A DNA stretch of 46,716 bases from a phage. Where the stretch lies: assembly GCA_018580065.1 (NCBI GenBank), contig GCA_018580065.1_4845.1, one strand, 5' to 3'. Both the position numbers and the translations under genes were made by a program. Below the pieces are notes generated by a model. It had not been told where the DNA came from, did no database searches, and saw only the letters and a program-made list of their open reading frames with translations. Each line of letters starts with the position of its first letter. Positions within the stretch are counted from its first letter, which is position 1. Below, one piece after another: positions 1-46,716 of this stretch.

Positions 1-120
1 AAAAAAAAACTCCTGTCGGAAAGCGAGATGCGCATCTCTCCGATTTCTGTTAGTGGCGTGCGATTGCTCATGTTTTGCATCCTGAATTTGACTGATGTTG
101 ATTATATCATCTCAGTGGTG

Positions 121-149
121 TTGACACCTGTGAGGCGGTGATGTAGATT
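121..149 (+). promoter_or_regulatory. sigma70-like promoter, TTGACA-17nt-TAGATT
   Basis: TTGACA at 121-126, 17-nt spacer, TAGATT at 144-149; GAGGTGA RBS before ATG 185. Confidence 0.55.
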
Positions 150-184
150 CAATTCATCGAAACGAGATATGAATGAGGTGAGTT

Positions 185-478
185 ATGAAAATTAAAATGT
201 TGATTGCATCTGCTTTACTGGTTTCTTCTTTTCCCGTCAGCGCAACTTCAGAGATGTGCAAAAACATCGGAGAAATTGCCATGAATACCGCCGATGTTCG
301 CGACAGCGGTATCAGTAAGAATCTTGCCGAGGTGGTAGTAAAAGGCTCTGCAAAAAACAACGAATCAGCAGAAATAATCGGCCTTGCTATCGTAGAAATG
401 GTTTATGCGCGCAAGGATATGACTAAAGAGCAATTGCGTGATGTGGCTGTTGCTTTGTGCGAAAAGAATGGCATGTAA
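185..478 (+). CDS. small secreted/periplasmic protein with N-terminal signal peptide
   Basis: ORF track 97 aa; N-terminus MKIKMLIASALLVSSFPVSATS is a typical Sec signal; strong RBS. Confidence 0.6.
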   Translation: MKIKMLIASALLVSSFPVSATSEMCKNIGEIAMNTADVRDSGISKNLAEVVVKGSAKNNESAEIIGLAIVEMVYARKDMTKEQLRDVAVALCEKNGM

Positions 479-510
479 TATAAACAAGTTATTAACAGTT
501 GAGGTTAGCT

Positions 511-705
511 ATGGACGTTGTTATTTTGTTGCTTTTCGCTGGATTGGTTATATTTGCTTATCTTCTCCCGTCATTTGTGGCATTGCAAAGAAAGCACACA
601 AATGCGACCGCAATCTGTGTATTGAATATTCTTGTCGGATGGAGCTTTGTTGGGTGGGTTGCAGCACTTGTTTGGGCGTTAGTTAACAGTGGCGACAAGA
701 AATGA
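511..705 (+). CDS. superinfection-immunity-like small membrane protein (Imm_superinfect-type)
   Basis: Two TM helices with PSFVALQRKHTN...NILVGWSFVGWVAALVWAL pattern; ATG 511 preceded by GAGG (ORF track starts at TTG 499). Confidence 0.6.
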   Translation: MDVVILLLFAGLVIFAYLLPSFVALQRKHTNATAICVLNILVGWSFVGWVAALVWALVNSGDKK

Positions 706-845
706 ACGAGCAAACAAAAGCAGACCTGATTTTCTACACTGATCTGTATGTCGATGCAGGTTACGACTATGAAGAAGCCGAACGCATGGCGAAAGATTTG
801 CTTCGTGTGATTGGTGTGATTTTTGAAGAGGATAAGGTCATATGA
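702..845 (+). CDS. hypothetical small protein (47 aa), translationally coupled
   Basis: ATGA overlap with stop of upstream gene and with start of downstream gene; below ORF-track size cutoff. Confidence 0.35.
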   Translation: MNEQTKADLIFYTDLYVDAGYDYEEAERMAKDLLRVIGVIFEEDKVI

Positions 846-1060
846 AAATATCGCTAATTGATGACAAATGTGTATTAAATGCTGTAGGAAAGATGCTTCA
901 TGGAGAGCCTACATATTACATCAGAAACCTGCTTAGCTATACATATCCTGGGATTGACACGCCGTCAGTTCTTAGGAAGTTAAAATATATGGAAAAGAGA
1001 GGCTTAGTAAGAATGGTAAGAAGCCCAAACTTACTTAATAATATTAGCTGGACTAAGTAA
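842..1060 (+). CDS. hypothetical protein, AT-rich
   Basis: ORF track 72 aa; last gene of the 4-gene cassette; followed by hairpin terminator. Confidence 0.45.
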   Translation: MKISLIDDKCVLNAVGKMLHGEPTYYIRNLLSYTYPGIDTPSVLRKLKYMEKRGLVRMVRSPNLLNNISWTK

Positions 1061-1063
1061 ACA

Positions 1064-1088
1064 AAGCCCCTTTCGGGGCTTTTTCTTT
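1064..1088. terminator. bidirectional intrinsic terminator
   Basis: GCCCC-tttc-GGGGC stem-loop followed by TTTTTCTTT; sits between convergent genes. Confidence 0.7.
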
Positions 1089-1089
1089 A

Positions 1090-1806
1090 TCATGATACGG
1101 TGCACGCCGTGCTGATGATAATTTCAGGGTCGGTAGATGAGTCCGTCACTGTGACTGTATACACGCCAGCAGTTGGGCTTGCCAGTGATGCGCCAGACTC
1201 ACCACCAACAACCACACCATCTTTGCGCCAAACGTAGGTGTATGGTGCGACACCACCTTCAACAGCAACAGTTAACTGGCTGCCAGTGCTGCCAGTTGAT
1301 TGCAGGTCGGTGGTGAACTTCAGTGGCTCAAGGCTTTCGACGGTAACGCTGTCAGAATCGTAAACCTTGAACTCAAGGCTGCCAGTGACGATGTCGTTCG
1401 TGCCACCTTCGTAGCTGATGCTGGTAATGTTGCAGTACGCGGTAACGATAGTTGCACCAGTCACCTCGCGTACCCACAAAGAAGGCTGGCGACGCGCTTT
1501 CAGTTCAGTGGCGTAAATCTCAACCAGACGATGGAAGCCAAACTCATCGCTCGGGTCATTCTTGCGGATTTCCACTTCTGCGCTGATGGTCATATCAGAG
1601 CTGGTAACGAGAGTGGAAACAAAACCTCCAGCGGTATCCGCTTCAGACGTGGTAGTCTGCGGAGAGTAGTCAACACCTTTGCTGGTGGTTGAACCTAAAT
1701 ACTTCCAGTCTTCTGCATCAGGAACTGCGTCACCGCACCCTTCAGCAAGGAACAGTCGGGTCATGCGACCGACCAGAGCACCCTTATCATTTGCACAAAT
1801 AGCCAT
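1090..1806 (-). CDS. major tail (tube) protein with C-terminal Ig-like domain
   Basis: 238 aa; position downstream of connector genes; Thr/Val-rich C-terminal beta-sandwich-like segment (TYVWRKDG...VYTVTVTD). Confidence 0.55.
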   Translation of the reverse strand: MAICANDKGALVGRMTRLFLAEGCGDAVPDAEDWKYLGSTTSKGVDYSPQTTTSEADTAGGFVSTLVTSSDMTISAEVEIRKNDPSDEFGFHRLVEIYATELKARRQPSLWVREVTGATIVTAYCNITSISYEGGTNDIVTGSLEFKVYDSDSVTVESLEPLKFTTDLQSTGSTGSQLTVAVEGGVAPYTYVWRKDGVVVGGESGASLASPTAGVYTVTVTDSSTDPEIIISTACTVS

Positions 1807-1857
1807 TTCGATCTCCGAATTGTGTTAGCTGCTAACGTGGTGATTATATCACAGGTG

Positions 1858-1886
1858 TTGACAGTGATTATTTTGTGGTGTAGATT
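1858..1886 (+). promoter_or_regulatory. sigma70-like promoter, TTGACA-17nt-TAGATT
   Basis: TTGACA 1858-1863, TAGATT 1881-1886; no protein-coding ORF follows, leads into non-coding region and tRNA. Confidence 0.5.
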
Positions 1887-1894
1887 TATATGCA

Positions 1895-2326
1895 ACAGAG
1901 ATTTGTTCCCTGATTTCATTTAATTACAGCAAGTCCTTTAATTAAATTAGCGGTCGAGAGACGCCGGACGCGTAACCGGCACACAACAGGTGAGAGCATT
2001 TGGTGAATCGGCGATACTGCCCCACAAGCCCGTAGCCATCGATAGAGGTAGACAAGTGCTCTTTCCGTTGTGGTGAATGCGCAGGCTGATGCGCTAACTC
2101 GCGTGGGTTCCGGTGGTTTCACCGGGTAGACAGGGATTAACTGACCTGCCTCCGTAGATGAAAAGGCTAGCGGCCACAAGACACGGGGAATCATCAAGCC
2201 GGAAATCAGCACCGGCCACCACAACACTTAATATCCAGCATTATCGCAATCATATATAGGGGTATGTATGGGTTACGGGGCTGGATATTAAGAAAGCACG
2301 CTGGCAATGCTTAAACCAGCACTTAT
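1895..2326 (+). ncRNA. candidate structured non-coding RNA / long tRNA leader
   Basis: ~430 nt without plausible ORF between promoter and tRNA; several local hairpins (CCGGTG-gttt-CACCGG, GCGC-n8-GCGC, 10-bp inverted repeat AATATCCAGC...GCTGGATATT). Confidence 0.3.
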
Positions 2327-2403
2327 GGACGCGTAGCTTAATTGGTTAAAGCAACCGACTCATAATCGGCTGATTGAAGGTTCAAATCCGTCCGTGTCCA
2401 CCA
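2327..2403 (+). tRNA. tRNA with anticodon CAT (Met elongator-type or Ile2)
   Basis: Hand-folded cloverleaf: 7-bp acceptor stem GGACGCG/CGTGTCC, U8, D-loop with GG, anticodon loop CTCATAA, T-loop TTCAAAT, 3' ACCA; two stem mismatches. Confidence 0.7.
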
Positions 2404-2407
2404 AATT

Positions 2408-2438
2408 AAAAGCCGCTTCGTGCGGCTTTATTTATTTC
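2408..2438. terminator. intrinsic terminator after tRNA
   Basis: AAGCCGC-ttcgt-GCGGCTT hairpin followed by TATTTATTT. Confidence 0.65.
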
Positions 2439-2800
2439 ACAACCCGCAAAAGCAACTCATGCACAGGTCTTTTCTCTTCCGTCAGCATTGGCCTACCGAG
2501 CGGAGCCTGCAACTGGATGTAGTTAACGCATGAATCAATCGGATGGGTTTTGATGTATTCGATAATCTCATTGGCTTTAGCGTCAACATCAGCCACATTG
2601 TATTGTCCTTGTTTCCCAACAATGTACAACGAGAAATAGAAGTCACCACCGAGGTCGTCCATAACCTGCGTTCCACCGTTGGATTGCAGGACAATAAACT
2701 GCTCGTTTCCATCTCCGGTGTCATTCCAGAACTGCAACTGCGAAGTCCAGCCATTATACAACCCGGCATCCTGAAGATATGCGTCAACCAGTTCAAGCAT
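2432..2800 (-). CDS. tail terminator / tail completion-like protein (by position)
   Basis: ORF track 124 aa (GTG at 2806, ATG at 2800); last small gene before major tail gene. Confidence 0.4.
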   Translation of the reverse strand: MLELVDAYLQDAGLYNGWTSQLQFWNDTGDGNEQFIVLQSNGGTQVMDDLGGDFYFSLYIVGKQGQYNVADVDAKANEIIEYIKTHPIDSCVNYIQLQAPLGRPMLTEEKRPVHELLLRVVK

Positions 2801-2802
2801 AT

Positions 2803-3204
2803 TCACAGTTTCATCTCCTTCTTAATCACGCTGTCAACCAGGTCTTTTGTGCGTTGCGCCGCTTTGGTCAGAAATTGCGGCTCACCGCCCGGACTCCAAT
2901 ATGTGCCATTACCGTTGCTGCGCGGTTTGCCTGTAAGTTTTCCACTGGCGTTGTGGGCGTACAGCGCATATTTCGCAGAGTAGCCAACCTTACCAGTGAT
3001 TCGCGTTCCGCTAACTTCCACGGTATCAAACTGACTGTTAATCAGCGTTGATGTGTCAATTGGCGTTAGTGTGGCTGATTCGGTGCGGATGATGTATGTC
3101 GCCGATTTCAGAGCGCGCACAGCTTTCGTGGCGATTATCTCATCCACAATCTGCGATGTTCTTTCTACGGCCTGCCGGACGCCTCTTAATTTCGCTGGCA
3201 TCAT
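2803..3204 (-). CDS. head-tail connector protein, HK97 gp10-like (tentative)
   Basis: 133 aa; coupled overlaps with both neighbours; position within connector gene set. Confidence 0.4.
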   Translation of the reverse strand: MMPAKLRGVRQAVERTSQIVDEIIATKAVRALKSATYIIRTESATLTPIDTSTLINSQFDTVEVSGTRITGKVGYSAKYALYAHNASGKLTGKPRSNGNGTYWSPGGEPQFLTKAAQRTKDLVDSVIKKEMKL

Positions 3205-3542
3205 GTCACCAGTGCGAAATCAGGTGGCTCAGCGCGATTGAACGTATTGCCATAATTAATCACATTCAGAATCTGATTTGCGCCAGCAACCAGCGGGTCA
3301 GCTTCTGTCACCGTGCCAATCATGATGTAGTCGCCAGTCTTAGCACCAACATACTCAGTCCAGAACGTATTCTTCTGCACAATCTCATTGCCTTTCGCAT
3401 CGGTAGATACATCATCGTTAAAACCATAATCGCACATGATGCTCACTGGCTCATCAAAAGTCGGCTTGCCGTACTTGTCGGTTCCGGTCTTGTGCCAGAT
3501 AGTGCATGGCTGCGTGTAAGAAAACCGAGAGATTGAGGTCAT
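3201..3542 (-). CDS. head-tail joining / head closure protein (by position)
   Basis: 113 aa ORF in connector operon. Confidence 0.35.
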   Translation of the reverse strand: MTSISRFSYTQPCTIWHKTGTDKYGKPTFDEPVSIMCDYGFNDDVSTDAKGNEIVQKNTFWTEYVGAKTGDYIMIGTVTEADPLVAGANQILNVINYGNTFNRAEPPDFALVT

Positions 3543-4150
3543 AAAACATTCCTATATGAACGATTTTTCTTGATGTGCTGGATAGCACCTTTAGACACGC
3601 CAAACTCATCAGCAAGTGATTGTGAGTGCTCTCCATTTGCTAGTCTGGTTCTCACCTCCCTAACCTGATCATCAGTTAATTTAGCGTGTTTTGGAGTCCT
3701 GCCGAACATTGGGTTTTTCTCGCCAATTCTTGATTGCGATATTTTCTTTCTTGTTTCTTCTGTTTTTGGACCCATAGAGCAAGGTGGTGTTTTCCCATAC
3801 CAGCAGTTATTCTTTCCCATCCTGCTTTTGCTCATTTTAGCTTTAGCCACATCTGTTGCCTGAACCCCCAAGCACGTACCAGCTATTTTTGCCACATTAT
3901 ATTGAGGACTTAGCTTGTCTATGTAGAATTGCTCTCTACTAAGCAGGATTGATTCATCGTTAACAATTTCAAGAATTGAAAATCTGAATAATGACTCGCC
4001 ATATTTTGCTCCATCATTATACAACCTGTGTGGGCTGTGCATGCCATTCCTCATTTTGTATCGATGCACAGCAATTCTATTGGTGTAGCTTATTGTTGAA
4101 CCAACATAAATCTCTTTAGTTATTGTATTTTCAATCTGATATACAGCCAT
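3539..4150 (-). CDS. GIY-YIG homing endonuclease (Seg/I-TevI-like)
   Basis: N-terminal VYQIEN...KEIYVGST (GIY...YIG) motif, NUMOD3-like repeats (KMSKSRMGKNN, ISQSRIGEKNPMFG), C-terminal HTH-like; ORF track begins 4168, MAVYQ start at 4150. Confidence 0.75.
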   Translation of the reverse strand: MAVYQIENTITKEIYVGSTISYTNRIAVHRYKMRNGMHSPHRLYNDGAKYGESLFRFSILEIVNDESILLSREQFYIDKLSPQYNVAKIAGTCLGVQATDVAKAKMSKSRMGKNNCWYGKTPPCSMGPKTEETRKKISQSRIGEKNPMFGRTPKHAKLTDDQVREVRTRLANGEHSQSLADEFGVSKGAIQHIKKNRSYRNVL

Positions 4151-4158
4151 CACTCTCT

Positions 4159-4551
4159 TCATTTGCACTTACTCCCACGAACAACCGCAAACCACGGTTT
4201 ACCGCTTCCGTCAGGGTCTTCCACTAAATCGCCAGTGCATCCGGCTGTATCCAGTAGCTTCATCTGATTGTACAGTGCCACCCACGGCTTGCTACCATAC
4301 GCGAATGATTGTGATGCGCCAGAAGGTGCGCTCTGCCTGGTGACGTAGCGCCCTGCGGTATTTGCGCTAATCAGGATGGAAGCCCACAGCATGATCGCAT
4401 TTTGTCGGCATTCATCATTTGGATAGTTCAGTTCAAGGCATTCGCTGATTGATGACACAAGGCACAGAATGCCAGACGCATCTGTCGTGGTGATGGTCAT
4501 CCCGCGCGACGCCATCTGACTGACCAGTTCTTCAGGTGTTGGTGCTGCCAT
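4159..4551 (-). CDS. hypothetical protein, possible head-tail connector component
   Basis: ORF track 142 aa from TTG; ATG at 4551 with GGGAG RBS. Confidence 0.35.
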   Translation of the reverse strand: MAAPTPEELVSQMASRGMTITTTDASGILCLVSSISECLELNYPNDECRQNAIMLWASILISANTAGRYVTRQSAPSGASQSFAYGSKPWVALYNQMKLLDTAGCTGDLVEDPDGSGKPWFAVVRGSKCK

Positions 4552-4816
4552 TTCTTTTCGACTCCCGTACCTTCCACCACATTTCAAACAGGTTCTTTAT
4601 TACCAGAGACAGAGCGCCGAGGATTGACGCTACTGCCGCCCACTCTGTCAGGCTGTGTGGAATCATAGCCTCAAAATAAGATTGCGTGACAGGTGCTTGT
4701 TCTGCAACTTTCAGACCGATACCGGTGCCAATAGAAGCGTATCCTGCCTTGTCAATCACCTGTCCTGTCGTTCCGCTTATAATCTGCTCTGCGACTTGCC
4801 TTAGTGTCCCGTTCAT
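4532..4816 (-). CDS. hypothetical protein with C-terminal hydrophobic helix
   Basis: ORF track 94 aa, ATG start. Confidence 0.4.
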   Translation of the reverse strand: MNGTLRQVAEQIISGTTGQVIDKAGYASIGTGIGLKVAEQAPVTQSYFEAMIPHSLTEWAAVASILGALSLVIKNLFEMWWKVRESKRNGSTNT

Positions 4817-4848
4817 TGCGTGTCTCGCTGATGATATGTTTCCAGCAC

Positions 4849-5289
4849 TTATAGATTTGAATCAGCGAAAAAACAATGGCGACCACGCCAAGAATAATGT
4901 CCAATTTCGCCGCCCCATTTAAAAGTGATGGAAAGGATGAACAGATGGATGCCGATAATAATAAATGCGTACTGCACATGAAGCGGCGTTTCTACAGGCG
5001 TGATAAATTCCCATACGAATGACTCTATCGCAACCAGCCATTCGTAAAGGCTCATCGTCAGCACGCAAAGCGCCATCTTTGTACTTTTGCGCAGCGCAAT
5101 AGCCGGAAACAACCAGACCATAGACTGCGCAAGGTAATACAGATATTCGGCGGGAAATGAATCAACAAGCACCCATCCAAGATACACAGACATCACCATT
5201 GCCGGAATGAACACCAGAAACGCGAACATGCCTGTGCAGGCAAAACCCAGCACATACATGATCATGATGGTAACATCTGCGCCGAACAT
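4849..5289 (-). CDS. polytopic membrane protein (about 4 TM helices)
   Basis: ORF track 146 aa, hydrophobic segments throughout. Confidence 0.5.
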   Translation of the reverse strand: MFGADVTIMIMYVLGFACTGMFAFLVFIPAMVMSVYLGWVLVDSFPAEYLYYLAQSMVWLFPAIALRKSTKMALCVLTMSLYEWLVAIESFVWEFITPVETPLHVQYAFIIIGIHLFILSITFKWGGEIGHYSWRGRHCFFADSNL

Positions 5290-5291
5290 TA

Positions 5292-5411
5292 TTTTTTACC
5301 GCGTGATGGTGAGCGGGTGGAGCCGTTTGGTTTCACTGCGCCAGTTTTGCCGCCGGTTTTGGTGTTACCAGTAGCGCGTGAACGAGACGGACCGTTTGTT
5401 GAACCCATGTT
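5292..5411 (-). CDS. small basic protein (39 aa)
   Basis: AGGAG RBS 7 nt before ATG; stop overlaps start of next gene (TAATG); below ORF-track cutoff. Confidence 0.3.
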
Positions 5412-5455
5412 TAAATCTCCTGTTGTTTGATTAGCATGATTTTAGCATATTCCTG

Positions 5456-5484
5456 TTGACGTAGATTGATGGTGTGTTTATAGT
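5456..5484 (+). promoter_or_regulatory. sigma70-like promoter, TTGACG-17nt-TATAGT, with two copies of the GACGTAGA motif
   Basis: TTGACGTAGATT at 5456-5467, TATAGT 5479-5484, second motif copy GTGACGTAGAAA at 5487-5498. Confidence 0.6.
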
Positions 5485-5524
5485 TAGTGACGTAGAAACA
5501 ACAATAAATGTTAGAGGTGATGAA

Positions 5525-5785
5525 ATGTTTGATATTGATAACCCAAGTGATGACAAAGCCAAGCTGATTGATGCGGTCGCTTGCAGTTTCGCATCTTGCC
5601 AGACAGAAGGTGAATATCAGGTTGTGAAAATGTGCATTGTTGAGTTCTTCTCGGCAATCAACATTCCTGATGATGAGGCGGTTGATATTCTGCTGTGTGC
5701 CGCTGGGAGCTCCACTGAGGCGGACGAGTGCATTGATGAACTGGTTGAGGAGTTTGGCGGCATTTTCCAGGGTGATGAGGAGTAA
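5525..5785 (+). CDS. small highly acidic protein, candidate DNA-mimic anti-restriction protein
   Basis: 86 aa from ATG 5525 (RBS AGAGGTGA); very Asp/Glu-rich; first gene after an early-type promoter. Confidence 0.5.
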   Translation: MFDIDNPSDDKAKLIDAVACSFASCQTEGEYQVVKMCIVEFFSAINIPDDEAVDILLCAAGSSTEADECIDELVEEFGGIFQGDEE

Positions 5786-5787
5786 TC

Positions 5788-5979
5788 ATGGCAAACATGT
5801 ACTACTGTATGTTCCGCAATACCGTGATTGATTTTCGTGATTGCGTTGATGCAATTGGTAATGCTGAGTCTATTGACGAGTTCAGCAATTCAGAACACAA
5901 GTCTGCCGAGCGCCTGTACCATCTGGCTAATGAGTACGTCGCATATTACGAGCAATTGTTAGAAGAAAGTGGTGAATGA
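5788..5979 (+). CDS. hypothetical acidic protein
   Basis: ORF track 63 aa. Confidence 0.45.
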   Translation: MANMYYCMFRNTVIDFRDCVDAIGNAESIDEFSNSEHKSAERLYHLANEYVAYYEQLLEESGE

Positions 5980-5980
5980 T

Positions 5981-6790
5981 ATGAAAACACTAAGCAAAAT
6001 CTATTCAGACAAAGAAACACGCAACGGCATCGCTGTTAACAAAACCTATCTCGTGCCAGTGGAGCAAATCTATCTGGAGCCGGGATATAACATCCGTGAA
6101 GCAGATGAGCAGCATGTTGAATATTTTGCGCAGTGCTGGGAGTCCGGCCAGCCATTACCAGCATTAACAGTTATTCCAGACGAGAAGGGAATCCGCATTC
6201 TTGATGGTCAGCATCGCTATCTCGGCGCATTGCGTGCCATTGAGCGCGGAGCACCAATCGTTCGAATTGAGTGCAAGGATTTCACTGGCGACGAGGCGGA
6301 CAAAATCGCCTTCATGGTGTCATCAAGTCAGGGTAAGCAGCTTGACCCGTTTGAGCGCGCAAAGGCTTACACGCGACTGAAAGGCTTCGGCTGGACGAAT
6401 GAAGAAATCGCAAAAAAGGTAGGGCGCTCAGTATCTGACGTGCAAATGCATCTGTCTCTTGGTGATGTTCCGGCGGAAGTAAAAGCGCGAATCAGCGCCG
6501 GGCAAATCAGCTATGCAAATGCCGTAGCAGTAACTCGTGAGCATGGTGACGATGCGGTAAAGGTTATCGACGAGGCGGTCGAGGAAGCCAAAGCGCAAGG
6601 TAAGGATAAGGTCACTGCGAAGGTGCTGAAGTCGAAAAAGATTAAGCCAGTAGACCGTCTGATTGAGTTATTGAAGCCAGCAGACCACGTGATTCTTCCT
6701 GCTGGTCATGTGGTGGCAGAGGATGAGGAATTTATCCAGATTCCTGTTGCTGACATTCACGAGGTTATGGCAATTCTGGAGAAGATGTGA
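5981..6790 (+). CDS. ParB-like nuclease domain protein with C-terminal HTH
   Basis: ILDGQHRYLGALRA motif typical of ParB/Srx N-domain; RBS before ATG 5981. Confidence 0.65.
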   Translation: MKTLSKIYSDKETRNGIAVNKTYLVPVEQIYLEPGYNIREADEQHVEYFAQCWESGQPLPALTVIPDEKGIRILDGQHRYLGALRAIERGAPIVRIECKDFTGDEADKIAFMVSSSQGKQLDPFERAKAYTRLKGFGWTNEEIAKKVGRSVSDVQMHLSLGDVPAEVKARISAGQISYANAVAVTREHGDDAVKVIDEAVEEAKAQGKDKVTAKVLKSKKIKPVDRLIELLKPADHVILPAGHVVAEDEEFIQIPVADIHEVMAILEKM

Positions 6791-7281
6791 TGAACACAAC
6801 TAAAATAAATTGGGGTGATATTTTTCATTATGAAAATGGGGTGCTTAGGTGGAAGCACCAAAAAAGAAAAATGCTAAGTGGCTCTTTAGCTGGGACAATT
6901 GCAAATACAGGATATGTAATCATATGCGTTGATTACAAAAAATTCTTGGCTCACAGAATCATATGGGAGATGTTTAATGGACCAATCCCTGACGGGATGC
7001 AAATTGATCACATTAACCATATTCGTAATGATAACCGCATTGAAAACTTAAGGCTGGTAAGCCATATAGAGAACCATAGAAATCTTAGTAGGCAGAAAAA
7101 TAACAAATCAGGAAGAACTGGCGTTAGCTTTGACAGGAAGAGTGGGTTATGGAGGGCTTATGTATCAAAGATGCATATTGGTTTTTTTGCCAATAAAGAA
7201 GATGCAATATCCGCTAGAGAAAAAGCTGAAACTTCAACTGGGTATCACGAGAATCACGGAGTAAAAAGTGAACGTTTATGA
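6787..7281 (+). CDS. HNH homing endonuclease with AP2-like DNA-binding domain
   Basis: IDHINHIRNDNRIENLRLVSHIENHRN HNH motif; C-terminal GVSFDRKSGLWRAYV AP2-like segment. Confidence 0.8.
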   Translation: MMNTTKINWGDIFHYENGVLRWKHQKRKMLSGSLAGTIANTGYVIICVDYKKFLAHRIIWEMFNGPIPDGMQIDHINHIRNDNRIENLRLVSHIENHRNLSRQKNNKSGRTGVSFDRKSGLWRAYVSKMHIGFFANKEDAISAREKAETSTGYHENHGVKSERL

Positions 7282-7441
7282 TTTTCTCGTCAAGCAACTC
7301 CGCGCCAAGTTGCCTGACATTGACCAGATGGCAATTGATGCGGCGATTCAATATTACAAGCGCAATCAGAGCGCAAAGAAGGGTGGTATTTTTGAAGAAT
7401 GCCTGAAGGTTGCAAAACAGCACATGATTAAGGTGAAGTGA
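7268..7441 (+). CDS. hypothetical small protein (57 aa, GTG start)
   Basis: Fills gap between HNH and next gene; helical basic sequence; start uncertain. Confidence 0.25.
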   Translation: MNVYDFLVKQLRAKLPDIDQMAIDAAIQYYKRNQSAKKGGIFEECLKVAKQHMIKVK

Positions 7442-7977
7442 TGAAACTAAAAATCAGCAAATTATTACTTGAGTCAGCATTAATATTTCAGGCGCGAAAC
7501 GATGTTCGCTACTACCTGAATGGCATCTGCTTCATGCCTGATGGTCGTATTGTCTCAACTGACGGTCATCGCGCATTCATTGGTGGCAGCCATGACAACA
7601 AGCTGACAGAGAATGTGATTATCAAGATGGTAAAGTCGCCAACAAAGCGATATGAATACGCCATAATTGATACCAAGTCGAAAATTGCAACGTATCATGA
7701 TGAAGCTGGCGTGATGGTTGGTACTGGTATCTGCGAAGAGATTGATGGTCGATTCCCTGATATTGATCGCGTCATTCCTAAGCAGACCTTGCCAACAGAG
7801 GAAATTGGCTTCAATGCTGGTTACCTTGTGGATATCGAGAAAGTGGCGAAGCTGTTTAACCCTAAATTCTGTGGGGTTAAGTTTGAACTGAATGGAAACA
7901 CAAATGCCGCAGTTTGCTGTCTTATCGCGCCATCTGGCGAGGCGGCGAAGATTGTTGTTATGCCTATGCGTCTGTAG
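7438..7977 (+). CDS. DnaN (beta sliding clamp) domain-like protein
   Basis: VRYYLNGICF...STDGHRAF resembles the LNGV...ATDGHRLA clamp signature; single-domain size (179 aa). Confidence 0.4.
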   Translation: MMKLKISKLLLESALIFQARNDVRYYLNGICFMPDGRIVSTDGHRAFIGGSHDNKLTENVIIKMVKSPTKRYEYAIIDTKSKIATYHDEAGVMVGTGICEEIDGRFPDIDRVIPKQTLPTEEIGFNAGYLVDIEKVAKLFNPKFCGVKFELNGNTNAAVCCLIAPSGEAAKIVVMPMRL

Positions 7978-7982
7978 CAATA

Positions 7983-8010
7983 AAAAACCCGCATAATGCG
8001 GGTTTTGTTT
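7983..8010. terminator. bidirectional intrinsic terminator
   Basis: AACCCGC-ataat-GCGGGTT flanked by A-run and T-run. Confidence 0.7.
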
Positions 8011-8206
8011 ACTCTGCTTTCTTTTTCTTTGTCGTCTTTTGTTGTGGTGTTGCGACTTCGAAAGACTTTTCCAGTTCTGGCATGATGCGCAATTTTGGTA
8101 GCAGATGCTCGTCTGGTTCGGTAATCACTTCGCCAAGCTGCAACTCACGAATCTTGCCTTTCTCTTTAACAAAGATTCCGCGTGCGATGACTTCGTATTT
8201 GGCCAT
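8009..8206 (-). CDS. hypothetical protein
   Basis: ORF track 65 aa, lysine-rich C-terminus. Confidence 0.4.
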   Translation of the reverse strand: MAKYEVIARGIFVKEKGKIRELQLGEVITEPDEHLLPKLRIMPELEKSFEVATPQQKTTKKKKAE

Positions 8207-8223
8207 TATTCACCTCAAATTTA

Positions 8224-8249
8224 TAAAGGGGCTTTCGCCCCTTTTTATT
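8224..8249. terminator. intrinsic terminator immediately after major capsid gene
   Basis: AAAGGGGC-tttc-GCCCCTTT hairpin with T-run. Confidence 0.65.
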
Positions 8250-9320
8250 ACTGCGGAGTTTGCGTACCGTAGCCGTTAAATACTTTCGAACGACCAGCGA
8301 AATCCTTGCGTATCTGGATTCCGTAAGCAGACCATACCATAAAGTTAAAGTTATCGTGCGGGTTGACACGGGCTGCTGCGTAGGTGGAAACAGGCTGAGC
8401 AACACGCGGGCGGATGTACATGTCGTTGCGAACGTAGCCAACGAAATGGTTACCAGTCAGCAGGAAGTTGGTGCCAATCTTGCCGATGCGACCATTACCA
8501 AACTGCGTGATGTACTGCTCAACAGTGCCGCCTTTGAAACCTGCTGCATCAGAATACGGACGCATGAAGCTGCGACGCACTGCCGGGGAAACCCACAGGG
8601 TCACCTGCTCAAATACGTTCTGCGCATCCAGAATAGCCTGGAAATCCTGATTGAAGAAGGTCACGATTTCGTCTGGCGTTGCAGTTTGCAGGTCGATATT
8701 AAGGCCGCCGGAAGCATTCAGGTTAACCTGAACAGTGTTCGGGTGGTTGGTGATACCGTAACCAGTGTAAACGCCGTTCACGTTCAGAGTCTGGTCGCCA
8801 GTCAGCAGATACTGCGCCATGTCGGAACGCAGGTTGAAGGTGACGTTGGCCTGATCGTCCAGCAGTGGGTCGAAGCCTTCAGACTGCATACCCAGCAGTT
8901 CGCGCCATTCGCGGCTGTAGCCAGTCTTGAAGATTGGAATCACATCACCAGTGTAATCGTAGCGAGTTTTATCCAAATCTTCCGGTTCCTGACCAGACAG
9001 AGTGCGGACAACCTTGCCAGCATCGGAAGCAATGCGGCTGATTGCCACAGTCTTACCAATGTTGATGTTTGCCGCGATACCCATCAGGTCAGCCATCATG
9101 TCCTGACCAGCTTCATTGCGGAAAACTCGGGTGGTCACGTTATCCACGTCGCGCCAGTAATCTTTCGTTACCAGTGCGGTAGCGTTCACACCGTAAGTTT
9201 TCGCCAGTTCAGCTTCTGCATTGCAGAACACCTTACGGTCGATGGTGAGATGTTTCCACTGGTCAGCCACCACTGCGGAGTTGGCTACCAAATCTTTGGT
9301 AAAAATAATCTTTTCCATCA

Positions 9321-9321
<1 letters not shown>
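8248..9321 (-). CDS. major capsid protein (lambda gpE-like position)
   Basis: 357 aa; follows decoration-like and scaffold genes in lambda C/Nu3-D-E order; terminator right after. Confidence 0.65.
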
Positions 9322-11200
<1,879 letters not shown>

Positions 11201-11537
11201 GGTTAACTCTCCACGGTTAGTTTGTGGTCGAATTATAACACAGGGAGATGTAGCACCATGAGGCGGTAGCCAGTGCAAATAATGGCGAATCGGTGAGTGC
11301 GTAGAGTGTGAGAAAGTAAGTGATAGGGATTATGTTCATGGGCTACCTCCTGATTAAATGATAGCAGCCCATGATGAATAAAAGATATACGGTGTTAGTC
11401 TGAAATTACATCATCCATGAATGCGAGAGCAGCACCTGTAAGACAAAACAGAGCGCCATAGCAAATCATCTGGTACAGAGTGTCAGCCTCAAATACCCTT
11501 GCGAATGCGTATGCTGATAATATCCACAGTAATGGAA

Positions 11538-11726
11538 TCATGGTCTACCCCTGTTTTCTTTGTAGAGTGCATCGCAGATTTTTTGATACTCCCTCTGAAA
11601 CCAGTCTATGTTCCTGTTGTAATCACTGCCTATTGCCTCAATCTTCTTTGTCGCCATTGCACTTGCTGCATTAATCAATGCAACCTGAACCTCAACAGGC
11701 AGCTCTGGAAATTTTGGGGTGTTCAT
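11538..11726 (-). CDS. hypothetical protein
   Basis: ORF track 62 aa. Confidence 0.4.
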   Translation of the reverse strand: MNTPKFPELPVEVQVALINAASAMATKKIEAIGSDYNRNIDWFQREYQKICDALYKENRGRP

Positions 11727-12049
11727 AACCCAGACTCCTGTTTTGCGCGATGCACGTATGACATAAACTTGCCAATCGGCATTTCCTTGCGGATTTGCGC
11801 CAGAATTGCTCCATGCAACATCCTTTCCTCACCAAAATACAGTTTATCAAGACGAGTTTTGATGAGTGCTCGCGTGCGCTTCATGTGGTCGCGCGCCTTA
11901 AGTGCCTTCTCATGCCAGATGCGGTCATTCTTCTTATCCGCATATTGAAGTTGGCGCTCAACGGTTTCGATTTCAAACGCAAGTTGCATGTCATAATCCT
12001 CAAGCTGAATGATGTCTGCTTTCATGATGTCGTTCAGTTGGATAATCAT
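11723..12049 (-). CDS. hypothetical protein
   Basis: ORF track 108 aa. Confidence 0.45.
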   Translation of the reverse strand: MIIQLNDIMKADIIQLEDYDMQLAFEIETVERQLQYADKKNDRIWHEKALKARDHMKRTRALIKTRLDKLYFGEERMLHGAILAQIRKEMPIGKFMSYVHRAKQESGL

Positions 12050-12438
12050 TTTTTCACCTTTAGTCCTGCACTGATAATTGCTTTCTCTGTCGCCATGACG
12101 CCATCGTTATAGCCTTGAGTCCATTCGTTATCATTATCACCGTCTCCGCATAGCCACGGCGTTGCAACTTCAATTGCTGCACGGGATGCCTGCCACGCCA
12201 TCCATGCAAGGTTTGTTTGATGGCATTTGTACTGCTGGTCATCCCATTCTGTCATTGGGTACTCCGTGCGCCATAAATCAAAGCCTGTTTCTTCCTTAAT
12301 CCACTCCTCAAACTGCTCTCTACTCGTCATCTTCACTTCCTCCACTATCCAGCCCATCTTTCTACGGTTATTGGCAATAAACTCATCCGATGTTACAAAC
12401 AGAGTTCTGCCTGATTTATGCTTAATAGCCCATCTCAT
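12046..12438 (-). CDS. hypothetical protein
   Basis: ORF track 130 aa. Confidence 0.45.
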   Translation of the reverse strand: MRWAIKHKSGRTLFVTSDEFIANNRRKMGWIVEEVKMTSREQFEEWIKEETGFDLWRTEYPMTEWDDQQYKCHQTNLAWMAWQASRAAIEVATPWLCGDGDNDNEWTQGYNDGVMATEKAIISAGLKVKK

Positions 12439-12563
12439 TTAGTACATCCTCAGCAAGTTTGCGGAACATGATTTGCACTCTTGCCACCTTGCGCCACTCA
12501 GCCTCGGTGAGAATCACATCTTCCTGCCGCGGCATTCCTGACATTTCGCATGGCGGTAATGGC

Positions 12564-13052
12564 TCATACTCTTGCTTCTTGCGTTTGGACTTCCCCATGA
12601 TGACCTCTTACATTGCGAAGAAGTGAATTAAACAGATTGCCGACGTTAACCTCCTGCTCACTCCATGAATAACGCCATATCTTCTTGTGGTGGTCATAGC
12701 TTCGCGTTACATCGCCGTTATGAAACATGATGCGAATGCGGCTTTTCACGATGCGGTAATCAATACCAGTGGCGGCGCTAATCTCTTTCACCTCTGCGCC
12801 AGCGTTATCAAGCATGTGGCACTTAATCGCATCATCAATACCTGCCGCATCATCAGATATAAAATATTTATACTGCCACTTCCCGCCACGAATCACTGAC
12901 TTCTCGCGGCGAATAAAGCCAAGCGCAAGCATCTCATGCAAACGATGCGTTGTGGTGCTTGAATGCTTTCCTCTGCAATGCTCCTCAATGTATGCACGCG
13001 TTGCGCCGGGATGCATCATAATCACGCGCATGATTTGCGATTTATAATCCAT
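12564..13052 (-). CDS. putative DNA-binding protein (winged-helix-like)
   Basis: ORF track 162 aa; basic helical N-terminal region. Confidence 0.4.
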   Translation of the reverse strand: MDYKSQIMRVIMMHPGATRAYIEEHCRGKHSSTTTHRLHEMLALGFIRREKSVIRGGKWQYKYFISDDAAGIDDAIKCHMLDNAGAEVKEISAATGIDYRIVKSRIRIMFHNGDVTRSYDHHKKIWRYSWSEQEVNVGNLFNSLLRNVRGHHGEVQTQEARV

Positions 13053-13299
13053 GAGCGCGCTCCTCTACTGCCTGATTAAAGTCTTCGGCGATGTACAGAT
13101 GTCCGTTGCGGGTGTTCCATTTTTTAATTATGACTGATTTCTGTTGATACAAATCAGTTGCAATGCCACACCCCAAGCAAACAATTTGCGATAATCCATC
13201 CTCTCTATCCATTGTCGCATCTCCGCTACCACAGAACGGGCACTCAAGCAATCCTTCATCATTCATCATCGGCATATGTGGTGCGCTCATTTCAACCAT
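13042..13299 (-). CDS. Lar-like zinc-ribbon protein (restriction alleviation family)
   Basis: CPFCGS...CLGCG zinc ribbon followed by KKWNTR, matching Lar-family pattern. Confidence 0.5.
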   Translation of the reverse strand: MVEMSAPHMPMMNDEGLLECPFCGSGDATMDREDGLSQIVCLGCGIATDLYQQKSVIIKKWNTRNGHLYIAEDFNQAVEERAHGL

Positions 13300-13481
13300 T
13301 CTCCAATGTTGTTAAATTTAGGCGCATCGCCAGACCAGTCGATGACATCTCTTTGCTGACTGCGCTTGCGTTGCAGACGGTTTCGCACCTCTCGCAGCTC
13401 ACATTCAAGCCATTCACGAGTGCGCTCAACTTCATTCAGTCGCCGGATTAGCGATTGTTCGTACAGTTCGTCATGCGCCAT
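13287..13481 (-). CDS. hypothetical coiled-coil protein
   Basis: ORF track 64 aa. Confidence 0.4.
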   Translation of the reverse strand: MAHDELYEQSLIRRLNEVERTREWLECELREVRNRLQRKRSQQRDVIDWSGDAPKFNNIGEWLK

Positions 13482-13541
13482 TTGTAATTTCTCCCGTAGA
13501 ACTTAATAACAACGTGCTCAACGCACAGATAACCTTCGTCT

Positions 13542-13739
13542 TCAACCGTTACTGGTTGAACTATAAACCACCGCAGATATAAGTTCGTCAGCCTTTTCAC
13601 GACCAGCAACCTCCGCTTCAAGCGCCAGTGAACACATGGCAGTTTCCACATACTTAATGGTGTCCTCGCGTACGTTAAGTATTTCCATAACCTCGCGCAC
13701 CTCTTTCTGATATCTCGCTGCTATTTCTTTGTATCGCAT
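13542..13739 (-). CDS. hypothetical protein
   Basis: ORF track begins with TTG at 13769; first ATG at 13739. Confidence 0.4.
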   Translation of the reverse strand: MRYKEIAARYQKEVREVMEILNVREDTIKYVETAMCSLALEAEVAGREKADELISAVVYSSTSNG

Positions 13740-13767
13740 TTCCACATCACCTTTTACGTTGTGGTAC

Positions 13768-13814
13768 AATCTACGTCAATAAGTATTGACTATGTGACGT
13801 AGAAACGTCAAGAT
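13768..13814. promoter_or_regulatory. divergent promoter/operator region with inverted GACGTAGA motif pair
   Basis: AATCTACGTCAA (13768-13779) and TGACGTAGAAA (13795-13805) form a dyad; TTGACT -35 at 13786-13791. Confidence 0.45.
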
Positions 13815-13837
13815 GTTTTCGAGAAGGAGTAGTAAAT

Positions 13838-14032
13838 ATGCCAAGACCACGACGCGAGCCGATGGACATTATCACCAGCATTGTGGAGAAGCGGCAGCCG
13901 CTGACACTCCGTGATGTTCGCTACTTTGCCCGTTGCTATGTGGCACTGGCTGATATGCCTAAAGATGAGATGTACCAGATGATTCGTGAGAATTTTAATG
14001 TTGATGAAAATAACCGGGTGACGATGAAATGA
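13838..14032 (+). CDS. hypothetical protein
   Basis: ORF track 64 aa; GAAGGAG RBS. Confidence 0.5.
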   Translation: MPRPRREPMDIITSIVEKRQPLTLRDVRYFARCYVALADMPKDEMYQMIRENFNVDENNRVTMK

Positions 14033-14613
14033 AAAAATGGAAATATCTGAAAGGCTGTGAGGATGATTTTGCTGGCCATGACACGGCTTATCTTGTAGTT
14101 AAGTCAGGAAGTACTGGTGAGATTTTCTATCTAAGCATAGATTATGCTGGTCGCATTGAAGTGATTGAGGGTTGCGGGGATGTTGTTATTGCATACCGCG
14201 AGCCAATTACCGACGAGCAAGACCTCAATGATTGCATTGGTGCGCCGGAAGCAGATTTGAATCGAGGTGGCTTTATTCCCAACACCACATTTGTTGGCGG
14301 TTTCCTGCCTGAAGGATATCCGACCTTTGGTCACACCAATTGCCGATGCAAGTCAGTTAAAGTTGGCGAGACTCACATCGACGGGAAATGCCATGAGGCG
14401 CAACTTGGAAACAAATACCTGCACGAAATTAAGCCTGGTGTATTTGTTGACGTGTACGATGTGCTCATGGCGTGGAATGTCACAAATCCAGCGCTGCAGC
14501 ATCTGATTAAAAAGGCACTGCAGCCAGGCGAGCGCGGACACAAATCACGCGAACAGGATTTACAGGACATCATTGATAGCGCAATTCGCGCAAAAGAACT
14601 GGAGATTAAATAA
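14029..14613 (+). CDS. hypothetical protein
   Basis: ORF track 194 aa, coupled to neighbours. Confidence 0.5.
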   Translation: MKKWKYLKGCEDDFAGHDTAYLVVKSGSTGEIFYLSIDYAGRIEVIEGCGDVVIAYREPITDEQDLNDCIGAPEADLNRGGFIPNTTFVGGFLPEGYPTFGHTNCRCKSVKVGETHIDGKCHEAQLGNKYLHEIKPGVFVDVYDVLMAWNVTNPALQHLIKKALQPGERGHKSREQDLQDIIDSAIRAKELEIK

Positions 14614-14921
14614 TGGCATTCTGCGACATCACCATCGCGCAACGAAACGCGAACTTTACCAACATTGCTGACACATCAGCGCAGCTGGTATCACTGAATA
14701 GCGACGGCAGTGCGGTGCTGAAAATCGGCACCGAAACAGCGCAATTCATTGTGCAGAATCTGTCACAGGCGAATGCAAAGCAGGTGCTGATTAGCACTGG
14801 CAGCGTGCTGTTTCTGGCTGGTAATTACAATGCGCCGAACCTTGAATGTTCACTGGTGCGCATCGTTGAAGCTGCGGTTGAGGAATCTGTTGATGAGCCA
14901 ACAACATTGCCAGCAGAGTGA
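14613..14921 (+). CDS. hypothetical protein
   Basis: ORF track 102 aa. Confidence 0.45.
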   Translation: MAFCDITIAQRNANFTNIADTSAQLVSLNSDGSAVLKIGTETAQFIVQNLSQANAKQVLISTGSVLFLAGNYNAPNLECSLVRIVEAAVEESVDEPTTLPAE

Positions 14922-15051
14922 GCCACCAAAACCATCTGCATGGTGTGAGCAAATGGAACGCAATGCGAAGGATGGTGATGAGGCTTATACTTATTTCCAG
15001 CTGAAGCAAATGTGGAAGCAGAGAGAAAGTTCAGAGCAAGCCACTTAAACA

Positions 15052-15078
15052 CAAGCCCCTTCACGGGGCTTTTTTATT
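15052..15078 (+). terminator. intrinsic terminator
   Basis: AGCCCC-ttca-CGGGGCT followed by TTTTTTATT. Confidence 0.7.
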
Positions 15079-15319
15079 GGAAGTTGTCACGATACCATCC
15101 CTGCCAATCGTAAATAGTCATCTTCCTTTTGGTAGCGCACTCCGTATTCTGGTTTTCTATAACAATGCTCTCATCGCTGTTTTTCGGTGCCACTTTCGAC
15201 AATTCGCACACCTCCCCCAACATTTCTGCTGACGGCTGAGTCTGCGTTGAGAGCTGATTGGCGCAACCGGATATAGTCATCATCAAAAGTGCAAACGGTA
15301 CGGTTCTGGTCGGAGACAT
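15074..15319 (-). CDS. o-spanin (Rz1-like outer-membrane lipoprotein)
   Basis: Lipobox LLMMTISGC after short signal; overlaps 3' end of i-spanin gene in another frame. Confidence 0.6.
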   Translation of the reverse strand: MSPTRTVPFALLMMTISGCANQLSTQTQPSAEMLGEVCELSKVAPKNSDESIVIENQNTECATKRKMTIYDWQGWYRDNFQ

Positions 15320-15560
15320 ATTTCACCACATCGCGATAAATGGTTTTGTATTTAGTTTCGGTCACCACGCGCACCTGTTGGGATTGCGCGGTTGACTTTG
15401 CCTGTTTGTTTTCTGCGTTCTGTTTGCGCTTGGCGGCATCAAGATTGACCTTATCACTATGAGCATACCATCCTTTCAGGTAGCCAGCGCCAAATAATAG
15501 CGAACCAATAGCAATGCCGGTCAATAGCAGAATTATAATTAATTTAACTTTTACCATCAT
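15171..15560 (-). CDS. i-spanin (Rz-like)
   Basis: N-terminal TM helix then charged coiled-coil; downstream of holin and endolysin. Confidence 0.6.
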   Translation of the reverse strand: MMVKVKLIIILLLTGIAIGSLLFGAGYLKGWYAHSDKVNLDAAKRKQNAENKQAKSTAQSQQVRVVTETKYKTIYRDVVKYVSDQNRTVCTFDDDYIRLRQSALNADSAVSRNVGGGVRIVESGTEKQR

Positions 15561-15780
15561 TGCGCAGCCTCCGGTTTTCCTTCCTCATGCCGTGCATCTT
15601 GCCGAGAATACCAACCAGCATGATTGAATAGCTCACACCTTTGACCACGATTGGCGGCAGCGCTGCTTTCAGGTCGTCCGGCATCATTACCCACACATGC
15701 ATCATTGCGTCAGGCCATAGTTGCAACAGTGAGCAGAACGAAATCCACGCGCCGAGCAGCCAGTTGCTTAGCTTTTTCAT
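15544..15780 (-). CDS. holin-like protein (two TM helices, charged C-terminus)
   Basis: 78 aa, two hydrophobic helices, C-terminal KENRRLRNDGKS; within lysis cassette. Confidence 0.5.
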   Translation of the reverse strand: MKKLSNWLLGAWISFCSLLQLWPDAMMHVWVMMPDDLKAALPPIVVKGVSYSIMLVGILGKMHGMRKENRRLRNDGKS

Positions 15781-16241
15781 GTCACAGCCCCGCCAGCATC
15801 CTTGTATACCTGAATCAGCTTATCCAGTTTCTGCTCATGCTGACCATAGCCAGCACCCGGCAATGAAGCCCAGCGGGAACGGCATTTATGGATGGCATCA
15901 GCAATGCGACCAGCCTCGATGTCGGTAGTGGCCTTGCATTCACGGATTAGCTGCATTGCAATGGCATCCTGTGATGCAGGAGAGAAGTCAGGCAGGCGCA
16001 GTTGCTTTTTGTATGCATCATAAAACTTAGCCAGCACCTGATAGCGCCCGGCGGCGGTGGATTTGATGCCCAGCCTAGGCAGACTAATCAGCTTGCGCGG
16101 GTGATCGGAATAGTCAGTAAACAGTGAGCCGCCAACGATCACATCATAACCATGATTATTGGTTTTCTGTCGCCCGTTATCAGTCCCCTCGCTGTACGCC
16201 AGCATATCCAGAAACGCCTTCATGTTTTTGCTAATAGCCAT
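15777..16241 (-). CDS. endolysin, lambda R-type lytic transglycosylase
   Basis: MKAFLDMLAYSEGTDNGRQKTNNHGYDVIVGG...YSDHPR...WASLPGAGYGQ closely matches lambda R; start MAISKN at 16241 (ORF track extends to 16322). Confidence 0.85.
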   Translation of the reverse strand: MAISKNMKAFLDMLAYSEGTDNGRQKTNNHGYDVIVGGSLFTDYSDHPRKLISLPRLGIKSTAAGRYQVLAKFYDAYKKQLRLPDFSPASQDAIAMQLIRECKATTDIEAGRIADAIHKCRSRWASLPGAGYGQHEQKLDKLIQVYKDAGGAVT

Positions 16242-16509
16242 ACCAGTAAACCTCTTTTTCAGCTTTGCGTTTTGCCTTATCACCAGTCTTCTCGCACCAC
16301 ACGATGAAATGCGCAACAGCACATGAGAAGCAGCGGAGATTGTGCTTCTTCAGAAGCGTTGATTTACGGAACACGTCAATGCCAATGTCAGTAGCAAGGC
16401 TCGTCAGCGCGTCGAACTGATTCTGTGTCGTCTTGGTAGTGATATAGGGCGATATATCTACGGCATCGGTGATTCCAAGGGTCTCTATGCCGCGTTGCGA
16501 TAGTTTCAT
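16231..16509 (-). CDS. truncated GH24 lysozyme-like protein lacking the catalytic N-lobe
   Basis: TQNQFDALTSLATDIGIDVFRKSTLLKKHNL matches lysozyme C-lobe; only about 20 aa precede it; AGGAGG RBS, in-frame stop 5 codons upstream of ATG. Confidence 0.5.
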   Translation of the reverse strand: MKLSQRGIETLGITDAVDISPYITTKTTQNQFDALTSLATDIGIDVFRKSTLLKKHNLRCFSCAVAHFIVWCEKTGDKAKRKAEKEVYWYGY

Positions 16510-16553
16510 CCTGCCTCCTGCTCAAATAATAACTAATTCTATCACAATGGCTA

Positions 16554-16584
16554 TTGACGTAGATTGAGCGGTGGTGCATAGTAT
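16554..16584 (+). promoter_or_regulatory. sigma70-like promoter with GACGTAGA dyad
   Basis: TTGACGTAGATT 16554-16565, -10 candidates CATAGT/TAGTAT 16577-16584, inverted copy ATCTACATCA 16583-16592. Confidence 0.5.
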
Positions 16585-16614
16585 CTACATCAAGTGATGA
16601 GTGAGGTGATGAAG

Positions 16615-16836
16615 ATGGAAATAAAACTTAACAAAGAAAGTAATATGCTAAGTCTTACCGGGCAGGGCGAGATGGTGTTCACAAGGCTAAAAAATGGAAA
16701 TGAAACCGCAATAACAATGATATGTGAAGGAGCGAAAACTTCTGTTTCAAATATGTATCTGGTCAATTTGAAAGAGAAAACAAGGGTTGGTAGATTTCTC
16801 TCTGCGCTGAAGCATGTGTGGATTCTTGCCAAATGA
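16615..16836 (+). CDS. hypothetical protein
   Basis: ORF track from GTG 16594; ATG 16615 has GAGGTGA RBS. Confidence 0.45.
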   Translation: MEIKLNKESNMLSLTGQGEMVFTRLKNGNETAITMICEGAKTSVSNMYLVNLKEKTRVGRFLSALKHVWILAK

Positions 16837-16846
16837 AGGTGTAATT

Positions 16847-16990
16847 ATGGTAATGGTCAAATTCAAAGAAAACGGACGCTGCGGAGTGTTCGGTCTTGAA
16901 CAAATCAAAATCCGTCCGTGCGGTAAAGTGGTTGCACCATTTGGTCTGGTGCAGATGCGTGAATGTGAGATCGTGGAATATATTAAGTGA
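16847..16990 (+). CDS. hypothetical small protein (47 aa)
   Basis: Fills inter-ORF gap, ATG start; below ORF-track cutoff. Confidence 0.3.
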   Translation: MVMVKFKENGRCGVFGLEQIKIRPCGKVVAPFGLVQMRECEIVEYIK

Positions 16991-16998
16991 GGTTAGAA

Positions 16999-17277
16999 AT
17001 GACAAAACGCGAATTACACCAATTATTTAACAAATGGCTTGATTCTGTTGGTTTTGGCGACATGAATGATAGAGAGAAGGACTTGCTTTGGTTTGGGTTT
17101 TCTGTTGGATATTGCCACGACAATAACAAGACCATGCTCGCAGCACTCCAGCAGCTTCTGGAAATCTACGACGACCATTCAGGAAAAGCCTGGACAACAT
17201 CAAGCAAGCGTCGTGCTCTGGATAATGCGCGCGATGCGGTTAATAAAGCGCTGGGGGAGCGCAATGAAACAATGTGA
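16999..17277 (+). CDS. hypothetical protein
   Basis: ORF track from GTG 16987; ATG at 16999. Confidence 0.45.
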   Translation: MTKRELHQLFNKWLDSVGFGDMNDREKDLLWFGFSVGYCHDNNKTMLAALQQLLEIYDDHSGKAWTTSSKRRALDNARDAVNKALGERNETM

Positions 17278-17749
17278 TCTTTTCCGTGTTCTTAGTTATA
17301 ACCCTGAATCTGGTGAATTCACGTGGATTAAATCAAGAAGACATGGGTTTAGCGGTCGAAAGGCTGGGTCGGTAAATGGGAAAGGGTACATACAGATCTG
17401 CATTGATGGAAAGCTTTATCTTGCGCACAGGCTTGCTCTTCTATACGTGACAGGAGAGATGCCAAAGGAGGTGGATCATATTAACAGGGTGAGAGATGAC
17501 AATAGATTATGCAACTTAAGGCCATGCACTTCATCTGAAAATAAGCACAACAAGGATATCACATCCAGAAACAAAACAGGGATGAAGGGCGTCAGCTGGT
17601 ATCCTGCCGGAAATTCATGGCGAGTAAGGATATGCGTAAATAAAACACAGATTCATCTGGGCTACTACGAAGACATTGAGCTGGCAGAGCTTGTGTCGCA
17701 AGAGGCGAGAATTAAATACGCAGGAGATTTTAATTATGAAGCTTATTGA
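17264..17749 (+). CDS. HNH homing endonuclease with AP2-like domain (second copy)
   Basis: VDHINRVRDDNRLCNLRPCTSSENKHN HNH motif; GVSWYPAGNSWRVRI AP2-like; paralogous to 6787..7281; ORF track begins upstream in-frame at 17066. Confidence 0.8.
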   Translation: MKQCDLFRVLSYNPESGEFTWIKSRRHGFSGRKAGSVNGKGYIQICIDGKLYLAHRLALLYVTGEMPKEVDHINRVRDDNRLCNLRPCTSSENKHNKDITSRNKTGMKGVSWYPAGNSWRVRICVNKTQIHLGYYEDIELAELVSQEARIKYAGDFNYEAY

Positions 17750-18371
17750 TTTACTGGTTAAAGAATTACCTAAGCGTGGCGGGTGGCCTGAGGGTGCCGT
17801 TGAGTGTCAACGATTTGTTGATGAGGCAACCATTGATTTTTACGATGAAAATGGCAACTGGGATGATGACTGCTCACTTACTTACGGCTCGATAGCGGTG
17901 GAACTCGTCAGAAAGCAGACGTACCCTTGCGAGAGCGAGCAAGTAACTCGCAAGCAATACGAATCCGCACTTGCAGCATCTCAAAAGCCAGCATGGAACG
18001 GCGAAGGTCTTCCGCCAGTTGGTGAGAAAGTTGAGTTCTTCATTAATCCAAAACTCGGATACAGAAACGCCTGGAATCCTGATGCTGGCACTGAAATGGA
18101 AGTGGTTGCACACAAGACAACAACGGATGGCAATAATGTGGCAGTTTGTTATTGGGATGAGCGCGGCGCAGGAAGGTCACACTGCTTCGTACCAGAAAGC
18201 CTAAAACCACCACGCTCAGAAGCAGAGCGCAAGCGTCATGAGGCAGCAGAATCCATTGACTTTTATATGCCGGAATTTATTACCGATACGCCAAATGAGT
18301 TTTACCACGCCAAAAAGATTTACGACGCCATCGCGGCAGGTAAGATTCCCGGCGTGAAACTGGAGGATTGA
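17736..18371 (+). CDS. hypothetical protein
   Basis: ORF track from 17676; ATG at 17736 overlaps HNH stop. Confidence 0.45.
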   Translation: MKLIDLLVKELPKRGGWPEGAVECQRFVDEATIDFYDENGNWDDDCSLTYGSIAVELVRKQTYPCESEQVTRKQYESALAASQKPAWNGEGLPPVGEKVEFFINPKLGYRNAWNPDAGTEMEVVAHKTTTDGNNVAVCYWDERGAGRSHCFVPESLKPPRSEAERKRHEAAESIDFYMPEFITDTPNEFYHAKKIYDAIAAGKIPGVKLED

Positions 18372-18372
18372 T

Positions 18373-18501
18373 ATGTGGTTATTCCCGTTTCTTCTCGGTA
18401 TTGCGTGGTTTGTGATGTATATGTTTGGTGGTAATGATTTCGACGTGGTGATTGCAAATATATGGATGGCGACTAGCTTCATGCTTGCTAACAATAAATA
18501 A
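18373..18501 (+). CDS. small membrane protein (42 aa)
   Basis: Hydrophobic ORF between 17736..18371 and terminator; below ORF-track cutoff. Confidence 0.3.
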   Translation: MWLFPFLLGIAWFVMYMFGGNDFDVVIANIWMATSFMLANNK

Positions 18502-18504
18502 AAC

Positions 18505-18533
18505 CAAGCCCTCACTTAGAGGGCTTTTTGTTA
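18505..18533. terminator. bidirectional intrinsic terminator
   Basis: AAGCCCTC-actta-GAGGGCTT with T-run. Confidence 0.7.
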
Positions 18534-19433
18534 TTGCTCTGGTTTTCCTCCGAGCTTTCTAATAATTTCTGCAGCAACGCACGGATCAACATTAAAAAAT
18601 TCAGTCGCCCCATCGAAACCTGACAACCCAGCATTTAAGTCCTTTAGCTTTCTATGCGCAGCGCCTTCCGCTTTCCTTGCTTTGTAATAGCTTTCGAATG
18701 AGAACTGACACAACAAAGATATAGAAAGACCTGATTTTTTAGTTAGTTGCTGAATCCTTAGAGGAACGTTATTTGATAACCCTATCTTTATCATTCCATT
18801 TGCTTCCAACAAATAAACCATAGTCTTTTTGAATGGGTTTCTTCCTGCGCATTTTGCACACCCGTGCCCCTTGGCGTGATGGCCAGCAAACTGGCGAAAA
18901 CTGCCATGAATAGGGCATATTATTTCAACCATGCTATTCATGCCACTAAAAACTACCTCATCATATGAATATTTCCCGCCATGGGCCTCTTTGCATCTTG
19001 CTATGAAGGATTCTGTATCCATGCCGCCCTTTCCACTGCAAACCCTGCACCCAATATTCCCTCTCAAGTGATCTCTTGCTATTTGCTGGAATTCACCATG
19101 TTTTTTGCACCTTATGGTTATCATTGACAGCATTCCAGAGTATTTGGTTGGTGAATAATCATAAATATCATGGTTTTTACTGGGAATCATATCCATAAAC
19201 TCATCATGACTGTACCCGTTATGCATTCCCCTGCCGGGCCTGCACTTTCTGCATCCGTTGCAACCGTTGAGGTGATCATTTGGCGTCTGTTTAAATAACA
19301 CATCATGCTTAATACATCTGATTATTACTGGCGATTTCCTTTTGATGTATTTAGTTTCTGAATAGTCAAATTTATCGCCGTGGATTAACTTAGCGCGTGA
19401 AATGAAATCTTCTGTGGTAGGTCTTTTTGCCAT
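18531..19433 (-). CDS. T5orf172-domain (GIY-YIG-related) protein with three N-terminal Cys-rich repeats; putative homing endonuclease
   Basis: C-terminal VYLLEANGMIKIGLSNN...GATEFFNV; three ~45-aa repeats each ending GCxxC; ATG 19433 (ORF track starts TTG 19517). Confidence 0.6.
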   Translation of the reverse strand: MAKRPTTEDFISRAKLIHGDKFDYSETKYIKRKSPVIIRCIKHDVLFKQTPNDHLNGCNGCRKCRPGRGMHNGYSHDEFMDMIPSKNHDIYDYSPTKYSGMLSMITIRCKKHGEFQQIARDHLRGNIGCRVCSGKGGMDTESFIARCKEAHGGKYSYDEVVFSGMNSMVEIICPIHGSFRQFAGHHAKGHGCAKCAGRNPFKKTMVYLLEANGMIKIGLSNNVPLRIQQLTKKSGLSISLLCQFSFESYYKARKAEGAAHRKLKDLNAGLSGFDGATEFFNVDPCVAAEIIRKLGGKPEQ

Positions 19434-19528
19434 TATTAACCCCGTAGCAGGTTCGTAGATTGAGGATTGCAGCAGGGTGTCTACGTTCACCTTTTCGTCT
19501 GGCCGGACTAGCTGCAATTGAGATTATA

Positions 19529-20485
19529 TCACTTTGCCTTGTGAGCTGAAAGCCACTTATCTCTCGCTGATATCATCCTGTCAAGAGAAGATTCAAGCAT
19601 GATCACATTACCATTTTCATCTAATAGGCATGGCGTTTGACCACAATGGCACCGAAATCTATTTCCGTCCTTGCTGTAAAACTCCTCCACCTGTTCTGGC
19701 GAGTACGCCTTAGAGTGTCTGATGGCGTGAGTTTGTCTGGTTGTTGGTAATAGCGCCGACACCCAAAATAGGGCACTATTTAGCCCCAAAATAATCTTTG
19801 ATTCCTGAACTTCGTCAGACTGCGACTTGCGTAAAATGCCCGTAAGCTCGGTTTGGGCAATGTTTTTTGCTCGCGATTCACTTACACCAACGCGCTTAAT
19901 GATGTCTGATTCAATATCTCTCGGATTAGAACCAACAGCGATAGCATTCATGATCACCTGAGACAAATCATTACGTGCCGCGTCTCCAATTCCAACCCAA
20001 TCGCTGTAAGTGGAGGCATTGGCAATAGACAGGCGCTGCAAATATGGCTCAGAGTAAATAATGTCTGCAATTGAACGGCGCTCAGCATAGAGTGGAGACA
20101 TGGCTGCCAGTTGCTGTTGCGCCTCAACCGTACCAGCTGAATAGGCGTCAGAGACATAAATTGACATCCAGAACTGACCAGCATCCATTGGCTGAGTATC
20201 ATCAAGCAGTATTTCATCAATTAGCTGTTGCAGCGCCTCATTAAATTGAGCTGCCCTAGCGGCTGAAAAATCATACCTGTAACCATAGGCATCAATGGAG
20301 TTAATTGCGGCAACTGGAATTGACCTGAATAAGTCTATGACTGACGATTTAAGGCGCTTGTATCGCGCCTCAATCTGTTTGTTTGCCTTGCTTAGTCTCC
20401 TGTTAGCGCCAACAGGGTCTGTTTTGCTGGTTGGTATCTTCGGGCCAACCAGTCTGGCGCTAACCTTAAAGATTTTGATTTTCAT
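19529..20485 (-). CDS. head morphogenesis protein (SPP1 gp7 / Mu F-like, by position)
   Basis: Immediately downstream of portal gene; ATG 20485 overlaps portal stop (ORF track from 20557). Confidence 0.55.
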
Positions 20486-21869
20486 CGTCAGGATTACCCT
20501 CTGTGACGATCTGAATTTCTTCAATCGGCTCCATGCCAACCATGCCGCGAGCCTCATCGACAGTTAACAGCGCAGACTGACCAGCATCAAAGAATGACTT
20601 GTTCGCAGTGGCCAGTTTGGCTAGCAACTCCGCTTTATCCAGTTCCGATGGTGCCAGCAGGTCATCCCACTTAACTTTGTAGCCATTTTCTGGTGCTTTA
20701 TCGACAATGCCGAACTGAATCATGCGCTCAACAAACATTGAAATGACATAATCAACCCATGTTTCGCGGCGTTGTTTGGCGGTCATCGCCTCCTGCATCT
20801 TGTCTTCATCGCTTGCAAGGCGCCCTGTCTGCTGCCCGAAAATGACGGTGAACGGAAGCGCCATAGATGCAGCGAACTGGTTGGCAGCAACTTCCCATGT
20901 TGGTTTCGGATCGGCTGGCGCCACAGCGAGAACCTTTGCGTCAGCGCCCATTGTGAACATGGCGGCGTCGATGCCTGAGTTCAGCGCCTCAATGTTCTCA
21001 TTCATGATGTCGGTGAGTTCTTCGATGTCGACACCCATCGACTGAGCGAGACTTGCTGGTGTTACATTATCCTCCGTATAGTTAACAGCCAGTTGGCGGC
21101 TTGCATTCTTCAGGAATCCTTCTGCGGAGCTACCGGAAACCTTAGCCATGTCGATAAGGCTGTTGTAGCCAGCACGCAACATCGGGACGCCACTGAACAT
21201 GCTGCCGTCAAAGCTCCCCTCCGCCAGAATAATGATGCGGTCAGGGTGAATCTGCACGGAACGCTCAGGCTTGCCGTCGCTGTCGAAGTCTTCCACGGCG
21301 CTTTCCTGATATTCGTACATCTCAGGCATTCCGTAGTCTTCGCTGGTTTCGTCGTTATTCCACGCACTGACTTTGAGCTGCTCCTCCCATACCGGAATAA
21401 AGCGGACGATGGATTTATCTTTAATGCGGCGTGTTTTTGTGATGTCTACCGGTTCACTCCATTGCTTACCATCGCGGATTTGCAGGATGACGGCGGAATA
21501 GCGGTTGATGGCGTTGCGCTTGTCGGCCTCCTTGATGAACGGATAGGCACGCTTCATCATGCCGTTGATGGACAGTTCCCACGACGTAGAGTTCTTGTCA
21601 TCCTCGCCATCTTCGACCACCTCTGGGTACTTCTGCCAGCATTTATTAATAATGCGGTTAATGCCAGCTGCGGCGGCAGGATGTCGCTCGTAGGCGTAGC
21701 GGAACATCTCAGCGGTGATTTCCTGCGGGTAGCCGCATTCCGTCCAGAGTCTGTCGTGCTTCTGGTCAAGATTCTTCCCACCAGCACAAAGCCGTTGCTG
21801 CTGAATAGCCCGGTTATTGTTCGCCACGCGGTCGCGTATGTAGGCGTTTAAAGCATCAATTTTGGACAT
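20466..21869 (-). CDS. portal protein
   Basis: 467 aa, acidic C-terminus, followed by head morphogenesis gene. Confidence 0.75.
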
Positions 21870-21878
21870 ATGTCACCA

Positions 21879-21906
21879 ATAAAAAAACCCATCACGTTGG
21901 ATGGGA
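21879..21906 (-). terminator. terminator-like hairpin directly upstream of portal start
   Basis: Minus-strand CCCATC-caacgt-GATGGG followed by T7 run. Confidence 0.5.
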
Positions 21907-21919
21907 TTATAGCATGGTA

Positions 21920-22126
21920 TCAATAGTCGAAGGCTCGCCTGTGCATCGTGGCGTTACTGTGATGGAATACAACATTTTCCATCCTATCCCCTAGCACCAA
22001 CCCTCTGCATTTTGCGTAAATCTGATACTGCTTATTATTGAATTTATCATGACTATCAAACCAGATGCCCTCAAACCTTTTTCTAAGTTCAACAGCCATC
22101 TCGTGAAGATGTTTTCTGTCCATCAC
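21920..22126 (-). CDS. hypothetical protein
   Basis: ORF track 68 aa. Confidence 0.4.
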   Translation of the reverse strand: MMDRKHLHEMAVELRKRFEGIWFDSHDKFNNKQYQIYAKCRGLVLGDRMENVVFHHSNATMHRRAFDY

Positions 22127-22311
22127 TCCACCTTTTCCAGTTTATCAATGATAACGTCGTAGCCCTTTATTTCGTACTTTGCAACCAATTCGCAACCCAA
22201 AAACCAATCGAACGCTTCATTGGCGTTAGATGTCGTGGCTGTCGCGCAAACCTTGGTAACAACTTCACCACCATCAAGCACTTCAGCATGAATAAAATAA
22301 ACGCTCATCAC
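22123..22311 (-). CDS. hypothetical protein
   Basis: ORF track 62 aa. Confidence 0.4.
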   Translation of the reverse strand: MMSVYFIHAEVLDGGEVVTKVCATATTSNANEAFDWFLGCELVAKYEIKGYDVIIDKLEKVE

Positions 22312-22487
22312 TCAATCTCCTCACCATCAACCCAGCGTTGCAGGACTTCGATTAGCTGCATGGCTTGGTGTTTGTCAATAATAATAGCGTTATGACCCTG
22401 AGTAATCATTGGATTAAACTTGAAATCAACAGCTATTGTGCACATTGGCGTTTTTGTTTCGTCTTCAATAACAATCATCACATCACC

Positions 22488-22895
22488 TCAACAAAGCTCA
22501 CCATCAGTTATCATCAATAACTTCTGCCATTTAGCTACCGGCTTGCACAACTCAGACTTCAACCTGCTTAACGAGCCTGTAATATCAGACCATTCGGCAA
22601 ACGGAACGAATCGCACAAACCGGTAGTCAGCTCCAGCCCAGTGCCAGCCAAGCGTGTAGTCGATGTATGTGCCGTCTGACTGCATGTTTATGTAATGTGC
22701 AGTCACAGACTTATCATCAATCACCACAACCTCAACCACTGCGCACGAACTTCCGTCACGCGCCCTGTTCACTGCATTCAGATGACAGGCGTGATTGTAC
22801 AGGCCAGTACCATCAATGAATGATATATCAATCTTTTTGGTGTATTTCTTATCCGCAGCGTCGCGGATTATTTTCTTTAATTTATCCCTGAACAT
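22488..22895 (-). CDS. hypothetical protein
   Basis: ORF track from TTG 22946; ATG 22895 with GGTGG RBS. Confidence 0.45.
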   Translation of the reverse strand: MFRDKLKKIIRDAADKKYTKKIDISFIDGTGLYNHACHLNAVNRARDGSSCAVVEVVVIDDKSVTAHYINMQSDGTYIDYTLGWHWAGADYRFVRFVPFAEWSDITGSLSRLKSELCKPVAKWQKLLMITDGELC

Positions 22896-23085
22896 GATTA
22901 ATCCACCATGCGGCAATGGCTGAGAAAATCCACAATCCGATAACAAGTCTGAAAACCTGCCAGTTTAGAATGTCATCAATGCTTGGTGCTTCCCATCTAA
23001 TCAACCAGATAAGCGGAAAAGCAATCGCTAGTGCAATGGTGTACTTAATACCAATAAACAGAAAATCTCTCACAAAATCTCTCAT
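22882..23085 (-). CDS. small membrane protein
   Basis: ORF track 67 aa, two hydrophobic helices. Confidence 0.45.
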   Translation of the reverse strand: MRDFVRDFLFIGIKYTIALAIAFPLIWLIRWEAPSIDDILNWQVFRLVIGLWIFSAIAAWWINHVQG

Positions 23086-23100
23086 ATCACCCTCTCAAAA

Positions 23101-23298
23101 TCAGTTAACCATATAGTAAATATCATCACGAGCAAACTCGTCAGCATCCTCCTGGCATTCAATTGCAACATCCTCATCGTAATATGATGCTAACTGCCGC
23201 GCCGTAGCTCTGCGTTTTTTCTTGCTATTGCGCATATCTCTGAACACGCACAGTTCTTTATCATAAGCCCGGACCATTCTTTTCATTATGCTTTTCAT
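23101..23298 (-). CDS. hypothetical protein
   Basis: ORF track 65 aa. Confidence 0.4.
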   Translation of the reverse strand: MKSIMKRMVRAYDKELCVFRDMRNSKKKRRATARQLASYYDEDVAIECQEDADEFARDDIYYMVN

Positions 23299-23302
23299 GT
23301 TT

Positions 23303-23509
23303 TCACCCTCTCAAAAAATCATTCTTGCAGCAGATACCTTTATATCCGCGCTTCTCTTGCAGGTTAACGAAAACATCATCAATAACACGCAGCAGAAAAT
23401 CCTCGTCAATATCATACCGACGACAAATCACATCATCAGGAACACCAGCTCGTGCCAGGGAATAAACCTGCTCTTTTTCCTCCTGTGTGAATCCTGCATA
23501 GCTGCGCAT
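23303..23509 (-). CDS. hypothetical protein, first gene of minus-strand early operon
   Basis: ATG 23509 downstream of minus-strand promoter (ORF track starts upstream at 23569). Confidence 0.45.
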   Translation of the reverse strand: MRSYAGFTQEEKEQVYSLARAGVPDDVICRRYDIDEDFLLRVIDDVFVNLQEKRGYKGICCKNDFLRG

Positions 23510-23530
23510 AGTGATATCTCCGATAAACCT

Positions 23531-23640
23531 GATGTAGATTATACTATGCGCTCGGTGTAGATTGGTCAAGTGTGGTGATGCAGATTTATCAACAACAATA
23601 ATAAATGTTGACGTAGATATGTTGGTGACGTAGAATCATC
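23531..23640. promoter_or_regulatory. divergent promoter region with five copies of the GAYGTAGAWW motif
   Basis: Minus promoter TTGACC-17-TAGTAT (plus coords 23541-23569); plus promoter TTGACG-17-TAGAAT (23608-23636); motif copies at 23531, 23554, 23577, 23610, 23627. Confidence 0.6.
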
Positions 23641-23670
23641 TTATCGAAAAGAGATTAAGGAACAAGAGAA

Positions 23671-23826
23671 ATGTTTGAGACTAAAAAAGAATGCGAAGCG
23701 TACATTGCCGAAACTTATGGTGCTGACTACGTTAAATTTGGCATCGTTACCGCCCAGAAAGTTGGCTCAACAGTCGCCAAGATGCTTGGCATCAAAGAAG
23801 GTTACTACCCATCAAATGCCTACTAA
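23671..23826 (+). CDS. hypothetical small protein (51 aa)
   Basis: ATG 23671 with AAGGAACAAGAG RBS, first ORF after promoter; different frame from ORF-track entry 23675..24028. Confidence 0.4.
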   Translation: MFETKKECEAYIAETYGADYVKFGIVTAQKVGSTVAKMLGIKEGYYPSNAY

Positions 23827-23830
23827 TTAC

Positions 23831-24028
23831 ATGCCAAGATGCCTTCGTGAAATACCGAAGTCGAAAGTGAAACCAAGTAATCAAGCGATAAGGGAGGCAA
23901 AGATTGAGGCTTTCAATATTGCCATTTCGATAATAAAAGACAGATGCAGAGATGAAAAGTCTGAGCGCGTTAAATCGAACATGTATGCAGCTGTGAGTGA
24001 TATATCCAGATTGAGAGATGAGCTTTAA
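23831..24028 (+). CDS. hypothetical protein
   Basis: In-frame ATG within ORF-track entry 23675..24028; the upstream part of that ORF is low-complexity. Confidence 0.4.
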   Translation: MPRCLREIPKSKVKPSNQAIREAKIEAFNIAISIIKDRCRDEKSERVKSNMYAAVSDISRLRDEL

Positions 24029-24055
24029 GCCCTCGATTGAGGGCTTTATTTTTAT
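24026..24055. terminator. bidirectional intrinsic terminator
   Basis: AAGCCCTC-gatt-GAGGGCTT with T-run; between convergent genes. Confidence 0.7.
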
Positions 24056-25515
24056 CGCCTGCGCCGGATTAGCATCCCGCTACCGCGCTGTACGATGTGG
24101 TCATTGAGTGCGTAGCGAACCGCATCCCAATAGTGGTTGTATGCATCAACAATATCAGTCAGCACATTCCCAGTCAGCTTATCAACCTTATAGCTGTACA
24201 TTGCAGCCTCATTCTGCATTTCCTTGCATCGCTCGTGGATGACAATGCTGTCACATCCGCGCAGCCATGTTACGCCATCTTCAACGCTACCCGGCCATTT
24301 TGTGCATGGATGAATATCAAATCCAGAGCGCTTAATATGGCTAATGGTTTCGGGTCGAGCACAGTCGGCATACCATCTTGCGCGTTTAGCCATCGGGAAT
24401 GATTGCTCCATCGCGGCTGGTGTATCGGTAATCTCAAGGCCAACCTTGCCATACTCGCGATTAATATAAATGTTGCGTCGTCCACCTGGTAATTCTTCAA
24501 TGTAAACCTCAACCATTGCGGTAGGATCGGTGGAAAACCCGAAGTCCATCCCGAAATATGGACCATGCCATTCAGGCTTAACCTCAAAGTTATCAATGCG
24601 CCATTTTCCGCCGAATACCTGCTCGTCGCTGCGTTTGTTGAATGCTCCCATCCAAATCCAGCGATAACGGTCGTAATCAGTTCGCTTCATTTGCTCCATA
24701 GCGGACGGCAGGGGAGTGTCCCAGAACCACGGGTTGTCTGAATAGTTACATTCGATAATCAGAATTTCATCGTTTTCGAATATGCCATCAACCATCTGCG
24801 AGTGATAAGGCGCAATCCAGTTTTTCCACGTCGGGTCTGTTTCCTTGTTTGGGTTGAATGAGCACCACAACTCGGAATTGGCGGCACGGATGGTAGGCAC
24901 AAGAATATCCCAGCTTGTCTGGCTGACGTTCTCTGCTTCCTCTACCCAACCAACGGTAATGCCAGCGAAGCCCTTAACGGTTGTCTGATTGCGATACAGC
25001 CCCTTGAAGCGAAACTTCGCTTTGGTCTTCTTGTGTGTTATCTCGTTGTTGATAACGCGAAACTCTGCCGATTCACCCTTCCGGGCTATCTCATCAACAA
25101 GTTCCTGATAGCTTGAATCCTCAATGGATTGCTGAATCTCACGAAAGCAAGCAAAGCGGTCAGGTCGAAACCTTGCGCGCTCGGTAAGGATAGTGATAAT
25201 TGTTCTCGTCTTCCCTGACCCACGGCCACCATAGACGAACTTGAATCGTTTGGGGTAAAGCAGTCGCTCCAGTTTTGCGGGAATCAGGTGGTCGGCATGA
25301 GTGGTTGCATTGGTCACGTCATCAACGCCAGTAGCGGTCATCCTTAACCGCTTGATGACGTTTTTCTGCATGTCGCAGATACCAAAGATGGCAGACTCTG
25401 CAACATCTGTCATTGCATCATCAATCTGCGCTTCCAGCTTTTCTATTGCCAGTGCAGAGAGGCGTTTACGAGCCATTGGTTGGCTCCTGAAGAATGTCGG
25501 CCACCTCCTCATCAC
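24052..25515 (-). CDS. terminase large subunit
   Basis: Walker A VYGGRGSGKT, ATPase then nuclease-type C-terminal half; true start may be MARKRL at 25476. Confidence 0.85.
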   Translation of the reverse strand: MMRRWPTFFRSQPMARKRLSALAIEKLEAQIDDAMTDVAESAIFGICDMQKNVIKRLRMTATGVDDVTNATTHADHLIPAKLERLLYPKRFKFVYGGRGSGKTRTIITILTERARFRPDRFACFREIQQSIEDSSYQELVDEIARKGESAEFRVINNEITHKKTKAKFRFKGLYRNQTTVKGFAGITVGWVEEAENVSQTSWDILVPTIRAANSELWCSFNPNKETDPTWKNWIAPYHSQMVDGIFENDEILIIECNYSDNPWFWDTPLPSAMEQMKRTDYDRYRWIWMGAFNKRSDEQVFGGKWRIDNFEVKPEWHGPYFGMDFGFSTDPTAMVEVYIEELPGGRRNIYINREYGKVGLEITDTPAAMEQSFPMAKRARWYADCARPETISHIKRSGFDIHPCTKWPGSVEDGVTWLRGCDSIVIHERCKEMQNEAAMYSYKVDKLTGNVLTDIVDAYNHYWDAVRYALNDHIVQRGSGMLIRRRR

Positions 25516-25601
25516 TCATTGACTCATCAAACACAACGTCTCGCTCATCTCCGCTGCGCAGAAGAATCACCTCATCACATCTTTGTTTATAATAAACTGA
25601 A

Positions 25602-26021
25602 TCATCCATTCTGCTGCTCCAGTAGTTTCTCCAGCCGCTCAAGTCTCGCGGCGAGTTCAGTAACTTCGGCAATATCCAGCCCTGTCCTGATAACCTCGGC
25701 AAATGTCTTACCAATGTCCACAGGTATAACACCAGCGGCTATACCTCGAATGACGGCGTCAATCTTCTGCACCGGAGTTCCGTCATCAGGGAAGTCCACC
25801 TCAAACACTGGGGCAACTGGTTTAGGTAGCGGACTGAATCGAACGATAAGCTCCTTCATCATTGCGGTGTCACGCTCAATCATTGCCATCTCAATGATGG
25901 TGTCATAGAGCTTTTCTTCGCTAAATCCCTTTCTCTCAAGAGCTTCAACAAGCAGCTTACGCTTATCTTTCCCGCGTTTGTTTTGTGGTTGATTTTCTTT
26001 ACTGAATAGCTTTTTAGCCAT
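25602..26021 (-). CDS. terminase small subunit (putative)
   Basis: 139 aa basic N-terminus, immediately upstream of terminase large subunit. Confidence 0.5.
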   Translation of the reverse strand: MAKKLFSKENQPQNKRGKDKRKLLVEALERKGFSEEKLYDTIIEMAMIERDTAMMKELIVRFSPLPKPVAPVFEVDFPDDGTPVQKIDAVIRGIAAGVIPVDIGKTFAEVIRTGLDIAEVTELAARLERLEKLLEQQNG

Positions 26022-26094
26022 AGATAAAACCTATCAATATTCCGCTATTTTTCCGTTATTCGATATTGTAACAGATTCTACACCATAGCGTTAA

Positions 26095-26126
26095 TGGCAA
26101 AAAAAGAACCCGCACGGGGCGGGCCA
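26095..26126 (-). terminator. intrinsic terminator ending the minus-strand early operon
   Basis: Minus-strand CCCGC-loop-GCGGG followed by TTCTTTTTTT. Confidence 0.6.
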
Positions 26127-26169
26127 AAGGTTGGGTGATGATATGAGGAAAGCAATGGTGGTTATGCGT

Positions 26170-26343
26170 TTATTGTACACCATGATTATCACGCTTGCCA
26201 GCATAGCACCACGCGTTTTCTGTTCTGGTCTGCACATGAACGATTTCAAGCGCATCAGGAAATGTTTTGGCGACCTTAGCGATAAAATCGTCCAGCTCGT
26301 GCTGTTTTGCGAGTTGCCAGACTTTCTGTTTAGTGGTTTGCAT
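26170..26343 (-). CDS. hypothetical protein
   Basis: Internal ATG of ORF-track entry 26170..26409. Confidence 0.35.
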   Translation of the reverse strand: MQTTKQKVWQLAKQHELDDFIAKVAKTFPDALEIVHVQTRTENAWCYAGKRDNHGVQ

Positions 26344-26527
26344 TAGCAAAAGCCCTCGTTGAGCACATACACTTAATGTCATGTACCCCAGTATCAGGAA
26401 CAACCTCAATGTAATTTCCGAGCTGAACCATCATGTAGTGACACGTCATGCCGCCGTCCCAGTAGCGTTTCCACATGAATTCCATTGCGGAGTTGATGTC
26501 ATTAAACATAATGCACAACTCCTGCAA
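26330..26527 (-). CDS. hypothetical protein
   Basis: ORF track 65 aa. Confidence 0.4.
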   Translation of the reverse strand: MQELCIMFNDINSAMEFMWKRYWDGGMTCHYMMVQLGNYIEVVPDTGVHDIKCMCSTRAFANANH

Positions 26528-26672
26528 TAGCTGCCATCAGTGTCAGCACATAGACAGCAAGAAAGATTTTAGCGCCAGGGGTGTATCGGCTTCGTTGGTG
26601 TCTGGTCATTTGCATGTCTCCACTAAAGCGTGCGCCACGTAGAGCGCACTGATAATTAACATTAACGGGTAG

Positions 26673-26975
26673 CTATTCACTTTTAGCCAGGCTTTCGAAT
26701 TGCTGGTTGGTAGTGTCGAACTGAACCATCTTGACAACATCGTCGAACATGACAAATTCTCCTTCATGGTCTTCAGCCATGTCAGCACAGAAGTTCGGAC
26801 TTAATGGGTCGCAACCACCAGTATTAAGCTCGTATCGCTTCAGGTTTGCGATATTTGATAAATTCAGCGCCAGTACAGCAAGGTCATAAACCTCATCAGC
26901 GGTATACCCGGCACCATGCCCATACATTTCAATACGGGATATGATTTCTTCTACACGTTGTTTTGTGATTGTCAT
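26673..26975 (-). CDS. hypothetical protein
   Basis: ORF track 100 aa. Confidence 0.45.
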   Translation of the reverse strand: MTITKQRVEEIISRIEMYGHGAGYTADEVYDLAVLALNLSNIANLKRYELNTGGCDPLSPNFCADMAEDHEGEFVMFDDVVKMVQFDTTNQQFESLAKSE

Positions 26976-27205
26976 ACCCTAACCCCCATAATTTCTTCGT
27001 AATAACCATCCTCTTCAAACTCAATCTTTGCGATTGTGAGCGCATCCTCATCAGTGATGTCAATCGCTTTGAATTTGCACTTTGCCAGCACTATGCATCC
27101 TGACAAGATTAGCCACTTATTCCACCATCGCACTCGCCTGATTGTTTTGCTGTCATACATTTTATTCTGCACTATCCAGAACTCGTATGTTTTTACTTTT
27201 GCCAT
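26972..27205 (-). CDS. hypothetical protein
   Basis: ORF track 77 aa. Confidence 0.45.
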   Translation of the reverse strand: MAKVKTYEFWIVQNKMYDSKTIRRVRWWNKWLILSGCIVLAKCKFKAIDITDEDALTIAKIEFEEDGYYEEIMGVRV

Positions 27206-27241
27206 ATCATCACCATTAAAAATAAGAATGCTGAATCGTGT

Positions 27242-27424
27242 TCAGAACACGATAATTAGCTCATCCATTACTCTTCGCTTACCTTCACCATTGAACACGC
27301 GCACAACGCGATTCACACGGATAGATTCCATTGCATTGCGTGCCTGCTTGCTCATAAAGTTCTGCGCGCCAACGCGACCGAGTTCTGGTTCCAGCTTCTC
27401 GCGACGATAGATAGTCTTTGCCAT
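27242..27424 (-). CDS. hypothetical protein
   Basis: ORF track 60 aa. Confidence 0.4.
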   Translation of the reverse strand: MAKTIYRREKLEPELGRVGAQNFMSKQARNAMESIRVNRVVRVFNGEGKRRVMDELIIVF

Positions 27425-27427
27425 TTG

Positions 27428-27586
27428 TTATTTCTCCACGTGCGCCTGATACATTGCTTGCCAGATGAAAACAACAGTGTCACTCATCTCATCATCTGTC
27501 ATGCACTCAACATCAATATTTTCCATAAGTTCATGGATGCCAGCTTCAATCATTTCTTCTGTTGGTTGGATTGGTTTGTTGCTCAT
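27428..27586 (-). CDS. hypothetical acidic small protein (52 aa)
   Basis: ATG-to-stop ORF in early operon, read by hand; below ORF-track cutoff. Confidence 0.3.
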   Translation of the reverse strand: MSNKPIQPTEEMIEAGIHELMENIDVECMTDDEMSDTVVFIWQAMYQAHVEK

Positions 27587-27765
27587 TTTGTTAAGCCTCA
27601 TAAGAGTTAATGATTGCCTTGATGCGACGACGATACCACTGCATGATGTGTTCGTTATGCCAGTTACTCATTGTTACTCCCTATACCCTGATTTAGAAAC
27701 TGCCACTGCGATAATGATGAACGCCACGATAACCAGACTGGCGATAAGCTCGAATGATGCGCCTG

Positions 27766-27912
27766 TCATTTACCTAACCCATACGCCGAGATTAAAGCCT
27801 GCATTGCTGCGTTCCAGAATGCTTCTGCAGGAATACTGTTATTTGTGCGCTCAACTGCAATGCGCGCCATAGCCTGTGCATCTTTAAATTCTTCGCGGTC
27901 TTTAATTTTCAT
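27766..27912 (-). CDS. hypothetical small protein (48 aa), first gene after early promoter
   Basis: GAGGGTGAAGG RBS before ATG 27912; followed by overlapping tiny ORFs (31 aa membrane peptide 27674..27769, 26 aa 27591..27671). Confidence 0.35.
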   Translation of the reverse strand: MKIKDREEFKDAQAMARIAVERTNNSIPAEAFWNAAMQALISAYGLGK

Positions 27913-27942
27913 ACCTTCACCCTCGTTTGTTTCGATGAGTTC

Positions 27943-27971
27943 AATCTACATCAGTTGTGATTCTACGTCAA
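27943..27971 (-). promoter_or_regulatory. sigma70-like early promoter, TTGACG-17nt-TAGATT
   Basis: Minus strand TTGACGTAGAAT...GATGTAGATT; both elements are copies of the recurring motif. Confidence 0.6.
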
Positions 27972-27984
27972 CATGCAGAGAAAG

Positions 27985-28135
27985 AAAAAGCACTACCAAA
28001 TGTTAGTTAATGCTAGCCAACATATATAGTTACATATATTACTAATAGTAACCTTTGTTTATTACCTCTATAAAGTATATTAAGATCTTCTTTATATTTA
28101 TTGTAGATATTAATACCTTACGCTACAGAAACACG
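27985..28135. other. AT-rich block with dyad symmetries (candidate DNA unwinding element)
   Basis: Visibly AT-rich, non-coding, next to iteron array; contains TTGTAGATAT motif copy. Confidence 0.4.
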
Positions 28136-28165
28136 AAAACCAGCAGTTAAGCTGGTTATTTTTTA
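28136..28165 (+). terminator. hairpin with T-run inside the non-coding origin-like region
   Basis: AAAACCAGC-agttaa-GCTGGTT followed by ATTTTTTAG. Confidence 0.4.
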
Positions 28166-28185
28166 GTGGTTTTTAGTGTTTTTTG

Positions 28186-28414
28186 GCTTCCCGCGCTTCC
28201 CTGAATTCCCTGGAAGCATTTTTTTCTTTGTTTTCAGTAGCTTCTGAGTGTTTTTTGTATCGCTTCCCGCCTCCCAAGAAAATAATTTTTGAATTTTAAA
28301 ACTCTCAATTTTTTTCGAAAATCTTCCCGGGAAGCGGGAAGTTGGGAAGCGACGACTTAAATAATTGATTTTCCTGTATTTTCGCTTCCCAAGCTGTTTT
28401 GGTTTTTTGGAAGC
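28186..28414. repeat. iteron-like array of GCTTCCC / GGGAAGC heptamers (candidate replication origin)
   Basis: At least 8 copies in both orientations, including CTTCCCGGGAAGCGGGAAGTTGGGAAGC; located just upstream of the replication module. Confidence 0.55.
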
Positions 28415-28581
28415 AAAGCTATTGAAAATAAAAGAAAAATTACCCCTCTGGTAAGCGTTATACTCCTGTTGGAGTGTGCTGTCAACCAGCCGCACGGAAC
28501 AAAGATCATCCCCGTGTAAATGTGTTTGACTAGCTTCCTTTTTCCCTTTATTCTTTTTTTTATCAAACAAGAAGTGGAGAA

Positions 28582-28809
28582 ATGGCGATGAGCAAAGAAT
28601 ACCGATTTGGCAGTGCGATTGGCGAGGTCTGGGATTTTGTGCGTGATATGTTGGTTGGTGATCGTAAGGAGTTTAAATTTGATGAGTTTACCGCTAATGA
28701 AGGATTAAGGGGATTCAGAGTGAACCTTCATAAGGTTGCAGTGCGGAACGGATGGATGTTTAAAACGCGAGCTAAGGAGGGTGGCTTGTGGGTAAAACGG
28801 ATTAAGTGA
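28582..28809 (+). CDS. hypothetical protein
   Basis: ORF track 75 aa; TTGACT-17-TATTCT promoter-like sequence and GGAG RBS upstream. Confidence 0.5.
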   Translation: MAMSKEYRFGSAIGEVWDFVRDMLVGDRKEFKFDEFTANEGLRGFRVNLHKVAVRNGWMFKTRAKEGGLWVKRIK

Positions 28810-28820
28810 GGTGTTTGGAT

Positions 28821-29243
28821 ATGAAAAGGTACTACATTGAGGCAATTGGGGCTGATGGTAAAAAGTTATATGCCAGCGGTAGATGTGGTTTTCTGCATGA
28901 TTTTACCTATGCGAAGTTTTTCAAAACAATAGAGGAGGCTGAGGGGTATATGGCGTGGCGGAAGCCTCATCTCCCATGTGAAATAAAATGCAAGGAGCAA
29001 AGGGTAAAAAAACGGTCTGCGTCTCAGGTGGAACAAAAAACGACAATGGAGGGAGAAGCTAGAAACTTCGTCTACCGCCTTGGTTTGGATAAGGGAAAGC
29101 ATTTTGTGTTTGATGATTTTAAGTTGATAAAGAGCATTGATCAGTTGAGAACTTCCCTTGACAGGGTGGGTAAGAAGCTGCAAAAAAAATTCAGTGTCAA
29201 TATGGTTGCGCGTAATACCGCTTATGTGGTGAGGGTTAAATGA
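28821..29243 (+). CDS. hypothetical protein
   Basis: ATG 28821 with GTGAGGTG RBS (ORF track from 28806). Confidence 0.45.
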   Translation: MKRYYIEAIGADGKKLYASGRCGFLHDFTYAKFFKTIEEAEGYMAWRKPHLPCEIKCKEQRVKKRSASQVEQKTTMEGEARNFVYRLGLDKGKHFVFDDFKLIKSIDQLRTSLDRVGKKLQKKFSVNMVARNTAYVVRVK

Positions 29244-31573
29244 TGATTGGTTATGAAGATTACCGCAAATGTGGCTTCCCTATTATTGGAATCCATGCGA
29301 TGGATATCGACCGAAATTGCACATGCGGTGATCCAGAGTGCAATGCTGCCGGTAAGCATCCGGTTATGAGCAACTGGCAGCTTGGAGTTATATGGGCTGA
29401 TGACCAGATTGAAAATATGGCTGAATATGGTCAGTTGCAGTCATTCGGTGTCCTTGTGAATGGTTATCTGGTCGTTGATATTGACCCACGCAACGGAGGT
29501 AATGATGGATATGAATCGCTTTGTGATGCCTTAGACGTAGAGCTTGCTGACGAAGCTGGTTTTACGGTCAAGACTGGTGGTGGTGGTCGCCACATCTATT
29601 ACAAACTTCCTGAAGGAATAAAGCTGCGCTCTCATGACAGAAGATTTAATGGTATTGACTTTAAATCATCTGGTTTTGTTGTTGGATGTGGTTCTTTTCA
29701 TAAAACTGGAAACTTTTATGAGGCCGAGCATGGATCCCCTTCAGAGATAACTGAATGTCCATCTGAACTTATTGAGCTTTTGTTGCGTCCTGAGAGAACG
29801 GAAGACGAGGTTTTCACGCTTGATAGTAAAAATTACAGCATTGCCGAAATGGAGGATATGCTCAAATACATCAAAGATGGTGATGAGTATGACCCATGGC
29901 TTCATGTAGGTATGGCTATCCACGAAGCTACAGAAGGCAATGGTTTTGAGCTTTGGGATAGATGGTCATCGCAGTTCAGCAAATACAGAGCTGAAGAGAT
30001 GGACGCAAAATGGCATTCCTTTGGAAAGGACGGCGTTAGCGAAAAGATAACAGAAGCAACGCTGGTTTATCTCGCGCAAGAGGGGGGGTGGGTAAGGCAA
30101 GTAACTTTTGAGGCTACGCCAGAGGAAATTGAGAAACTTGAGTCTTTCGAACGAGAGATGGCAATGGGTGTTGGTGAATGCCCTGTAGAGTACAAAAGTG
30201 TTGATGTCCGTTATCCGCCTGGATTTGTTGGTCGCCTTGCGGCGTGGATTAATAAGAACTGTGCAGAGAAGCGAGAGAATATTGCAGCACTTGCCGCATT
30301 GCATGCCGCATCCATGATTTGCGGTGCGTCATCTGATATTTACCTTACAAACAGGAAGGCTTTACCAAACCTTTTTGCTGTTGGTATCGCTGGTTCAGGT
30401 TCAGGTAAGGGTGATGTCCTTGCTGCGCTACAAAAGATAATTGATTGCTCAGGATTGAGTAAGACAGTTGCCGGTAAGATACGCTCAGAGCGTGCGATAT
30501 ATGAAGGTCTTTGCGCTAACCAGATGTTTAATATCATCATGGATGAGATTGGGATAAAACTTGGGAGTGTTGTTGGTCAGAAAGTAAGCGAGTACAACAT
30601 GGCAACCGCTGGTGCGATCATGGAGGCTTACACGTCAGAAGTTCTTTATTGTGACCAGCGGGTTACTGAGGATTTCATTAAGTCTTTTGAAAAAAGAAAG
30701 GCTATGCTGTTGATGGCTATTGAGGAAAATGAAATACAGGCAGACCCCGTTGACATTAAGTGTCAGTTTGATGATGTGATAAACAGAATTGACGGAGCTA
30801 TAAGGAATCCATTTTTTTCAATCTTTGGTGTATCTACTGATGATCAGTTTAAGCGCCTTATTACAGAAGAAAACATTAAGTCAGGCCTTATGGGTCGCGC
30901 AATGATTATGCAGGAGTTACAGGAGATTGCTGATGAAAACGAAAACGTAAACTACTGTGATCTACCTATGGATATGCAACTGACCATAAAAACAATAATA
31001 AATGGCGGAACGGCTGGGCACAAAAACTGGACAGACTCAATAATCAGTCAAAAAGAAAGACGGATTATAAAAGCCACGCCTGAAGTTTCTCAGCTCGCCA
31101 AGGAGTTCTTCTCATGGATTAAAACCGTTGCAAGAAAGCATGTAGAAAATGGTACTGGTTATCACCCATTGATAAACAGATGCGCCGTGAAGGTGGCAAA
31201 GATTGCTGGAATTCTCGCGTGCGATACTGGCGTCATAACCATGGAGCACTTGAGATATGCGGTAGCATTAACAATTAAATCAACAAGCGATCTGATGATG
31301 CGTGCCGACAGTATCGCCGGAGCGAAGTCTAAAGCTATGGAAGAGAGAATTGAAGGCATTTTCTCCATGGTTAAAGAATATGTGAAGCGAGGAATGACCA
31401 AAACAGCAATGGTTAGAGGGGTGGCAAAAGAAGGTGGTTATAAACGTGCTGATGTCGAGAGGTGCGTAGAGAAGTTGTTATCAGATGGTGTTATTTGCAT
31501 TGATGAAAATGCAAAAAGAACATCTCACAACGTAATAATTTACAAATTAACAAATGATGAGGTTGAGATATGA
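29240..31573 (+). CDS. bifunctional DNA primase-polymerase with helicase-like C-terminal domain
   Basis: Prim-pol motifs VVDIDPRNGG and GGGRHIYY, PriCT-like DPWLHVGMAIHEA, Walker A GIAGSGSGKG. Confidence 0.8.
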   Translation: MMIGYEDYRKCGFPIIGIHAMDIDRNCTCGDPECNAAGKHPVMSNWQLGVIWADDQIENMAEYGQLQSFGVLVNGYLVVDIDPRNGGNDGYESLCDALDVELADEAGFTVKTGGGGRHIYYKLPEGIKLRSHDRRFNGIDFKSSGFVVGCGSFHKTGNFYEAEHGSPSEITECPSELIELLLRPERTEDEVFTLDSKNYSIAEMEDMLKYIKDGDEYDPWLHVGMAIHEATEGNGFELWDRWSSQFSKYRAEEMDAKWHSFGKDGVSEKITEATLVYLAQEGGWVRQVTFEATPEEIEKLESFEREMAMGVGECPVEYKSVDVRYPPGFVGRLAAWINKNCAEKRENIAALAALHAASMICGASSDIYLTNRKALPNLFAVGIAGSGSGKGDVLAALQKIIDCSGLSKTVAGKIRSERAIYEGLCANQMFNIIMDEIGIKLGSVVGQKVSEYNMATAGAIMEAYTSEVLYCDQRVTEDFIKSFEKRKAMLLMAIEENEIQADPVDIKCQFDDVINRIDGAIRNPFFSIFGVSTDDQFKRLITEENIKSGLMGRAMIMQELQEIADENENVNYCDLPMDMQLTIKTIINGGTAGHKNWTDSIISQKERRIIKATPEVSQLAKEFFSWIKTVARKHVENGTGYHPLINRCAVKVAKIAGILACDTGVITMEHLRYAVALTIKSTSDLMMRADSIAGAKSKAMEERIEGIFSMVKEYVKRGMTKTAMVRGVAKEGGYKRADVERCVEKLLSDGVICIDENAKRTSHNVIIYKLTNDEVEI

Positions 31574-31992
31574 TTAATTACAAGTATCTGGTGATGAGAG
31601 GTTTGTATGACTATTTTGAGTCAGAAAATCCTGAGCGCGCACATGATAACGCAATATCCATGATGACAGGAAAACACCTGATGGAAGTTTACTACTGGAA
31701 AATGCCAGTATTCCGCTGCAATATGGGTATCTGCATTGATGATGACGTACTGTTTTGTCGAATACAATATGAAAACAATGTAGGCATAGTGACAGCATCG
31801 TACAGGGATGTCGCAAGAAAATCCGGGAAATGGCATCCAAGCGAAGTATTTGCTGGTGACGCACTATTTAATTTCTGCAAGGCGTTTGGTGTTTTGTATG
31901 AGGATGTAAGCAAAGAGTATAGCGGAAGGCGTGAGAAAGATAGCTTGAGTTCCAAAGGCGTGACTAACTACAAGGATAAAAACCATGTGTAA
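31570..31992 (+). CDS. hypothetical protein
   Basis: ORF track 140 aa. Confidence 0.45.
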   Translation: MINYKYLVMRGLYDYFESENPERAHDNAISMMTGKHLMEVYYWKMPVFRCNMGICIDDDVLFCRIQYENNVGIVTASYRDVARKSGKWHPSEVFAGDALFNFCKAFGVLYEDVSKEYSGRREKDSLSSKGVTNYKDKNHV

Positions 31993-32188
31993 CACAATTA
32001 GAACAATATCAGGCGAACTTTGTCGCTCAGAAGGTTCATGGCATTTCAGGCCGCATGGTTATTCGACATGGTTTTTCTGGAGCGGGATTAACAAAGTATG
32101 GATTCGCTCTAATTACCACGTGCTTGATGATTACTGGCATAGATTTTGTGTTGGTTATGTTGATATTTCAAAATTGATGATTAAGTGA
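31985..32188 (+). CDS. hypothetical Trp-rich protein
   Basis: ORF track 67 aa. Confidence 0.3.
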   Translation: MCNTIRTISGELCRSEGSWHFRPHGYSTWFFWSGINKVWIRSNYHVLDDYWHRFCVGYVDISKLMIK

Positions 32189-32198
32189 GGGCAAGGAA

Positions 32199-32450
32199 AT
32201 GGATGTGAAAGATAAGGTTTTGTACGTGATGAGAAAGAGAAAATCCATTGAGGAGGAGACCCTTGGGATTTGTCGAAAGTTCTCCGTTGCCCCGTGGAGT
32301 TTACGTCTATCGATGGTGAATGAATTTCCTGATGATGAATGGACGGCGGCAAAGTTACGGAAGGTTCTGGTTTCTCTTTGTAAGGAGAGCCTTGTATCAA
32401 AGGATTTAAATAACAGTCGCATTGGTAATTCAGTTTGGATTCTGGAGTAA
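32199..32450 (+). CDS. hypothetical protein
   Basis: ORF track 83 aa. Confidence 0.45.
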   Translation: MDVKDKVLYVMRKRKSIEEETLGICRKFSVAPWSLRLSMVNEFPDDEWTAAKLRKVLVSLCKESLVSKDLNNSRIGNSVWILE

Positions 32451-32455
32451 AACTG

Positions 32456-32761
32456 ATGGCTAACTTGCAACTTGCCGTCAAAGGCGAATACTTCGACGCC
32501 ATGATTCGTGGAGAGAAAACGGAAGAGTATCGCCTTTTTAATGACTACTGGAAGAAACGCCTTATTAACTTTAAAGATAGCGGACAGATTGGAAGGAAGT
32601 ACGAAAGGTTAATTATCACAAAAGGATATCCAAAGAAGGACGATAAATCCAGGCGCATTGACATCCCATATAATGGATGGACGGTTAAAACCATCACGCA
32701 CCTGCACTTCGGTCCTGACCCAGTGGAAGTGTTCGCAATAAAAGTTAACATCAAAGCATAA
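32456..32761 (+). CDS. ASCH/PUA-like domain protein (tentative)
   Basis: YFDAMIRGEKTEEYRL resembles ASCH N-terminal motif; ATG 32456 with GGAG RBS. Confidence 0.4.
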   Translation: MANLQLAVKGEYFDAMIRGEKTEEYRLFNDYWKKRLINFKDSGQIGRKYERLIITKGYPKKDDKSRRIDIPYNGWTVKTITHLHFGPDPVEVFAIKVNIKA

Positions 32762-32763
32762 CA

Positions 32764-32792
32764 AAAAGCCCGCAAACGCGGGATTTATTATT
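32764..32792. terminator. bidirectional intrinsic terminator
   Basis: AGCCCGC-aaac-GCGGGAT followed by TTATTATTT. Confidence 0.65.
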
Positions 32793-33030
32793 TAACAATC
32801 CATTTTGTAACGGCTGGCCTTAAATCTTCCTTTCTGAAAACGCCACCAGTAAGTCTCTCGGCATCAATTGCTGCTGTAGCGCTAATTCTTCCTCTTGACA
32901 CCCACTGATTGACAGCCTGTTTTGACACACCAAGAAACCTTGCCAGTTGTGATTGCCCTCCAACATAATCAATCAGCTCTGACAGCTTCGTCTGTTCCAT
33001 TTCTCTTATCTGTTCTGCGATGCTTTTCAT
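32788..33030 (-). CDS. XRE-family (Cro/CI-type) HTH transcriptional regulator
   Basis: SQLARFLGVSKQAVNQWVSRG helix-turn-helix; lone minus-strand gene with its own TTGACG-17-CATTAT promoter. Confidence 0.6.
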   Translation of the reverse strand: MKSIAEQIREMEQTKLSELIDYVGGQSQLARFLGVSKQAVNQWVSRGRISATAAIDAERLTGGVFRKEDLRPAVTKWIVK

Positions 33031-33059
33031 GTGTTTACCTCTGCTATCTGTATGCAGCA

Positions 33060-33088
33060 ATAATGAACTCAAAAAAAATTTTCGTCAA
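33060..33088 (-). promoter_or_regulatory. sigma70-like promoter for the HTH regulator
   Basis: Minus-strand TTGACG (plus 33083-33088), 17-nt spacer, CATTAT (plus 33060-33065). Confidence 0.5.
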
Positions 33089-33164
33089 GGTATTGTGTTT
33101 ACCATCACGTTGACGTATCTTTAAGTCACACCAGCGATATGCTGAGTTAAATCGAGGGGACACT

Positions 33165-34007
33165 ATGAGCTTATCAATGATTCAAAAACCAAAACCAGCA
33201 GCGCCAATCATAACATTGGTTGGTACTCCAGGTGTAGGCAAGACAACTCTTGCGGCGCTATTCCCAAACCCAGTGTTTATTCAGGCTGAAGAGATCACTG
33301 GTGTTTTTGATGACTGGGATGATGAAAAGAAACCTGATTCATTTCCTGTTCTGAAGCGCGCTGACGTTAAACGCAAAACAAGCACAAAGGATGATTTGCT
33401 GTCACAGCTACGCGCATTAATTACTGAGGAACATAATTACAAAACGCTTGTAATTGACTCAATCACAAGCCTGCATTCAATGTTTGAGCATGAGGTTTGT
33501 GAAAATTACGGTGTTGACAACGTAGGTTCTGCGGCTGGTGGTTACAACAAAGGATATATTGTTGTTTCTGAAATGCACGCTGAAATAATAAATGCATGTA
33601 AGTATCTTCGCAAAGAAAAAGGGATGAGCATTATTTATCTTGCACACGCAGGTGTTAAAAAGATGAAGAATCGCCCTGATGCTGATGAATACACTGTTTA
33701 CACACTTGACATGCATGACGCTTCAGTTTCTGGTTATGTGAATCTGAGTGATGCTGTTATTTACATCAGGAATGAGGAGTTCGTGAAAGGAACTGAGACT
33801 GATAAGAAAGGTCAGGTGACCAAGTTTGGAAAGGTTGTTCAGACTGGTCAGCGAGTTCTTATCACCTCTGGTGATGGTCGGGTTGGGTATGTTAATGCAA
33901 AAAACAGATATAACCTTGAACCTGAAATTCCTTTTGAAAAAGGTGAGAATCCACTTTTGAGTGAGATTAAATATTATGCATCTCTACGAGATAACCAAAC
34001 AGCTTAA
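33165..34007 (+). CDS. Sak4-like RecA-fold recombination ATPase
   Basis: Walker A LVGTPGVGKTT near N-terminus; size and neighbourhood match phage Sak4-type proteins. Confidence 0.65.
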   Translation: MSLSMIQKPKPAAPIITLVGTPGVGKTTLAALFPNPVFIQAEEITGVFDDWDDEKKPDSFPVLKRADVKRKTSTKDDLLSQLRALITEEHNYKTLVIDSITSLHSMFEHEVCENYGVDNVGSAAGGYNKGYIVVSEMHAEIINACKYLRKEKGMSIIYLAHAGVKKMKNRPDADEYTVYTLDMHDASVSGYVNLSDAVIYIRNEEFVKGTETDKKGQVTKFGKVVQTGQRVLITSGDGRVGYVNAKNRYNLEPEIPFEKGENPLLSEIKYYASLRDNQTA

Positions 34008-34455
34008 TGAACTGCTGGCGATGGAGGATATTCCACGGGAGCAGATTGAAGATACCATAAATCTTATTGAAGAGGAGTTTGAAGGAAAGGCTGAAATGGT
34101 TGCTGCTTACATTCGTGAGCTTGAAGCTGATGATGCCGGACTTAAGTCCGAGATTGACCGTCTTTCTGAGCGTAAGCGTGTTTTAGTTGCGAAGATTGAT
34201 AACCTTAAAGATTATCTTCGTCAAAACATGATGGCGTCAGGAAAGACAGATATCAAAGGTAAGTTGTTCAGTATCACTCTTGGCAAACCGTCACCAGTTC
34301 TTGATGTGTTTGTCCCTGTTGAGCAGCTTCCTGAGCAGTACCGGGTTGTGAAAGTGTCGGCAGATAACGCAGCAATTAAAAATGCGATAAAAGCCGGGAT
34401 TGAAATTAATGGTTGTGCCATCACCGACGGCAAACCAAAACTGATCATCAAATAA
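33976..34455 (+). CDS. Gp157-like protein (tentative)
   Basis: Coiled-coil N-terminus; adjacent to Sak4-like gene; ATG 33976 (ORF track from GTG 33961). Confidence 0.4.
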   Translation: MHLYEITKQLNELLAMEDIPREQIEDTINLIEEEFEGKAEMVAAYIRELEADDAGLKSEIDRLSERKRVLVAKIDNLKDYLRQNMMASGKTDIKGKLFSITLGKPSPVLDVFVPVEQLPEQYRVVKVSADNAAIKNAIKAGIEINGCAITDGKPKLIIK

Positions 34456-34472
34456 ATCGAGAGGACACAAAA

Positions 34473-34994
34473 ATGGGTTTCTGGAATCTTTCTGACGGTA
34501 AAGCTGTTGAGTCTAAATCTGAATTTGAACTGGGTGGTGGTTTCGAAGTAATTCCTGATGGCAGCCGTGTTCTTGCTGCCGTTGAAGAATGTAAAGACGA
34601 TCAGTGGGAAGGTGAGCGATTCTTCAATCTTAAGTGGCGAATCCTTGAGGGTGATTATAAAAATCGCATCATCTTCCAGAAGCTGAAAGTATTTAGCTCA
34701 AAAGAAAAGCAGCGCGACAATGCTATCACTATGCTTGCAGCAATTGACGCAAACGCCGGTGGCAAGCTGATGGCTTCAGGTAAAGAGCCGACTGATTTTG
34801 CTATTGCTAGTGCGCTTGCAAATCGCCCAATGATTCTTCTTCTTCGCGTTTGGGAGTCTGAGGATAAGCAAAAAACTGGTAACTATGTGGCTGGTGTTTT
34901 CAGTCGTCAACAGACAAAAGCATCACCTACTACTAAGCAATCAGCGCCGTCTAACGAGCCGCCGATGGACTTTGACTCTGACGTGCCGTTTTAA
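34473..34994 (+). CDS. putative ssDNA-binding protein with E. coli SSB-like C-terminal tip
   Basis: C-terminus SAPSNEPPMDFDSDVPF nearly identical to E. coli SSB tip PSNEPPMDFDDDIPF; N-terminal domain does not look like a canonical OB-fold SSB. Confidence 0.55.
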   Translation: MGFWNLSDGKAVESKSEFELGGGFEVIPDGSRVLAAVEECKDDQWEGERFFNLKWRILEGDYKNRIIFQKLKVFSSKEKQRDNAITMLAAIDANAGGKLMASGKEPTDFAIASALANRPMILLLRVWESEDKQKTGNYVAGVFSRQQTKASPTTKQSAPSNEPPMDFDSDVPF

Positions 34995-35015
34995 TGACTT
35001 GATATTTATTTAAAT

Positions 35016-35040
35016 AAAGCCCCTTAACGGGGCTTTTAAT
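35016..35040 (+). terminator. intrinsic terminator
   Basis: AAGCCCC-ttaa-CGGGGCTT followed by TTAATT. Confidence 0.6.
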
Positions 35041-35051
35041 TGGTGGTTTAT

Positions 35052-35426
35052 ATGTACGAAGTTATCTGTGATTACTGCAATATTGCGACAAGACTAGCCA
35101 AAGGGAGTGAAATTTACCCACACAGACCAGACCTTTCGTCTCTTAATTTTTATCTGTGTGATTCTTGTGGTGCTTATGTTGGTTGCCATAAAAATGGTGA
35201 TGGTAAAAGGCCACTTGGGCGTGTGGCTAATGAAGAATTAAGGAAGGCAAAAAGCAAAGCCCATGCTGCATTTGATCCATTATGGAAATCAGGAAAAATG
35301 TCAAGAGGCTCTGCTTATTCTGCATTAGCTAGTTCGATGGGAATAAGAAAAGAGAAGTGTCACATAGGAATGTTTGATGTTAAGCAGTGCGAGCATGTTG
35401 TCGAGTGGTGCAAGGAGTTTGACTGA
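35052..35426 (+). CDS. zinc-ribbon protein
   Basis: CDYC...CDSCGAY...C cysteine pairs; ATG 35052 (ORF track from TTG 35040). Confidence 0.45.
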   Translation: MYEVICDYCNIATRLAKGSEIYPHRPDLSSLNFYLCDSCGAYVGCHKNGDGKRPLGRVANEELRKAKSKAHAAFDPLWKSGKMSRGSAYSALASSMGIRKEKCHIGMFDVKQCEHVVEWCKEFD

Positions 35427-37291
35427 TGAAATACACACTAAGGCCATACCAACAGGAAGCTGTTGATTCAGCTATGGCACACATTCGCAGCACAATCTCA
35501 TCATGCGTTATCATCCTGCCTACAGGTGCAGGAAAATCTATGGTTGTAGCAGAACTTGCATCTCGTATTTATGGTATGAGCAAAAAGCGAGTTTTGTGCA
35601 TTGCTCCCACGGCGGAACTCGTCACACAAAATCGCGCTAAATATCTTCTCACCGGAGAACCAGCCAGCATGTTCAGTGCAAAGGCTGGCCCCAAAAACCT
35701 GCGTCATCCGGTGGTGTTTGGTTCACCAGTTACAATCAAGAACTCAATAGAGATGTTTGGTGATAAGTATGGTGCTGTCATTATTGATGAGTGCGATGGA
35801 ATAACACCAACCATTAAATTTATTATTAATGAAATGAAGCGTCGCAATCCAAAACTGCGTGTTATTGGAATGACCGCTACGCCTTATCGCCTTGGAACTG
35901 GATACATCTACAAAGAGCATTACCTCGACGGTCCTACAGATGAAGAAACAGCCATAGACCCATATTACGACAAAGTCGTTTATGAGCTTGAGGCGAAATT
36001 CCTCATTGAAAACGGATACCTTACGCCTCCAGTAACAGAGCCTGTTTTTGACGAGTATGATACGTCTTGTCTTGAAAAAGATAAGTTGGGTCGGTACACG
36101 ACGGCTTCAGTGGAAAAGGCGATGGTTGGCAAAGGAAGGAAAACATCACGTATTGTTGAAGATATTATCCGTCGCTCTGTTAATCGGCGCGGAACGATGA
36201 TTTTTGCCAGCACCAAAAAACACGCTATGGAGATAATGGAGTCACTTCCTCCCGGTTCTTATAGTTATGTTTTTGGTGACATGCCGACAGCTGAACGCAA
36301 TAAGGCAATATCAGACTTCAAGGCGCAAAAAGTTAAATACATCGTTAACCAAAATATACTTACTGTAGGGGTTGATGTTCCTCATTGTGATCACATAGCA
36401 GTAATGAGAGCCACAGAATCACCAAGGCTCTATCAGCAAATAATTGGCAGGGGGACGCGTCTTTATGAAGGAAAGGAAGACTTTCTTGTCAGCGATTACG
36501 CAGGCAACATTCAGCGCCACTTTTCTGAGACTGGGGACTTGTTCACTCCAGAAATAAAAGCAACAAGGAAAAAACCATCCGTGCCAATGGATGTCAAATG
36601 CCCTCTTTGTGGCTTTATTAATGAATTTGGTGTGCGCCCAAATCCTGAAAATCTTGAAGTTGACAAGGAAGGTTACTGGCTGGATTTGGCGGGTGACAGA
36701 GTAATGATTGATATTTTTGATAAGTCAGGTGAAAAGATTGGAAGCAAGCCTATGCCTGCTCATTTTGGTAGGCGGTGTAAAAACTACGTTATGCATGGAC
36801 CACTAAGGGAAATGCATAGGTGTACTTATAAATGGTCGGTAAAGGAGTGTCCTGATTGTGGGTTTGAAAATGATATAGCGGCAAGAAACTGCACATCATG
36901 CGGAGCTGAAATCATTGACCCCAACCAAAAGCTAAAAGAAGAAGCTGACAGGCTTGATTCCTCTCCTTATGCAACCAAGCAATCAAACGTAACCATGATG
37001 AACATCATGAAGCATTACGTTTCAAGCGGTGAAGATTTGGTACACGTAAAATTTGCTATTGAACATAAACCATTTTTTGTTAGTAAGTTCTACAATCCAA
37101 ACTCTGAGAAGGGATGGATGAAGAAGGAGTGGGAAGAATTTTGTGAGAAGTGCTTTGGTGAACATAACATGTCAATTGATGATGCAATAGCAAAAAGAGA
37201 TGAGGCTGTCGCGCCATCAGTGATTATGTTCAGAAGAGACAAGGGTAGTAAATATTTCAACGTTAAAGGCATGTATTGGGGGGTATTATGA
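35426..37291 (+). CDS. SF2 DNA helicase with C-terminal zinc fingers
   Basis: Walker A ILPTGAGKS, Walker B VIIDECDG, helicase C-domain motifs, CPLCGF and CPDCGF...CTSCGA zinc ribbons. Confidence 0.8.
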   Translation: MKYTLRPYQQEAVDSAMAHIRSTISSCVIILPTGAGKSMVVAELASRIYGMSKKRVLCIAPTAELVTQNRAKYLLTGEPASMFSAKAGPKNLRHPVVFGSPVTIKNSIEMFGDKYGAVIIDECDGITPTIKFIINEMKRRNPKLRVIGMTATPYRLGTGYIYKEHYLDGPTDEETAIDPYYDKVVYELEAKFLIENGYLTPPVTEPVFDEYDTSCLEKDKLGRYTTASVEKAMVGKGRKTSRIVEDIIRRSVNRRGTMIFASTKKHAMEIMESLPPGSYSYVFGDMPTAERNKAISDFKAQKVKYIVNQNILTVGVDVPHCDHIAVMRATESPRLYQQIIGRGTRLYEGKEDFLVSDYAGNIQRHFSETGDLFTPEIKATRKKPSVPMDVKCPLCGFINEFGVRPNPENLEVDKEGYWLDLAGDRVMIDIFDKSGEKIGSKPMPAHFGRRCKNYVMHGPLREMHRCTYKWSVKECPDCGFENDIAARNCTSCGAEIIDPNQKLKEEADRLDSSPYATKQSNVTMMNIMKHYVSSGEDLVHVKFAIEHKPFFVSKFYNPNSEKGWMKKEWEEFCEKCFGEHNMSIDDAIAKRDEAVAPSVIMFRRDKGSKYFNVKGMYWGVL

Positions 37292-37743
37292 TTTTTCCAG
37301 AAGGCGTTAAGGTATATGGTGATTTAGATTACAGAAACAAAAAGTGCCCGTCAGAAGATGCTGAGCTTGAGACTTTTGTGAATCAGATAAGGAAGCTATA
37401 TCCTGACTTTGCAAGAGTTATGATTCATGTACCAAATGAAGGAAAGCGTAAAGGGTATGAAGTTGAAAACCTGAAGAAAAAAGGCGCGCTAAACTTCGGG
37501 GCGTCAGACATCATTATCATCGGAAAGCAATCATTCGTTATGGAGATGAAAAGAATGGATCATACTTTATCAAAATGGCAGCCCGGTCAAATGGCATACC
37601 TAAAGGCGGCAAAAGAATTAGGTTCCTTCGCGTGTGTATGCCTTGGCTGGGAAGCTGCAATGATGGCATTTAACGACTGGAGAGCAATGAATTACCCAAA
37701 CTATAAGAAACCATCAGAGCCATTGATATTTGATGGTTTTTAG
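37288..37743 (+). CDS. VRR-NUC domain nuclease
   Basis: 151 aa from ATG overlapping helicase stop (ATGA); VMIHVPNEG...GASDIIIIGK...EMKR motifs; ends at amber TAG 37741-37743. Confidence 0.6.
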   Translation: MIFPEGVKVYGDLDYRNKKCPSEDAELETFVNQIRKLYPDFARVMIHVPNEGKRKGYEVENLKKKGALNFGASDIIIIGKQSFVMEMKRMDHTLSKWQPGQMAYLKAAKELGSFACVCLGWEAAMMAFNDWRAMNYPNYKKPSEPLIFDGF

Positions 37744-37860
37744 CAACCACGCCAGCAATCAGGCCAACAACCGCAAAGACAACAGCAGCCACCAAAACAA
37801 CAAAGACCACAAGGAGGCAATGAGCCTCCGATTGACTTCGACGATTCGATACCCTTCTAG
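37744..37860 (+). other. in-frame post-stop extension encoding SSB-like disordered linker and acidic tip
   Basis: 38 sense codons after TAG translate to QPRQQSGQQPQRQQQPPKQQRPQGGNEPPIDFDDSIPF, then TAG. Confidence 0.5.
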
Positions 37861-37865
37861 ATGAT

Positions 37866-37905
37866 AAAACCAACCCCGCCGAAGCGGGGTTGGTTTTCCA
37901 TTGTT
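37866..37905. terminator. strong bidirectional intrinsic terminator
   Basis: 12-bp stem AACCAACCCCGC-cgaa-GCGGGGTTGGTT with flanking A/T runs; between convergent operons. Confidence 0.75.
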
Positions 37906-37986
37906 TAATCACCATCCATTCGCCAACAAGCGGGTCAGTTACGGAGAGATAAGCCACAGTCAGCCCATGAATATCCACACTAAGCA

Positions 37987-39897
37987 TTAAGCGCCCTTCA
38001 TCACAGCATACTGGCCCAGGGAGGCACGCACCACCGTGAACTCCGCAGCAGACAGGGGTGGAATAGCATACGGGTTATTAACTCCAAGGCCCAGAATCTG
38101 CTGCCCAATCACAGGGTAGACGTTCACAGTGTGCGCTGTACCATTATAAATAATCACACTGTAACCATCACCTGCATCAGTAGTACTGGTAAGTTTAACA
38201 CCAGTACCGGCGCTCCCTGATTCCACAAACACGCGACTAGCGGTATTACCATACCCAGTAGCAGTTGCCTGATCACCACCTGCCGCTGTAACTACGGCAA
38301 TGGGTACATTGTCAGCTTTAACCACTTTACGCACAATCTGAGCTTTACCGCCGGATACAACCACGTCCAGATCATCCGTAGCATGTGGAGTGCCCTGCAC
38401 TGCTACGTGCGTAGTGCTAGCGGTATAGCCTCGGATACGAATACTATTGTAACCGGCGCTATCCCCTACGTACAGCGTGCCACCATCTTGACCATTAGCG
38501 ATACAGTCAATCACGGAGCCAGACACACCACCAAAGCCTCCGGCCAGTTGCACACCAATCGCCGGTGGTAGACCAATTCCTTTGTACTCCTCACCGATGT
38601 AGCAGGATATGCGAGCGTTAGAGCCTGCTAGGACAATGTTTGCACCGGACCACGGGTAGTAGACCTTACAGGACTCACTCAGGGTAAAGTTGTTAGCCTC
38701 TACAAATACGTTTGTATCAGCTCCCTCGAAGTGTGAGGTGTCGAACTCATTACCCTCTGCTGGGCGGGATACCTTGAGAGCATACTTAGAACGAGCATCA
38801 TCAGCACTAGTCCAGCAGTGTACGCCTGACCAACGGGCATTACCGCGCTCAAGCCACAGACCGGAGTAGGTGCTAGCCGTATTCTGACCGGAGCTGATAA
38901 TAATGATATCGGAGCACACACTGTCATGTGGTCCTGCAAAGCGCCATCCGTCCTCGCCAGATTTATCAATAAGAATATTTTTGAAGGAGCCCTCCATACC
39001 ACCGCTGGCGTTACCTGAGTCGGCCCACTCGGTGCGCATACCGTTACGACCGCAGTTGATGATATTGACGCCCTCTACGCGGATACGGAAGCCATACAGG
39101 GCGATACCAGAACCGGTAGCATTGTTGGCCTTGTTCCCGTCGATGGTGAGGTTCTTAATGATAGTACCATCTACACCACCCAGGGACTGTGTGCCCCACA
39201 GGGCATCAGCACCATCGCTGTAGATACAGGCTGCGTTAGTCCCGTTCTTCAGCTTCAGGAACGAGCGCTCCTGCCCAACACCTTGGATAGTAGTCTTGGA
39301 GTAAACAGTCAGCCTGCCAACCAGAGTAGTACCCTCTGGTACACGGCAGGGTTTACCTGTAAGTTTGTTCTCATTAATGGCAGCCTGGAAGTTAGCGGTA
39401 TCGTCGGTTACACCATCACACTTACAACCCCACCCGCGAATATCACCCTCATCACGCCAGCGTTGAATCTGAATTGATGGAATCAGTTTATAACCATCGT
39501 TTGATGCCAATTCCGTTCTCAATGATGCATCACCAACACTAATCCACGCGCCAAAACCAACTCCGCCGGAATTTTCAGGAGTTGAAGCGGCAGAAACGGT
39601 TTTAGGAAATTCACCATCCCAGCGGTAATATTCTCCAGTGGATTCGTATCGCAATACCTGATTAGGCAATGTCAGCGTTGCGCCATCCTCGAAGCTATCC
39701 ATTGTGATATATCCATAGTTACGAATAGCTTCTTCTGCTGTGTATTGGAACCCAGCAATTGTCCAGCGGCGCACTCCGAATCTGTCGGTATAGTAATGCG
39801 CGTCAGATGTCACTACCTCGTCAATCTTACCAGCATTAAATTTCAGGTCGCGCGGGTCTTCTGACGGAATTGGTTTATTCGTTGGTGTGGTAGCCAT
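37987..39897 (-). CDS. tailspike protein with right-handed beta-helix (pectate-lyase-like) domain
   Basis: 636 aa; N-terminal anchor-like domain, then Gly/Asn/Ser/Thr-rich repetitive rungs typical of beta-helix depolymerases. Confidence 0.7.
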   Translation of the reverse strand: MATTPTNKPIPSEDPRDLKFNAGKIDEVVTSDAHYYTDRFGVRRWTIAGFQYTAEEAIRNYGYITMDSFEDGATLTLPNQVLRYESTGEYYRWDGEFPKTVSAASTPENSGGVGFGAWISVGDASLRTELASNDGYKLIPSIQIQRWRDEGDIRGWGCKCDGVTDDTANFQAAINENKLTGKPCRVPEGTTLVGRLTVYSKTTIQGVGQERSFLKLKNGTNAACIYSDGADALWGTQSLGGVDGTIIKNLTIDGNKANNATGSGIALYGFRIRVEGVNIINCGRNGMRTEWADSGNASGGMEGSFKNILIDKSGEDGWRFAGPHDSVCSDIIIISSGQNTASTYSGLWLERGNARWSGVHCWTSADDARSKYALKVSRPAEGNEFDTSHFEGADTNVFVEANNFTLSESCKVYYPWSGANIVLAGSNARISCYIGEEYKGIGLPPAIGVQLAGGFGGVSGSVIDCIANGQDGGTLYVGDSAGYNSIRIRGYTASTTHVAVQGTPHATDDLDVVVSGGKAQIVRKVVKADNVPIAVVTAAGGDQATATGYGNTASRVFVESGSAGTGVKLTSTTDAGDGYSVIIYNGTAHTVNVYPVIGQQILGLGVNNPYAIPPLSAAEFTVVRASLGQYAVMKGA

Positions 39898-39936
39898 TAT
39901 AATAAATGCTCCTTTGTGAATTTGATGTATATTGTA

Positions 39937-43737
<3,801 letters not shown>

Positions 43738-43738
<1 letters not shown>

Positions 43739-46080
43739 TATTCGGTTGCTCTCCGGTTTGCGTTATAGTTTCTGCCAATACTTTGCCCGATTGGTCCATT
43801 GTTCTCAATGTCGCTAACAATGGTCTCAATTGTCACGCTGCCGTCACCATTATCTCTGGCGCTGCTGCTAACCTGCGCTGAGCTGTTATTGATGATGCTA
43901 TTATAAACCACGACGCCACTACCACCTCCGGTAATGTCTTTGTTGCTGATAACGCGACCACTATCGCCCGGTATCATGTACTGGTGACCGTTTGATGCCC
44001 GGAATATCTCAGGCAGGTTATTCTCTCCGACACGGTACATTGAACCTTCCTGTGCGGGGCCACCGTTTTTAAGCGCGCCAGCAATGGATAGTGTTTTTGC
44101 AAGACCAACTGTTGCTGACATTCCTGCCATAGCTGGTGCTGAGTTTGTACCTGCGGTGGCGAGAGAAGTCATTGCTGCTGCTGGAGCCATCGCGGCTGAT
44201 ATCGCTGCCGCCTGAGCCATTGTTGCTGCTGATGCTGCTGCCATTCCAGCCTGACCCATGATTACTGACTGCGCCCACTGGATACCCATTTGAACGAAAG
44301 CATTAATAACGCTGGACAGGATGTTTGAACCAACTGAACGAAGCGCATCTGATACAGACATTGAGCCAGTGAGGATGCCAGTAAGCGCATTTCCAGCGGT
44401 CTGCCCAAAAGCATCAAACGCCGCAGCGGCCGCCTGTGTTGCTGCATTCTGTTGCGACCACTCAGACCACATAGCCTCAAGTCGTTTTTGTCTGTATTGT
44501 TCTTCAATGGTGGCTCTTGTTTGCTGTATCTCTGCCATTTTTTGCGGATACGCCTTGGCATACGCATCCAAATCAGCCATATCTTTTTGATATGACGTTT
44601 CAACAGCAAACATTGGTGAGGTTTGTGATTTTAATGCGCTGTAACCTTTTACTGCATCTATCCTTTTCTTCTCAGCCGCTGCCTGCTCCTTCAGTGCATT
44701 CTTCTGGTCCCAAATCTTAGCGGCGTACTCACCAGCCAGTTTTATTTGCTCCTGAGTGGCGGCCTTGCCAAGCGATTGCTGCGCGTTGAGGATTGCCTGT
44801 TCGCGGGATAACTCGCTGGTAGATGTGGCATTGAGCATGGTTTGCTGGCGTAATTTCTCCAGCTTTTCAGCTACTGATTCAGCTTGTCTTTCTTCGGCGC
44901 TTTTGCCCTTTCCTTTTCCTTTTTTGTCTTTGGTTGGTGCTTGTGCAATCTTCAGGTGTTTTGTTGCTTCAGCCTGTTTCTTTGTCTGCTCGTAACCTTC
45001 TGCTGATGCCTTAACGAATCGCTCAACCTGATCGTTATATTGTTTTTGCTTTTCAATATCGTCATCACCAAAAAGCGCATCAACTCCCATTTGCGCCCAC
45101 GCACCCGGATTTAACTTCGATATAACCGTGGCGAGAGATAAAACCTTATCGCTTGTGCTGGTCGATTTATCACCAAGAAAATCAATGTATTTTGCTAGCT
45201 GGTCGATAATCTCTACCGCTGTTTTTGATGCGCCAGTCGCATCGTTAACAGCAACCACAAGTTTGGAGAATGAAACCTCGAGAGAGCCTACGGCCTGATC
45301 CATTGTGCGAGGAAGTTTTTCAAACTCAGCATTGACGACGCTTGTTCTGTCCTGAATGGCATTTAGCGCATCTTCTGCTGTCAGTTTGCCATCGAGCATT
45401 CTGGCTCGAAGCTCACCCATTGAAATGCCAAGCCCCGCCGCAATTTGGCGTGCAAGTTCAGGCATCTGCTCAAGGATGGAGTTGAACTCTTCCGCACGTA
45501 TTGTGCCAGATGCGATTGACTGACCGAACTGACGTAATGCGTTCGCCATTTCTTCGGTTGATGACCCACCGATTCGACCTATTTTTTGCAGGGTGTCTGT
45601 AAGGTTAAGAACTTGCGCATTTGTTGCGCCAGCCTCTTTCAGTGATGATGTTAATGTCTCCCACAGCTTCGTGGTGTCACTGAGGCTTGCGCCAGTTGTT
45701 GAGGCGATATTTGCCAGTGTGCTGAATGTTTCGTTCGCGGTTTTCGCATCAGTTGACAAGCGAGCAATCCTTGCCTGAAGTTGTGTCATGTTATCGGCAA
45801 CCTCAAGGAATCGCTTTCCCCATTCGATAATCAGTGACACGGATATTGCGCCAGCCAGCATCGACATACTGGTCTTGAGTCCTGAAGCTGCGCCGCCAGC
45901 ATTCTTCATTCCGCTGCCAGCATTTCTGGCGTTTTTATCCAGCTTACCAAGCGCGCTTGTGGTTTTGTTGGTTGATGATTCAAGGTCATCTAAAGTCTTA
46001 TTGGCTGTTGTCGCGCCAGCTTTCAGGCCTTTAACATCCATCCCGACTTCATAGACAATTCCGCCGACTTCTTCAGCCAT
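43738..46080 (-). CDS. tail tape measure protein
   Basis: 780 aa, Ala/Gln-rich helical repeats, Gly/Ala/Met-rich C-terminal region. Confidence 0.85.
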
Positions 46081-46697
46081 TATGTATTCCTCGCTTTTTT
46101 CGCTTTGCGTTCAGCCAGTGCCTTCATGCGCTCACGGTCTGCTTTAGCCTGATCGTACTCTGCCGCGCGCTCTTCTTTCGTTAACCCTTTCGGCTCTGGA
46201 TATTTATTCTTAATCATCATCTGAAACTCTGTCATGGACAGGTTTTCTGCCTCATCGCGCGTCATGTCGAAATGCGTGCGTGCTGAGATAATGTATTGCG
46301 ACGCATGAAACTCATTTGTGGTTTTCTTGCCCTGCTCTTCCAGACGCTCAGGTACTTTGAGTGGTGACTTGCCAATGATGCCATGCTGCATCAGGTTGCG
46401 CGCAATAATAATAATGTCGCTCACTGGCATGATGCCGGGAACGTATCGCACGCCGCGCGGCGTTGGCTTCCAGCCACCAATCAGCACAGAAATATCATCT
46501 TCACAGCATGACTGCATTACGATATAGGCCGCACTCAGTACATGGCGACCATACACTGGTTTGCTGATTGTCTTCATAACCTGCATCTGCGCGCCAAATG
46601 GCAGGTATTCGACGTGCTGCAGCGGCGCAACATAATCAATGCCATTGAGCTTAGCGTATACCTCAACGATTTCCTTTGGTGTGCCAATTTCATTCAT
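46080..46697 (-). CDS. tail assembly chaperone (putative; may be truncated by window edge)
   Basis: 205 aa directly upstream of tape measure; reading frame stays open upstream to the window end. Confidence 0.4.
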   Translation of the reverse strand: MNEIGTPKEIVEVYAKLNGIDYVAPLQHVEYLPFGAQMQVMKTISKPVYGRHVLSAAYIVMQSCCEDDISVLIGGWKPTPRGVRYVPGIMPVSDIIIIARNLMQHGIIGKSPLKVPERLEEQGKKTTNEFHASQYIISARTHFDMTRDEAENLSMTEFQMMIKNKYPEPKGLTKEERAAEYDQAKADRERMKALAERKAKKARNT

Positions 46698-46716
46698 TGC
46701 GCGAAATGATGGCTTG

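Follow-up and report, generated by a model that had tools for sequence, protein, structure and literature searches.

An 11-nucleotide word, TGAYGTAGAWT, recurs in the intergenic DNA of this phage and is best explained as a cis-regulatory element that forms part of the core of nearly all the sigma70-dependent promoters in front of its small-gene cassettes. Its tight conservation points to a separate factor that reads the 11-mer and switches the cassette promoters together, and we favour, at a probability of roughly 45%, the reading that the word is an operator for a phage-encoded global regulator. The window, meaning the whole 46,716-nucleotide stretch of DNA analyzed here, is the complete genome of a Skatevirus/Macdonaldcampvirus-type siphovirus; it is a closed circle, because its junction aligns contiguously with those of relatives. 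The 11-mer is shared by a group of virulent phages of Salmonella, E. coli and Klebsiella.

The original prediction of a recurring intergenic motif proved to be correct. The exact 9-mer TGACGTAGA occurs eight times in the whole window against 0.15 expected, and in the comparison with shuffled sequence that had been proposed as a check, 0 of 100 shuffles reached eight copies. The slightly broader form TGAYGTAGA has 12 copies in the window, with first bases at 139, 5457, 5488, 13795, 16555, 23530, 23609 and 23626 on the plus strand and at 13778, 16592, 27953 and 27970 on the minus strand. All 12 lie in intergenic DNA, which makes up 8.3% of the genome (binomial p = 1e-13). The excess over coding sequence survived a second test, which started from hexamers without selecting on the motif: TG[AG][CT]G was found directly 5′ of TAGAWT at 11 of 13 intergenic but 0 of 17 coding hexamers, and TTGACN continued as GTAGA in 5 of 15 intergenic and 0 of 94 coding cases.

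Five weaker copies accompany these sites: TGGTGTAGATT (1876-1886, +), CGGTGTAGATT (23553-23563, +), TGATGCAGATT (23576-23586, +), TGGTGTAGAAT (26075-26085, -) and TGATGTTGATT (93-103, +). The last was absent from the earlier list, while the sites listed near 1877, 23554, 23577 and 26076 are genuine variants. Two further listed sites are not copies: that at 19454 (TTCGTAGATTGA) lies inside the coding sequence 18531..19517, and that at 33110 (TTGACGTATCTT) serves another promoter, in a Cro-like control region, as its -35. The full word, TGAYGTAGA(T/a)(T/a), is asymmetric, with no dyad symmetry and no information at the flanking positions. The two inverted pairs described previously do exist (13770-13778 with 13795-13803, and 16555-16563 with 16584-16592), but the gaps between the 9-mers measure 16 and 20 nt rather than the 16-18 nt given, and copy-to-copy spacing is variable overall (17, 24-25 and 29-31 nt). 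No other repeated element and no recurrent palindrome family was found in the genome, and no description of the motif was found in the searchable literature.

The motif occupies four positions in the sigma70-type promoters of the small-gene cassettes: as the -35 (class I, TTGACG-N17-hexamer), as the -10 (class II, TTGACA/G-N17/18-TAGATT), inside the spacer (class III) and just after the -10 (class IV). The left half of the word is at the same time a -35 (TTGACG), the right half a -10 (TAGAWT), in agreement with the earlier claim that it supplies the one element in some promoters and the other in others. The association with promoters, one part of the earlier proposal of a promoter consensus or an operator, also stood, with copies standing exactly 17-18 nt away from partner hexamers that are conserved. 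The Y position is always C where a copy serves as a -35, and most copies are oriented toward the cassette they precede. Eight promoters have co-oriented TTGACA-like and TATAAT-like hexamers 17 ± 1 bp apart upstream of a gene (121-149, 1858-1886, 5456-5484, 13786-13814, 16554-16582, 23608-23636 and, on the minus strand, 27943-27971 and 23541-23569). The TG of TGAYG-TAGAWT lies at -17/-16 and not at the -15/-14 of a canonical extended -10; true TGnTAnAAT elements do exist, as a separate set, on the same strand as the structural genes. The literature searches yielded no transcript mapping for this group of phages.

At the left end of the window, cassette U1 (genes 185..1060) is headed by a class II promoter (121..149, +; TTGACA-N17-TAGATT) in which TGATGTAGATT (139-149) is the -10; in the Klebsiella phages its TTGACA and motif are conserved and its spacer is scrambled. 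Beside it, at 93..109, the weak copy on the plus strand overlaps the extended -10 TGATATAAT (101-109, -) in a composite bidirectional core, and this extended -10 is directed toward the tail genes on the other side of the circular junction, the TAC gene starting at 46697. A further class II promoter (1858..1886, +; TTGACA-N17-TAGATT), containing the weak copy at 1876-1886, points at a tRNA-Met (2327-2403) with a terminator at 2409-2429. The promoter of the ParB unit, U3 (5456..5498, +), combines the class I copy TTGACGTAGATT (5456-5467) as -35, TATAGT (5479-5484) as -10 and the class IV copy TGACGTAGAAA (5488-5498, +), which overlaps the predicted +1. All nine genomes, the ParB-less ones among them, conserve both copies and the -10, and the 5′ UTR, AACAACAATAAATGTTAGAGGTGATG (5497..5522, +), is identical in the Klebsiella phages. 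A divergent extended -10, TGCTAAAAT (5439-5447, -), serves the head-tail unit. The UTR segment beside one copy (5497-5512) recurs upstream of another (23591-23609).

At 13762..13814, between the leftward U4 and the rightward U5, the extended -10 TGGTACAAT (13762-13770, +) overlaps a reverse copy (13768-13778, -), and the promoter TTGACT-N17-CAAGAT (13786-13814, +) carries the class III copy TGACGTAGAAA (13795-13805) in its spacer; palindromic arms, AGTATTGAC (13782-13790) and GTCAA (13807-13811), lie within the region. CHRF_10034 and KE12 carry its 16-bp core in exactly inverted form; there the inverted spacer copy is flanked by 9-bp inverted arms and the motif is retained. The region between the leftward lysis genes and the rightward U7 (16536..16592) contains the lysis extended -10 TGTGATAGAAT (16536-16546, -), a class I promoter TTGACG-N17-CATAGT (16554-16582, +) with the copy at 16555-16565, and a reverse copy (16582-16592, -) that abuts the CATAGT -10. 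Between the leftward portal unit U8 and the rightward U9 (23530..23636) are five plus-strand copies, at 23530, 23553 (weak), 23576 (weak), 23609 and 23626. Together, the last two make up TTGACG-N17-TAGAAT (23608-23636). In the opposite promoter, TTGACC-N17-TAGTAT (23569..23541, -), the spacer holds the 23553 copy and the -10 is closely followed by the 23530 copy. Copies of the 23553 and 23530 types are kept in phages that lack the rightward cassette, where they overlap only the leftward portal-unit promoter. The adjoining ORF 23303..23569 has its real start near 23509 (PHROG match).

On the minus strand, at 26065..26085, the weak copy at 26075-26085 lies directly 5′ of the extended -10 TGTTACAAT (26065-26073) and precedes the packaging genes, and cassette U10 has a tandem-copy promoter (27943..27971), TTGACGTAGAAT-N6-TGATGTAGATT, which reads TTGACG-N17-TAGATT. 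At the tail-fibre gene, a composite core (39922..39939) consists of the extended -10 TGATACAAT (39931-39939, -) overlapping the degenerate reverse copy TTGATGTATATT (39922-39933, +). Such composites of TGnTAnAAT and CTACRYCA, at 13762-13778, 23530-23549, 93-109 and 39922-39939, are conserved in nine genomes; at these four loci the TAGATT of the motif overlaps the opposite-strand TAnAAT by 3 bp, the layout of predicted bidirectional promoters with overlapping -10 elements.

The same word came up de novo among the highest-ranking 9-mers of relatives as far as the Klebsiella phages, with which portal identity is 61-71%. Each of eight relatives, Klebsiella phages included, has 8-14 copies, and 0 copies were found in a temperate Erwinia phage whose head and tail genes are homologous. 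In the deepest comparison made, that of the window with KpV2811, 30 of 34 motif bases outside the sigma70 hexamers are identical (88%), against 18 of 51 other spacer bases (35%; Fisher p = 1.4e-6). Because the non-hexamer motif bases are so much better conserved than the neighbouring spacer bases, the whole 11-mer appears to be read by something. The word is conserved more tightly than host RNA polymerase alone should require, and we show here that selection acts on all of it, including bases that sigma70 is not known to read. The canonical -35 hexamers of class II promoters are conserved in the Klebsiella phages, as are the partner hexamers.

If the 11-mer is an operator, a separate sequence-specific protein would bind it wherever it overlaps a core promoter, whether at the -35, the spacer, the -10 or the +1 and in either orientation, and would co-regulate all the cassette promoters. 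In the simplest mode the binder, once made from one cassette promoter, would shut all of them off. The structural and lysis genes would run from a second class of -35-independent extended -10 promoters (TGnTAnAAT), which often stand back to back with motif promoters. This would account for a word that is enriched between genes, invariant across the lineage and the only repeated element in the genome, that takes four positions relative to conserved sigma70 hexamers, and that survives inversion in a spacer. The copies of the 23530 and 23553 type that persist without a rightward cassette, the double copy at the ParB promoter in nine genomes, and a ParB-like HTH that is identical in the motif clade and different in motif-less homologs argue in the same direction. 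Against an operator, the word is asymmetric, unlike the usual palindromes of ParB/KorB and MarR proteins, and copy-to-copy spacing is not fixed; most copies face their own cassettes in phase with partner hexamers, as plain promoter elements would, and reverse copies abutting a -10 also allow a reading as the cores of bidirectional promoters. The ParB-deletion lineage keeps about 14 copies, and the co-occurrence of motif and ParB homolog in ECO1230-10 is not conserved in KA2-1.

The main rival, which we regard as quite possible, is a pure sigma70 promoter consensus without any extra factor. Each copy would be its own core, TAGAWT being the -10 and TGAYG an unusual extension upstream; where a second -10 follows at 17 nt, the copy would double as the -35 of that promoter, and tandem and bidirectional promoters would suit a genome of alternating short transcription units. 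Such a consensus fits the exact phasing, at 17-18 nt, with partners (TTGACA/TTGACG or TATAGT/CATAGT) that stay conserved over deep divergence, the invariant C in copies used as a -35, the orientation toward the cassette, the composite cores with their 3-bp overlap of an opposite extended -10 (four loci, nine genomes) and the persistence of the motif in ParB-less phages; the annotators of ASO78B labelled these sites plain sigma70 promoters. However, a consensus offers no known explanation of why TGAYG is conserved at -17..-13, its TG standing two bases further upstream than in a canonical extended -10 (TGn at -15..-13), or of why TAGAWT is conserved inside spacers. It also sits uneasily with five rightward copies before one tiny cassette (23530-23636), two of them kept in phages without that cassette, and with a spacer copy in the 13786-13814 promoter that tolerates inversion. 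From the sequence comparisons we lean toward an extra reader, given the conservation of bases outside the sigma70 elements, the copies in spacers and after a -10, and the exact inversion in two relatives.

Such a reader might instead recruit or redirect RNA polymerase, in the manner of T4 MotA with AsiA or as a small sigma-like factor, so that the 11-mer would mark a phage-specific temporal promoter class. The word is indeed asymmetric and directional, class I copies are centred near -30 with a sigma70-type -10 downstream, and a lineage-specific 68-aa protein (23303..23509) with a predicted three-helix HTH-like fold is encoded beside the five-copy region. We nevertheless consider this unlikely: its place relative to the -10 varies (the word is also found at the -10, in the spacer and at the +1), class II promoters keep canonical -35 hexamers, the 68-aa protein has a net acidic charge, its closest structural matches (NarL/GerE/DosR-type domains) are weak (E>0.1), and no sigma, MotA or AsiA family match was found among about 20 proteins scanned. 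A T4-type MotA box fixed near -30 in place of the -35 was rejected on the same scatter of positions, and promoters for a phage RNA polymerase were rejected since no gene for one was found in the window's ORF set or in annotated relatives. It is very improbable that the motif is mainly a recombination linker at cassette boundaries, kept for the exchange of small-gene cassettes, with only a secondary promoter role. Downstream cassette content is highly variable among the phages, homology between them often stops at or directly beside a copy, and a UTR segment recurs at two copies, but these breakpoints may be no more than a consequence of variable cargo lying between conserved promoters; 11 bp of identity is very little for homologous exchange, and the sigma70 phasing and restriction to core promoters would be left without explanation.

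For the favoured operator, the best binder candidates would be a ParB/KorB-like protein (5969..6790, +; real start probably the ATG at 5981) and a MarR-like protein with two winged-helix-like modules (12564..13052, -). The former, overlooked in the original prediction, is a genuine member of the ParB family of HTH proteins and a relative of KorB (Pfam HTH_ParB 2.6e-11, KorB HTH 7e-6); its N-terminal domain and HTH align with the PDB chains of Spo0J, ParB, Noc and KorB. It is the most conserved non-structural DNA-binding protein and binder candidate, with 82% identity in the Klebsiella phages and at least 99% identity in 99 records, and it co-occurs with the motif in about 190 genomes. ECO1230-10 has copies at its ParB operon, whereas its relative KA2-1 lacks them. 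A natural lineage of at least nine isolates has lost the whole ParB unit, and motif turnover there is no higher than in ParB-positive phages; the unit was lost within a genus, which limits what the comparison says about motif decay. The 11-mer lacks the 13-16 bp palindrome of ParB/KorB-type operators. That this protein, possibly as a CTP-dependent clamp, is a global silencer loading at the 11-mer in every cassette promoter is in our view doubtful. The MarR-like protein, proposed previously, is a possible binder: every virulent relative has it, with a basic patch that is invariant, but identity in the Klebsiella branch is only 34-36%. The other earlier candidate, an XRE/Cro-like protein (32788..33072), was excluded, a full-length homolog and its replication module being found in only one of eight motif-bearing relatives, VLCpiS13c. 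No copy lies in this module in the window or in VLCpiS13c, and the control region at 33077-33121, conserved with that phage, has sequences different from the motif.

Several known systems resemble parts of this arrangement. The strong early promoters of T5 and T7 are consensus families read by host sigma70 and likewise head early gene clusters of virulent phages as near-identical promoters with 17-bp spacing; here, in contrast, one 11-mer serves as -35 or -10, is also found in spacers and at the +1, and has bases outside the hexamers under strong selection. T4 middle promoters combine a MotA box at -30 with a sigma70 -10, and share an asymmetric 9-11 bp word in the -35 region, a retained sigma70-type -10 and a single temporal class. 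The phage word, however, is not fixed in position and contains a good -35 hexamer, and no MotA/AsiA homolog was found among the proteins scanned here. The Omega repressor of pSM19035, a small ribbon-helix-helix global regulator, binds 7-bp heptads in either orientation, a similarly short asymmetric site in direct and inverted copies inside several promoters of one element; Omega needs contiguous heptad arrays, whereas the phage copies are single or 17-31 bp apart, and no ribbon-helix-helix protein was identified. Symmetric bidirectional promoters with overlapping -10 elements were reportedly described by Warman et al. in 2021, and the 3-bp overlap of TAGATT and TAnAAT at four loci, with predicted divergent starts about 16-18 bp apart, is alike, although only a minority of motif copies is so arranged. 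KorB of the IncP plasmid RK2 is a ParB-family CTP-switch protein with 12 operators overlapping or neighbouring promoters (PMC11790492). Both elements encode a ParB-family HTH protein and carry about 12 copies of a short site over a replicon of about 47-60 kb, mostly at promoters and including that of the regulator's own operon, and in both several transcription units would be controlled together. The KorB operator is a 13-bp palindrome, unlike the asymmetric phage word; phages lacking the ParB-like gene keep the sites, and a KorA- or TrbA-like partner was not found. If the ParB-like protein does act as the silencer, it would be the phage counterpart of the RK2 KorB regulon, and the 11-mer would be the first ParB-family site that is both non-palindromic and doubles as the -35 or -10 of the promoters it controls.

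The recurring intergenic motif of the original prediction is real: the exact 9-mer TGACGTAGA occurs 8 times in the window against 0.15 expected, and 12 of the 12 copies of TGAYGTAGA are intergenic, although intergenic DNA makes up 8.3% of the genome (p=1e-13). A control test on hexamers chosen without selecting on the motif, comparing intergenic with coding DNA of the window, gave the same answer: TG[AG][CT]G precedes TAGAWT at 11 of 13 intergenic sites vs 0 of 17 coding sites, and TTGACN continues as GTAGA at 5/15 vs 0/94. Five weaker copies were also found in the window, while two of the sites first proposed carry no copy, since 19454 lies in coding DNA and 33110 is a different promoter. The logo of 84 distinct sites from nine genomes (the window and eight motif-bearing virulent relatives) defines the 11-mer TGAYGTAGA(T>a)(T>a), and the positions flanking it carry hardly any information. 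The eight relatives carry 8-14 copies apiece at orthologous intergenic positions, and, without prior assumption, the word also ranks with the top 9-mers of the Klebsiella phages KpV2811 and VLCpiS13c (portal identity 71% and 61%) and of Skatevirus PHA46_2. A temperate Erwinia phage has zero copies, and a scan of IMG/VR with TTGACGTAGATTGA for a second motif lineage returned the same phage group and near-chance matches, with no other lineage enriched. We conclude that the cis-element is solid and lineage-wide.

The window spans a whole genome, whose end runs on into its start without a break in alignments with relatives. It comes from a virulent siphovirus in the group of the Salmonella phages Vi II-E1, LPST10, STGO-35-1 and Skate, with which it shares ~90% identity across 60-70% of its length. 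NCBI taxonomy spreads this group over Caminolopintovirus, Skatevirus and Macdonaldcampvirus without a family, and the BASEL completion paper describes it as Skatevirus and relatives, with the Klebsiella branch as Roufvirus; Skatevirus, Macdonaldcampvirus, Roufvirus and their relatives are common and are now in the BASEL reference collection. Short transcription units that alternate in direction, with bidirectional terminators as borders, make up the mosaic genome. The minus strand carries the structural and lysis genes, with small-gene cassettes breaking up their order; the homologous head and tail genes of a temperate Erwinia relative form an unbroken contiguous block. The replication/recombination module at 28582-37743 (primase, Cro-like, Sak4-like, Gam-like, SSB, helicase) is devoid of the motif; it is of the Klebsiella phage VLCpiS13c type (proteins 76-91% identical), bears no relation to the corresponding module in the closest Salmonella relatives, and is clearly a mosaic replacement.

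The word is built into core promoters of the sigma70 type, where it takes four positions relative to the hexamers (66 pooled sites from six of the genomes), and the partner hexamers are conserved in alignments of up to nine genomes. In class I, TTGACGTAGAWT is the -35 and the -10 follows exactly 17 nt downstream (5456-5484 and 16554-16582), while in class II (G/C)TGAYGTAGATT is the -10, with TTGACA/G 17-18 nt upstream (121-149 and 1858-1886). Both classes are combined in tandem at 23608-23636 and 27943-27971, where copies 17 nt apart provide both hexamers. A class III copy is found within the spacer of TTGACT-N17-CAAGAT (13786-13814), and a class IV copy directly past the -10 at 5488-5498, in the promoter of the unit encoding a ParB-like protein, in all nine genomes. 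In addition, reverse copies adjoin the -10 of the portal-unit promoter (23541-23569, minus strand) and of the promoter at 16554-16582 (plus strand). A canonical extended -10 reading of the motif was rejected, as its TG is in the wrong register.

Several features accompany these promoters. The 5′ UTR of the ParB unit, AACAACAATAAATGTTAGAGGTGATG (5497-5522), is 100% identical in the Klebsiella phages, much better conserved than the sequence around it, and a near copy of it, AACAACAATAATAAATGTT (23591-23609), lies upstream of the motif copy at 23609. Three class II motif promoters (copies at 139, 23626 and 27953) have in common a 5′ UTR box, (T)CATCGAAA(C), located some 10-20 nt downstream from the promoter (~155-170, 23643-23655 and, on the minus strand, 27925-27940). 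The tRNA-Met gene (2327-2403, plus strand) is antisense to the structural genes around it and is served by a class II promoter (1858-1886) and a terminator (2409-2429) of its own; in relatives this spot holds other tRNAs, such as Arg and Ser in ASO78B.

A different class of promoter is provided by extended -10 elements of the form TGnTAnAAT, 8 of 12 of which are intergenic in the window (p=8e-7), with all the intergenic ones on the strand that carries the structural and lysis genes. They are found on the minus strand at 101-109, 1843-1851, 5439-5447, 16536-16546, 19523-19531, 21906-21914, 26065-26073 and 39931-39939, in every case preceding structural or lysis genes, and on the plus strand at 13762-13770. 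The genes behind them include those for tail, major-tail, head-tail, head-morphogenesis, portal, packaging, tail-fibre and lysis functions, and these -35-less elements are probably the late promoters. Since this class precedes the structural and lysis genes, the motif is a mark of -35-dependent promoters, those of the small-gene cassettes and of the tRNA-Met unit, rather than of the presumed late promoters; the temporal programme appears to use two promoter classes. Several extended -10 elements stand back to back with a motif promoter, with the motif over their -35 region, as in the lysis promoter (AATCTACGTCAA-N7-TGTGATAGAAT) and the head-tail promoter (AATCTACGTCAA-N8-TGCTAAAAT). At four loci, the extended -10 and the TAGATT of the opposite-strand motif share 3 bp, and these composite cores are conserved in the nine genomes. 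Three extended -10 elements lie in an identical 11-mer context, GTGATATAATC or GATGATATAATC.

Comparative data show that selection acts on the whole word. We considered the motif bases outside the functional hexamer, namely TAGAWT where it follows a -35, TGAYG where it precedes a -10 and, for spacer copies, the entire word. Between the window and KpV2811, 30 of 34 such positions are identical, with all 4 differences at degenerate W/Y positions, compared to 18 of 51 remaining spacer bases (Fisher p=1.4e-6). Moreover, a 16-bp motif core flanked by palindromic arms AGTATTGAC / GTCAATACT (13782-13814 in the window; orthologous regions of L007, which is phage SB28, and of genomes L008 and L009) appears in CHRF_10034 and KE12 as an exact inversion of the SB28 sequence, so that the same spacer keeps the word in both orientations; this is in itself a natural small DNA inversion within a divergent promoter region. 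Copies of the 23530 and 23553 types are also retained in phages lacking the rightward cassette. The conservation outside the hexamers, the inverted spacer core and these retained copies together argue that something reads the full 11-mer, which a single sigma70 domain cannot do at both the -35 and the -10.

We infer that a trans-acting reader of the word exists, and this reader would be the striking part of the system. Our tentative preference, with a probability of roughly 45%, is that the word is an operator for a phage-encoded global regulator, which by binding it would switch the cassette promoters jointly, while the late genes would run from the extended -10 promoters. It is also quite possible that the word is purely a sigma70 consensus in tandem and bidirectional use, which accounts for how the copies are phased and oriented and for the composite cores, but leaves the conservation of TGAYG at -17..-13 unexplained; if no factor exists, this conserved TGAYG would suggest that sigma70 promoters have a determinant not yet recognised. 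That a specificity factor of the MotA or sigma kind reads the word is unlikely, and to our knowledge neither the known alternative sigma consensuses nor E. coli regulator sites match it convincingly. That the word, found as it is within core promoters, serves as a recombination linker is very improbable, and an equally small share of the probability is given to none of these four readings.

If the word is an operator, the regulator could be sought among several phage proteins. The XRE/Cro-like protein (32788..33072), one of two binders originally suggested, can be ruled out, since it is missing from seven of the eight motif-bearing relatives, with a homolog in only one. The other, the MarR-like protein (12564..13052), holds up in part: it is present in every virulent relative with an invariant basic patch, located in its second winged-helix module, but has only 34-36% overall identity in the Klebsiella branch. 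The ParB-like protein (5969..6790), a true ParB-family member with a KorB-type HTH, is the most conserved non-structural protein, with 82% identity in the Klebsiella phages and >=99% in 99 records. Its HTH is identical throughout the motif-bearing clade and different in motif-less homologs, and a conserved double motif copy heads its unit. The word is not palindromic, however, which counts against this protein, and no separate palindromic parS recurs in the window, where the intergenic palindromes are essentially all terminators.

The role of the ParB-like protein as obligatory binder is further weakened, although not decisively, since phages with and without ParB show similar motif turnover, by a natural deletion lineage of at least nine isolates from three continents, in which the whole ParB unit is deleted and about 14 motif copies are kept (SB28 at 14400-14800, L008 and L009; also ST65, ST44, ST46, KE08, KE13 and CHRF_10023.1). 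The deletion arose within one genus, which also contains Vi II-E1 with the full unit, and the lack of motif decay therefore tells little. In the deletion lineage, the double-motif promoter drives a 40-aa remnant, described as including the C-terminal 44 residues of ParB, and a conserved 57-aa gene. The corresponding gene in the window (7268..7441) is always kept behind the double-copy promoter; its product is a generic three-helix bundle without a DNA-binding match and was rejected as a binder, as was a 68-aa HTH-like protein (23303..23509), whose predicted fold is plausible but which is acidic and gave weak matches. An HNH endonuclease gene (6787-7281; Pfam HNH_3, 3e-22) is inserted directly behind the ParB-like gene, and the gene at this position differs among relatives (a cytosine methylase in KpV2811).

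A hint in favour of the ParB-like protein comes from the unrelated myovirus ECO1230-10, where two promoter-embedded motif copies are present at the ParB operon, but its relative KA2-1 does not reproduce it, and EhrS_59 and Kp4864-1, which also have ParB homologs, likewise lack such copies. ECO1230-10 has its own over-represented palindrome with the core CAATSATTG, found as the full 11-bp form ACAATSATTGT at four sites and as the 9-bp core at further ones (4357, 14570, 17692 and 19914 in its sequence L131; 14201 and 17469 in L132). One full site, located 80 nt ahead of the ParB-like gene of this phage, may be the parS-like site of that protein. The ParBs of ParB-activated thymine dioxygenase systems have no DNA-binding domain (PMC13229309), and such a system is not applicable to the window, whose ParB-like protein has one.

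In the searchable literature, a set outside which the 2008 Vi II-E1 genome paper lies, we came across no account of the motif in phages. The other literature found on the group consists of genome announcements or biocontrol studies in which gene regulation is not described, and the ASO78B annotation marks some motif sites as generic sigma70 promoters from a pattern scan. The group is common and widely proposed for biocontrol of Salmonella, E. coli and Klebsiella, and the cis-element makes the regulation of this applied phage group directly testable: one 11-bp word on all cassette promoters is a direct handle on the temporal programme and a defined bait for finding the regulator. Furthermore, Vi II-E1 (ParB-positive) and SB28 (ParB-negative) form a natural pair within one genus to test transcription control by the ParB family in a lytic phage. 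By analogy, the motif's working may most resemble the KorB regulon of RK2 (PMC11790492), although the KorB family is marked by a palindromic site, which the word is not, and KorB-like binding here would be an analogy. The promoters are also like those of phage early-promoter families, but differ in that one word occupies several promoter positions.

Follow-up and report, generated by a model that had tools for sequence, protein, structure and literature searches.

The window, by which we mean the whole 46,716-nucleotide stretch of phage DNA that was analyzed, contains four plus-strand genes (g1 to g4) with a sigma-70-type promoter and a bidirectional terminator, all between positions 121 and 1090 and antisense to the surrounding tail genes (Table 1). 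The right flank is the major tail (tube) protein gene, for which the record of the closest relative, phage Skate, notes mass-spectrometry evidence. On the left, joining the end of the window to its start yields an intact 235-aa DUF6246 protein that is collinear with Skate gp82. The protein of the adjoining tape measure gene has an Ala/Gly/Met-rich segment at about residues 560 to 700. A first-pass annotation had described an oppositely oriented cassette between the major tail gene and the chaperone and tape measure genes, and we recovered each of its features at the same positions. A tRNA-like structured element at positions 1978 to 2228 adjoins the cassette region and may be more novel than the cassette itself; we found no Rfam family for it, and the Pas sRNA, reported in a preprint, appeared unrelated.

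Table 1. Positions of the genes and transcription signals at the cassette locus
Feature	Position	Strand	Basis
Tape measure gene	43738..46080	-	Pfam TMP_3, E 2e-55
DUF6246 gene, left flank across the window wrap	46080..46716 plus 1..71	-	Pfam DUF6246, E 8e-69
Candidate extended -10 promoter TGATATAAT, toward the DUF6246/tape measure genes	100..109	-	Read directly; putative activity
Cassette promoter, TTGACA-17 nt-TAGATT	121..149	+	Consensus scan, 10/12 consensus positions; conservation
g1, 97 aa, exported protein	185..478	+	ORF and ribosome-binding site; phrog_2315, function unknown
g2, 64 aa, two predicted transmembrane segments, T4 Imm homologue	511..705	+	PF14373 (Imm_superinfect), phrog_1039
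g3, 47 aa, acidic (pI 4.1), translationally coupled to g2	702..845	+	phrog_17424
g4, 72 aa, stand-alone winged-helix DNA-binding domain (predicted)	842..1060	+	AlphaFold2 and Foldseek
Bidirectional intrinsic terminator, AAAGCCCC-TTTC-GGGGCTTT hairpin, then T-rich tail (+)	1063..1082	both	Scan
Major tail (tube) protein gene, right flank	1090..1806	-	ORF; annotated so in relatives

The call of the cassette promoter is supported by conservation and not by its consensus score, as the number of promoter-type matches (3 sites found versus 4.2 expected in shuffles) is not significant by itself. Neither hexamer changes across 47 homologous regions (40 distinct sequences), whereas the spacer that separates them is variable. 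In the record of phage ASO78B, divergent promoters have been annotated here. The minus-strand candidate, TGATATAAT, stands back-to-back with the cassette promoter and is also invariant in the 47 regions, and a second copy of the divergent promoter module is found at 1842 to 1886, upstream of the tube gene. At the other end of the unit, the terminator is common to the cassette on the plus strand and the tube gene on the minus strand, where it lies 8 nt past the stop codon. The terminator region is kept from position 1059 onward in all relatives, and both strands of it are annotated in the Skate record. GC content is about 42% in g1 to g3 and 35.2% in g4, compared with 49 to 52% in the flanking genes (52% in the tail tube gene) and 45.9% in the genome. 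Judged by its invariant promoter hexamers, conserved terminator, and GC contrast, the cassette is a separate transcription unit with predicted promoter activity, in agreement with the sigma70 promoter and terminator called at first pass.

All four open reading frames show the substitution pattern of coding sequence, with most differences from homologues at the third position of the codon (substitutions at positions 1/2/3 of 127/81/481 for g1, 157/48/469 for g2, 43/15/431 for g3, and 13/11/35 for g4). ATGA overlaps, described earlier for two tiny ORFs, connect g2 with g3 at 702 to 705 and g3 with g4 at 842 to 845.

The g1 protein starts with MKIKMLIASALLVSSFPVSA followed by T, which by sequence is a classical signal peptide with cleavage at VSA/T. 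This fits the signal-peptide protein of the first-pass annotation, and homologues are annotated as exported in phages Vi II-E1 and LPSTLL as well as in the records of Skate-type relatives. The mature part is modeled by AlphaFold2 as four helices (pLDDT 78), and cysteines C25 and C92 are invariant in an alignment of 18 homologues. We found g1 in 21 of 34 related IMG/VR loci. Foldseek returned nothing from the PDB for the model, and no relationship of g1 to Spackle, Llp, Cor, or any of the PADLOC models was detected. Two candidate identities were rejected: a Spackle-like lysozyme inhibitor was ruled out, as neither the sequence nor the fold is similar to T4 Spackle, and the resemblance to AhpD/CMD-type (carboxymuconolactone decarboxylase) enzymes is one of fold only, with no CxxC motif and no Pfam match. 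Protein searches with g1 and g3 reached no further than close relatives on similar phage-sized contigs. The g1 protein may be a second envelope-level exclusion factor.

The g2 start codon at 511 is preceded by GAGG 6 nt upstream, and its product has two hydrophobic segments at residues 1 to 26 and 32 to 59 (Kyte-Doolittle; GRAVY, 1.26), from which a two-helix membrane topology is predicted. The first-pass annotation had recognized the superinfection-immunity pattern in this protein, and profile and pairwise searches bear it out. The match to PF14373 has an E value of 8.5e-18 and 64.4 bits against a cutoff of 27.9, where T4 Imm itself scores 58.2 bits. BLASTP aligns g2 with T4 Imm at 31% identity and 52% positives over 62 aa (E 3e-11). 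T4 Imm blocks DNA entry by later-arriving phages. Its residues R33 and W50 align with R27 and W44 of g2, both of which are invariant in 28 distinct alleles. In T4 Imm, mutation of R33 and W50 is reported to lower exclusion, and the tape measure protein is reported to copurify with Imm (preprint 10.64898/2026.03.06.709160).

The PF14373 model is only 42 residues long and mostly hydrophobic, and its low-similarity matches extend to mycobacteriophages and to T4-like Klebsiella phages. The family takes in many bacterial proteins of unknown role as well. We discounted the only PADLOC result, a marginal hit of a 2TM-TIR model (E 0.0045) on the hydrophobic stretch of g2, and NCBIfam models gave nothing meaningful for the cassette proteins. 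A lysis module was considered for the cassette and ruled out, as the relative Skate has its endolysin, holin, and spanin genes in a separate block elsewhere in the genome. By homology, g2 is a genuine member of the T4 Imm superinfection-immunity family, and it appears to be the only cassette gene assignable to superinfection exclusion with any confidence. Its function would be transferred from T4 by analogy across 31% identity and from a myovirus to a siphovirus; our literature search on PF14373 in the Skate-like group found nothing relevant, and no experiment on an Imm homologue from the group.

The imm gene is present in 26 of the 34 related loci and missing from 8, and is therefore dispensable. 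Its presence follows the type of tape measure protein: all 17 loci with complete short-type proteins (778 to 792 aa) carry imm, and loci without it are found only among those with long-type proteins (8 of 15). From the short-type loci, g1 is mostly absent. Bas78 and LPSTLL are among the relatives without imm or without g1. No relative lacks both g1 and imm, where about 3 of the 34 would be expected to (hypergeometric p about 0.011, uncorrected for shared ancestry). At the level of alleles, we saw no co-variation between Imm and tape measure proteins, as near-identical Imm alleles (88 to 95%) accompany tape measure proteins that differ widely (53 to 98% in the best-matching segment). This speaks against a tight recognition of the tape measure protein at the level of individual alleles, and the association of imm presence or absence with tape measure type can be explained by linkage.

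In contrast to the other cassette genes, g3 is always present, irrespective of g1 or imm, in 34 of 34 related loci; it also occurs in 205 phage records. Third codon positions account for 88% of its substitutions, a share similar to that in the tail tube gene. We regard g3 as a core gene of the whole clade, encoding a soluble acidic protein that would act in the cytoplasm.

The last gene differs from those of relatives. The AlphaFold2 model of g4 (pLDDT 89.6) has an H-H-H-hairpin topology, and its top 50 Foldseek matches in the PDB are all winged-helix proteins (probability about 1, TM 0.56 to 0.72), nearly all of them Fur/PerR/Zur, MarR, PadR, or BlaI regulators. Pfam profiles see little of this (MarR, E 0.03 only; MarR_2, 14.9 bits, below the cutoff of 27). 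At 72 aa, g4 would consist of the DNA-binding domain only, without the dimerization or sensor domain of MarR/Fur/PadR-type regulators. As a predicted cytoplasmic DNA-binding domain, it is therefore not an envelope factor. Its GC content places g4 in the lowest 0.9% of 219-nt windows. We found it in none of the 34 related IMG/VR loci and in only 29 phage records, at no more than 75% identity; in 33 of the 34 loci a DUF551 gene holds the last cassette position. Thus, the AT richness noticed earlier, and the horizontal acquisition read from it, hold for this gene: g4 is compositionally foreign and has replaced the usual DUF551 gene. It is also the only cassette gene that looks recently acquired, with 35% GC and at most 75% identity in the phage collection.

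A cassette lies at the same tail junction in every relative examined, in 34 of 34 IMG/VR loci and in all GenBank loci examined. Promoter, g3, and terminator are constant across relatives; g1, imm, and the last gene are exchanged, with breakpoints at 187/204, 478, 500, 702, 846, and 1059, all of them gene borders. The last position in relatives is taken by DUF551, sometimes with NinX/DUF2591, which are cytoplasmic genes of the nin-region type. No GenBank phage record covers at least 80% of this cassette, and the identical four-gene set is present in metagenome and Salmonella assembly contigs. The first-pass annotation had read the unit as a moron insert, a reading against which it set conserved synteny in all relatives. 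What we found is mixed: single genes do come and go (g1 in 21, imm in 26, and g4 in none of 34 loci), and the junction itself is occupied throughout. As the slot is filled in every relative examined, the unit as a whole does not look like a recent addition.

Morons classically serve to be expressed from a prophage. No integrase or repressor is annotated in Skate, and titles of published work report the Skate-like group as lytic. In a virulent group, prophage expression does not apply, and the locus would therefore be an early accessory operon and not a prophage moron. Compared with the definition of a moron by Juhala, Hendrix, and colleagues (reviewed in PMC3594210), the cassette has its own promoter and terminator and a deviant base composition; expression from a repressed prophage to the benefit of a lysogen does not appear to be part of its biology, judging from the Skate annotation.

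We favor, with moderate confidence, the explanation that this locus is an accessory operon in a fixed antisense slot among the tail genes of a virulent Skate-like siphovirus, with exchangeable cargo that includes an Imm homologue. Host RNA polymerase would read the cassette, and the promoter type suggests early timing. In the slot between the tail tube and the DUF6246/tape measure genes, the promoter, g3, and terminator would form the constant frame. The g1 product, predicted to have four helices, would reach the periplasm by Sec export, and g2 would exclude most likely through binding to the tape measure protein of the incoming phage, a route reported recently for T4 Imm. In place of DUF551, g4 would provide a minimal winged-helix DNA-binding protein, and both g3 and g4 would act in the cytoplasm in a role other than exclusion. 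The four-gene exclusion cassette of the first-pass annotation would instead make all four genes one dedicated superinfection-exclusion unit, horizontally acquired as a moron, with g1 and g2 at the envelope and the small ORFs as cofactors. The common promoter and terminator, the translational coupling, the predicted envelope proteins g1 and g2, and the lack of any related locus without both g1 and imm (0 of 34) speak for it. We consider it improbable nonetheless, given the DNA-binding fold of g4, the cytoplasmic DUF551 (sometimes with NinX/DUF2591) at the last position in 33 of 34 loci, the retention of the clade core gene g3 whatever happens to g1 and imm, the occupation of the slot in every relative, at odds with a recent addition, and the g1 protein, which shows no link to known exclusion proteins, T4 Spackle included, and has no PADLOC match. 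It is also quite unlikely that the family name misleads for this branch and that Imm here has another membrane role, in membrane potential, lysis timing, or the function of a host transporter. Such a role would be in keeping with the short hydrophobic PF14373 model and its low-similarity matches in other phages, with Imm alleles that do not follow tape measure divergence, and with the 8 of 34 loci that lack imm and have no obvious substitute membrane protein. Against it, the match to T4 Imm covers both helices and the loop, with the polar and aromatic residues Y, P, R, W, and GW invariant, the lysis module of Skate is separate, and two siphovirus lineages unrelated to each other both have Imm-family genes beside the tape measure gene.

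A somewhat unlikely alternative is that the slot exists mainly for g3 and the transcriptional architecture: the back-to-back promoters would restart tail-gene transcription and drive an essential g3, the terminator would limit how much tube-gene transcription runs on into the chaperone and tape measure genes, and g1, imm, and the last gene would be dispensable passengers at a recombination-prone site. This would account for the promoter, g3, and terminator being the only constant parts, for the conservation of g3 to the same degree as structural genes, for the duplication of the divergent promoter module upstream of the tube gene, and for a bidirectional terminator so close to the tube gene stop codon. 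However, it is compatible with the explanation we favor, as passengers can be functional; purifying selection acts on g1 and imm, at least one of them is always present, and the essentiality of g3 is inferred from its conservation. We regard as unlikely a further possibility, that g1 and Imm are alternative or complementary entry blockers, kept linked to their target tape measure gene at a distance of ~0.7 kb and inherited together. We raise it because no relative lacks both genes, imm accompanies every complete short-type tape measure protein and is missing only beside long-type ones, g1 is mostly absent from the short-type loci, and entry blockers lie beside the tape measure gene in three siphovirus lineages (Skate-like, 9NA-like Bas82, and HK97). 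If true, g1 would add a new periplasmic member to the exclusion proteins, and placing exclusion genes beside the tape measure gene would be a general siphovirus design rule.

With g4 a predicted DNA-binding protein and g3 a core gene, neither exclusion cassette nor moron is a suitable label for the whole unit in annotation. Should g2 exclude in the manner of T4 Imm, the newly reported Imm-tape measure mechanism would reach beyond T-even myoviruses to small O-antigen-dependent siphoviruses, among which are the Skatevirus isolates of the BASEL paper (PMC11990801). Small siphoviruses of this O-antigen-dependent kind are under development as Salmonella biocontrol agents, and self- or cross-exclusion would bear on the design of cocktails. 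Relatives differ almost only by g1 or imm; thus, the contribution of each gene, and its dependence on tape measure type, can be cleanly tested.

Among known systems, T4 Imm is like g2 in sequence homology, in its two-helix hydrophobic core, and in the R33/W50 equivalents. Each is encoded by a virulent phage, and expression of g2 probably starts at a host-type promoter, as for early genes. T4 Imm is longer (83 versus 64 aa), as g2 is without 6 N-terminal and 13 C-terminal residues, and its gene is in the replication-gene region, whereas g2 is antisense within the tail genes, ~0.7 kb from the tape measure gene. The siphovirus tape measure protein here (Pfam TMP_3) goes by a different name from that of T4, gp29. 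T4 Spackle (Sp), the periplasmic partner of Imm in exclusion, is like g1 in being 97 aa long, in starting with a signal peptide, and in having a helical mature part that contains two cysteines, but the two are similar in neither sequence nor fold.

The gene 15 moron of HK97 is, like the cassette, an insert in the tail operon beside the tape measure gene that encodes a small inner-membrane protein and has its own transcription signals. HK97 gp15 blocks DNA entry in a manner dependent on the tail of the incoming phage (PMC3594210). It belongs to the YebO family, to which none of the four cassette proteins has a match (Pfam, E 0.1 or better), and it is expressed from the prophage of a temperate phage, whereas the Skate-like group, judged from Skate, has no annotated lysogeny genes. 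Gene 15 is located between the chaperone and tape measure genes, and the cassette here between the tube and chaperone genes. In phage Bas82 (9NA-like), an Imm-family gene is antisense between the tail chaperone and tape measure genes, and gene 15 matches the Bas82 gene in position and likely logic even more closely than it does this cassette. Nearest of all are Skate, Sf11, KFS-SE2, Vi II-E1, and other Skatevirus, Cedarrivervirus, and Roufvirus phages, whose cassettes lie at this junction and agree with the present one at ~90% nucleotide identity in promoter, g1, imm, g3, and terminator. Many GenBank relatives already have the imm gene of this slot annotated as encoding a superinfection immunity protein; the difference is in the last gene, which is DUF551 with or without NinX/DUF2591 in those phages and the winged-helix gene here.

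Salmonella phage Skate is the closest GenBank relative of the window (~91% nucleotide identity over the region); the window holds the entire genome, circularly permuted, of a small, Skate-like siphovirus. Joining its end to its start restores an intact 235-aa DUF6246 gene in exact frame and collinear with Skate gp82; the wrap (window 1/46716) interrupts this gene where nine A residues stand in a row. The cassette at 121..1090 is thus placed between the tail tube gene and the DUF6246 gene. We confirmed that it is real and built as the first-pass annotation had described, with a promoter, four plus-strand ORFs, two ATGA overlaps, and a terminator. Substitutions are biased to third codon positions in all four ORFs, indicating that all four are real genes.

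Features of the cassette and its surroundings, in window coordinates
Feature	Coordinates	Strand	Remarks
Back-to-back promoter module, copy 1	100..149		upstream of DUF6246/tape measure genes
Cassette promoter, TTGACA-17-TAGATT	121..149	+	consensus match and hexamer conservation
g1	185..478	+	97 aa, exported
g2 (imm)	511..705	+	64 aa, Imm homologue
g3	702..845	+	47 aa, pI 4.1
g4	842..1060	+	72 aa
Terminator	1063..1082		G+C-rich hairpin with T tail, kept in all relatives
Major tail (tube) gene	1090..1806	-	flank of cassette
Back-to-back promoter module, copy 2	1842..1886		upstream of tail tube gene
Second cassette-type promoter	1858..1886	+	faces GC-rich stretch (region 1858..2429)
Structured element, core	1978..2228	+	conserved, tRNA-like topology
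tRNA-Met	2327..2403		after GC-rich stretch, then terminator
Homing endonuclease gene	3539..4168	-	GIY-YIG/NUMOD3, 209 aa, AT-rich
Tape measure gene	43738..46080	-	after DUF6246 gene; Pfam TMP_3, E 2e-55
DUF6246 gene	46080..46716 plus 1..71	-	other flank, across wrap

The match of the cassette promoter to consensus is, taken alone, no better than chance (3 sites versus 4.2 expected). Across 47 homologous regions (40 distinct), neither hexamer varies whereas the spacer does, a pattern that points to a functional promoter. The promoter is of the host type and the phage is virulent, which suggests early expression of the cassette, like that of T4 imm. The back-to-back module, with TGATATAAT directed toward the minus strand and TTGACA-17-TAGATT toward the plus strand, occurs upstream of both tail gene sets, so extended -10 promoters of the host type may restart transcription of the tail genes.

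The second copy of the cassette promoter faces a GC-rich stretch of ~440 nt that holds no credible ORF and has no Pfam or PHROG match. The predicted fold of this stretch is more stable than those of shuffled controls (z = -3.7), and parts of the stretch are matched in 237 GenBank phage records. Three conserved blocks, arranged collinearly within it, are common to Klebsiella, N4-like, and T4-like phages and to lambdoid prophages; in the prophages, their position is downstream of a cI-like repressor gene. The core block is present in 628 of 5,426 E. coli genomes; in the two loci inspected it sits in unannotated gaps, one of them downstream of a prophage cI-like gene. An exact 25-mer of the element occurs in at least 120 IMG/VR contigs. 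At 2054..2228, a 9-bp closing helix (GUUGUGGUG/CACCACAAC) encloses a pair of conserved hairpins together with an insert of variable length (12-150 nt); in phage CECAV_048, a variant carries a canonical T-arm. With a covariance model, 35 of 51 related loci were found to carry the element in the corresponding slot. In the alignment fitted to that model, a procedure that favors helix support, 99% of cells are paired and 6 pairs changed on both sides, values reached by none of 500 shuffles; this covariation supports the predicted helices. No Rfam family matched the element, which may represent a family of phage noncoding RNAs not yet described. The model match in Skate (4558..4702 of retrieved locus L001; record region 22191..22705) falls in a region whose opposite strand carries annotations of three tiny hypothetical ORFs, CPT_Skate_053-055; these calls may be spurious.

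We compared cassette content among relatives. No GenBank phage record spans at least 80% of the cassette. The slot was occupied in all relatives examined and the cargo alone varied. The breakpoints between arrangements coincide exactly with gene borders (187/204, 478, 500, 702, 846, and 1059). Gene orders are g1-imm-g3-DUF551 in Skate and Sf11, g1-imm-g3-NinX-DUF551 in KFSST1, g1-g3-NinX-DUF551 in LPSTLL, imm-g3-DUF2591-DUF551 in AB4P2 and ASO78B, a different exported protein followed by g3 in SB28 and ST44, and g3-NinX-g4-like in Klebsiella phage MK54. Among 34 IMG/VR loci retrieved by tail tube protein, g3 is present in all 34, DUF551 as last gene in 33, imm in 26, g1 in 21 (two of a divergent type), and g4 in none. 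The exact four-gene set recurs in one metagenome contig and one Salmonella assembly contig, and the g1-g3-g4 arrangement in three further contigs. By this sequence comparison, the junction is an old, permanently occupied slot with a constant frame and exchangeable cargo. Given a virulent phage and a universally occupied slot, the label of moron does not fit. In the Skate record, neither an integrase nor a repressor is annotated, and the lysis genes form a separate module; the cassette is therefore not a moron expressed from a prophage, and not a lysis unit either. Imm is already annotated at this position in relatives' records.

Horizontal acquisition, proposed from the AT-rich last gene, holds for g4 and not for the remainder. 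The GC content of g4 is 35.2%, within the lowest 0.9% of same-size windows of the genome, compared with ~42% for g1-g3, 49-52% for the flanks, and 45.9% for the genome. The g4 model is a confident winged helix (pLDDT 89.6), and its top 50 PDB matches are all winged-helix proteins, nearly all Fur/PerR/Zur, MarR, PadR, or BlaI regulators. It occurs in only 29 phage records, at no more than 75% identity; these are mostly Jerseyvirus and Klebsiella phages, which carry it at other positions. For g3, no family is known beyond phrog_17424. Two other islands (27861..28440 and 31371..31700) have GC as extreme as g4, at most 35% in 219-nt windows. Among the head-tail joining genes, the homing endonuclease gene looks like a mobile insertion, since the corresponding position in Skate holds no more than a 150-bp ORF.

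The proposed role in superinfection exclusion is supported by homology for g2, one gene of the four. Its product has two hydrophobic segments, matches Pfam Imm_superinfect (E 8.5e-18), and in a direct alignment with T4 Imm shares 31% identity over 62 residues (E 3e-11). According to a 2026 preprint, the T4 tape measure protein is co-purified with T4 Imm, and exclusion is weakened by the R33A and W50A mutations of T4 Imm (10.64898/2026.03.06.709160). In the phage group, 28 distinct alleles all keep the equivalent g2 residues, R27 and W44, together with Y, P, A-L, and G-W positions common to T4 Imm. By analogy, g2 would block DNA translocation by later-arriving phages, probably through engagement of the incoming tape measure protein.

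Tape measure proteins of the clade (loci L020-L053 and the window) are of a short type (778-792 aa) or long types (816-1097 aa), and the N-terminal parts of these types are unrelated. The imm gene accompanies every complete short-type protein (17 loci), compared with 7 of 15 long-type loci; the imm-less loci are thus all long-type (8/15). The tendency of g1 is the opposite. This association may reflect linkage or function, as physical linkage alone could yield the pattern, and nearly identical Imm alleles across very different tape measure proteins speak against close matching of alleles. Every locus has at least one of g1 and imm (0 loci without both, ~3 expected; p ~0.011, uncorrected for shared ancestry), which hints, but does not prove, that g1 is another factor acting at the envelope. 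An Imm-family gene stands next to the tape measure gene in the window, in Roufvirus pYD38-A, and in Escherichia phage Bas82, which is unrelated, and this adjacency, with the type association, fits a link between Imm and the tape measure protein. In Bas82, a 9NA-like siphovirus, a 59-aa Imm-family gene (3489..3668 of locus L054) and an endonuclease gene lie antisense between the tail assembly chaperone genes and the tape measure gene, the Imm-family gene occupying the position of the non-homologous exclusion moron gp15 (gene 15) of HK97 (PMC3594210).

Follow-up and report, generated by a model that had tools for sequence, protein, structure and literature searches.

A family of putative tRNA-derived scaffold RNAs with exchangeable inserts in phages and prophages of Enterobacterales

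INTRODUCTION

Phage tRNA islands hold several mysterious RNAs, among them rnaC and rnaD of T4, GOLLD and ROOL. To our knowledge, the function of rnaC and rnaD has been unknown for decades. From RNA engineering comes the tRNA scaffold of Ponchon and Dardel, in which a foreign RNA set in place of the anticodon arm reportedly becomes a stabilised cargo in E. coli. GOLLD and ROOL are phage RNAs encoded near tRNA islands that form multimeric cages, and GOLLD combines a conserved part with a variable part and sometimes has tRNAs in the linker (PMC12286853).

Here we analyse a segment of a 46,716-nt stretch of phage DNA (GenBank assembly GCA_018580065.1, contig GCA_018580065.1_4845.1), which as a whole is called the window. 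The phage is a Skatevirus-like siphovirus, and its closest records are the Salmonella and Escherichia phages Skate, Seszw, 64795_sal3 and ECO95 1-6-1. An initial annotation, made from the letters of the window, had pointed to a promoter-driven segment of ~430 nt that leads into a tRNA, and had offered three readings of it: a long leader that is processed, an sRNA made in one transcript with the tRNA, or a degenerate remnant of tRNA genes. We find that the core of this segment, at 1982-2225, belongs to a family of folded RNAs, so far undescribed, that phages and prophages of Enterobacterales carry, and that it may well be a stable scaffold RNA of tRNA descent. A family that is widespread, modular and mobile is not visible from the window sequence alone.

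RESULTS

A promoter, a tRNA and a terminator opposite to the tail genes

The segment lies on the plus strand between two late genes that are both on the minus strand, so that, as had been recognised from the sequence, it interrupts the late genes of the opposite strand. The landmarks around the core are the following.

1090-1806, minus strand: major tail protein gene (phrog_853, E 8e-86)
1858-1886, plus strand: sigma-70-type promoter found by consensus scan, TTGACA at 1858-1863, a 17-nt spacer and TAGATT at 1881-1886
1897-1937, plus strand: AT-rich leader hairpin, in the Skate-like lineage only (minimum-energy fold)
1963-1980, plus strand: hairpin GCCGG-ACGCGTAA-CCGGC directly 5' of the element (5/5 pairs in the minimum-energy fold)
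2227-2292, plus strand: lineage-specific hairpin, a 13-bp stem without mismatch around a loop of 40 nt (inverted repeat, fold)
2293-2326, plus strand: spacer before the tRNA, lineage-specific
2327-2403, plus strand: tRNA with anticodon CAU (CAT in DNA), found by ARAGORN and scoring 63.4 bits with the Rfam tRNA model
2409-2437, plus strand: intrinsic terminator, a hairpin at 2409-2429 and then a T-rich tail
2432-2806, minus strand: tail terminator gene (PF23842, E 1e-41)

The promoter, the tRNA and the terminator had all been proposed by the initial annotation, and all three held up. The promoter matches 10 of 12 consensus positions, and because ~1.2 such sites are expected by chance in the window, the consensus match alone is at chance level and proves little. 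Its sequence is, however, identical in six related phages (L001, L002, L035, L072, L112 and L118), and similarity between the window and these six is lost right after the -10 element. This identity of the promoter together with the break behind it indicates that in Skate-like phages the transcribed cassette is swapped as a unit. Transcription would start at ~1893-1895. The tRNA is probably a tRNA-Ile2 rather than a tRNA-Met; its Skate ortholog has the anticodon AAT, and ATA makes up 17.5% of the Ile codons counted over the window.

The view that these ~430 nt contain no credible ORF also stands. The only long frame, and the longest of the segment, is an antisense one of 103 aa (1916-2227), which matched nothing in Pfam or PHROG and spans blocks that are exchanged between relatives. 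At the level of RNA, the hairpins and inverted repeats noted earlier correspond to a perfect inverted repeat of 13 bp (2227-2239 with 2280-2292), a second perfect one of 9 bp, named I7 (2067-2075 with 2217-2225), and one of 10 nt (1993-2002 with 2053-2062). The plus strand of the segment folds more stably than its shuffles (z = -4.26, with none of 100 shuffles equal to it), and the minus strand gave z = -2.0 against shuffles.

The modules on either side of the core have ranges of their own. In an alignment read by eye, the stem of the leader hairpin is GAUUUG/CAAGUC in the window and GAUUGG/CCAAUC in two relatives (L118 and L002). The hairpin at 1963-1980 is a recurrent module (GGTCGAnAGACGCCGGA..CGTAACCGGC) that also stands beside other family members (L006, L081 and L146), and the hairpin at 2227-2292 is 95-99% identical in 140 phage records, all of them Skate-like.

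Related cores in unrelated phages

A sensitive BLAST search of 1895-2326 against GenBank phages gave a mosaic, in which close relatives share only parts of the segment. Within it, a 40-nt block at 2055-2094 is 95-100% identical across unrelated GenBank phages, among them Klebsiella siphoviruses and podoviruses, an Ackermannviridae phage, the N4-like phage IME11, the lambdoid phage HK633 and phages of Erwinia and Edwardsiella; 640 of 5,426 complete E. coli genomes (~12%) contain this block as well. The family to which the core at 1982-2225 belongs is present in 237 phage records of GenBank, which come from unrelated types of phage. In IMG/VR, an exact-pattern scan found at least 120 viral contigs with the family core, and a scan of one genome per species yielded 15 matches, 13 of them with the full motif and nearly all in Enterobacterales. 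De-duplication left ~93-94 distinct instances with 90 cores, and when the loci were lined up, three conserved blocks appeared with two variable stretches between them. No protein family co-occurs with the element across the loci, and no partner protein is apparent.

The covariance-model search that had been suggested for the segment was carried out with Rfam and matched only the tRNA at 2327-2403; no Rfam model overlaps the element, either in the window at both thresholds or in 48 other element-bearing loci. Likewise, a literature search by sequence string and by topic returned no description of the scaffold-RNA family, which may be present without a name in a published set of 10,006 candidate viral RNAs (PMC10690425).

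Covariation in the scaffold

Inside the core, two helices, two hairpins and two inserts can be placed as follows.

1982-1988, plus strand: conserved CA-rich 5' flank, CACAACA (alignment A1, see below)
1989-2000, plus strand: 5' strand of P1, GGTGAGAGCATT, inverted repeat I8 (covariation, unconstrained fold)
2001-2054, plus strand: insert 1, variable cargo inside P1
2055-2066, plus strand: 3' strand of P1, AGTGCTCTTTCC (covariation, unconstrained fold)
2067-2075, plus strand: 5' strand of the acceptor-like P2, GTTGTGGTG (covariation, inverted repeat I7, fold)
2076-2078, plus strand: AAT (AAU) linker, invariant in A1, the columns lying inside the collecting pattern and hence being invariant by construction
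2079-2094, plus strand: D-like hairpin H1, GCGCA-GGCTGA-TGCGC (double changes in 4/5 stem pairs)
2095-2197, plus strand: insert 2, variable cargo of 103 nt, rich in hairpins
2198-2216, plus strand: T-like hairpin H2, GCCGG-AAATCAGCA-CCGGC (double changes in 3/5 stem pairs)
2217-2225, plus strand: 3' strand of P2, CACCACAAC (covariation, inverted repeat, fold)

P1 is a helix of 12 bp that closes insert 1. P2, whose strands are the repeat I7, is a helix of 7-9 bp that closes H1, insert 2 and H2; only its inner 7 bp are robust, with 2069-2075 as their part of the 5' strand, and H2 abuts its 3' strand with no linker. The loops of the two hairpins can form a contact of 5 bp between GCUGA of H1 (2085-2089) and UCAGC of H2 (2206-2210). 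The unconstrained fold of the window contains 11/12 pairs of P1, 9/9 of P2, 5/5 of H1 and 5/5 of H2.

Alignment A1 comprises 62 distinct cores with both inserts removed. Because its loci were gathered by a pattern inside P1 and P2, the invariance of those columns is by construction; the collecting pattern covers neither of the two hairpins nor the contact between their loops. Standard pairs fill 93.2% of the A1 cells, as against 33-54% when the partners are slid by 1-3 columns. Double-sided changes occur in 13 pairs, compared with a mean of 4.6 in shuffles that ignore sequence relatedness, none of 500 reaching 13. Conservation and covariation among relatives, which the initial annotation had named as a check, are thus both found: the scaffold is widely shared, and compensatory changes are seen in all five helices of A1, the loop-loop contact included (double changes in two of its five pairs). 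GCUGA/UCAGC, for example, becomes GUCGA/UCGAC, and GUGGUG/CACCAC becomes GUGAUG/CAUCAC. G-U pairs outnumber A-C pairs by 99 to 11 in the family, which identifies the plus strand as the functional RNA strand. The scaffold is highly conserved, with a mean identity of 87%, and hence part of the covariation signal could come from recent horizontal spread and not from long-term selection.

The CACAACA of the 5' flank is also able to pair with GUUGUG in the 5' strand of P2, as an alternative to P2. This helix is 93.5% paired, and because it shows only one-sided, wobble-preserving changes, an alternative conformation through the flank is no more than possible.

A covariance model built from A1, named R1, scores the window with 53.7 bits (E 3e-9), the window itself being among the building sequences. 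The window has every feature by which the family was defined, namely the CA-rich flank, P1, P2, and H1 and H2 with complementary loops. R1 handles long inserts poorly and misplaced the 3' end in the window at 2131, and the coordinates given here were for this reason taken from block matching and the fold. It also detects weaker second copies in tandem, among which are a minimal one with P2 as a bare hairpin (1657-1796 in L005), some with canonical D and T arms, and a third hairpin type. The minimal copy means that the D-like and T-like arms are not universal, and taken together these variants leave the flank, P1 and P2 as the universal core. P1 itself has an altered sequence in divergent copies, with compensation.

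A cloverleaf without its anticodon arm

Judged from its layout, the family RNA appears to be derived from a tRNA, as a cloverleaf in which the anticodon arm has been replaced. In cloverleaf order, a 7-bp helix is followed by a short linker, by the D-like hairpin and an insert, and then by a hairpin of 5 bp that stacks on the 3' strand of the helix. The arrangement of an acceptor stem on a T stem is reproduced by the inner 7 bp of P2 and the 5-bp H2, with zero linker and with covariation behind both. Insert 2 takes the place of the anticodon arm, with no 7-nt anticodon loop in the core at 1982-2225. Skate, whose flanks are identical to those of the window, has a canonical D arm (GCUCAAUGGCGAGC) and T arm (GCAGGUUCGAUUCCUGU) at the positions of H1 and H2, and its version gives a weak match to the Rfam tRNA model (16.3 bits). 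Thus one slot may be filled by the classical elbow or, in its stead, by a Watson-Crick contact between loops. In the core of the window the loops GGCUGA and AAAUCAGCA pair by Watson-Crick rules, and the canonical elbow between the T loop and the GG of the D loop is absent from it. P2 is followed by ACACU with no 3' CCA in the window, and by N-CCA in many other members. Searched with tRNA detectors (ARAGORN, and Rfam up to E 10), 1982-2225 gave no tRNA, the only one found being that at 2327-2403.

The link to tRNAs extends to genome position. A tRNA lies within 1.5 kb in 23 of 93 instances, and in all 23 it is on the same strand as the element. Some members occupy a tRNA slot directly after the CCA of one tRNA, and some end ~8 nt before the next; in the window, the tRNA begins ~100 nt 3' of the element. 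The suggestion that the segment is a remnant of tRNA genes therefore holds in part. Its side of ancestry is borne out by the acceptor-like helix, the D- and T-like arms and the canonical arms of Skate, and its side of decay is not, because the scaffold hardly varies from one unrelated phage to another and its pairs are kept by compensation.

Inserts as variable cargo

Each insert exists in 74 distinct versions, which fall into 96 clusters and are shuffled into different combinations. The nearest relative of insert 1 of the window, 85% identical, lies in the tRNA array of an E. coli phage-plasmid (L003). Insert 2 of the window has no relative at BLAST level among ~140 fetched loci, and it is nearly identical in a few phages such as Bas79, Bas80 and HC8A.

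Several versions, insert 2 of the window not among them, resemble known RNAs. One insert-2 cassette copies helix 11 of 16S rRNA (nt 254-282) in the sense direction with compensatory differences, and against the E. coli rrnB operon this helix-11-like cassette and one T arm were the only matches among the inserts. Some versions of insert 1 contain canonical T arms, and one insert 2 contains a nested tRNA-like unit. A candidate type I hammerhead core is complete in insert 1 of two loci (L020 and L098), the second giving a full-length match, with all bases of the CUGANGA...GAAA...UH core, of 24.7 bits (E 8e-4), which is less than the gathering score of 34; the Rfam model of the type I hammerhead ribozyme has no match in the window.

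Genomic contexts

In lambdoid prophages the block at 2055-2094 lies between the gene of the Q antiterminator and the holin gene, and ~30 of 94 members stand after Q and before holin, lysozyme and Rz genes. In the tRNA array of L003, an E. coli plasmid of 114 kb, tRNA-Thr precedes or follows it on one side and tRNA-Ser on the other. The Stx2 prophage Sp5 of Sakai has tRNAs after Q, and the element was not found there. In IME11 and UPM 2146 the element sits inside stretches of 2-2.6 kb that contain no ORF and many pieces resembling T arms, and that have a longer module upstream in common with lambdoid prophages.

DISCUSSION

Our comparison of loci establishes an RNA family with a defined fold and functional strand, whose members are mobile, exchange their modules and are linked to tRNAs. 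Among the readings offered at the outset, the sRNA co-transcribed with the tRNA fits best: the segment holds a conserved structured RNA that covaries, is encoded on the same strand as the tRNA and is bracketed by a terminator and a conserved promoter. The RNA and the tRNA would be made together as a primary transcript of ~540 nt that runs from the promoter at 1858-1886 to the terminator, and the scaffold RNA would then be cut from the tRNA by host tRNA-processing nucleases, with RNase P acting at the tRNA 5' end, a cleavage in the spacer and trimming. Co-transcription and release of this kind are probable, though by no means certain, in view of the promoter and terminator and of a spacing like that between tRNAs.

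The mature RNA would have two adjacent helices, H2 stacking on P2 and the loop-loop contact occupying the position of the tRNA elbow, and would thereby form a compact body, shaped like a tRNA and resistant to nucleases, on which two exchangeable RNA domains are displayed. We tentatively propose that the inserts act in trans on the host during infection, possibly as decoys for RNA-binding or RNA-cutting host factors. The proposal draws on the hypervariable inserts, the accessory hot spots in which members lie, and the analogy with GOLLD, ROOL, rnaC and rnaD and with engineered scaffolds, and a host-directed role in trans is conceivable on these grounds but far from assured. A bolder idea, which we regard as rather doubtful, takes the family for a new class of mobile RNAs of phages, in which a natural tRNA-shaped display scaffold is exchanged among many phage families. 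If it were true, the insert modules, be they ribozymes, mimics of rRNA and tRNA or other folds, would be directed against host defences or would seize the RNA machinery of the host, and the display scaffold would correspond, at the level of RNA, to the hypervariable islands of anti-defence genes. The family sits in tractable phages of E. coli, Salmonella and Klebsiella and joins a simple fold to a naturally varying cargo, and thus makes the role of tRNA-island RNAs directly testable.

Several other explanations have to be weighed against such a scaffold. The element might be a selfish or neutral mobile sequence derived from a tRNA, its blocks being what recombination keeps and its inserts being junk. 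The mosaic of the inserts would be expected in that case, and the insert pieces that resemble tRNA arms, 16S rRNA and a ribozyme, the existence of truncated copies (L139) and the missing protein partner would all fit. We nevertheless consider it unlikely, since five helices, one of them a long-range loop-loop contact, are kept by compensation, the excess of G-U over A-C speaks for selection acting on one strand as RNA, and the element is kept in compact lytic phage genomes with a conserved promoter in front.

The processed leader of the initial annotation would be an RNA acting in cis for the tRNA, by helping its folding or processing, by protecting its 5' end, or, like rrn boxA elements, by preventing RNA polymerase from stopping on a transcript that is not translated. 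Element and tRNA do share strand, promoter and terminator, and other members directly adjoin tRNAs. Moreover, the 3' strand of P1 contains UGCUCUUU, the core of boxA in rrn leaders, with a GU-rich stretch after it. Yet no tRNA lies within 1.5 kb in 70 of 93 distinct members, a terminator-like site follows within 220 nt downstream in 52 of the 93, and ~30 members stand in front of lysis genes instead. The bases resembling boxA pair within P1, and divergent copies have other, compensated bases in their place, whereas boxA of the GCUCUUUA type, as in rrn and lambda nut, is single-stranded and conserved, and antitermination through boxA or boxA/boxC was rejected on these grounds. A cis-acting leader is thus quite unlikely.

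The loops of H1 and H2 could also pair between molecules, giving dimers or larger particles in the manner of ROOL and GOLLD, which as RNAs of phage tRNA islands set a precedent for multimeric cages (PMC12286853). The covariation of the loop-loop pairs agrees with this as well, being blind to whether pairing is intramolecular or intermolecular. However, the canonical D and T loops that Skate has at the same positions interact within one molecule, and no ROOL or GOLLD model of Rfam matched in the window or in the 48 other loci, so that we consider such multimers improbable.

The conserved blocks might also act as DNA, as boundaries of recombination or homing for cassette exchange, and not as RNA. 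The blocks do flank swapped cassettes, similarity breaks sharply at their edges and at the -10 element, and a gene for a GIY-YIG homing endonuclease lies 1.3 kb from the element in the window. A DNA site, however, would need no compensation across helices 100-150 nt apart and would lack a strand-specific excess of G-U, and no endonuclease gene co-occurs across the loci, all of which makes this explanation very improbable. Coding by the antisense 103-aa frame or by small ORFs like the three annotated on the antisense strand of Skate has next to no likelihood, for although the frame exists it has no Pfam or PHROG match, and close relatives differ completely in its interior yet preserve the RNA helices. 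In the regions of the family, hundreds of annotations as 'hypothetical protein' are probably spurious.

Among described RNAs, the Hfq-dependent prophage sRNAs Pas, AgvB, AsxR and STnc100 occupy the same hot spot between Q and holin in lambdoid prophages. They are unrelated to the element by the Rfam searches, that for AgvB giving no match in the window or the 48 other loci; for Pas, moreover, R1 finds nothing in the PP2 region of E2348/69 (PasA, PasD2), and the published Pas fragments differ. The strands of P2 resemble the GU-rich seed and the CA-rich targets of GcvB; mimicry of these in the manner of AgvB was set aside in view of the missing AgvB match in the window and the 48 other loci.

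GOLLD and ROOL are like the family in that they are carried by phages and prophages, often near tRNA islands, with no partner protein and no assigned function. The RNA of the window differs in being smaller (~245 nt), in its tRNA-shaped core and in its occurrence in phages of Enterobacterales, and the Rfam models of GOLLD and ROOL match neither the window nor the 48 other element loci. The T4 RNAs rnaC and rnaD (species 1 and 2) are likewise stable non-tRNA RNAs in a phage tRNA cluster and on the tRNA strand, and rnaC ends in a canonical T arm; they differ in having neither the P1/P2 scaffold nor variable inserts. Identity with them was rejected for want of any similarity to the family, R1 giving no match up to E 1 in the T4 tRNA region (L126).

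The closest likeness in shape is to tRNA-like RNAs such as the tRNA-like domain of tmRNA, YrlA and the tRNA-like ends of plant viruses, which also set an acceptor-like helix on a T-like arm with an elbow contact. Compared with these and with engineered scaffolds, the elbow of the window RNA is a Watson-Crick helix between loops in place of the contact between T loop and D loop, there is no CCA after P2, and an additional 12-bp helix carries a second insert. The family would in this way suggest a natural precedent for the tRNA scaffold of RNA engineers.

Terminal tRNA and terminator of the RNA cassette

The tRNA with anticodon CAU (2327-2403) that ends the promoter-driven RNA cassette is probably a lysidine-modified, AUA-reading tRNA-Ile2 rather than a tRNA-Met. 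Database annotations of the tRNA in relatives alternate between Met and Ile, and the ortholog in Skate carries the anticodon AAT; in the ORFs of the window, ATA accounts for 17.5% of Ile codons, or 12 per 1000 codons. The terminator hairpin downstream of the tRNA (2409-2429) has an A-run ahead of it and a T-run behind it, and because of this arrangement may be bidirectional. Late transcription from the tail-terminator gene to the major tail gene would need to cross this hairpin and ∼600 nt of antisense RNA.

Neighbouring genes

The tail and neck gene block also contains a gene 1.1 kb away from the RNA cassette, which was identified with Pfam:

3539-4168, - strand, free-standing homing-endonuclease gene (GIY-YIG and NUMOD3)

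In the related phage ECO95 1-6-1, a 765-bp insertion with a 221-aa ORF (1555-2320 of that locus) lies directly upstream of the -35 of the promoter, and the promoter, which is common to the window and ECO95 1-6-1, is intact despite this insertion. In Skate, the strand opposite the RNA cassette carries three small CDSs annotated as ‘hypothetical protein’ (2471-2985 of that locus), which are probably not real genes.

Surroundings of the element in other loci

Other known small RNAs are found near members of the family, the tRNA-derived structured RNA with two variable inserts. Two loci have a Sib antitoxin RNA upstream of the element and on its strand (L013, 1709-1862; L045, 2612-2760), an int-alpA RNA lies ∼50 nt downstream of it in one (L022, 264-330), and isrK and C4 RNAs are present elsewhere in another element-bearing locus (L028, 285-488). 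The element also resides in two ORF-free stretches:

482-2568 of L145, ORF-free stretch holding the element in IME11
407-3041 of L146, ORF-free stretch holding the element in UPM 2146

These stretches of 2-2.6 kb, which share a module with lambdoid prophages and contain several T-arm-like pieces without a tRNA call, look like extended islands of non-coding RNA. The full motif was further detected in two records labelled as non-Enterobacterales, a 4.2-kb contig of Martelella alba (L131) and a Geobacteraceae MAG (L132), where contamination or mis-binning from an enterobacterial phage is the probable source.

Inserts resembling known RNAs

Insert 1 of L098 (2138-2184), and also that of L020, has nested within it a core that resembles the type I hammerhead, CUGAUGAG..CGAAAC..GUC, and scored 24.7 bits (E 8e-4), under the Rfam gathering score. 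Insert 2 of L026, L033, L061, L064, L086, L113 and ECO95 1-6-1 (L002) holds a cassette that mimics helix 11 of 16S rRNA (nt 254-282) in sense orientation, and differs from the E. coli 16S sequence by compensatory changes.

Follow-up and report, generated by a model that had tools for sequence, protein, structure and literature searches.

Four probable free-standing homing endonuclease genes and a leader-bearing T5orf172 cassette in a 46-kb siphophage

Endonuclease genes in the window

The window analysed here, a stretch of 46,716 nucleotides, derives from a tailed phage of the Salmonella/E. coli type, a 46-kb siphophage. It contains four intact endonuclease ORFs (Table 1), all of which lie where a first-pass annotation had placed them or a few codons away and all of which give significant Pfam domain matches. 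The annotation's division into three families holds at the level of Pfam families, but T5orf172 is usually classed within the GIY-YIG superfamily. A location next to essential genes, also claimed there, applies to the GIY-YIG gene in the neck/connector cluster and to the T5orf172 gene, which directly follows the head morphogenesis (MuF) gene as described, but not to the two HNH genes, which lie among accessory genes in plus-strand islands that were again evident. Four genes are indeed present, but the load is heavy only in relative terms: ten relatives hold 1–6 endonuclease-like genes each (median 4), at at least a dozen sites. No fifth endonuclease gene or remnant was detected in the window.

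Table 1. Coordinates and basis of the features discussed.
Feature	Position	Strand	Basis
GIY-YIG gene, putative free-standing homing endonuclease	3539..4162	-	Pfam, PHROG, I-TevI alignment, junctions
HNH_3 endonuclease gene 1 (HNH-1)	6787..7281	+	Pfam, phrog_99
HNH_3 endonuclease gene 2 (HNH-2), in hypervariable plus-strand island	17264..17749	+	Pfam, phrog_99
Bidirectional terminator hairpin	18506..18526	.	Here after T5orf172
T5orf172-type endonuclease gene, N-terminal zinc-finger repeats	18531..19433	-	Pfam, PHROG
Whole T5orf172 cassette, 1008 bp	18531..19538	-	Empty site in Lewi; comparison with DS8, Bas80
Candidate hairpin AACCU..GGGUU pairing the Shine-Dalgarno region before ATG 19433	19438..19453	-	MFE and centroid folds
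Structured RNA leader, int-alpA (RF02996): P1 closing two hairpins	19453..19518	-	Rfam covariance model
Putative extended -10 promoter box TGATATAAT at cassette 5' edge; TGA is the MuF stop codon	19523..19531	-	Read from sequence
MuF (head morphogenesis) gene, 'class A' allele	19529..20485	-	Pfam Phage_Mu_F

An Rfam search of the window returned no intron family, and each of the four ORFs has complete ORFs on both sides; intron- or intein-borne endonucleases were therefore rejected. The terminase of phage Segz_1, by contrast, contains an intein (Hint and LAGLIDADG).

Distribution was assessed in about 130–160 matching records of related phages per gene, counts that are inflated by some 70 laboratory derivatives of seszw and by GenBank/RefSeq duplicates. 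Each gene was found at its site in few related records, and none of the four is conserved across the whole phage group. These data reject the proposal of a fixed core role for the genes, for instance as nucleases associated with packaging or replication. Their position inside operons with coupled translation signals would suit such a role, but they are missing at the same junctions in the great majority of relatives and none adjoins the terminase. Terminase-associated HNH proteins generally match the classical HNH profile (PF01844), whereas the HNH genes here are HNH_3 (PF13392). We regard the proposal as having almost no chance of being correct.

The GIY-YIG gene

The GIY-YIG ORF was searched as 3539–4168 on the minus strand. 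The first-pass annotation had started the gene at 4150, but ATG 4162 is the more likely start because it overlaps the upstream stop codon as ATGA and makes the gene as long as its Segz_1 homologue. The protein has a GIY-YIG domain (PF01541; 39.5 bits against a cut-off of 22.6, E = 7e-10) and two NUMOD3 motifs, which are separate DNA-binding modules (58.3 bits, E = 7e-16); the C-terminus, read by eye, possibly forms a helix-turn-helix. PHROGs labels the gene a homing endonuclease. Alignment with I-TevI (PDB codes 1LN0 and 1MK0; E = 2e-9) shows conservation of Y6, Y17, R27, H31, H40 and E75, while N90 is matched only with a three-residue shift (YNVA versus YNIA).

The gene occupies a 620-bp insertion (3543–4162) between a DUF7370 gene and the next gene of the neck cluster, with ATGA start/stop overlaps at both ends. 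It is present at this site in two of 154 matching records, both of phage Segz_1, to which it is 96.8% identical at the nucleotide level, compared with 75–87% in the flanks; its GC content is 39.3%, against 50–52% in its neighbours. The Segz_1 protein (96% amino-acid identity) is the sole close homologue among 50,697 phage records, the next being a 44% identical protein from a Pseudomonas phage. The empty site is clean in eight genomes, with 3542 and 4159 joined at the shared ATGA. Within 15 nt of the junction, the two carriers (n = 2 only) have the variant TCAATCTCT, where the eight gene-free genomes have TCACTGGCT or TCGCTGGCT.

The two HNH genes

HNH-1 and HNH-2 match HNH_3 with 78.5 bits (E = 3e-22) and 45.5 bits (E = 6e-12), respectively, against a Pfam cut-off of 24.8, and both belong to phrog_99 (E = 2e-59 and 5e-66), which PHROGs labels HNH endonuclease. 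The earlier label of HNH-AP2 is sound as to HNH_3 but weakly supported as to AP2, which falls below the Pfam cut-off of 33.3 in both: the C-terminal match in HNH-2 reaches 19.8–22.1 bits over profile positions 2–51 of 54, and that in HNH-1 12.5–15.3 bits over positions 3–21 only. The two proteins, previously described as paralogous, are distant homologues (34% identity over 139 amino acids, E = 3e-26).

Overlaps of both HNH genes with the ends of neighbouring ORFs were confirmed. HNH-1, which may start at GTG 6787 or ATG 6790, overlaps the stop codon of a ParB-like gene (as GTGA or TGATG) and extends 14 nt into a 57-aa ORF, and is probably translationally coupled between the two. The overlaps of HNH-2 measure 14 nt with the preceding ORF and 11 nt with the following one. 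Since the GIY-YIG gene and both HNH genes have such start/stop overlaps within operons, all three are probably expressed through translational coupling.

HNH-1 was found at its site in six of 161 matching records (DS8, AB4P2 and PHA46_2). It has a GC content of 36.8% and is 97.5% identical to the DS8 copy, with flanks of 89–92%. The adjoining clamp-like gene is missing from laboratory genome-reduced seszw records (PMC9825161). HNH-2 is present at its site in three records, from Bas80 and Sf11 only. It shares 484 of 486 nt with Bas80 (99.6%), where the flanks are 85–92% identical or unalignable; at the protein level the identity is 100% to Bas80 and 99.4% to Sf11, and 49% to the next best match.

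The ParB|57-aa-ORF junction is a cargo hot spot, with at least six unrelated alternatives in other phages: 79 bp, four small ORFs (50–81 aa) and a DNA methyltransferase. In Seszw_1, the HNH-2 site is filled by an unrelated 71-aa ORF and the GIY-YIG junction by an unrelated 142-bp small-ORF insert. With so many unrelated cargos at the HNH-1 and HNH-2 junctions, ordinary recombination in the conserved flanks could move both genes without their nuclease, and the genes, mainly these two, might be ordinary accessory cargo exchanged at hot spots between conserved genes through recombination, homologous or illegitimate, with nuclease activity irrelevant to their spread. The families of the occupants, however, include experimentally characterised homing members, the genes differ far less than their flanks between diverged backbones, and the variable cargo of the group is enriched in endonuclease genes (1–6 per genome, more than a dozen sites). 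We therefore consider the cargo explanation unlikely, though it is the stronger of the alternatives.

The T5orf172 cassette

The T5orf172 protein has a C-terminal T5orf172 domain (37.5 bits against a cut-off of 20, E = 3.5e-9) and matches to MUG113 (33.5 against 22.3 bits) and DUF723 (27.4 against 20.9 bits), with a weak DUF4379 match. Three zinc-finger repeats of the DUF723/DUF4379/CapR-like type (...C..HG.F......HL.G..GC..C) are visible in its sequence. The gene belongs to phrog_681 (E = 5e-66; PHROGs label endonuclease), and no relative with a solved structure was found; in the literature, nuclease activity is documented for distant family members only. ATG 19433 is supported as its start, since what precedes it in the longer ORF is the RNA leader.

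The gene has seven carrier records, and proteins of 95–99% amino-acid identity occur in LPST10, STGO-35-1, EI_sp1/2 and ZK22 only; Seszw_1 has a 43% identical relative between portal and MuF. The cassette is inserted at CTCACAA^CAAAAAGCCC, between the last MuF codons and the MuF terminator, and replaces the final codons of MuF (..SAHNKKPSK-stop becomes ..SAHKAK-stop); in cassette-free phages the MuF ORF ends inside the terminator hairpin. An intact empty site is found in Lewi. An extended -10 box is kept at the start of every leader copy, as TGATATAAT or TGGTACAAT, and may be the promoter of the cassette; TGATATAAT was not listed by the promoter scan, which needs a -35 box.

The int-alpA leader

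The leader matches the full RF02996 model (positions 1–71) at 37.3 bits, above the gathering score of 35.8 (E = 1e-6 when the local stretch is searched and 3e-4 when the whole window is), although a whole-window Rfam run with the default filter did not list it. Copies in related phages score 30.8–38.8 bits. The leader bears the conserved CUAG, GAAAAG and CCUG. Across 12 copies, 89.7% of cells are paired, compared with 81% in shuffles (0/500) and 28–44% in slid controls. Both sides changed in three of four P3 pairs, UA is replaced by AU in P2, and in P1 GCAGC/GCUGC becomes GCGGC/GCCGC; this covariation is moderate evidence, as the copies are few and related. The hairpin predicted over the Shine-Dalgarno region is tentative, with 82% of cells paired across copies and a compensatory change in one pair.

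The int-alpA motif is reportedly from the 2017 motif set of Weinberg and coworkers. Its copies in E. coli chromosomes lie after an integrase gene and ahead of a gene for a protein of about 310 amino acids without a Pfam match and an AlpA-like gene. The phage leader shares the motif's full length and three-helix junction, but it occurs in a lytic phage, where it separates MuF from an endonuclease gene and a -10 box immediately precedes it, and it lacks the U-run that follows P1 in E. coli. In this phage group, the leader accompanies endonuclease genes of at least four families. In every case it starts at the preceding gene's stop codon, immediately downstream of the extended -10 box and ahead of the candidate hairpin covering the ribosome-binding site. 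Hairpins gate the timing or translation of some T4 endonucleases, and the leader could by analogy do so here.

Linkage to a MuF allele

The MuF protein is 92–99% identical to that of five phages with a downstream endonuclease and about 50% identical to that of four without, while the portal is 94–97% identical in seven of eight relatives and 67–70% identical to Segz_1 and Seszw_1. T5orf172 and MuF together show 96% identity, versus 90.5% for portal. The leader lies directly 3' of a class-A MuF 3' end in 16 of 17 records. In 64795_sal3, the endonuclease gene is followed by about 25 bp left over from a class-B MuF 3' end, a trace of its insertion into a class-B background. The divergent allele may have been co-converted with the cassette or may be resistant to cleavage; the linkage could alternatively reflect shared ancestry of a module.

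This linkage to one MuF allele, together with the predicted promoter and structured leader, would also suit a nuclease domesticated for regulation or for use against satellites or other phages infecting the same cell (by marker exclusion, or as an Odn-like anti-satellite nuclease), mainly in the case of T5orf172. Phage ICP1 has co-opted T5orf172 nucleases, whose zinc-finger domains have given rise to a repressor (PMC10448857). On the other hand, Lewi retains its intact empty site, and the post-MuF site is occupied by different endonucleases across relatives (a 300-aa type, a 362-aa type and an HNH protein in Segz_1). A related T5orf172-type gene is missing from laboratory genome-reduced seszw records and is thus dispensable (PMC9825161), and Pfam finds no RepA_N or other satellite-derived DNA-binding domain in the T5orf172 protein. 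Domestication of one or more of the genes thus appears improbable, slightly more so than passive carriage as cargo.

Mobility of the four genes

Because they are present in few relatives only, the four genes look mobile. Each is 96–99.6% identical to a copy in another phage, whereas the flanks are 75–92% identical or unalignable; their GC content is 37–42%, versus 44–52% in neighbouring genes; carriers span different ICTV genera (Skatevirus, Segzyvirus, Deseoctovirus and Caminolopintovirus); and in gene-free relatives the junctions are clean or filled with alternatives. We propose, with a probability of roughly 0.8, that all four are free-standing homing endonuclease genes, laterally acquired and dispensable passengers, likely spread by intron-less homing. 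Nuclease activity, target sites and the homing step are inferred for all four. During co-infection with a gene-free related phage, the nuclease would cut that genome near the empty site, and repair by recombination with the gene-carrying genome would copy in the nuclease gene and some flank. Against this reading, the shared flank tracts of the GIY-YIG gene and HNH-1 are short (about 20–35 nt) and show no long co-conversion gradient. The T5orf172 gene would travel as a self-contained cassette of extended -10 promoter, int-alpA-type leader and ORF, using the resident terminator.

Relation to known systems and significance

The four genes are of already known kinds, and a load of this size is usual in this phage group. 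The GIY-YIG gene resembles the free-standing GIY-YIG homing endonucleases of T-even phages (I-TevI catalytic domain; Seg proteins) in its I-TevI catalytic residues, NUMOD3 motifs, location between conserved genes and sporadic distribution, but it belongs to a 46-kb siphophage, has neck genes on either side, is free of introns and overlaps each neighbour through an ATGA. The HNH genes share the HNH_3 motif, length (about 160 aa) and three-part layout of the HNH_3/AP2-type phage homing endonucleases (phrog_99), a very large family with homologues in 2582 phage records. They differ in their subthreshold AP2 matches (the related Seszw_1 gp73 reaches 36.2 bits) and in sites specific to this phage group.

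T5orf172 homing endonucleases of ICP1 and other phages were described by Barth, Dunham & Seed (2023; PMC10448857), who report homing endonuclease genes of the T5orf172 and HNH types close to genes essential to phages, a pattern matching the present one. The gene described here likewise combines repeated CapR/DUF723/DUF4379-like zinc fingers with a C-terminal T5orf172 domain, lies beside an essential structural gene and has several related copies in its phage group. Unlike the published genes, it forms a defined 1008-bp cassette with a putative promoter and an int-alpA-type leader, and its insertion rewrites the MuF C-terminus and is linked to an approximately 50% diverged MuF allele.

These probable homing endonuclease genes add four well delimited cases to a known pattern, in which such genes are scattered through lytic phage genomes beside conserved genes and mark where genetic exchange has its boundaries. 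Several are deposited as 'hypothetical protein' in relatives, where the assignments should aid annotation, and as the genes and sites are probably dispensable insertion points, they may be of use in phage engineering. The more useful by-products are the mapped T5orf172 cassette, the MuF-allele linkage and the connection of int-alpA to endonuclease leaders, all directly testable in easily grown Salmonella and E. coli phages. As a speculative extension, int-alpA might be a portable promoter-proximal leader of mobile-element genes, and the T5orf172 cassette might drive replacement of the roughly 50% identical MuF allele. If true, the uncharacterised int-alpA family would gain a first functional context, and the MuF replacement would exemplify how an endonuclease can drive a sweep of an essential structural gene.

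Four free-standing endonuclease genes

The four genes are intact, sporadic and laterally acquired homing endonuclease genes, and the first-pass annotation was essentially right in both what it observed and how it interpreted it. All four open reading frames are real, each giving significant domain matches (see table) with which PHROGs agrees; HNH-1 and HNH-2 both belong to phrog_99. Alignment of the GIY-YIG domain to the solved catalytic domain of I-TevI shows that the catalytic Tyr, Tyr, Arg, His, His and Glu are kept, and sequence searches gave no relatives of solved structure for HNH-1 or the T5orf172 protein. The two HNH proteins, proposed to be paralogous, are homologous though only 34% identical. 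Both have HNH_3, and the AP2 of their HNH-AP2 label falls below the Pfam threshold in both. The claimed overlaps with adjacent genes hold, and at either end the GIY-YIG gene overlaps its neighbour through ATGA. Since Rfam finds no introns in the window, all four genes are free-standing; searches of the window for a fifth endonuclease gene or remnant, in which 20 other ORFs were compared with Pfam and 20 endonucleases from relatives served as tblastn queries, gave none.

Coordinates of the features in the window and in relatives
Feature	Record	Position	Strand	Remarks
GIY-YIG gene (ORF)	window	3539-4168	-	GIY-YIG and two NUMOD3 motifs
HNH-1	window	6787-7281	+	HNH_3
HNH-2	window	17264-17749	+	HNH_3
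T5orf172 gene	window	18531-19433	-	T5orf172/MUG113 and DUF723-type zinc fingers
T5orf172 cassette	window	18531-19538
Further hairpin	window	19438-19453	-	would pair the ribosome-binding site (weak)
Leader core	window	19453-19518	-	Rfam int-alpA (RF02996)
Promoter box	window	19523-19531	-	extended -10, read from sequence
MuF gene	window	19529-20485	-	class A
MuF gene	L004	31833-32786
MuF gene	L009	~6344-7405
MuF end and leader	PJN025 (OR921208.1)	31897-32350
T5orf172-type gene 3' of tape measure	L003 (Bas80)	27203-28078
T5orf172-type gene 3' of tape measure	L007	26097-27164
T5orf172-type gene 3' of tape measure	L015	1597-2475
T5orf172-type gene 3' of tape measure	L017	1582-2475
Terminase large subunit gene	L002 (Segz_1)	41793-44312		contains intein
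Insert at GIY-YIG junction	L006 (Seszw_1)	9893-10031
tRNA-Met gene	window	2327-2403	+
Replication module	window	~28800-37750	+

The phage and its relatives

The first 22 kb of the window are ~90% identical to Salmonella, E. coli and Shigella siphophages with a coverage of at most 76%, and the gaps in this coverage are what the finding concerns. The related phages form several small genera (Skatevirus, Segzyvirus, Deseoctovirus, Caminolopintovirus, Saltrevirus and Swiduovirus). One record that shares HNH-1, OR544125.1 (L008, 'Acinetobacter phage vB_AbaM_AB4P2'), aligns in this region with siphophages of Salmonella and E. coli at ~91% identity, and its host and morphotype label looks doubtful. 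The tRNA-Met gene, which lies between minus-strand tail and neck genes, is also annotated in Bas80 and STGO-35-1. The replication module of the window encodes a Prim-Pol/PriCT_2/DUF3987 protein (777 aa), AAA_24, Gp157, DUF669, DUF3268 and a DEAD-box helicase; the relatives examined have, by annotation, an Erf/exonuclease VIII/SSB/primase module instead, which suggests a module swap.

Distribution and lateral spread

The searches covered 50,697 phage records and used each gene extended by ~600–900 bp at either end. The GIY-YIG gene was present at its site in two of 154 matching records, both Segz_1, and HNH-1 in six of 161 (DS8, AB4P2, PHA46_2), totals that include ~70 laboratory derivatives of seszw as well as GenBank/RefSeq duplicates, so that independent phages number nearer 60–70. 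HNH-2 was carried by Bas80 and Sf11 only, and the T5orf172 gene by seven records (LPST10, STGO-35-1, EI_sp1/2, ZK22). The carriers are spread over different genera and each has close relatives without the gene; C1 and DS8, for example, are both Deseoctovirus, and HNH-1 is found in DS8 only. At the same junctions in relatives, then, all four genes are sporadic and none is a fixed core gene, a conclusion that the duplicate and derivative records do not change.

Each gene is also far better conserved than its surroundings. The GIY-YIG gene is 96.8% identical to that of Segz_1 (flanks 75–87%), HNH-1 is 97.5% identical to that of DS8 (flanks 89–92%), HNH-2 matches that of Bas80 at 484 of 486 nt (flanks 85–92% or not alignable), and the T5orf172 gene plus MuF, the head-morphogenesis gene, is 96% identical to the corresponding region of LPST10 and STGO-35-1 (portal 90.5%). 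The GC content of the four genes is 37–42%, against 44–52% for their neighbours. Beyond Segz_1, the nearest homologue of the GIY-YIG protein is from a Pseudomonas phage (44% identity). Both the HNH and the T5orf172 family are very large, with members in 2582 and 623 phage records, respectively, and often with several copies per genome.

Junctions were mapped by local BLAST and alignments. The GIY-YIG gene is cleanly inserted and adds 620 bp: in eight genomes without it, window position 3542 is joined to 4159 via a single shared ATGA. Beside the junction, the two carriers have TCAATCTCT and the eight gene-free genomes have TCACTGGCT or TCGCTGGCT; in this sample of two carriers, the TCAATCTCT variant may mark either a target that resists cleavage or a short stretch of co-conversion. 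At the same junction Seszw_1 has an unrelated 142-bp insert with an ORF of ~47 aa and an ATGA overlap with the downstream gene.

Taken with family membership, these comparative signatures lead us to infer intron-less homing, in which the empty allele would be cleaved and the gene then copied in by recombinational repair. For HNH-1 and HNH-2, passive exchange at cargo hot spots is a reasonable alternative. The HNH-1 segment (~6795–7291) is elsewhere swapped for 79 bp, for four mutually unrelated small ORFs or for a DNA methyltransferase, and its position behind the ParB-like gene is a hot spot for cargo in the window and in relatives (records L001, L002, L003, L005, L006, L007 and L010); in Seszw_1 the HNH-2 site is occupied by a 71-aa ORF unrelated to it. 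The small ORFs found in place of HNH-1 and HNH-2 and the 142-bp insert of Seszw_1 were considered as endonuclease remnants and rejected, as they are similar neither to endonucleases nor to one another.

The T5orf172 cassette

The T5orf172 gene lies in a 1008-bp cassette, together with its promoter box and leader, inserted at CTCACAA^CAAAAAGCCC, a point that could be defined because phage Lewi has the empty site. Where the cassette is missing, the MuF frame terminates inside its own terminator hairpin; the cassette supplies new last MuF codons and the stop codon. The MuF proteins fall into two classes, A and B, with a mutual identity of ~50%; the adjacent portal protein of the window is 94–97% identical to that of seven of the eight relatives compared (67–70% for Segz_1 and Seszw_1). 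A T5orf172-type gene lies directly 3' of MuF in all five class-A genomes examined and in none of four class-B genomes. Database-wide, the class-A MuF 3' end runs into the cassette leader in 16 of 17 records, Lewi alone being empty. In 64795_sal3 the endonuclease gene is followed by ~25 bp left over from the 3' end of a class-B MuF, which suggests that this gene and a class-A MuF entered a class-B genome jointly.

In Seszw_1 and Skate, portal and MuF are separated by a 43%-identical relative of the T5orf172 gene, which is absent from the genome-reduced laboratory seszw records (PMC9825161). PJN025 has a class-A MuF end and leader followed by a T5orf172 match confined to the first 64 aa (56%); its endonuclease gene could be decayed or replaced.

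The int-alpA leader

The leader spans the 100 nt from the MuF stop to the ATG at 19433 and was found at 206 places in 122 phage records, always starting at the preceding gene's stop codon with TGATATAAT or TGGTACAAT. Its core matches the full int-alpA model with 37.3 bits (gathering score 35.8), and compensatory changes occur in all three helices among 12 distinct copies. The leader is not a thermodynamically unusual fold (z-score −0.11); stability alone being uninformative, support for the structure comes from the Rfam match and covariation. A σ70 scan does not list the cassette promoter because it needs a −35 box.

In more than 100 phage records the leader stands ahead of endonuclease genes from several families; in the sample studied, the genes 3' of the leader encode T5orf172, HNH_3-AP2 and HNH-NUMOD3 endonucleases. 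Specificity for endonuclease genes is ruled out by three contexts. Scanning IMG/VR for the exact pattern gave 118 instances, 108 with at least 400 nt downstream: the next ORF matched the endonuclease panel in 58 of these (nine of GIY-YIG type) and did not in 50, of which most of the listed ones have a long primase/helicase-like ORF 3' (937 aa in the single case read completely). In Segz_1 an int-alpA-like copy at 41709 lies directly 5' of the terminase gene, with no free-standing endonuclease gene, and in E. coli chromosomal islands int-alpA RNA occurs downstream of integrase genes. No functional study of int-alpA RNA was found in the searchable literature.

Endonuclease load

Although described initially as heavy, the endonuclease load of the window is typical of the group. 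By panel tblastn the window has four endonuclease-like genes, as do Segz_1, Bas80, Seszw_1, AB4P2 and Lewi; 64795_sal3 has six, DS8 two, and STGO-35-1 and C1 one each.

Several relatives have a T5orf172-type gene after the tape measure on the opposite strand, each with a cassette-type leader. In Bas80 a 1371-bp ORF comes next after this gene, which may mean that its tape-measure region has been divided or rearranged.

Across the group there are a dozen or more endonuclease sites: before the terminase, before the portal, between portal and MuF, after MuF, after the spanin, in the early region, between ParB and clamp, at the neck junction, between tail genes, after the tape measure and beside the helicase. 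Segz_1 has a terminase large subunit gene of 2520 bp, a length due to an intein that contains Hint and LAGLIDADG homing endonuclease domains. The pattern in the group agrees with published work on endonuclease genes in the neighbourhood of essential phage genes (PMC10448857), and the four genes of the window are additional members of kinds already known.

What the first reader, a model, noticed from the sequence alone, without database searches (positions are those of the whole stretch)
5456..7977. Plus-strand island inside the structural region: acidic protein, ParB-like nuclease, HNH endonuclease, beta-clamp-like protein
A promoter with two motif copies drives an 86-aa protein extremely rich in Asp/Glu, which is the typical position and composition of DNA-mimic anti-restriction proteins such as Ocr. 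It is followed by a second acidic ORF, a ParB/Srx-fold protein, an HNH-AP2 endonuclease and a single-domain DnaN-like protein. The block looks like an early counter-defence or DNA-handling module inserted between capsid and connector genes.
Basis: inference. Interest (0 to 1): 0.6.

Follow-up and report, generated by a model that had tools for sequence, protein, structure and literature searches.

The report
Phage early operon with half-size clamp
This is a real, conserved, oppositely transcribed gene block in a Skatevirus-type Salmonella/E. coli phage; its acidic first protein shows no sign of being an Ocr-like restriction blocker, and the most interesting gene is an uncharacterised half-size copy of the bacterial DNA sliding clamp that keeps the clamp's protein-docking pocket.

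Summary
All described ORFs exist at the stated coordinates. They form one plus-strand unit (promoter 5456-5484, bidirectional terminator 7984-8006) between minus-strand capsid and head-tail genes of a Skatevirus-like phage (about 92% identical to BS5 and DS8).

The Ocr reading is not supported. Protein A (86 aa, pI 4.05) is the most acidic ORF in the window, but it models as a generic four-helix bundle with no fold match to Ocr or ArdA. Phage Bas77 carries a 95%-identical orthologue and is still restricted by two type I, two type II and two type III systems.

The "ParB-like nuclease" is an orphan ParB/KorB-type HTH protein whose GERR box reads GQHR. There is no ParA and no parS. The HNH gene is a low-GC mobile insert in a variable slot.

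The "clamp-like" protein is DnaN domain II plus one half-domain. Sixteen of 17 mappable clamp-binding-pocket residues are identical to E. coli beta. It belongs to a large family of about 180-aa phage proteins, which RefSeq mislabels "RusA-like resolvase". Deposited genome-reduced seszw mutants show that it and the 57-aa gene are dispensable, while A and ParB are always retained.

Best reading: an accessory DNA-handling operon whose mini-clamp captures clamp-binding motifs. The mechanism is inferred.

The parts
5456..5484 (+). Sigma-70-type promoter TTGACG-17-TATAGT of the operon
   Evidence: 10 of 12 consensus matches. Conserved in BS5, Bas77 and seszw.
5457..5465 (+). First TGACGTAGA motif copy, overlapping the -35 hexamer
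   Evidence: The window holds 8 exact copies against 0.22 expected.
5488..5496 (+). Second TGACGTAGA copy, just downstream of the -10 hexamer. Possible operator or promoter-class signature.
   Evidence: The context GTGACGTAGAAAC is identical at 13795. Invariant in three relatives while the spacer bases vary.
5525..5785 (+). Gene A: 86-aa acidic four-helix protein (phrog_14587, labelled 'anti-restriction protein' without evidence)
   Evidence: pI 4.05 and net charge -19. SD sequence GAGGTGA lies upstream of the ATG. AF2 pLDDT 84 with four helices. No specific fold match. Lineage-restricted. Retained in all 70 seszw-lineage genomes.
5788..5979 (+). Gene B: 63-aa acidic protein (phrog_8760, unknown function). 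Variable between relatives: no ORF is annotated in this position in seszw.
5981..6790 (+). Orphan ParB/KorB-type DNA-binding protein, 269 aa. Divergent N-terminal ParB/Srx domain (box II reads DGQHRY), then a ParB HTH.
   Evidence: Pfam HTH_ParB 44 bits and KorB 26 bits. phrog_1033, E 5e-91. Spo0J 1vz0, E 6.5e-13, and M. xanthus ParB. 100% identical to seszw gp18. No ParA, no ParA-binding motif and no parS.
6790..7281 (+). HNH (HNH_3) homing endonuclease with a weak AP2-like C-terminal region. A mobile insert in the variable slot between ParB and E.
   Evidence: Pfam HNH_3 78.5 bits. AP2 15.3 bits, below cutoff. PADLOC 'homing endonuclease'. GC 36.8% against 45.9% for the genome. Absent from most relatives. 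The slot holds a DNA methyltransferase in Bas77 and a 25-aa ORF in seszw.
7268..7441 (+). Gene E: 57-aa basic protein (phrog_4439, unknown function). Experimentally dispensable in seszw.
   Evidence: Deleted in most deposited seszw mutants.
7441..7977 (+). Mini-clamp: 178-aa DnaN paralogue, made of domain II plus one beta-alpha-beta-beta-beta unit, with an intact clamp-binding-motif pocket
   Evidence: phmmer against PDB beta clamps, E 2e-13, query 7-153 = DnaN 136-288 and query 120-178 = DnaN 315-366. hhalign probability 98.2. Family HMM. 16 of 17 pocket residues identical. Large family of proteins of about 170-210 aa. Deleted in about 23 viable seszw mutants.
7984..8006 (.). Bidirectional intrinsic terminator shared with the convergent minus-strand 65-aa gene (8009-8206)
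   Evidence: 10-bp stem with 5 GC pairs and T runs on both strands.

Best explanation
**Overall.** The block is a conserved accessory operon of Skatevirus phages. Host sigma-70 RNA polymerase most likely transcribes it from a phage promoter of the TTGACGTAGA class, in the direction opposite to the late structural genes. Its products handle DNA or the host replisome rather than block restriction.

**Shown.**
- The gene content and homologies.
- Conservation of the promoter and the terminator.
- The HNH gene is a mobile homing-endonuclease insert.
- The 178-aa protein is a beta-clamp (DnaN) derivative. It lacks domain I and half of domain III, but keeps essentially every residue of the cleft that binds clamp-binding motifs (CBMs).
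- The mini-clamp and gene E can be deleted from a close relative without loss of viability. A and the ParB-like gene are never lost.

**Inferred.**
- The mini-clamp cannot form the canonical head-to-tail beta2 ring. It acts as a soluble, or self-paired, CBM receptor.
- As such, it would capture host CBM-bearing proteins such as Pol III alpha, epsilon and delta, Hda, MutS/L or the translesion polymerases. It would work either as a decoy that diverts them from the host clamp or as an adaptor that brings them to phage DNA.
- The orphan ParB/KorB-like protein binds phage DNA as an NTP-gated or NTP-independent DNA-binding switch. It may organise or mark phage DNA, or repress the TGACGTAGA promoters.
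- Protein A is an acidic early protein that engages a host or phage DNA-binding protein other than the tested restriction enzymes.
For: **Operon anatomy.**. The promoter and motif are conserved.

**Mini-clamp homology.**
- E 2e-13 to solved beta clamps, aligned over DnaN 136-288. The C-terminal unit also aligns to DnaN 315-366, including the VVMPMRL terminus.
- The review PMC11139829 lists the pocket residues. Sixteen of the 17 mappable ones are identical here. L177->A45 is the only change.
- Across 134 representatives of about 165-215 aa (one per 50%-identity cluster), pocket positions average 0.75 conservation against 0.41 overall. Eleven of the 25 most conserved positions are pocket residues.
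- The family is large: about 135-140 of the best 150 representatives (50%-identity clusters) are 165-215 aa long.

**Genomic context in other phages.**
- In Serratia phage Eta the order is SSB, ParB-like, mini-clamp, helicase.
- In Pseudomonas phage TC7 a ParB-like gene lies upstream and a Dcm methyltransferase downstream.
- In Skarpretter and in Vibrio X29 and XM1 the gene sits beside Dam methyltransferase, an ASCH-domain protein and SSB.

**Accessory status.** Among seszw-lineage GenBank records, 47 carry the mini-clamp and 70 carry A and ParB. Clone seszw_300L.2 lacks both E and the mini-clamp.

**ParB-like protein.** Real homology to Spo0J, M. xanthus ParB and KorB. Published precedents show phage ParB-like proteins acting in DNA modification or regulation rather than segregation (PMC12704722 and PMC13229309).

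**Host dependence.** The window encodes no recognised replicative DNA polymerase. It has only a Prim-Pol/PriCT-2 protein, helicase, Sak4, Gam and SSB. The SSB ends in DFDSDVPF, which resembles the E. coli SSB tip.
Against: - No binding data exist, and no usable structure was obtained for the mini-clamp. AF2 on a shallow alignment gave pLDDT 41.
- The pocket motifs are also the most conserved parts of DnaN in general, so part of their conservation may be a detection bias.
- No CBM was found in any phage replication or neighbouring protein. That leaves only host ligands, and these are untested.
- The mini-clamp is dispensable in the laboratory host. It also occurs in Dhillonvirus, which has its own DNA polymerase I. 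It is therefore not a required Pol III recruiter.
- A decoy for Pol III partners could harm a phage that may depend on Pol III.
- No binding site for the ParB-like protein was identified.
- The timing of expression was not measured.
Confidence: 0.4

Rival explanations
1. Protein A is an Ocr-type DNA mimic that blocks type I restriction (or BREX) immediately after injection, and the block as a whole is a counter-defence module.
For: - A is the first gene after a strong promoter.
- It has pI 4.05 and net charge -19, and is the most acidic ORF in the window.
- PHROG names the family 'anti-restriction protein'.
- DNA mimics share no common fold, so the lack of fold similarity is not decisive.
Against: - Bas77 has a 95%-identical A. 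It is restricted 12-25-fold by EcoKI at one site, about 1000-fold by EcoCFT_I at two sites, and 1e5- to 1e7-fold by type II and III systems. The authors describe the Skatevirus phages as 'markedly sensitive to RM systems'.
- There is no homology or fold match to Ocr or ArdA.
- A is retained in all 70 seszw-lineage genomes, including those reduced by about 20% and passaged on a single host, where anti-restriction would be useless.
- The PHROG label has no experimental source that I could find.
- BREX, other type I families and other defences were not tested.
Confidence: 0.12
2. The mini-clamp is a genuine sliding clamp. Its three beta-alpha-beta-beta-beta units per chain assemble into a closed 12-unit ring, for example as a tetramer or as pairs joined through the half-domain. 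The ring would tether host Pol III, the phage Prim-Pol or a phage DNA methyltransferase to DNA. This would resemble the 26-kDa beta* product of E. coli dnaN.
For: - The start of the protein coincides with DnaN residue ~130-136. From my own knowledge, the internal beta* product begins close to this point.
- 3 units x 4 chains equals the 12 units of beta2 or PCNA3.
- The hydrophobic pair aligned with the dimer-interface residues I272/L273 is kept as L138/F139.
- The gene often neighbours SSB, helicase or DNA methyltransferase genes.
Against: - Domain I, which forms half of the beta2 interface, is absent.
- The second inner helix of domain II appears missing or shortened (query 64-72). This rests on alignment and a low-confidence secondary structure only.
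- No clamp loader is encoded.
- The gene is dispensable.
- Oligomeric state could not be predicted with the tools available.
Confidence: 0.15
3. The ParB-like protein is a KorB-style global repressor of the TGACGTAGA promoter family, including its own. The operon would then be mainly a timing switch that shuts early transcription before late genes are expressed from the opposite strand. This does not exclude the best explanation.
For: - The Pfam KorB domain is hit above cutoff (26.3 against 22.3 bits), and so is the ParB HTH.
- The 9-mer is 36-fold over-represented and sits at about five to six promoter-like sites, usually twice.
- The second copy at 5488 lies just downstream of the -10 hexamer, where a repressor would block, and is invariant among relatives.
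- ParB is never lost in seszw mutants. It shows only in-frame 15-aa deletions, which are typical of CRISPR escape in a needed gene.
Against: - The first copy is simply the -35 hexamer plus four bases.
- In three promoters the second copy contains the -10 (TAGAAT or TAGATT), so the motif may be promoter sequence and not an operator.
- The motif is not palindromic, unlike the KorB and ParB sites.
- There is no evidence of binding.
- Other candidate regulators in the genome were not examined.
Confidence: 0.2
4. The block is a passive moron cluster with no coordinated function: unrelated genes that accumulated at a permissive site between two late transcription units.
For: - The HNH gene is clearly selfish.
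- B, E and the slot content vary between relatives.
- The mini-clamp occurs alone as an antisense gene inside late operons of unrelated phages.
- The mini-clamp and E are dispensable.
Against: - A, ParB, E and the mini-clamp are syntenic at 90-93% identity across most of the 195 matching phage records.
- The ParB and mini-clamp pairing recurs in the distant phages Eta and TC7.
- The genes overlap or abut, which suggests translational coupling.
- A and ParB are never lost under strong genome-reduction pressure.
Confidence: 0.13

Closest known systems
Bacterial beta sliding clamp DnaN, and its internal 26-kDa product beta* (own knowledge: Skaliter and Paz-Elizur et al., 1996)
   Same: - Clear homology to DnaN 136-288 and 315-366.
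- The clamp-binding-motif cleft is kept at 16 of 17 mappable residues: R152, L155, T172, G174, H175, R176, P242, R246, V247, N320, Y323, V360 and M362-R365.
- The protein starts almost where beta* starts.
   Different: - 178 aa instead of 366 (or about 230 for beta*).
- Domain I is absent.
- Domain III is reduced to one beta-alpha-beta-beta-beta unit whose sequence resembles both halves of domain III.
- The canonical head-to-tail dimer interface cannot form.
- Phage-encoded and dispensable.
- It falls below the NCBIfam dnaN and Pfam cutoffs.
T7 Ocr (gp0.3) and other DNA-mimic anti-restriction proteins (ArdA)
   Same: - First gene of an early-type unit.
- Small, very acidic (pI about 4) and helical.
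   Different: - No sequence or fold similarity.
- 86 aa, with a compact four-helix model.
- A phage carrying the orthologue is restricted by both type I systems tested.
Chromosomal ParB/Spo0J, plasmid KorB and orphan phage ParB-like proteins (PMC12704722, PMC13229309)
   Same: - N-terminal ParB/Srx-type domain followed by a ParB HTH.
- Orphan: no ParA, as in many mobile-element ParB-like proteins.
- A DNA methyltransferase occupies the neighbouring slot in Bas77. This echoes the ParB-methyltransferase associations described for phages.
   Different: - Box II reads GQHR instead of GERR, so the catalytic Glu and one Arg are changed.
- Pfam ParBc is not reached, and TIGR00180 is below cutoff.
- No parS and no ParA-binding motif.
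- Not fused to an enzyme.
- Function untested.
HNH (HNH_3)-AP2 phage homing endonucleases
   Same: - Strong HNH_3 match and phrog_99.
- Sporadic presence among near-identical genomes.
- Low GC.
- Inserted exactly between two conserved genes.
   Different: - The AP2 DNA-binding part is only weakly recognisable.
- The target site and cleavage activity are unknown.
Phage strategies that exploit the host clamp or mimic Pol III subunits: Mu MuC and T4 gp45 in late transcription (PMC12867686); P1 Hot, a theta homologue (own knowledge)
   Same: A phage gene product built around the clamp and clamp-binding-motif interaction, or copied from a Pol III accessory subunit.
   Different: MuC carries CBMs and binds the host clamp. 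Here the phage encodes the pocket side of the interaction instead. No link to transcription has been shown.

Membership tests
Ocr-type DNA-mimic anti-restriction protein | Strongly acidic small protein encoded first in an early transcription unit | tested here: met
   pI 4.05 and net charge -19. Most acidic of 187 ORFs. First ORF after the promoter.
Ocr-type DNA-mimic anti-restriction protein | Sequence or fold homology to Ocr or ArdA | tested here: not met
Ocr-type DNA-mimic anti-restriction protein | Protects the phage from type I restriction-modification | tested here: not met
   By proxy, from published data. Bas77 (A 82/86 identical) plates at EOP 0.04-0.08 on EcoKI and 0.0006-0.001 on EcoCFT_I.
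Ocr-type DNA-mimic anti-restriction protein | Dimer surface with a B-DNA-like array of carboxylates | not testable with these tools
   Only a monomer model without accessible coordinates.
ParB/Spo0J CTP-dependent partition protein | N-terminal ParB/Srx domain plus ParB HTH domain | tested here: met
   Spo0J 1vz0, E 6.5e-13, over residues 40-202. M. xanthus ParB, E 1e-9. Pfam HTH_ParB 44 bits.
ParB/Spo0J CTP-dependent partition protein | Box II GERRxR arginine patch for CTP binding and hydrolysis | tested here: not met
   The aligned motif is DGQHRY (E->Q, R->H); only the last Arg is kept. TIGR00180 scores 38.9 bits against a cutoff of 58.45.
ParB/Spo0J CTP-dependent partition protein | Partner ParA and an N-terminal ParA-binding motif | tested here: not met
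   No KGGxGK[ST] deviant Walker A in any of the six frames, and no [LFI]G[KR]G[LFI] in the protein.
ParB/Spo0J CTP-dependent partition protein | Cognate parS sites | tested here: not met
   Canonical parS gives one 3-mismatch hit against 2.0 expected. There is no recurrent palindrome. A non-canonical site cannot be excluded.
KorB-type transcriptional repressor | KorB DNA-binding domain | tested here: met
   Pfam PF08535, 26.3 bits against a cutoff of 22.3. PDB KorB 8qa8, E 0.0028.
KorB-type transcriptional repressor | Binds operators at regulated promoters | not testable with these tools
   TGACGTAGA is a candidate site only by position.
Beta sliding clamp (DnaN) | Three homologous domains (about 366 aa) forming a head-to-tail dimeric ring | tested here: not met
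   178 aa. The protein aligns only to DnaN 136-303 and 313-366. Domain I and half of domain III are absent. TIGR00663 scores 32 bits against a cutoff of 137.65.
Beta sliding clamp (DnaN) | Conserved hydrophobic cleft that binds clamp-binding motifs | tested here: met
   16 of 17 mappable pocket residues are identical. Conservation across the family is 0.75 against 0.41 overall. This is at sequence level only.
Beta sliding clamp (DnaN) | Encircles DNA and confers processivity | not testable with these tools
   The AF2 monomer model failed (pLDDT 41). No multimer prediction was available.
RusA Holliday-junction resolvase (the PHROG and RefSeq label for this gene) | Homology to RusA | tested here: not met
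   The only significant hits are to DnaN and processivity factors: Pfam DNA_pol3_beta_2, phrog_947 at E 1e-11, and PDB beta clamps. The label is an annotation error.
HNH homing endonuclease | HNH catalytic motif | tested here: met
   PF13392 HNH_3, 78.5 bits. phrog_99, E 2e-59.
HNH homing endonuclease | Sporadic, insertion-like distribution with deviant composition | tested here: met
   Only 15 of 195 matching records reach 80% coverage of the block, and the listed near-full (93-100%) matches carrying the HNH are BS5, DS8 and PHA46_2. Most listed relatives cover about 80%. GC is 36.8% against 45.9%.
HNH homing endonuclease | AP2 DNA-binding domain | tested here: inconclusive
   PF00847, 15.3 bits, E 0.025, below the cutoff of 33.3. 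A paralogous seszw gene is annotated 'AP2 domain protein'.

The most novel reading that the evidence does not exclude
The 178-aa protein represents a large, unstudied family of phage 'mini-clamps'. These are beta-clamp derivatives reduced to the clamp-binding-motif pocket. They are not rings. Two half-domains may pair across a true two-fold axis to rebuild a domain III, which would give a three-domain arc with one pocket on each face. Such proteins would act as sponges or adaptors for host proteins that dock on the sliding clamp. That would be a new way for viruses to rewire the bacterial replisome and repair hub from the receptor side of the interaction.
Probability: 0.3. Interest if true: 0.75.

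Novelty: new variant of a known kind. Interest (0 to 1): 0.45.

Why it matters
**Why the mini-clamp could matter.**
- The beta clamp is the central docking hub of bacterial replication and repair, and it is an antibiotic target.
- Known phage strategies attack it or borrow it from the ligand side, using clamp-binding peptides or proteins such as MuC.
- A widespread phage protein family that copies only the docking pocket would be the converse strategy. It could act as a natural, genetically encoded competitor for every clamp partner.
- It would also give a minimal soluble scaffold of the pocket for biochemistry and inhibitor work.

**Annotation errors exposed.** Two propagated labels should not be used to infer phage biology or therapeutic-phage safety:
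- 'RusA-like Holliday junction resolvase' for the mini-clamp.
- 'Anti-restriction protein' for the acidic protein A.

**If the mini-clamp turns out to be inert.** The block is then an ordinary accessory operon with a homing endonuclease in it.

Tried and rejected
1. **AF2 of the mini-clamp.** A 25-sequence alignment, all at least 70% identical, gave pLDDT 41. The diverse family found later could not be folded.
3. **Binding sites for the ParB-like protein.** A canonical parS search and a palindrome search found nothing.
4. **Clamp-binding motifs in phage proteins.** I searched the island proteins, the replication proteins and the neighbours of mini-clamps in five other phages. The only hit was QMHLSL, inside the structured ParB HTH, which I judged irrelevant.
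5. **'Mini-clamp compensates for the lack of a phage DNA polymerase'.** Rejected as a general rule. Dhillonvirus TheodorHerzl has both a mini-clamp and DNA polymerase I. The seszw mutants show that the gene is dispensable.
6. **PADLOC scan of all six proteins.** Only the HNH matched, as a homing endonuclease.
7. **Supplementary tables of the CiPGr paper.** These are not held. I inferred dispensability from the deposited mutant genomes instead.
8. **Literature searches** for truncated or phage DnaN, clamp decoys and Skatevirus gene functions found no functional study.
9. **The RusA label.** Rejected.

Full report
**Identity of the window and the observation.**
The window is a Skatevirus-type siphophage genome. 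The 2.65-kb region matches Salmonella phage BS5 and Shigella phage DS8 at about 92% over its full length. It matches 195 phage records in all, and the RefSeq taxonomy of BS5 is Skatevirus.

Six co-oriented, abutting or overlapping plus-strand ORFs lie between a sigma-70-type promoter and a bidirectional terminator:
- Promoter: TTGACG-17-TATAGT at 5456-5484.
- Terminator: 10-bp stem at 7984-8006.

Both flanks are minus-strand morphogenesis genes. To the left are Neck1/tail completion, phrog_797, a GIY-YIG endonuclease, phrog_786, a membrane protein and a lipoprotein. To the right are phrog_2138, the major capsid protein, the decoration protein and phrog_760. GC skew changes sign over the block. 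The description is therefore correct.

**The promoter motif.**
The 'two motif copies' are exact TGACGTAGA 9-mers at 5457 and 5488.
- The window contains 8 exact copies, against 0.22 expected and a maximum of 2 in 300 simulations.
- Nearly all of them sit in pairs just upstream of ORF starts, at 139, 5457/5488, 13770/13795, 16555/16584, 23609/23626 and 27945/27962.
- The first copy supplies the -35 hexamer (TTGACG).
- In three promoters the second copy contains the -10 hexamer (TAGAAT or TAGATT).
- At 5488 and 13795 the second copy lies just downstream of the -10 hexamer, in an identical 13-mer (GTGACGTAGAAAC).
- The promoter and both copies are invariant in BS5, Bas77 and seszw, while bases between them vary.

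This is a phage promoter class. Whether the second copy is also an operator is open.

**Protein A: the acidic protein.**

*Properties.*
- A is 86 aa, with pI 4.05, 25.6% Asp+Glu and net charge -19.
- A and B are the two most acidic of 187 ORFs in the window.
- The family is tiny and lineage-restricted: 13 clusters, all at least 70% identical.
- It has no Pfam or NCBIfam match.
- PHROG calls it 'anti-restriction protein'. The only literature use of that label I found is an automatic annotation table.

*Structure.*
- AF2 gives a confident four-helix bundle (pLDDT 84).
- Foldseek against viral models returns its own orthologues, plus one 74-aa Skatevirus protein with the same fold.

*Experimental evidence against an Ocr-like role.* The BASEL phage Bas77 carries an A protein identical at 82 of 86 residues. 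Its published efficiencies of plating are (PMC11990801 S1 data):

| System | Efficiency of plating | Note |
|---|---|---|
| EcoKI | 0.04-0.08 | one site |
| EcoCFT_I | 0.0006-0.001 | two sites |
| EcoRI | about 3e-5 | |
| EcoRV | 1e-7 to 5e-7 | |
| EcoCFT_II | about 1e-6 | |
| EcoPI | about 1e-5 | |

The authors call these phages 'markedly sensitive to RM systems'. An Ocr-like blocker of type I enzymes is therefore not supported for the systems tested.

*Retention.* A is present in all 70 seszw-lineage genomes in GenBank, including genome-reduced mutants. That is not what one expects of a dispensable anti-restriction gene passaged on one host. What A binds is unknown. An acidic early protein that targets some other DNA-binding protein remains the most economical guess.

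**The ParB-like protein.**

*Homology.*
- It matches Pfam HTH_ParB (44 bits) and KorB (26 bits, above cutoff), and phrog_1033.
- It aligns over both the N-terminal ParB/Srx domain and the HTH to T. thermophilus Spo0J (E 6.5e-13) and M. xanthus ParB.

*Departures from canonical ParB.*
- The box II motif GERRxR reads DGQHRY, so the hydrolysis Glu and one phosphate-binding Arg are replaced.
- Pfam ParBc and TIGR00180 are not reached.
- There is no ParA anywhere in six frames, no ParA-binding motif, no canonical parS and no recurrent palindrome.

It is thus an orphan, divergent ParB/KorB-type DNA-binding protein. Nothing indicates that it is a nuclease.

*Precedents and evidence on importance.*
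- Recent work shows that such orphan phage ParB-fold proteins are common, bind various NTPs, and are often coupled to DNA-modifying enzymes (PMC12704722, PMC13229309).
- In Bas77 the slot directly after the ParB gene holds a DNA methyltransferase.
- The window protein is 100% identical to seszw gp18.
- Three deposited seszw mutants carry in-frame 15-aa deletions (residues 55-69 or 159-173) rather than the designed 100-bp or whole-gene deletions.
- The gene is present in all 70 records.
- I read this as CRISPR escape in a gene the phage needs. That reading is an inference.

**The HNH gene.**
- It has a strong HNH_3 and phrog_99 match and a weak AP2-like C-terminus.
- Its GC is 36.8% against 45.9% for the genome.
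- The gene is absent from most relatives, which cover about 80% of the block.
- The slot between ParB and E contains a 25-aa ORF in seszw, a methyltransferase in Bas77 and the HNH gene here.

It is a mobile homing endonuclease. It is one of three in this genome, with a GIY-YIG gene at 3539-4168 and a second HNH at 17066-17749. It is not a functional part of the module.

**The clamp-like protein.** This is the most interesting element.

*Homology.*
- phmmer against PDB sequences gives E 2e-13 to beta clamps. Residues 7-153 align to E. coli DnaN 136-288, and residues 120-178 also align to DnaN 315-366, including the C-terminal VVMPMRL.
- hhalign gives 98.2% probability.
- A family HMM reproduces both alignments.

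*Architecture.* The protein equals domain II plus one beta-alpha-beta-beta-beta unit. That unit resembles both halves of domain III. Domain I is missing.

*The pocket.* Using the pocket residue list in the review PMC11139829, 16 of 17 mappable residues are identical to E. coli beta:
- R23 = R152
- L26 = L155
- T40 = T172
- G42 = G174
- H43 = H175
- R44 = R176
- P106 = P242
- R110 = R246
- V111 = V247
- N125 = N320
- Y128 = Y323
- V172 = V360
- M174 through R177 = M362 through R365
- The only change is L177 -> A45.

*The family.*
- An exhaustive profile search found 513 representatives at E <= 1e-10. About 135-140 of the best 150 are 165-215 aa long, and a full-length DnaN first appears at E 6e-16.
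- Across 134 such diverse short proteins, pocket positions are conserved 0.75 on average, against 0.41 overall.
- The family occurs in 298 phage records from Salmonella, Escherichia, Vibrio, Klebsiella, Pseudomonas, Burkholderia and others. It is annotated variously as 'DNA polymerase III beta subunit', 'fragment' or, wrongly, 'RusA-like Holliday junction resolvase'.
- I found no functional study.

**Context and dispensability of the mini-clamp.**

*Gene neighbourhoods in other phages.*
- Serratia phage Eta: SSB, ParB-like, mini-clamp, helicase.
- Pseudomonas TC7: a ParB-like gene upstream and a Dcm methyltransferase downstream.
- Skarpretter and Vibrio X29 and XM1: next to Dam methyltransferase, an ASCH protein and SSB.
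- Dhillonvirus, Bcep781, Proteus Isfahan and Shewanella 1/41: a lone antisense gene inside the late structural operon, as in this window.

*Relation to replication.*
- The window encodes no recognised replicative polymerase. It has only a Prim-Pol/PriCT-2/DUF3987 protein, an SF2 helicase, Sak4, a Gam-like protein and an SSB whose tip DFDSDVPF resembles the E. coli SSB tail.
- Dhillonvirus has both a mini-clamp and DNA polymerase I. The gene is therefore not tied to polymerase-less phages.

*Dispensability.*
- Among deposited genomes of the CiPGr genome-reduction experiment on seszw (PMC9825161), the mini-clamp is present in 47 records, against 70 for A and ParB.
- Clone seszw_300L.2 lacks both E and the mini-clamp.
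- The mini-clamp is therefore an accessory gene on the laboratory host.

**Mechanistic reading.**

*Shown.* This is a phage-encoded DnaN derivative that keeps the CBM cleft and has lost the parts needed for the canonical ring.

*Inferred.*
- It binds clamp-binding motifs of host proteins. No CBM was found in phage proteins.
- It acts as a decoy or adaptor.

*Structural speculation.* A single half-domain cannot complete its beta-sheets alone. A plausible solution is pairing of two half-domains across a true dyad to rebuild a domain III. This would also explain why that unit resembles both halves of domain III. A four-chain, 12-unit ring is the alternative. Neither could be tested, because the one AF2 attempt used too shallow an alignment (pLDDT 41) and no multimer tool was available.

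**Verdict.**
- The headline interpretation (an Ocr-like anti-restriction protein) is not supported.
- 'DNA-handling early module' is reasonable.
- The genes are already present and annotated in many public genomes, so the block itself is not new.
- The mini-clamp family is a new, uncharacterised variant of a well-known protein, with a testable and potentially interesting mechanism.
- Interest is moderate.

Noticed in passing
window 139, 5457/5488, 13770/13795, 16555/16584, 23609/23626, 27945/27962: A family of promoter-like sites is built on TTGACGTAGA (-35). Each has a second TGAYGTAGA copy that either contains the -10 (TAGAAT or TAGATT) or lies just downstream of it. There are 8 exact 9-mers against 0.22 expected. 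The site at 13770/13795 is a divergent pair.
   Followed up: partly
window 3539-4168 (-): A GIY-YIG / NUMOD3 homing endonuclease (GC 39.4%) sits among the head-tail joining genes. BS5 and seszw instead carry an HNH/AP2 gene on the opposite strand at a nearby position.
   Followed up: partly
window 17066-17749 (+): A second HNH endonuclease of the same PHROG (phrog_99) as the one in the island. This phage therefore carries at least three homing-endonuclease genes.
   Followed up: no
window 34413-34994 (+): The phage SSB (phrog_9002, Pfam DUF669) ends in DFDSDVPF. This closely resembles the E. coli SSB C-terminal tip, which recruits host replisome and repair proteins.
   Followed up: no
window 29240-31573 (+): A 777-aa Prim-Pol + PriCT-2 + DUF3987 protein. 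Apart from it, the window encodes no recognisable DNA polymerase, so it is unclear who elongates phage DNA.
   Followed up: partly
L004 3992-4510, L006 3998-4579, L009 3498-3995, L011 3504-4052: In four unrelated phages (Dhillonvirus TheodorHerzl, Bcep781, Proteus Isfahan, Shewanella 1/41) the mini-clamp gene is a solitary antisense gene embedded in the late structural operon. This is the same odd placement as in this window.
   Followed up: partly
RefSeq records NC_054646, NC_054650, NC_031918 and others; phrog_3007: The mini-clamp is systematically labelled 'RusA-like Holliday junction resolvase' in RefSeq and Pharokka annotations. Every significant similarity is to DnaN. This is a propagated annotation error.
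   Followed up: yes
L015 4242-4330 (seszw), equivalent to the window slot 6790-7281: In seszw the slot between ParB and gene E holds a 25-aa ORF (MTPIEKICCPRHGGSGTKSTCPYCK) with a Cys-rich zinc-ribbon-like pattern. In Bas77 the slot holds a DNA methyltransferase.
   Followed up: no
BFVD A0A411BGY7 (Salmonella phage SeSz-2, 74 aa): A second small Skatevirus protein has the same predicted four-helix fold as protein A (TM 0.76/0.87) at only 21% identity. It may be a divergent paralogue.
   Followed up: no
P0289 and P0291 (seszw mutants MZ375305, MZ375307; MZ375333 is inferred from its matching coverage pattern to carry one of these variants): Genome-reduced seszw clones carry undesigned in-frame 45-nt deletions in the ParB-like gene, at residues 55-69 or 159-173. 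This suggests Cas9 escape under selection to keep the reading frame.
   Followed up: partly

Follow-up and report, generated by a model that had tools for sequence, protein, structure and literature searches.

The gene at positions 7441 to 7977 of the phage DNA analysed here encodes a small relative of the bacterial beta sliding clamp (DnaN). The pocket of the clamp, which receives the clamp-binding motifs (CBMs) of partner proteins, is retained almost unchanged in this protein, and the segments that hold the clamp ring together are missing from it. The protein, referred to as the mini-clamp, is therefore regarded as probably a CBM-pocket module that does not form a ring.

Gene and operon structure

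The window, i.e., the whole stretch of 46,716 nucleotides that was analysed, is an almost complete Skatevirus-like siphophage genome with 93% DNA identity to Salmonella phage BS5 across the mini-clamp region. An open reading frame (ORF) is present at 7438..7977 on the plus strand, and its 179-aa translation contains NDVRYYLNGICF...STDGHRAF. The start codon is probably the ATG at 7441, which gives a protein of 178 aa, the length of most close homologues. The mini-clamp and the surrounding features are as follows.

5456..5484, plus strand: sigma-70-like promoter candidate TTGACG-17-TATAGT (10/12, consensus match only) at the head of the mini-clamp operon
5474-5785, plus strand: anti-restriction-like acidic protein, first gene of the operon (phrog_14587 'anti-restriction protein', E=2e-43)
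5788-5979, plus strand: small ORF of the operon
5969-6790, plus strand: ParB-like HTH protein of the operon
6787-7281, plus strand: HNH endonuclease (HNH_3), between the ParB-like gene and the 57-aa ORF
7268-7441, plus strand: 57-aa phrog_4439 protein, directly upstream of the mini-clamp
7430..7436, plus strand: Shine-Dalgarno sequence AAGGTGA, read from the sequence, 4 nt 5' of the ATG at 7441
7441..7977, plus strand: mini beta-clamp coding sequence, 178 aa from the ATG at 7441 or 179 aa from the GTG at 7438, stop codon included
7984..8006, no strand assigned: bidirectional intrinsic-terminator-like hairpin between the mini-clamp operon (plus) and the convergent capsid operon (minus)
29240-31573 and 33165-37291, plus strand: replication module (PrimPol fusion, AAA_24, DUF669, DUF3268 and ResIII/Helicase_C helicase)

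The mini-clamp is the last gene of its plus-strand operon. The stop codon TGA of the upstream 57-aa ORF (7439-7441) shares one base with the mini-clamp ATG in TGATG, and this overlap suggests that translation of the mini-clamp is coupled to that of the 57-aa ORF. As the operon opens with the anti-restriction-like gene of phrog_14587, an early host-takeover transcription unit is suggested. PADLOC returned no defence-related match.

The part of the operon around the HNH gene is variable, as judged from fragmented matches and from the feature lists of relatives. For most close relatives, the match covered only 77% of the 5900-8100 query and was split into two to four pieces, and in their feature lists the position of 6787-7281 was occupied by no HNH gene or by a methylase instead. 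At least two more HNH or homing-endonuclease genes were found in the window, at 17066-17749 and 18531-19517. On the capsid side, a 496-aa protein (9788-11278, minus strand; phrog_760, E=4e-145) is encoded ahead of the decoration and major capsid genes, at the place typical of a scaffold or protease; its ORF begins with TTG, and the 5' end may be over-extended.

The replication genes of the window comprise a 777-aa PrimPol-PriCT_2-DUF3987 protein, a ResIII/Helicase_C helicase, an AAA_24 ATPase, a DUF669 protein and a DUF3268 zinc-finger protein. No DNA polymerase is encoded in the window, as the initial annotation had stated for a replicative enzyme; the other large ORFs are structural proteins or endonucleases. 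In the annotation of phage BS5, primases, a helicase, Erf, exonuclease VIII and SSB are listed instead, and replication or recombination modules may thus differ within the genus.

Homology to the beta sliding clamp

The initial annotation had noted a beta clamp (DnaN) signature in 7438-7977 from the letters alone, and this was borne out by phmmer, by a family profile and by a fold match. The support ranged from weak single-model matches to very strong profile and fold matches. In the case of the curated models, Pfam DNA_pol3_beta_2 gave a sub-threshold match (E=0.009, 16.7 bits, cut-off 27), and the Pfam models of the N- and C-terminal DNA_pol3_beta domains gave no match in the mini-clamp. The DnaN equivalog model TIGR00663 matched with E=5.6e-8 and 32.1 bits, against a cut-off of 137.65 that was not reached. 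Using phmmer against PDB sequences, enterobacterial beta clamps were retrieved at E=1.9e-13 to 7e-12. Moreover, a profile built from 131 diverse members of the mini-clamp family matched beta clamps exclusively (E=1.5e-30), and solved structures other than full clamps were not matched by this profile.

The AlphaFold2 model, built on the 131-member alignment as a monomer without a partner, had a mean pLDDT of 97.3 and a pTM of 0.91. The predicted model shows the clamp fold of repeated beta-alpha-beta-beta-beta units, and the top PDB matches in a Foldseek search were E. coli DnaN structures. Among the viral models of BFVD, many of 178-250 aa have the mini-clamp fold, and those of 178-196 aa matched the mini-clamp at TM 0.82-0.88; full-length phage DnaNs of 345-395 aa also appeared in the fold search. 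The lack of a DnaN profile match together with an unrelated fold, which the initial annotation had named as the result that would speak against it, was clearly not observed.

On the basis of these profiles and the predicted fold, the mini-clamp is a true homologue of the beta sliding clamp, yet not a DnaN. The initial annotation had already remarked on its small size, and with 178-179 aa against 366 it is indeed far too short for a DnaN. This short length, the missing interfaces described below and the sub-threshold equivalog score place the mini-clamp outside DnaN and make a closed ring unlikely.

Parts of the clamp retained and lost

The mini-clamp was aligned to E. coli K-12 DnaN, and it was found to correspond to DnaN 136-250 fused directly to DnaN 316-366. 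It contains nothing equivalent to domain I (DnaN residues 1-135) or to the first half of domain III (251-315). The suggestion of a single clamp domain in the initial annotation was thus correct as to the clamp identity and too low as to the extent, as the protein comprises both domain II and the C-terminal half of domain III, i.e., 1.5 domains rather than the three found in a clamp chain of about 366 aa. The corresponding segments, all on the plus strand, are listed below.

7441..7776, plus strand: domain II equivalent, aa 1-112 (E. coli DnaN about 129-250)
7501..7524, plus strand: DVRYYLNG, aa 21-28, corresponding to DnaN D150-G157, with R152 and L155 of the pocket; belongs to the 148-152 loop
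7558..7572, plus strand: TDGHR, aa 40-44, corresponding to DnaN T172-R176, in subsite I and the H175 bridge of the pocket
7744..7779, plus strand: DGRFPDIDRVIP, aa 102-113, corresponding to DnaN D238-P249, with pocket residues P242, R246 and V247
7777..7974, plus strand: third unit, aa 113-178, one beta-alpha-beta-beta-beta unit that corresponds to the second half of DnaN domain III (313-366)

The third unit carries EIGFNAGY (N320, Y323) and the C-terminal VVMPMRL (V360-L366), and this C-terminal end is identical in the mini-clamp and DnaN. When the 66 residues of the unit were compared as a family profile, the second half of domain III scored 31.2 bits and the first half 7.4 bits. Derivation of the unit from the first half of domain III was accordingly rejected. 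One internal stretch departs from this pattern. NPKFCGVKF (aa 141-149, window 7861-7887) is closer to NEKFRGVRL of DnaN 278-286 in the first half of domain III, with local alignment scores of 34 for the first half and 16 for the second half and family profile scores of 4.4 and 0.6 bits, respectively, although both ends of the unit fit the second half. Pseudo-repeats may be alike by chance in this way, or the two halves of domain III may have recombined and left a trace.

In a clamp, each half-domain contributes one helix to the lining of the channel. In the model of the mini-clamp, only two long helices are present for the three units, at aa 7-16 and 126-139, and a Pro-containing loop at aa 64-72 takes the place of the second channel-lining helix of domain II. 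In DnaN, I78 and F106 (domain I) meet I272 and L273 (domain III) at the dimer interface (PMC11139829). All four residues fall in the segments that are absent from the mini-clamp, and the head-to-tail interface is consequently lost on both sides. From these comparisons, the mini-clamp is very probably a ring-incompetent, 1.5-domain derivative of a proteobacterial beta clamp.

Conservation of the partner-binding pocket

The pocket of DnaN consists of subsite I (R152, L155, T172, G174, H175, R176, L177, P242, R246, V247, V360 and M362) and subsite II (H175, N320, Y323, V344, M362, P363, M364 and R365) (PMC11139829). None of these residues lies in the deleted DnaN segments; domain II and the packing half of domain III are exactly the segments that form the CBM pocket. 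Moreover, 16 of the 18 pocket positions are identical in the mini-clamp and E. coli DnaN, compared with 42 of the other 143 aligned positions (Fisher p=1.4e-6). The two pocket positions that differ are L177A and V344T.

The same was observed in the family alignment, whose 131 members are 27-50% identical to the query. Pocket residues account for 11 of the 16 most conserved columns (hypergeometric p=1e-9), including G174, P242, R152, M362, L155, T172, H175, Y323, P363 and R365, and part of this enrichment is inherited, as the pocket residues rank among the most conserved positions of DnaN as a whole and contributed to the recruitment of the family members. Judged from the alignment, the CBM pocket is shown to be the main object of selection in the truncated family.

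We infer from this conservation that the mini-clamp would bind the same short CBM peptides through which host proteins dock on the clamp. To look for phage ligands, the 88 ORFs of the window, PrimPol included, were scanned with penta- and hexameric patterns, and no convincing canonical CBM was found. The scan yielded degenerate internal matches only, such as QMHLSL inside the ParB HTH domain. The family-A polymerases of three relatives likewise contained no convincing canonical CBM in the pattern scan. Host proteins are therefore the likely ligands, since the pocket is nearly identical to that of the host in a family that is otherwise about 30% identical, and since no constant phage partner and no phage CBM were found.

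Surface charge

The mini-clamp is basic, with a pI of 8.2 against 5.25 for the acidic DnaN. The median pI of the family is also 8.2, and 64% of the members exceed 7.5. Outside the pocket, conserved Lys or Arg residues were found at aa 19, 134, 137 and 142, i.e., at the position that corresponds to the H148 loop and on the domain III helix that is retained, both of which face DNA in the ring. As the family has turned basic and has kept basic residues on the formerly DNA-facing elements, the mini-clamp may sit directly on phage DNA, although a basic pI speaks for DNA binding only indirectly.

Family size, naming and genomic neighbourhoods

In an exhaustive HMMER search of 1.84 billion representatives, 2145 clusters (50% identity) were found at E<=1e-3 and 199 at E<=1e-10. 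Among the best 150 clusters listed, most have lengths of 170-215 aa, and an MPxR C-terminus is common across the family. The mini-clamp matched phrog_3007 over residues 2-179 with E=5.9e-63, which places it in this family over its full length. PHROG 3007 is called 'RusA-like Holliday junction resolvase', a label that many RefSeq records of this gene have taken over, e.g., NC_054646, NC_054650 and NC_054645. GenBank submitters name the same gene Pol III beta or beta clamp, and since at least the Bcep781 record annotators have used 'DNA polymerase III beta subunit', 'beta clamp domain protein' and 'fragment'.

The neighbourhoods of the gene were compared in eight lineages, and they include the following.

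Serratia phage Eta: flanked by a ParB-like gene and a helicase, opposite a primase
Acinetobacter phage 4316: directly after a family-A polymerase, before VRR-NUC and helicase genes
Enterobacter phage ST22: after helicase and nuclease genes
Pseudomonas phage Riah: near a ParB-N protein
Dhillonvirus TheodorHerzl, 20001-20519: alone on the opposite strand within the head module
Burkholderia phage Bcep781, 10433-11014: gp15, 'DNA Pol III b subunit fragment', alone on the opposite strand in the head module

In TheodorHerzl, a siphovirus, and the very different Bcep781, the mini-clamp diverges from the gene run toward the major capsid gene, with an intergenic distance of about 145 bp. The mini-clamp of the window likewise adjoins a capsid operon, but in convergent orientation. 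As the genes beside the mini-clamp vary by lineage, there is no constant phage-encoded neighbour or partner, and members of the family are also found in phages whose replication module differs. TheodorHerzl and Bcep781 encode family-A polymerases elsewhere in their genomes. The idea that only polymerase-less phages carry the mini-clamp was rejected, as these two phages and Acinetobacter phage 4316 encode family-A polymerases.

Dispensability in Skatevirus seszw

The genome of Skatevirus seszw has been subjected to CRISPR-based iterative genome reduction (PMC9825161), and the deposited mutant records (MZ375295-MZ375333 and OL9647xx) were examined for the mini-clamp. The gene is seszw_16; by tblastn, the seszw locus shares 92.7% identity with the window protein. 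The 3.3-kb region around seszw_16 was found in 72 records at >=99% identity, and the gene itself in only 47; the mini-clamp is thus missing from about 25 of about 70 seszw-derived genomes. Clones 150S, 170L and 180L have lost both seszw_16 and seszw_17, and 170L and 180L are large-plaque clones. The smallest sequenced clone, 160L, retains seszw_16. In the case of seszw_17, which occupies the position of window 7268-7441, the gene was lost alone in many reduced genomes and jointly with the mini-clamp in others; seszw_17 and the mini-clamp are each individually dispensable.

The mini-clamp is dispensable for plaque formation on the laboratory host. Its candidacy as an essential replication gene was rejected on its absence from the deposited reduced genomes.

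Proposed function and alternative explanations

The version preferred here, which we regard as possible and hold tentatively, is that the mini-clamp is a DNA-associated docking site for the host partners of the clamp, independent of a clamp loader. The pocket would capture host CBMs off the ring without the loader, and candidate ligands are Pol III alpha and epsilon, clamp-loader delta, Hda, Pol I, II, IV and V, MutS and MutL, and ligase. The basic face would seat the mini-clamp on phage DNA, and the docked protein would bring host partners, foremost the Pol III core, to phage replication intermediates. Its role would be that of an accessory, non-essential factor, similar to herpesvirus UL42, a processivity factor that has the clamp fold and forms no ring. 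This version is preferred because it accounts for the basic shift and the replication-module context. Recruitment of Pol III is not expected to be the general role of the family, since the Dhillonvirus, Bcep781 and Acinetobacter phage 4316 own a family-A polymerase, and a core role in recruiting the replicative polymerase fits poorly with the dispensability of the gene. In its broadest form, which we consider somewhat unlikely, the mini-clamp would be a widespread clamp surrogate of the tailed phages of Proteobacteria, a counterpart of UL42: a trimmed host DnaN, loader-free and ring-less, held on phage DNA by its basic face and redirecting the Pol III core and other CBM proteins through its host-like pocket to phage replication or recombination intermediates.

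The pocket evidence serves equally well for a soluble decoy or sink, in which the mini-clamp would compete with the host clamp for CBM proteins and DNA would not be needed. Host replication or repair would be shut down by titrating delta, Hda, Pol III, Pol IV or II, or MutS and MutL; alternatively, accessory factors would be cleared from clamps so that phage DNA replication is not slowed. If anything is sequestered, as the initial annotation had suggested for the host clamp, the pocket makes the partners of the clamp a more likely target than the clamp itself. The operon is of an early type headed by an anti-restriction-like host-takeover gene, the mini-clamp is dispensable in the laboratory, as is often true of host-takeover genes, and the family is present in phages with their own polymerase, where a block of the host replisome makes sense. 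Moreover, delta is bound about 50-fold tighter by monomeric beta than by the dimer (PMC11139829), and manipulation of the clamp network is known from MuC of Mu (PMC12867686), the lambda PreS sRNA acting on dnaN and Twort Gp168 (PDB 7evp). However, general inhibition of Pol III or of the clamp loader would be harmful to the phage as well, since no DNA polymerase is encoded in the window, and only a selective sink would work. The basic pI shift and the conserved basic residues on the former channel face are left unexplained by a pure decoy, and the mini-clamp frequently sits inside replication modules. A decoy is considered unlikely. A private subunit is considered quite improbable; here the pocket would bind a non-canonical motif on a phage enzyme, e.g., the PrimPol-helicase, an SNF2-type helicase, a family-A polymerase or a ParB-like protein, and the mini-clamp would act as its processivity or tethering factor. 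The accessory role for the primase-polymerase that the initial annotation had raised is of this kind. The genes for PolA, helicase, nuclease or ParB-like proteins that adjoin the mini-clamp in relatives agree with this explanation, and herpesvirus UL42 with UL30 is a precedent, but the pattern scan gave no convincing CBM in the window proteins or in the PolAs of three relatives. The neighbours also vary, with the gene standing alone in the head modules of the Dhillonvirus and Bcep781, which argues against a constant phage partner, and nothing would keep a pocket for a phage-specific peptide from drifting, yet the pocket of the mini-clamp has remained nearly identical to that of the host.

That the mini-clamp is a genuine sliding clamp after all appears very improbable. 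Four mini-clamps, or a mixture with host DnaN, would close a ring for Pol III or a phage polymerase, and four times three units do give the twelve units of a clamp ring; the fold and the pocket are clamp-like, and Pol III beta subunit is the name used by many annotators. Nevertheless, neither half of the natural dimer interface is present, the alternation of intra- and inter-domain contacts is broken by the odd number of units in each chain, and one of the three expected channel helices is a loop. The score of about 32 bits is also far from the 137.65-bit cut-off of the DnaN equivalog, and the monomer is modelled very confidently without a partner. As for the RusA-like Holliday junction resolvase of the PHROG 3007 name, there is practically no chance that it applies. 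The family label is all that speaks for it; no RusA or other resolvase match was found in Pfam even at E up to 10, the sequence, profile and fold matches are all sliding clamps, and Bcep781 has a separate Rus gene (gp22) besides the mini-clamp gp15. As neither a RusA profile nor a RusA fold was found, this identity is regarded as refuted by the fold.

Comparison with known systems

Compared with DnaN of the E. coli type (366 residues; PDB 1MMI, 2POL and 3D1F), the mini-clamp has 178 residues and lacks domain I, the first half of domain III and one channel helix. It is basic where DnaN is acidic, and it scores far under the curated DnaN thresholds. Full-length phage DnaN and T4 gp45 are, like the mini-clamp, phage-borne proteins of the clamp fold, but they are complete ring-formers, whose length and interfaces the mini-clamp does not have. 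T4 gp45 works with its own clamp loader, and a full-length phage DnaN could use that of the host.

A parallel is E. coli beta*, which was reportedly described by Skaliter, Paz-Elizur and Livneh in 1996 as a UV-inducible 26-kDa product from inside dnaN; it is said to comprise complete domains II and III, and a trimeric ring was reportedly proposed. Both proteins are N-terminally truncated, lack domain I and keep the pocket-bearing C-terminal part. Unlike beta*, the mini-clamp also lacks half of domain III and one helix, and it belongs to a separately evolving phage gene family. The non-ring processivity factors of herpesviruses, namely, UL42 (HSV-1), UL44 (CMV), PF-8 and BMRF1, have two full domains and a dedicated viral polymerase partner, and their sequence relationship to the mini-clamp is undetectable. 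Factors of the UL42 and UL44 type have the clamp fold without a closed ring, contact DNA directly by a basic surface and bind a polymerase peptide at the inter-domain site. The mini-clamp differs from the UL42 type in its host-like pocket and in its occurrence in a phage without a polymerase.

Other phage products act on the same part of the host. N4 gp8 binds delta. Twort Gp168 (PDB 7evp), MuC (PMC12867686) and the lambda PreS sRNA (bioRxiv 10.1101/2024.10.31.621285) address the same host hub, i.e., the clamp, its pocket or its loader. All four are ligands, regulators or inhibitors of the clamp, whereas the mini-clamp is a copy of the receptor site of the clamp.

The existence of mini-clamp genes is already known from annotations and BFVD models. 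No functional or structural study of the family was found in the searchable literature, and the reading of the mini-clamp as a ring-less protein reduced to the pocket appears not to have been described previously.

Significance

The label 'RusA-like Holliday junction resolvase', which is spreading in RefSeq phage annotation, is misleading and is corrected here. Bacterial polymerases, repair enzymes and replication regulators gain access to DNA through the pocket of the beta clamp, which serves as their hub and is an antibiotic target. A natural, minimal and probably monomeric pocket module would be supplied for CBM-binding assays and inhibitor screens. For the phages, a large family in which the pocket is kept and the ring discarded implies an undescribed route of host takeover or polymerase recruitment, and it would shed light on the way in which small siphophages that lack a polymerase, or that have non-DnaB helicases, engage the replication enzymes of the host.
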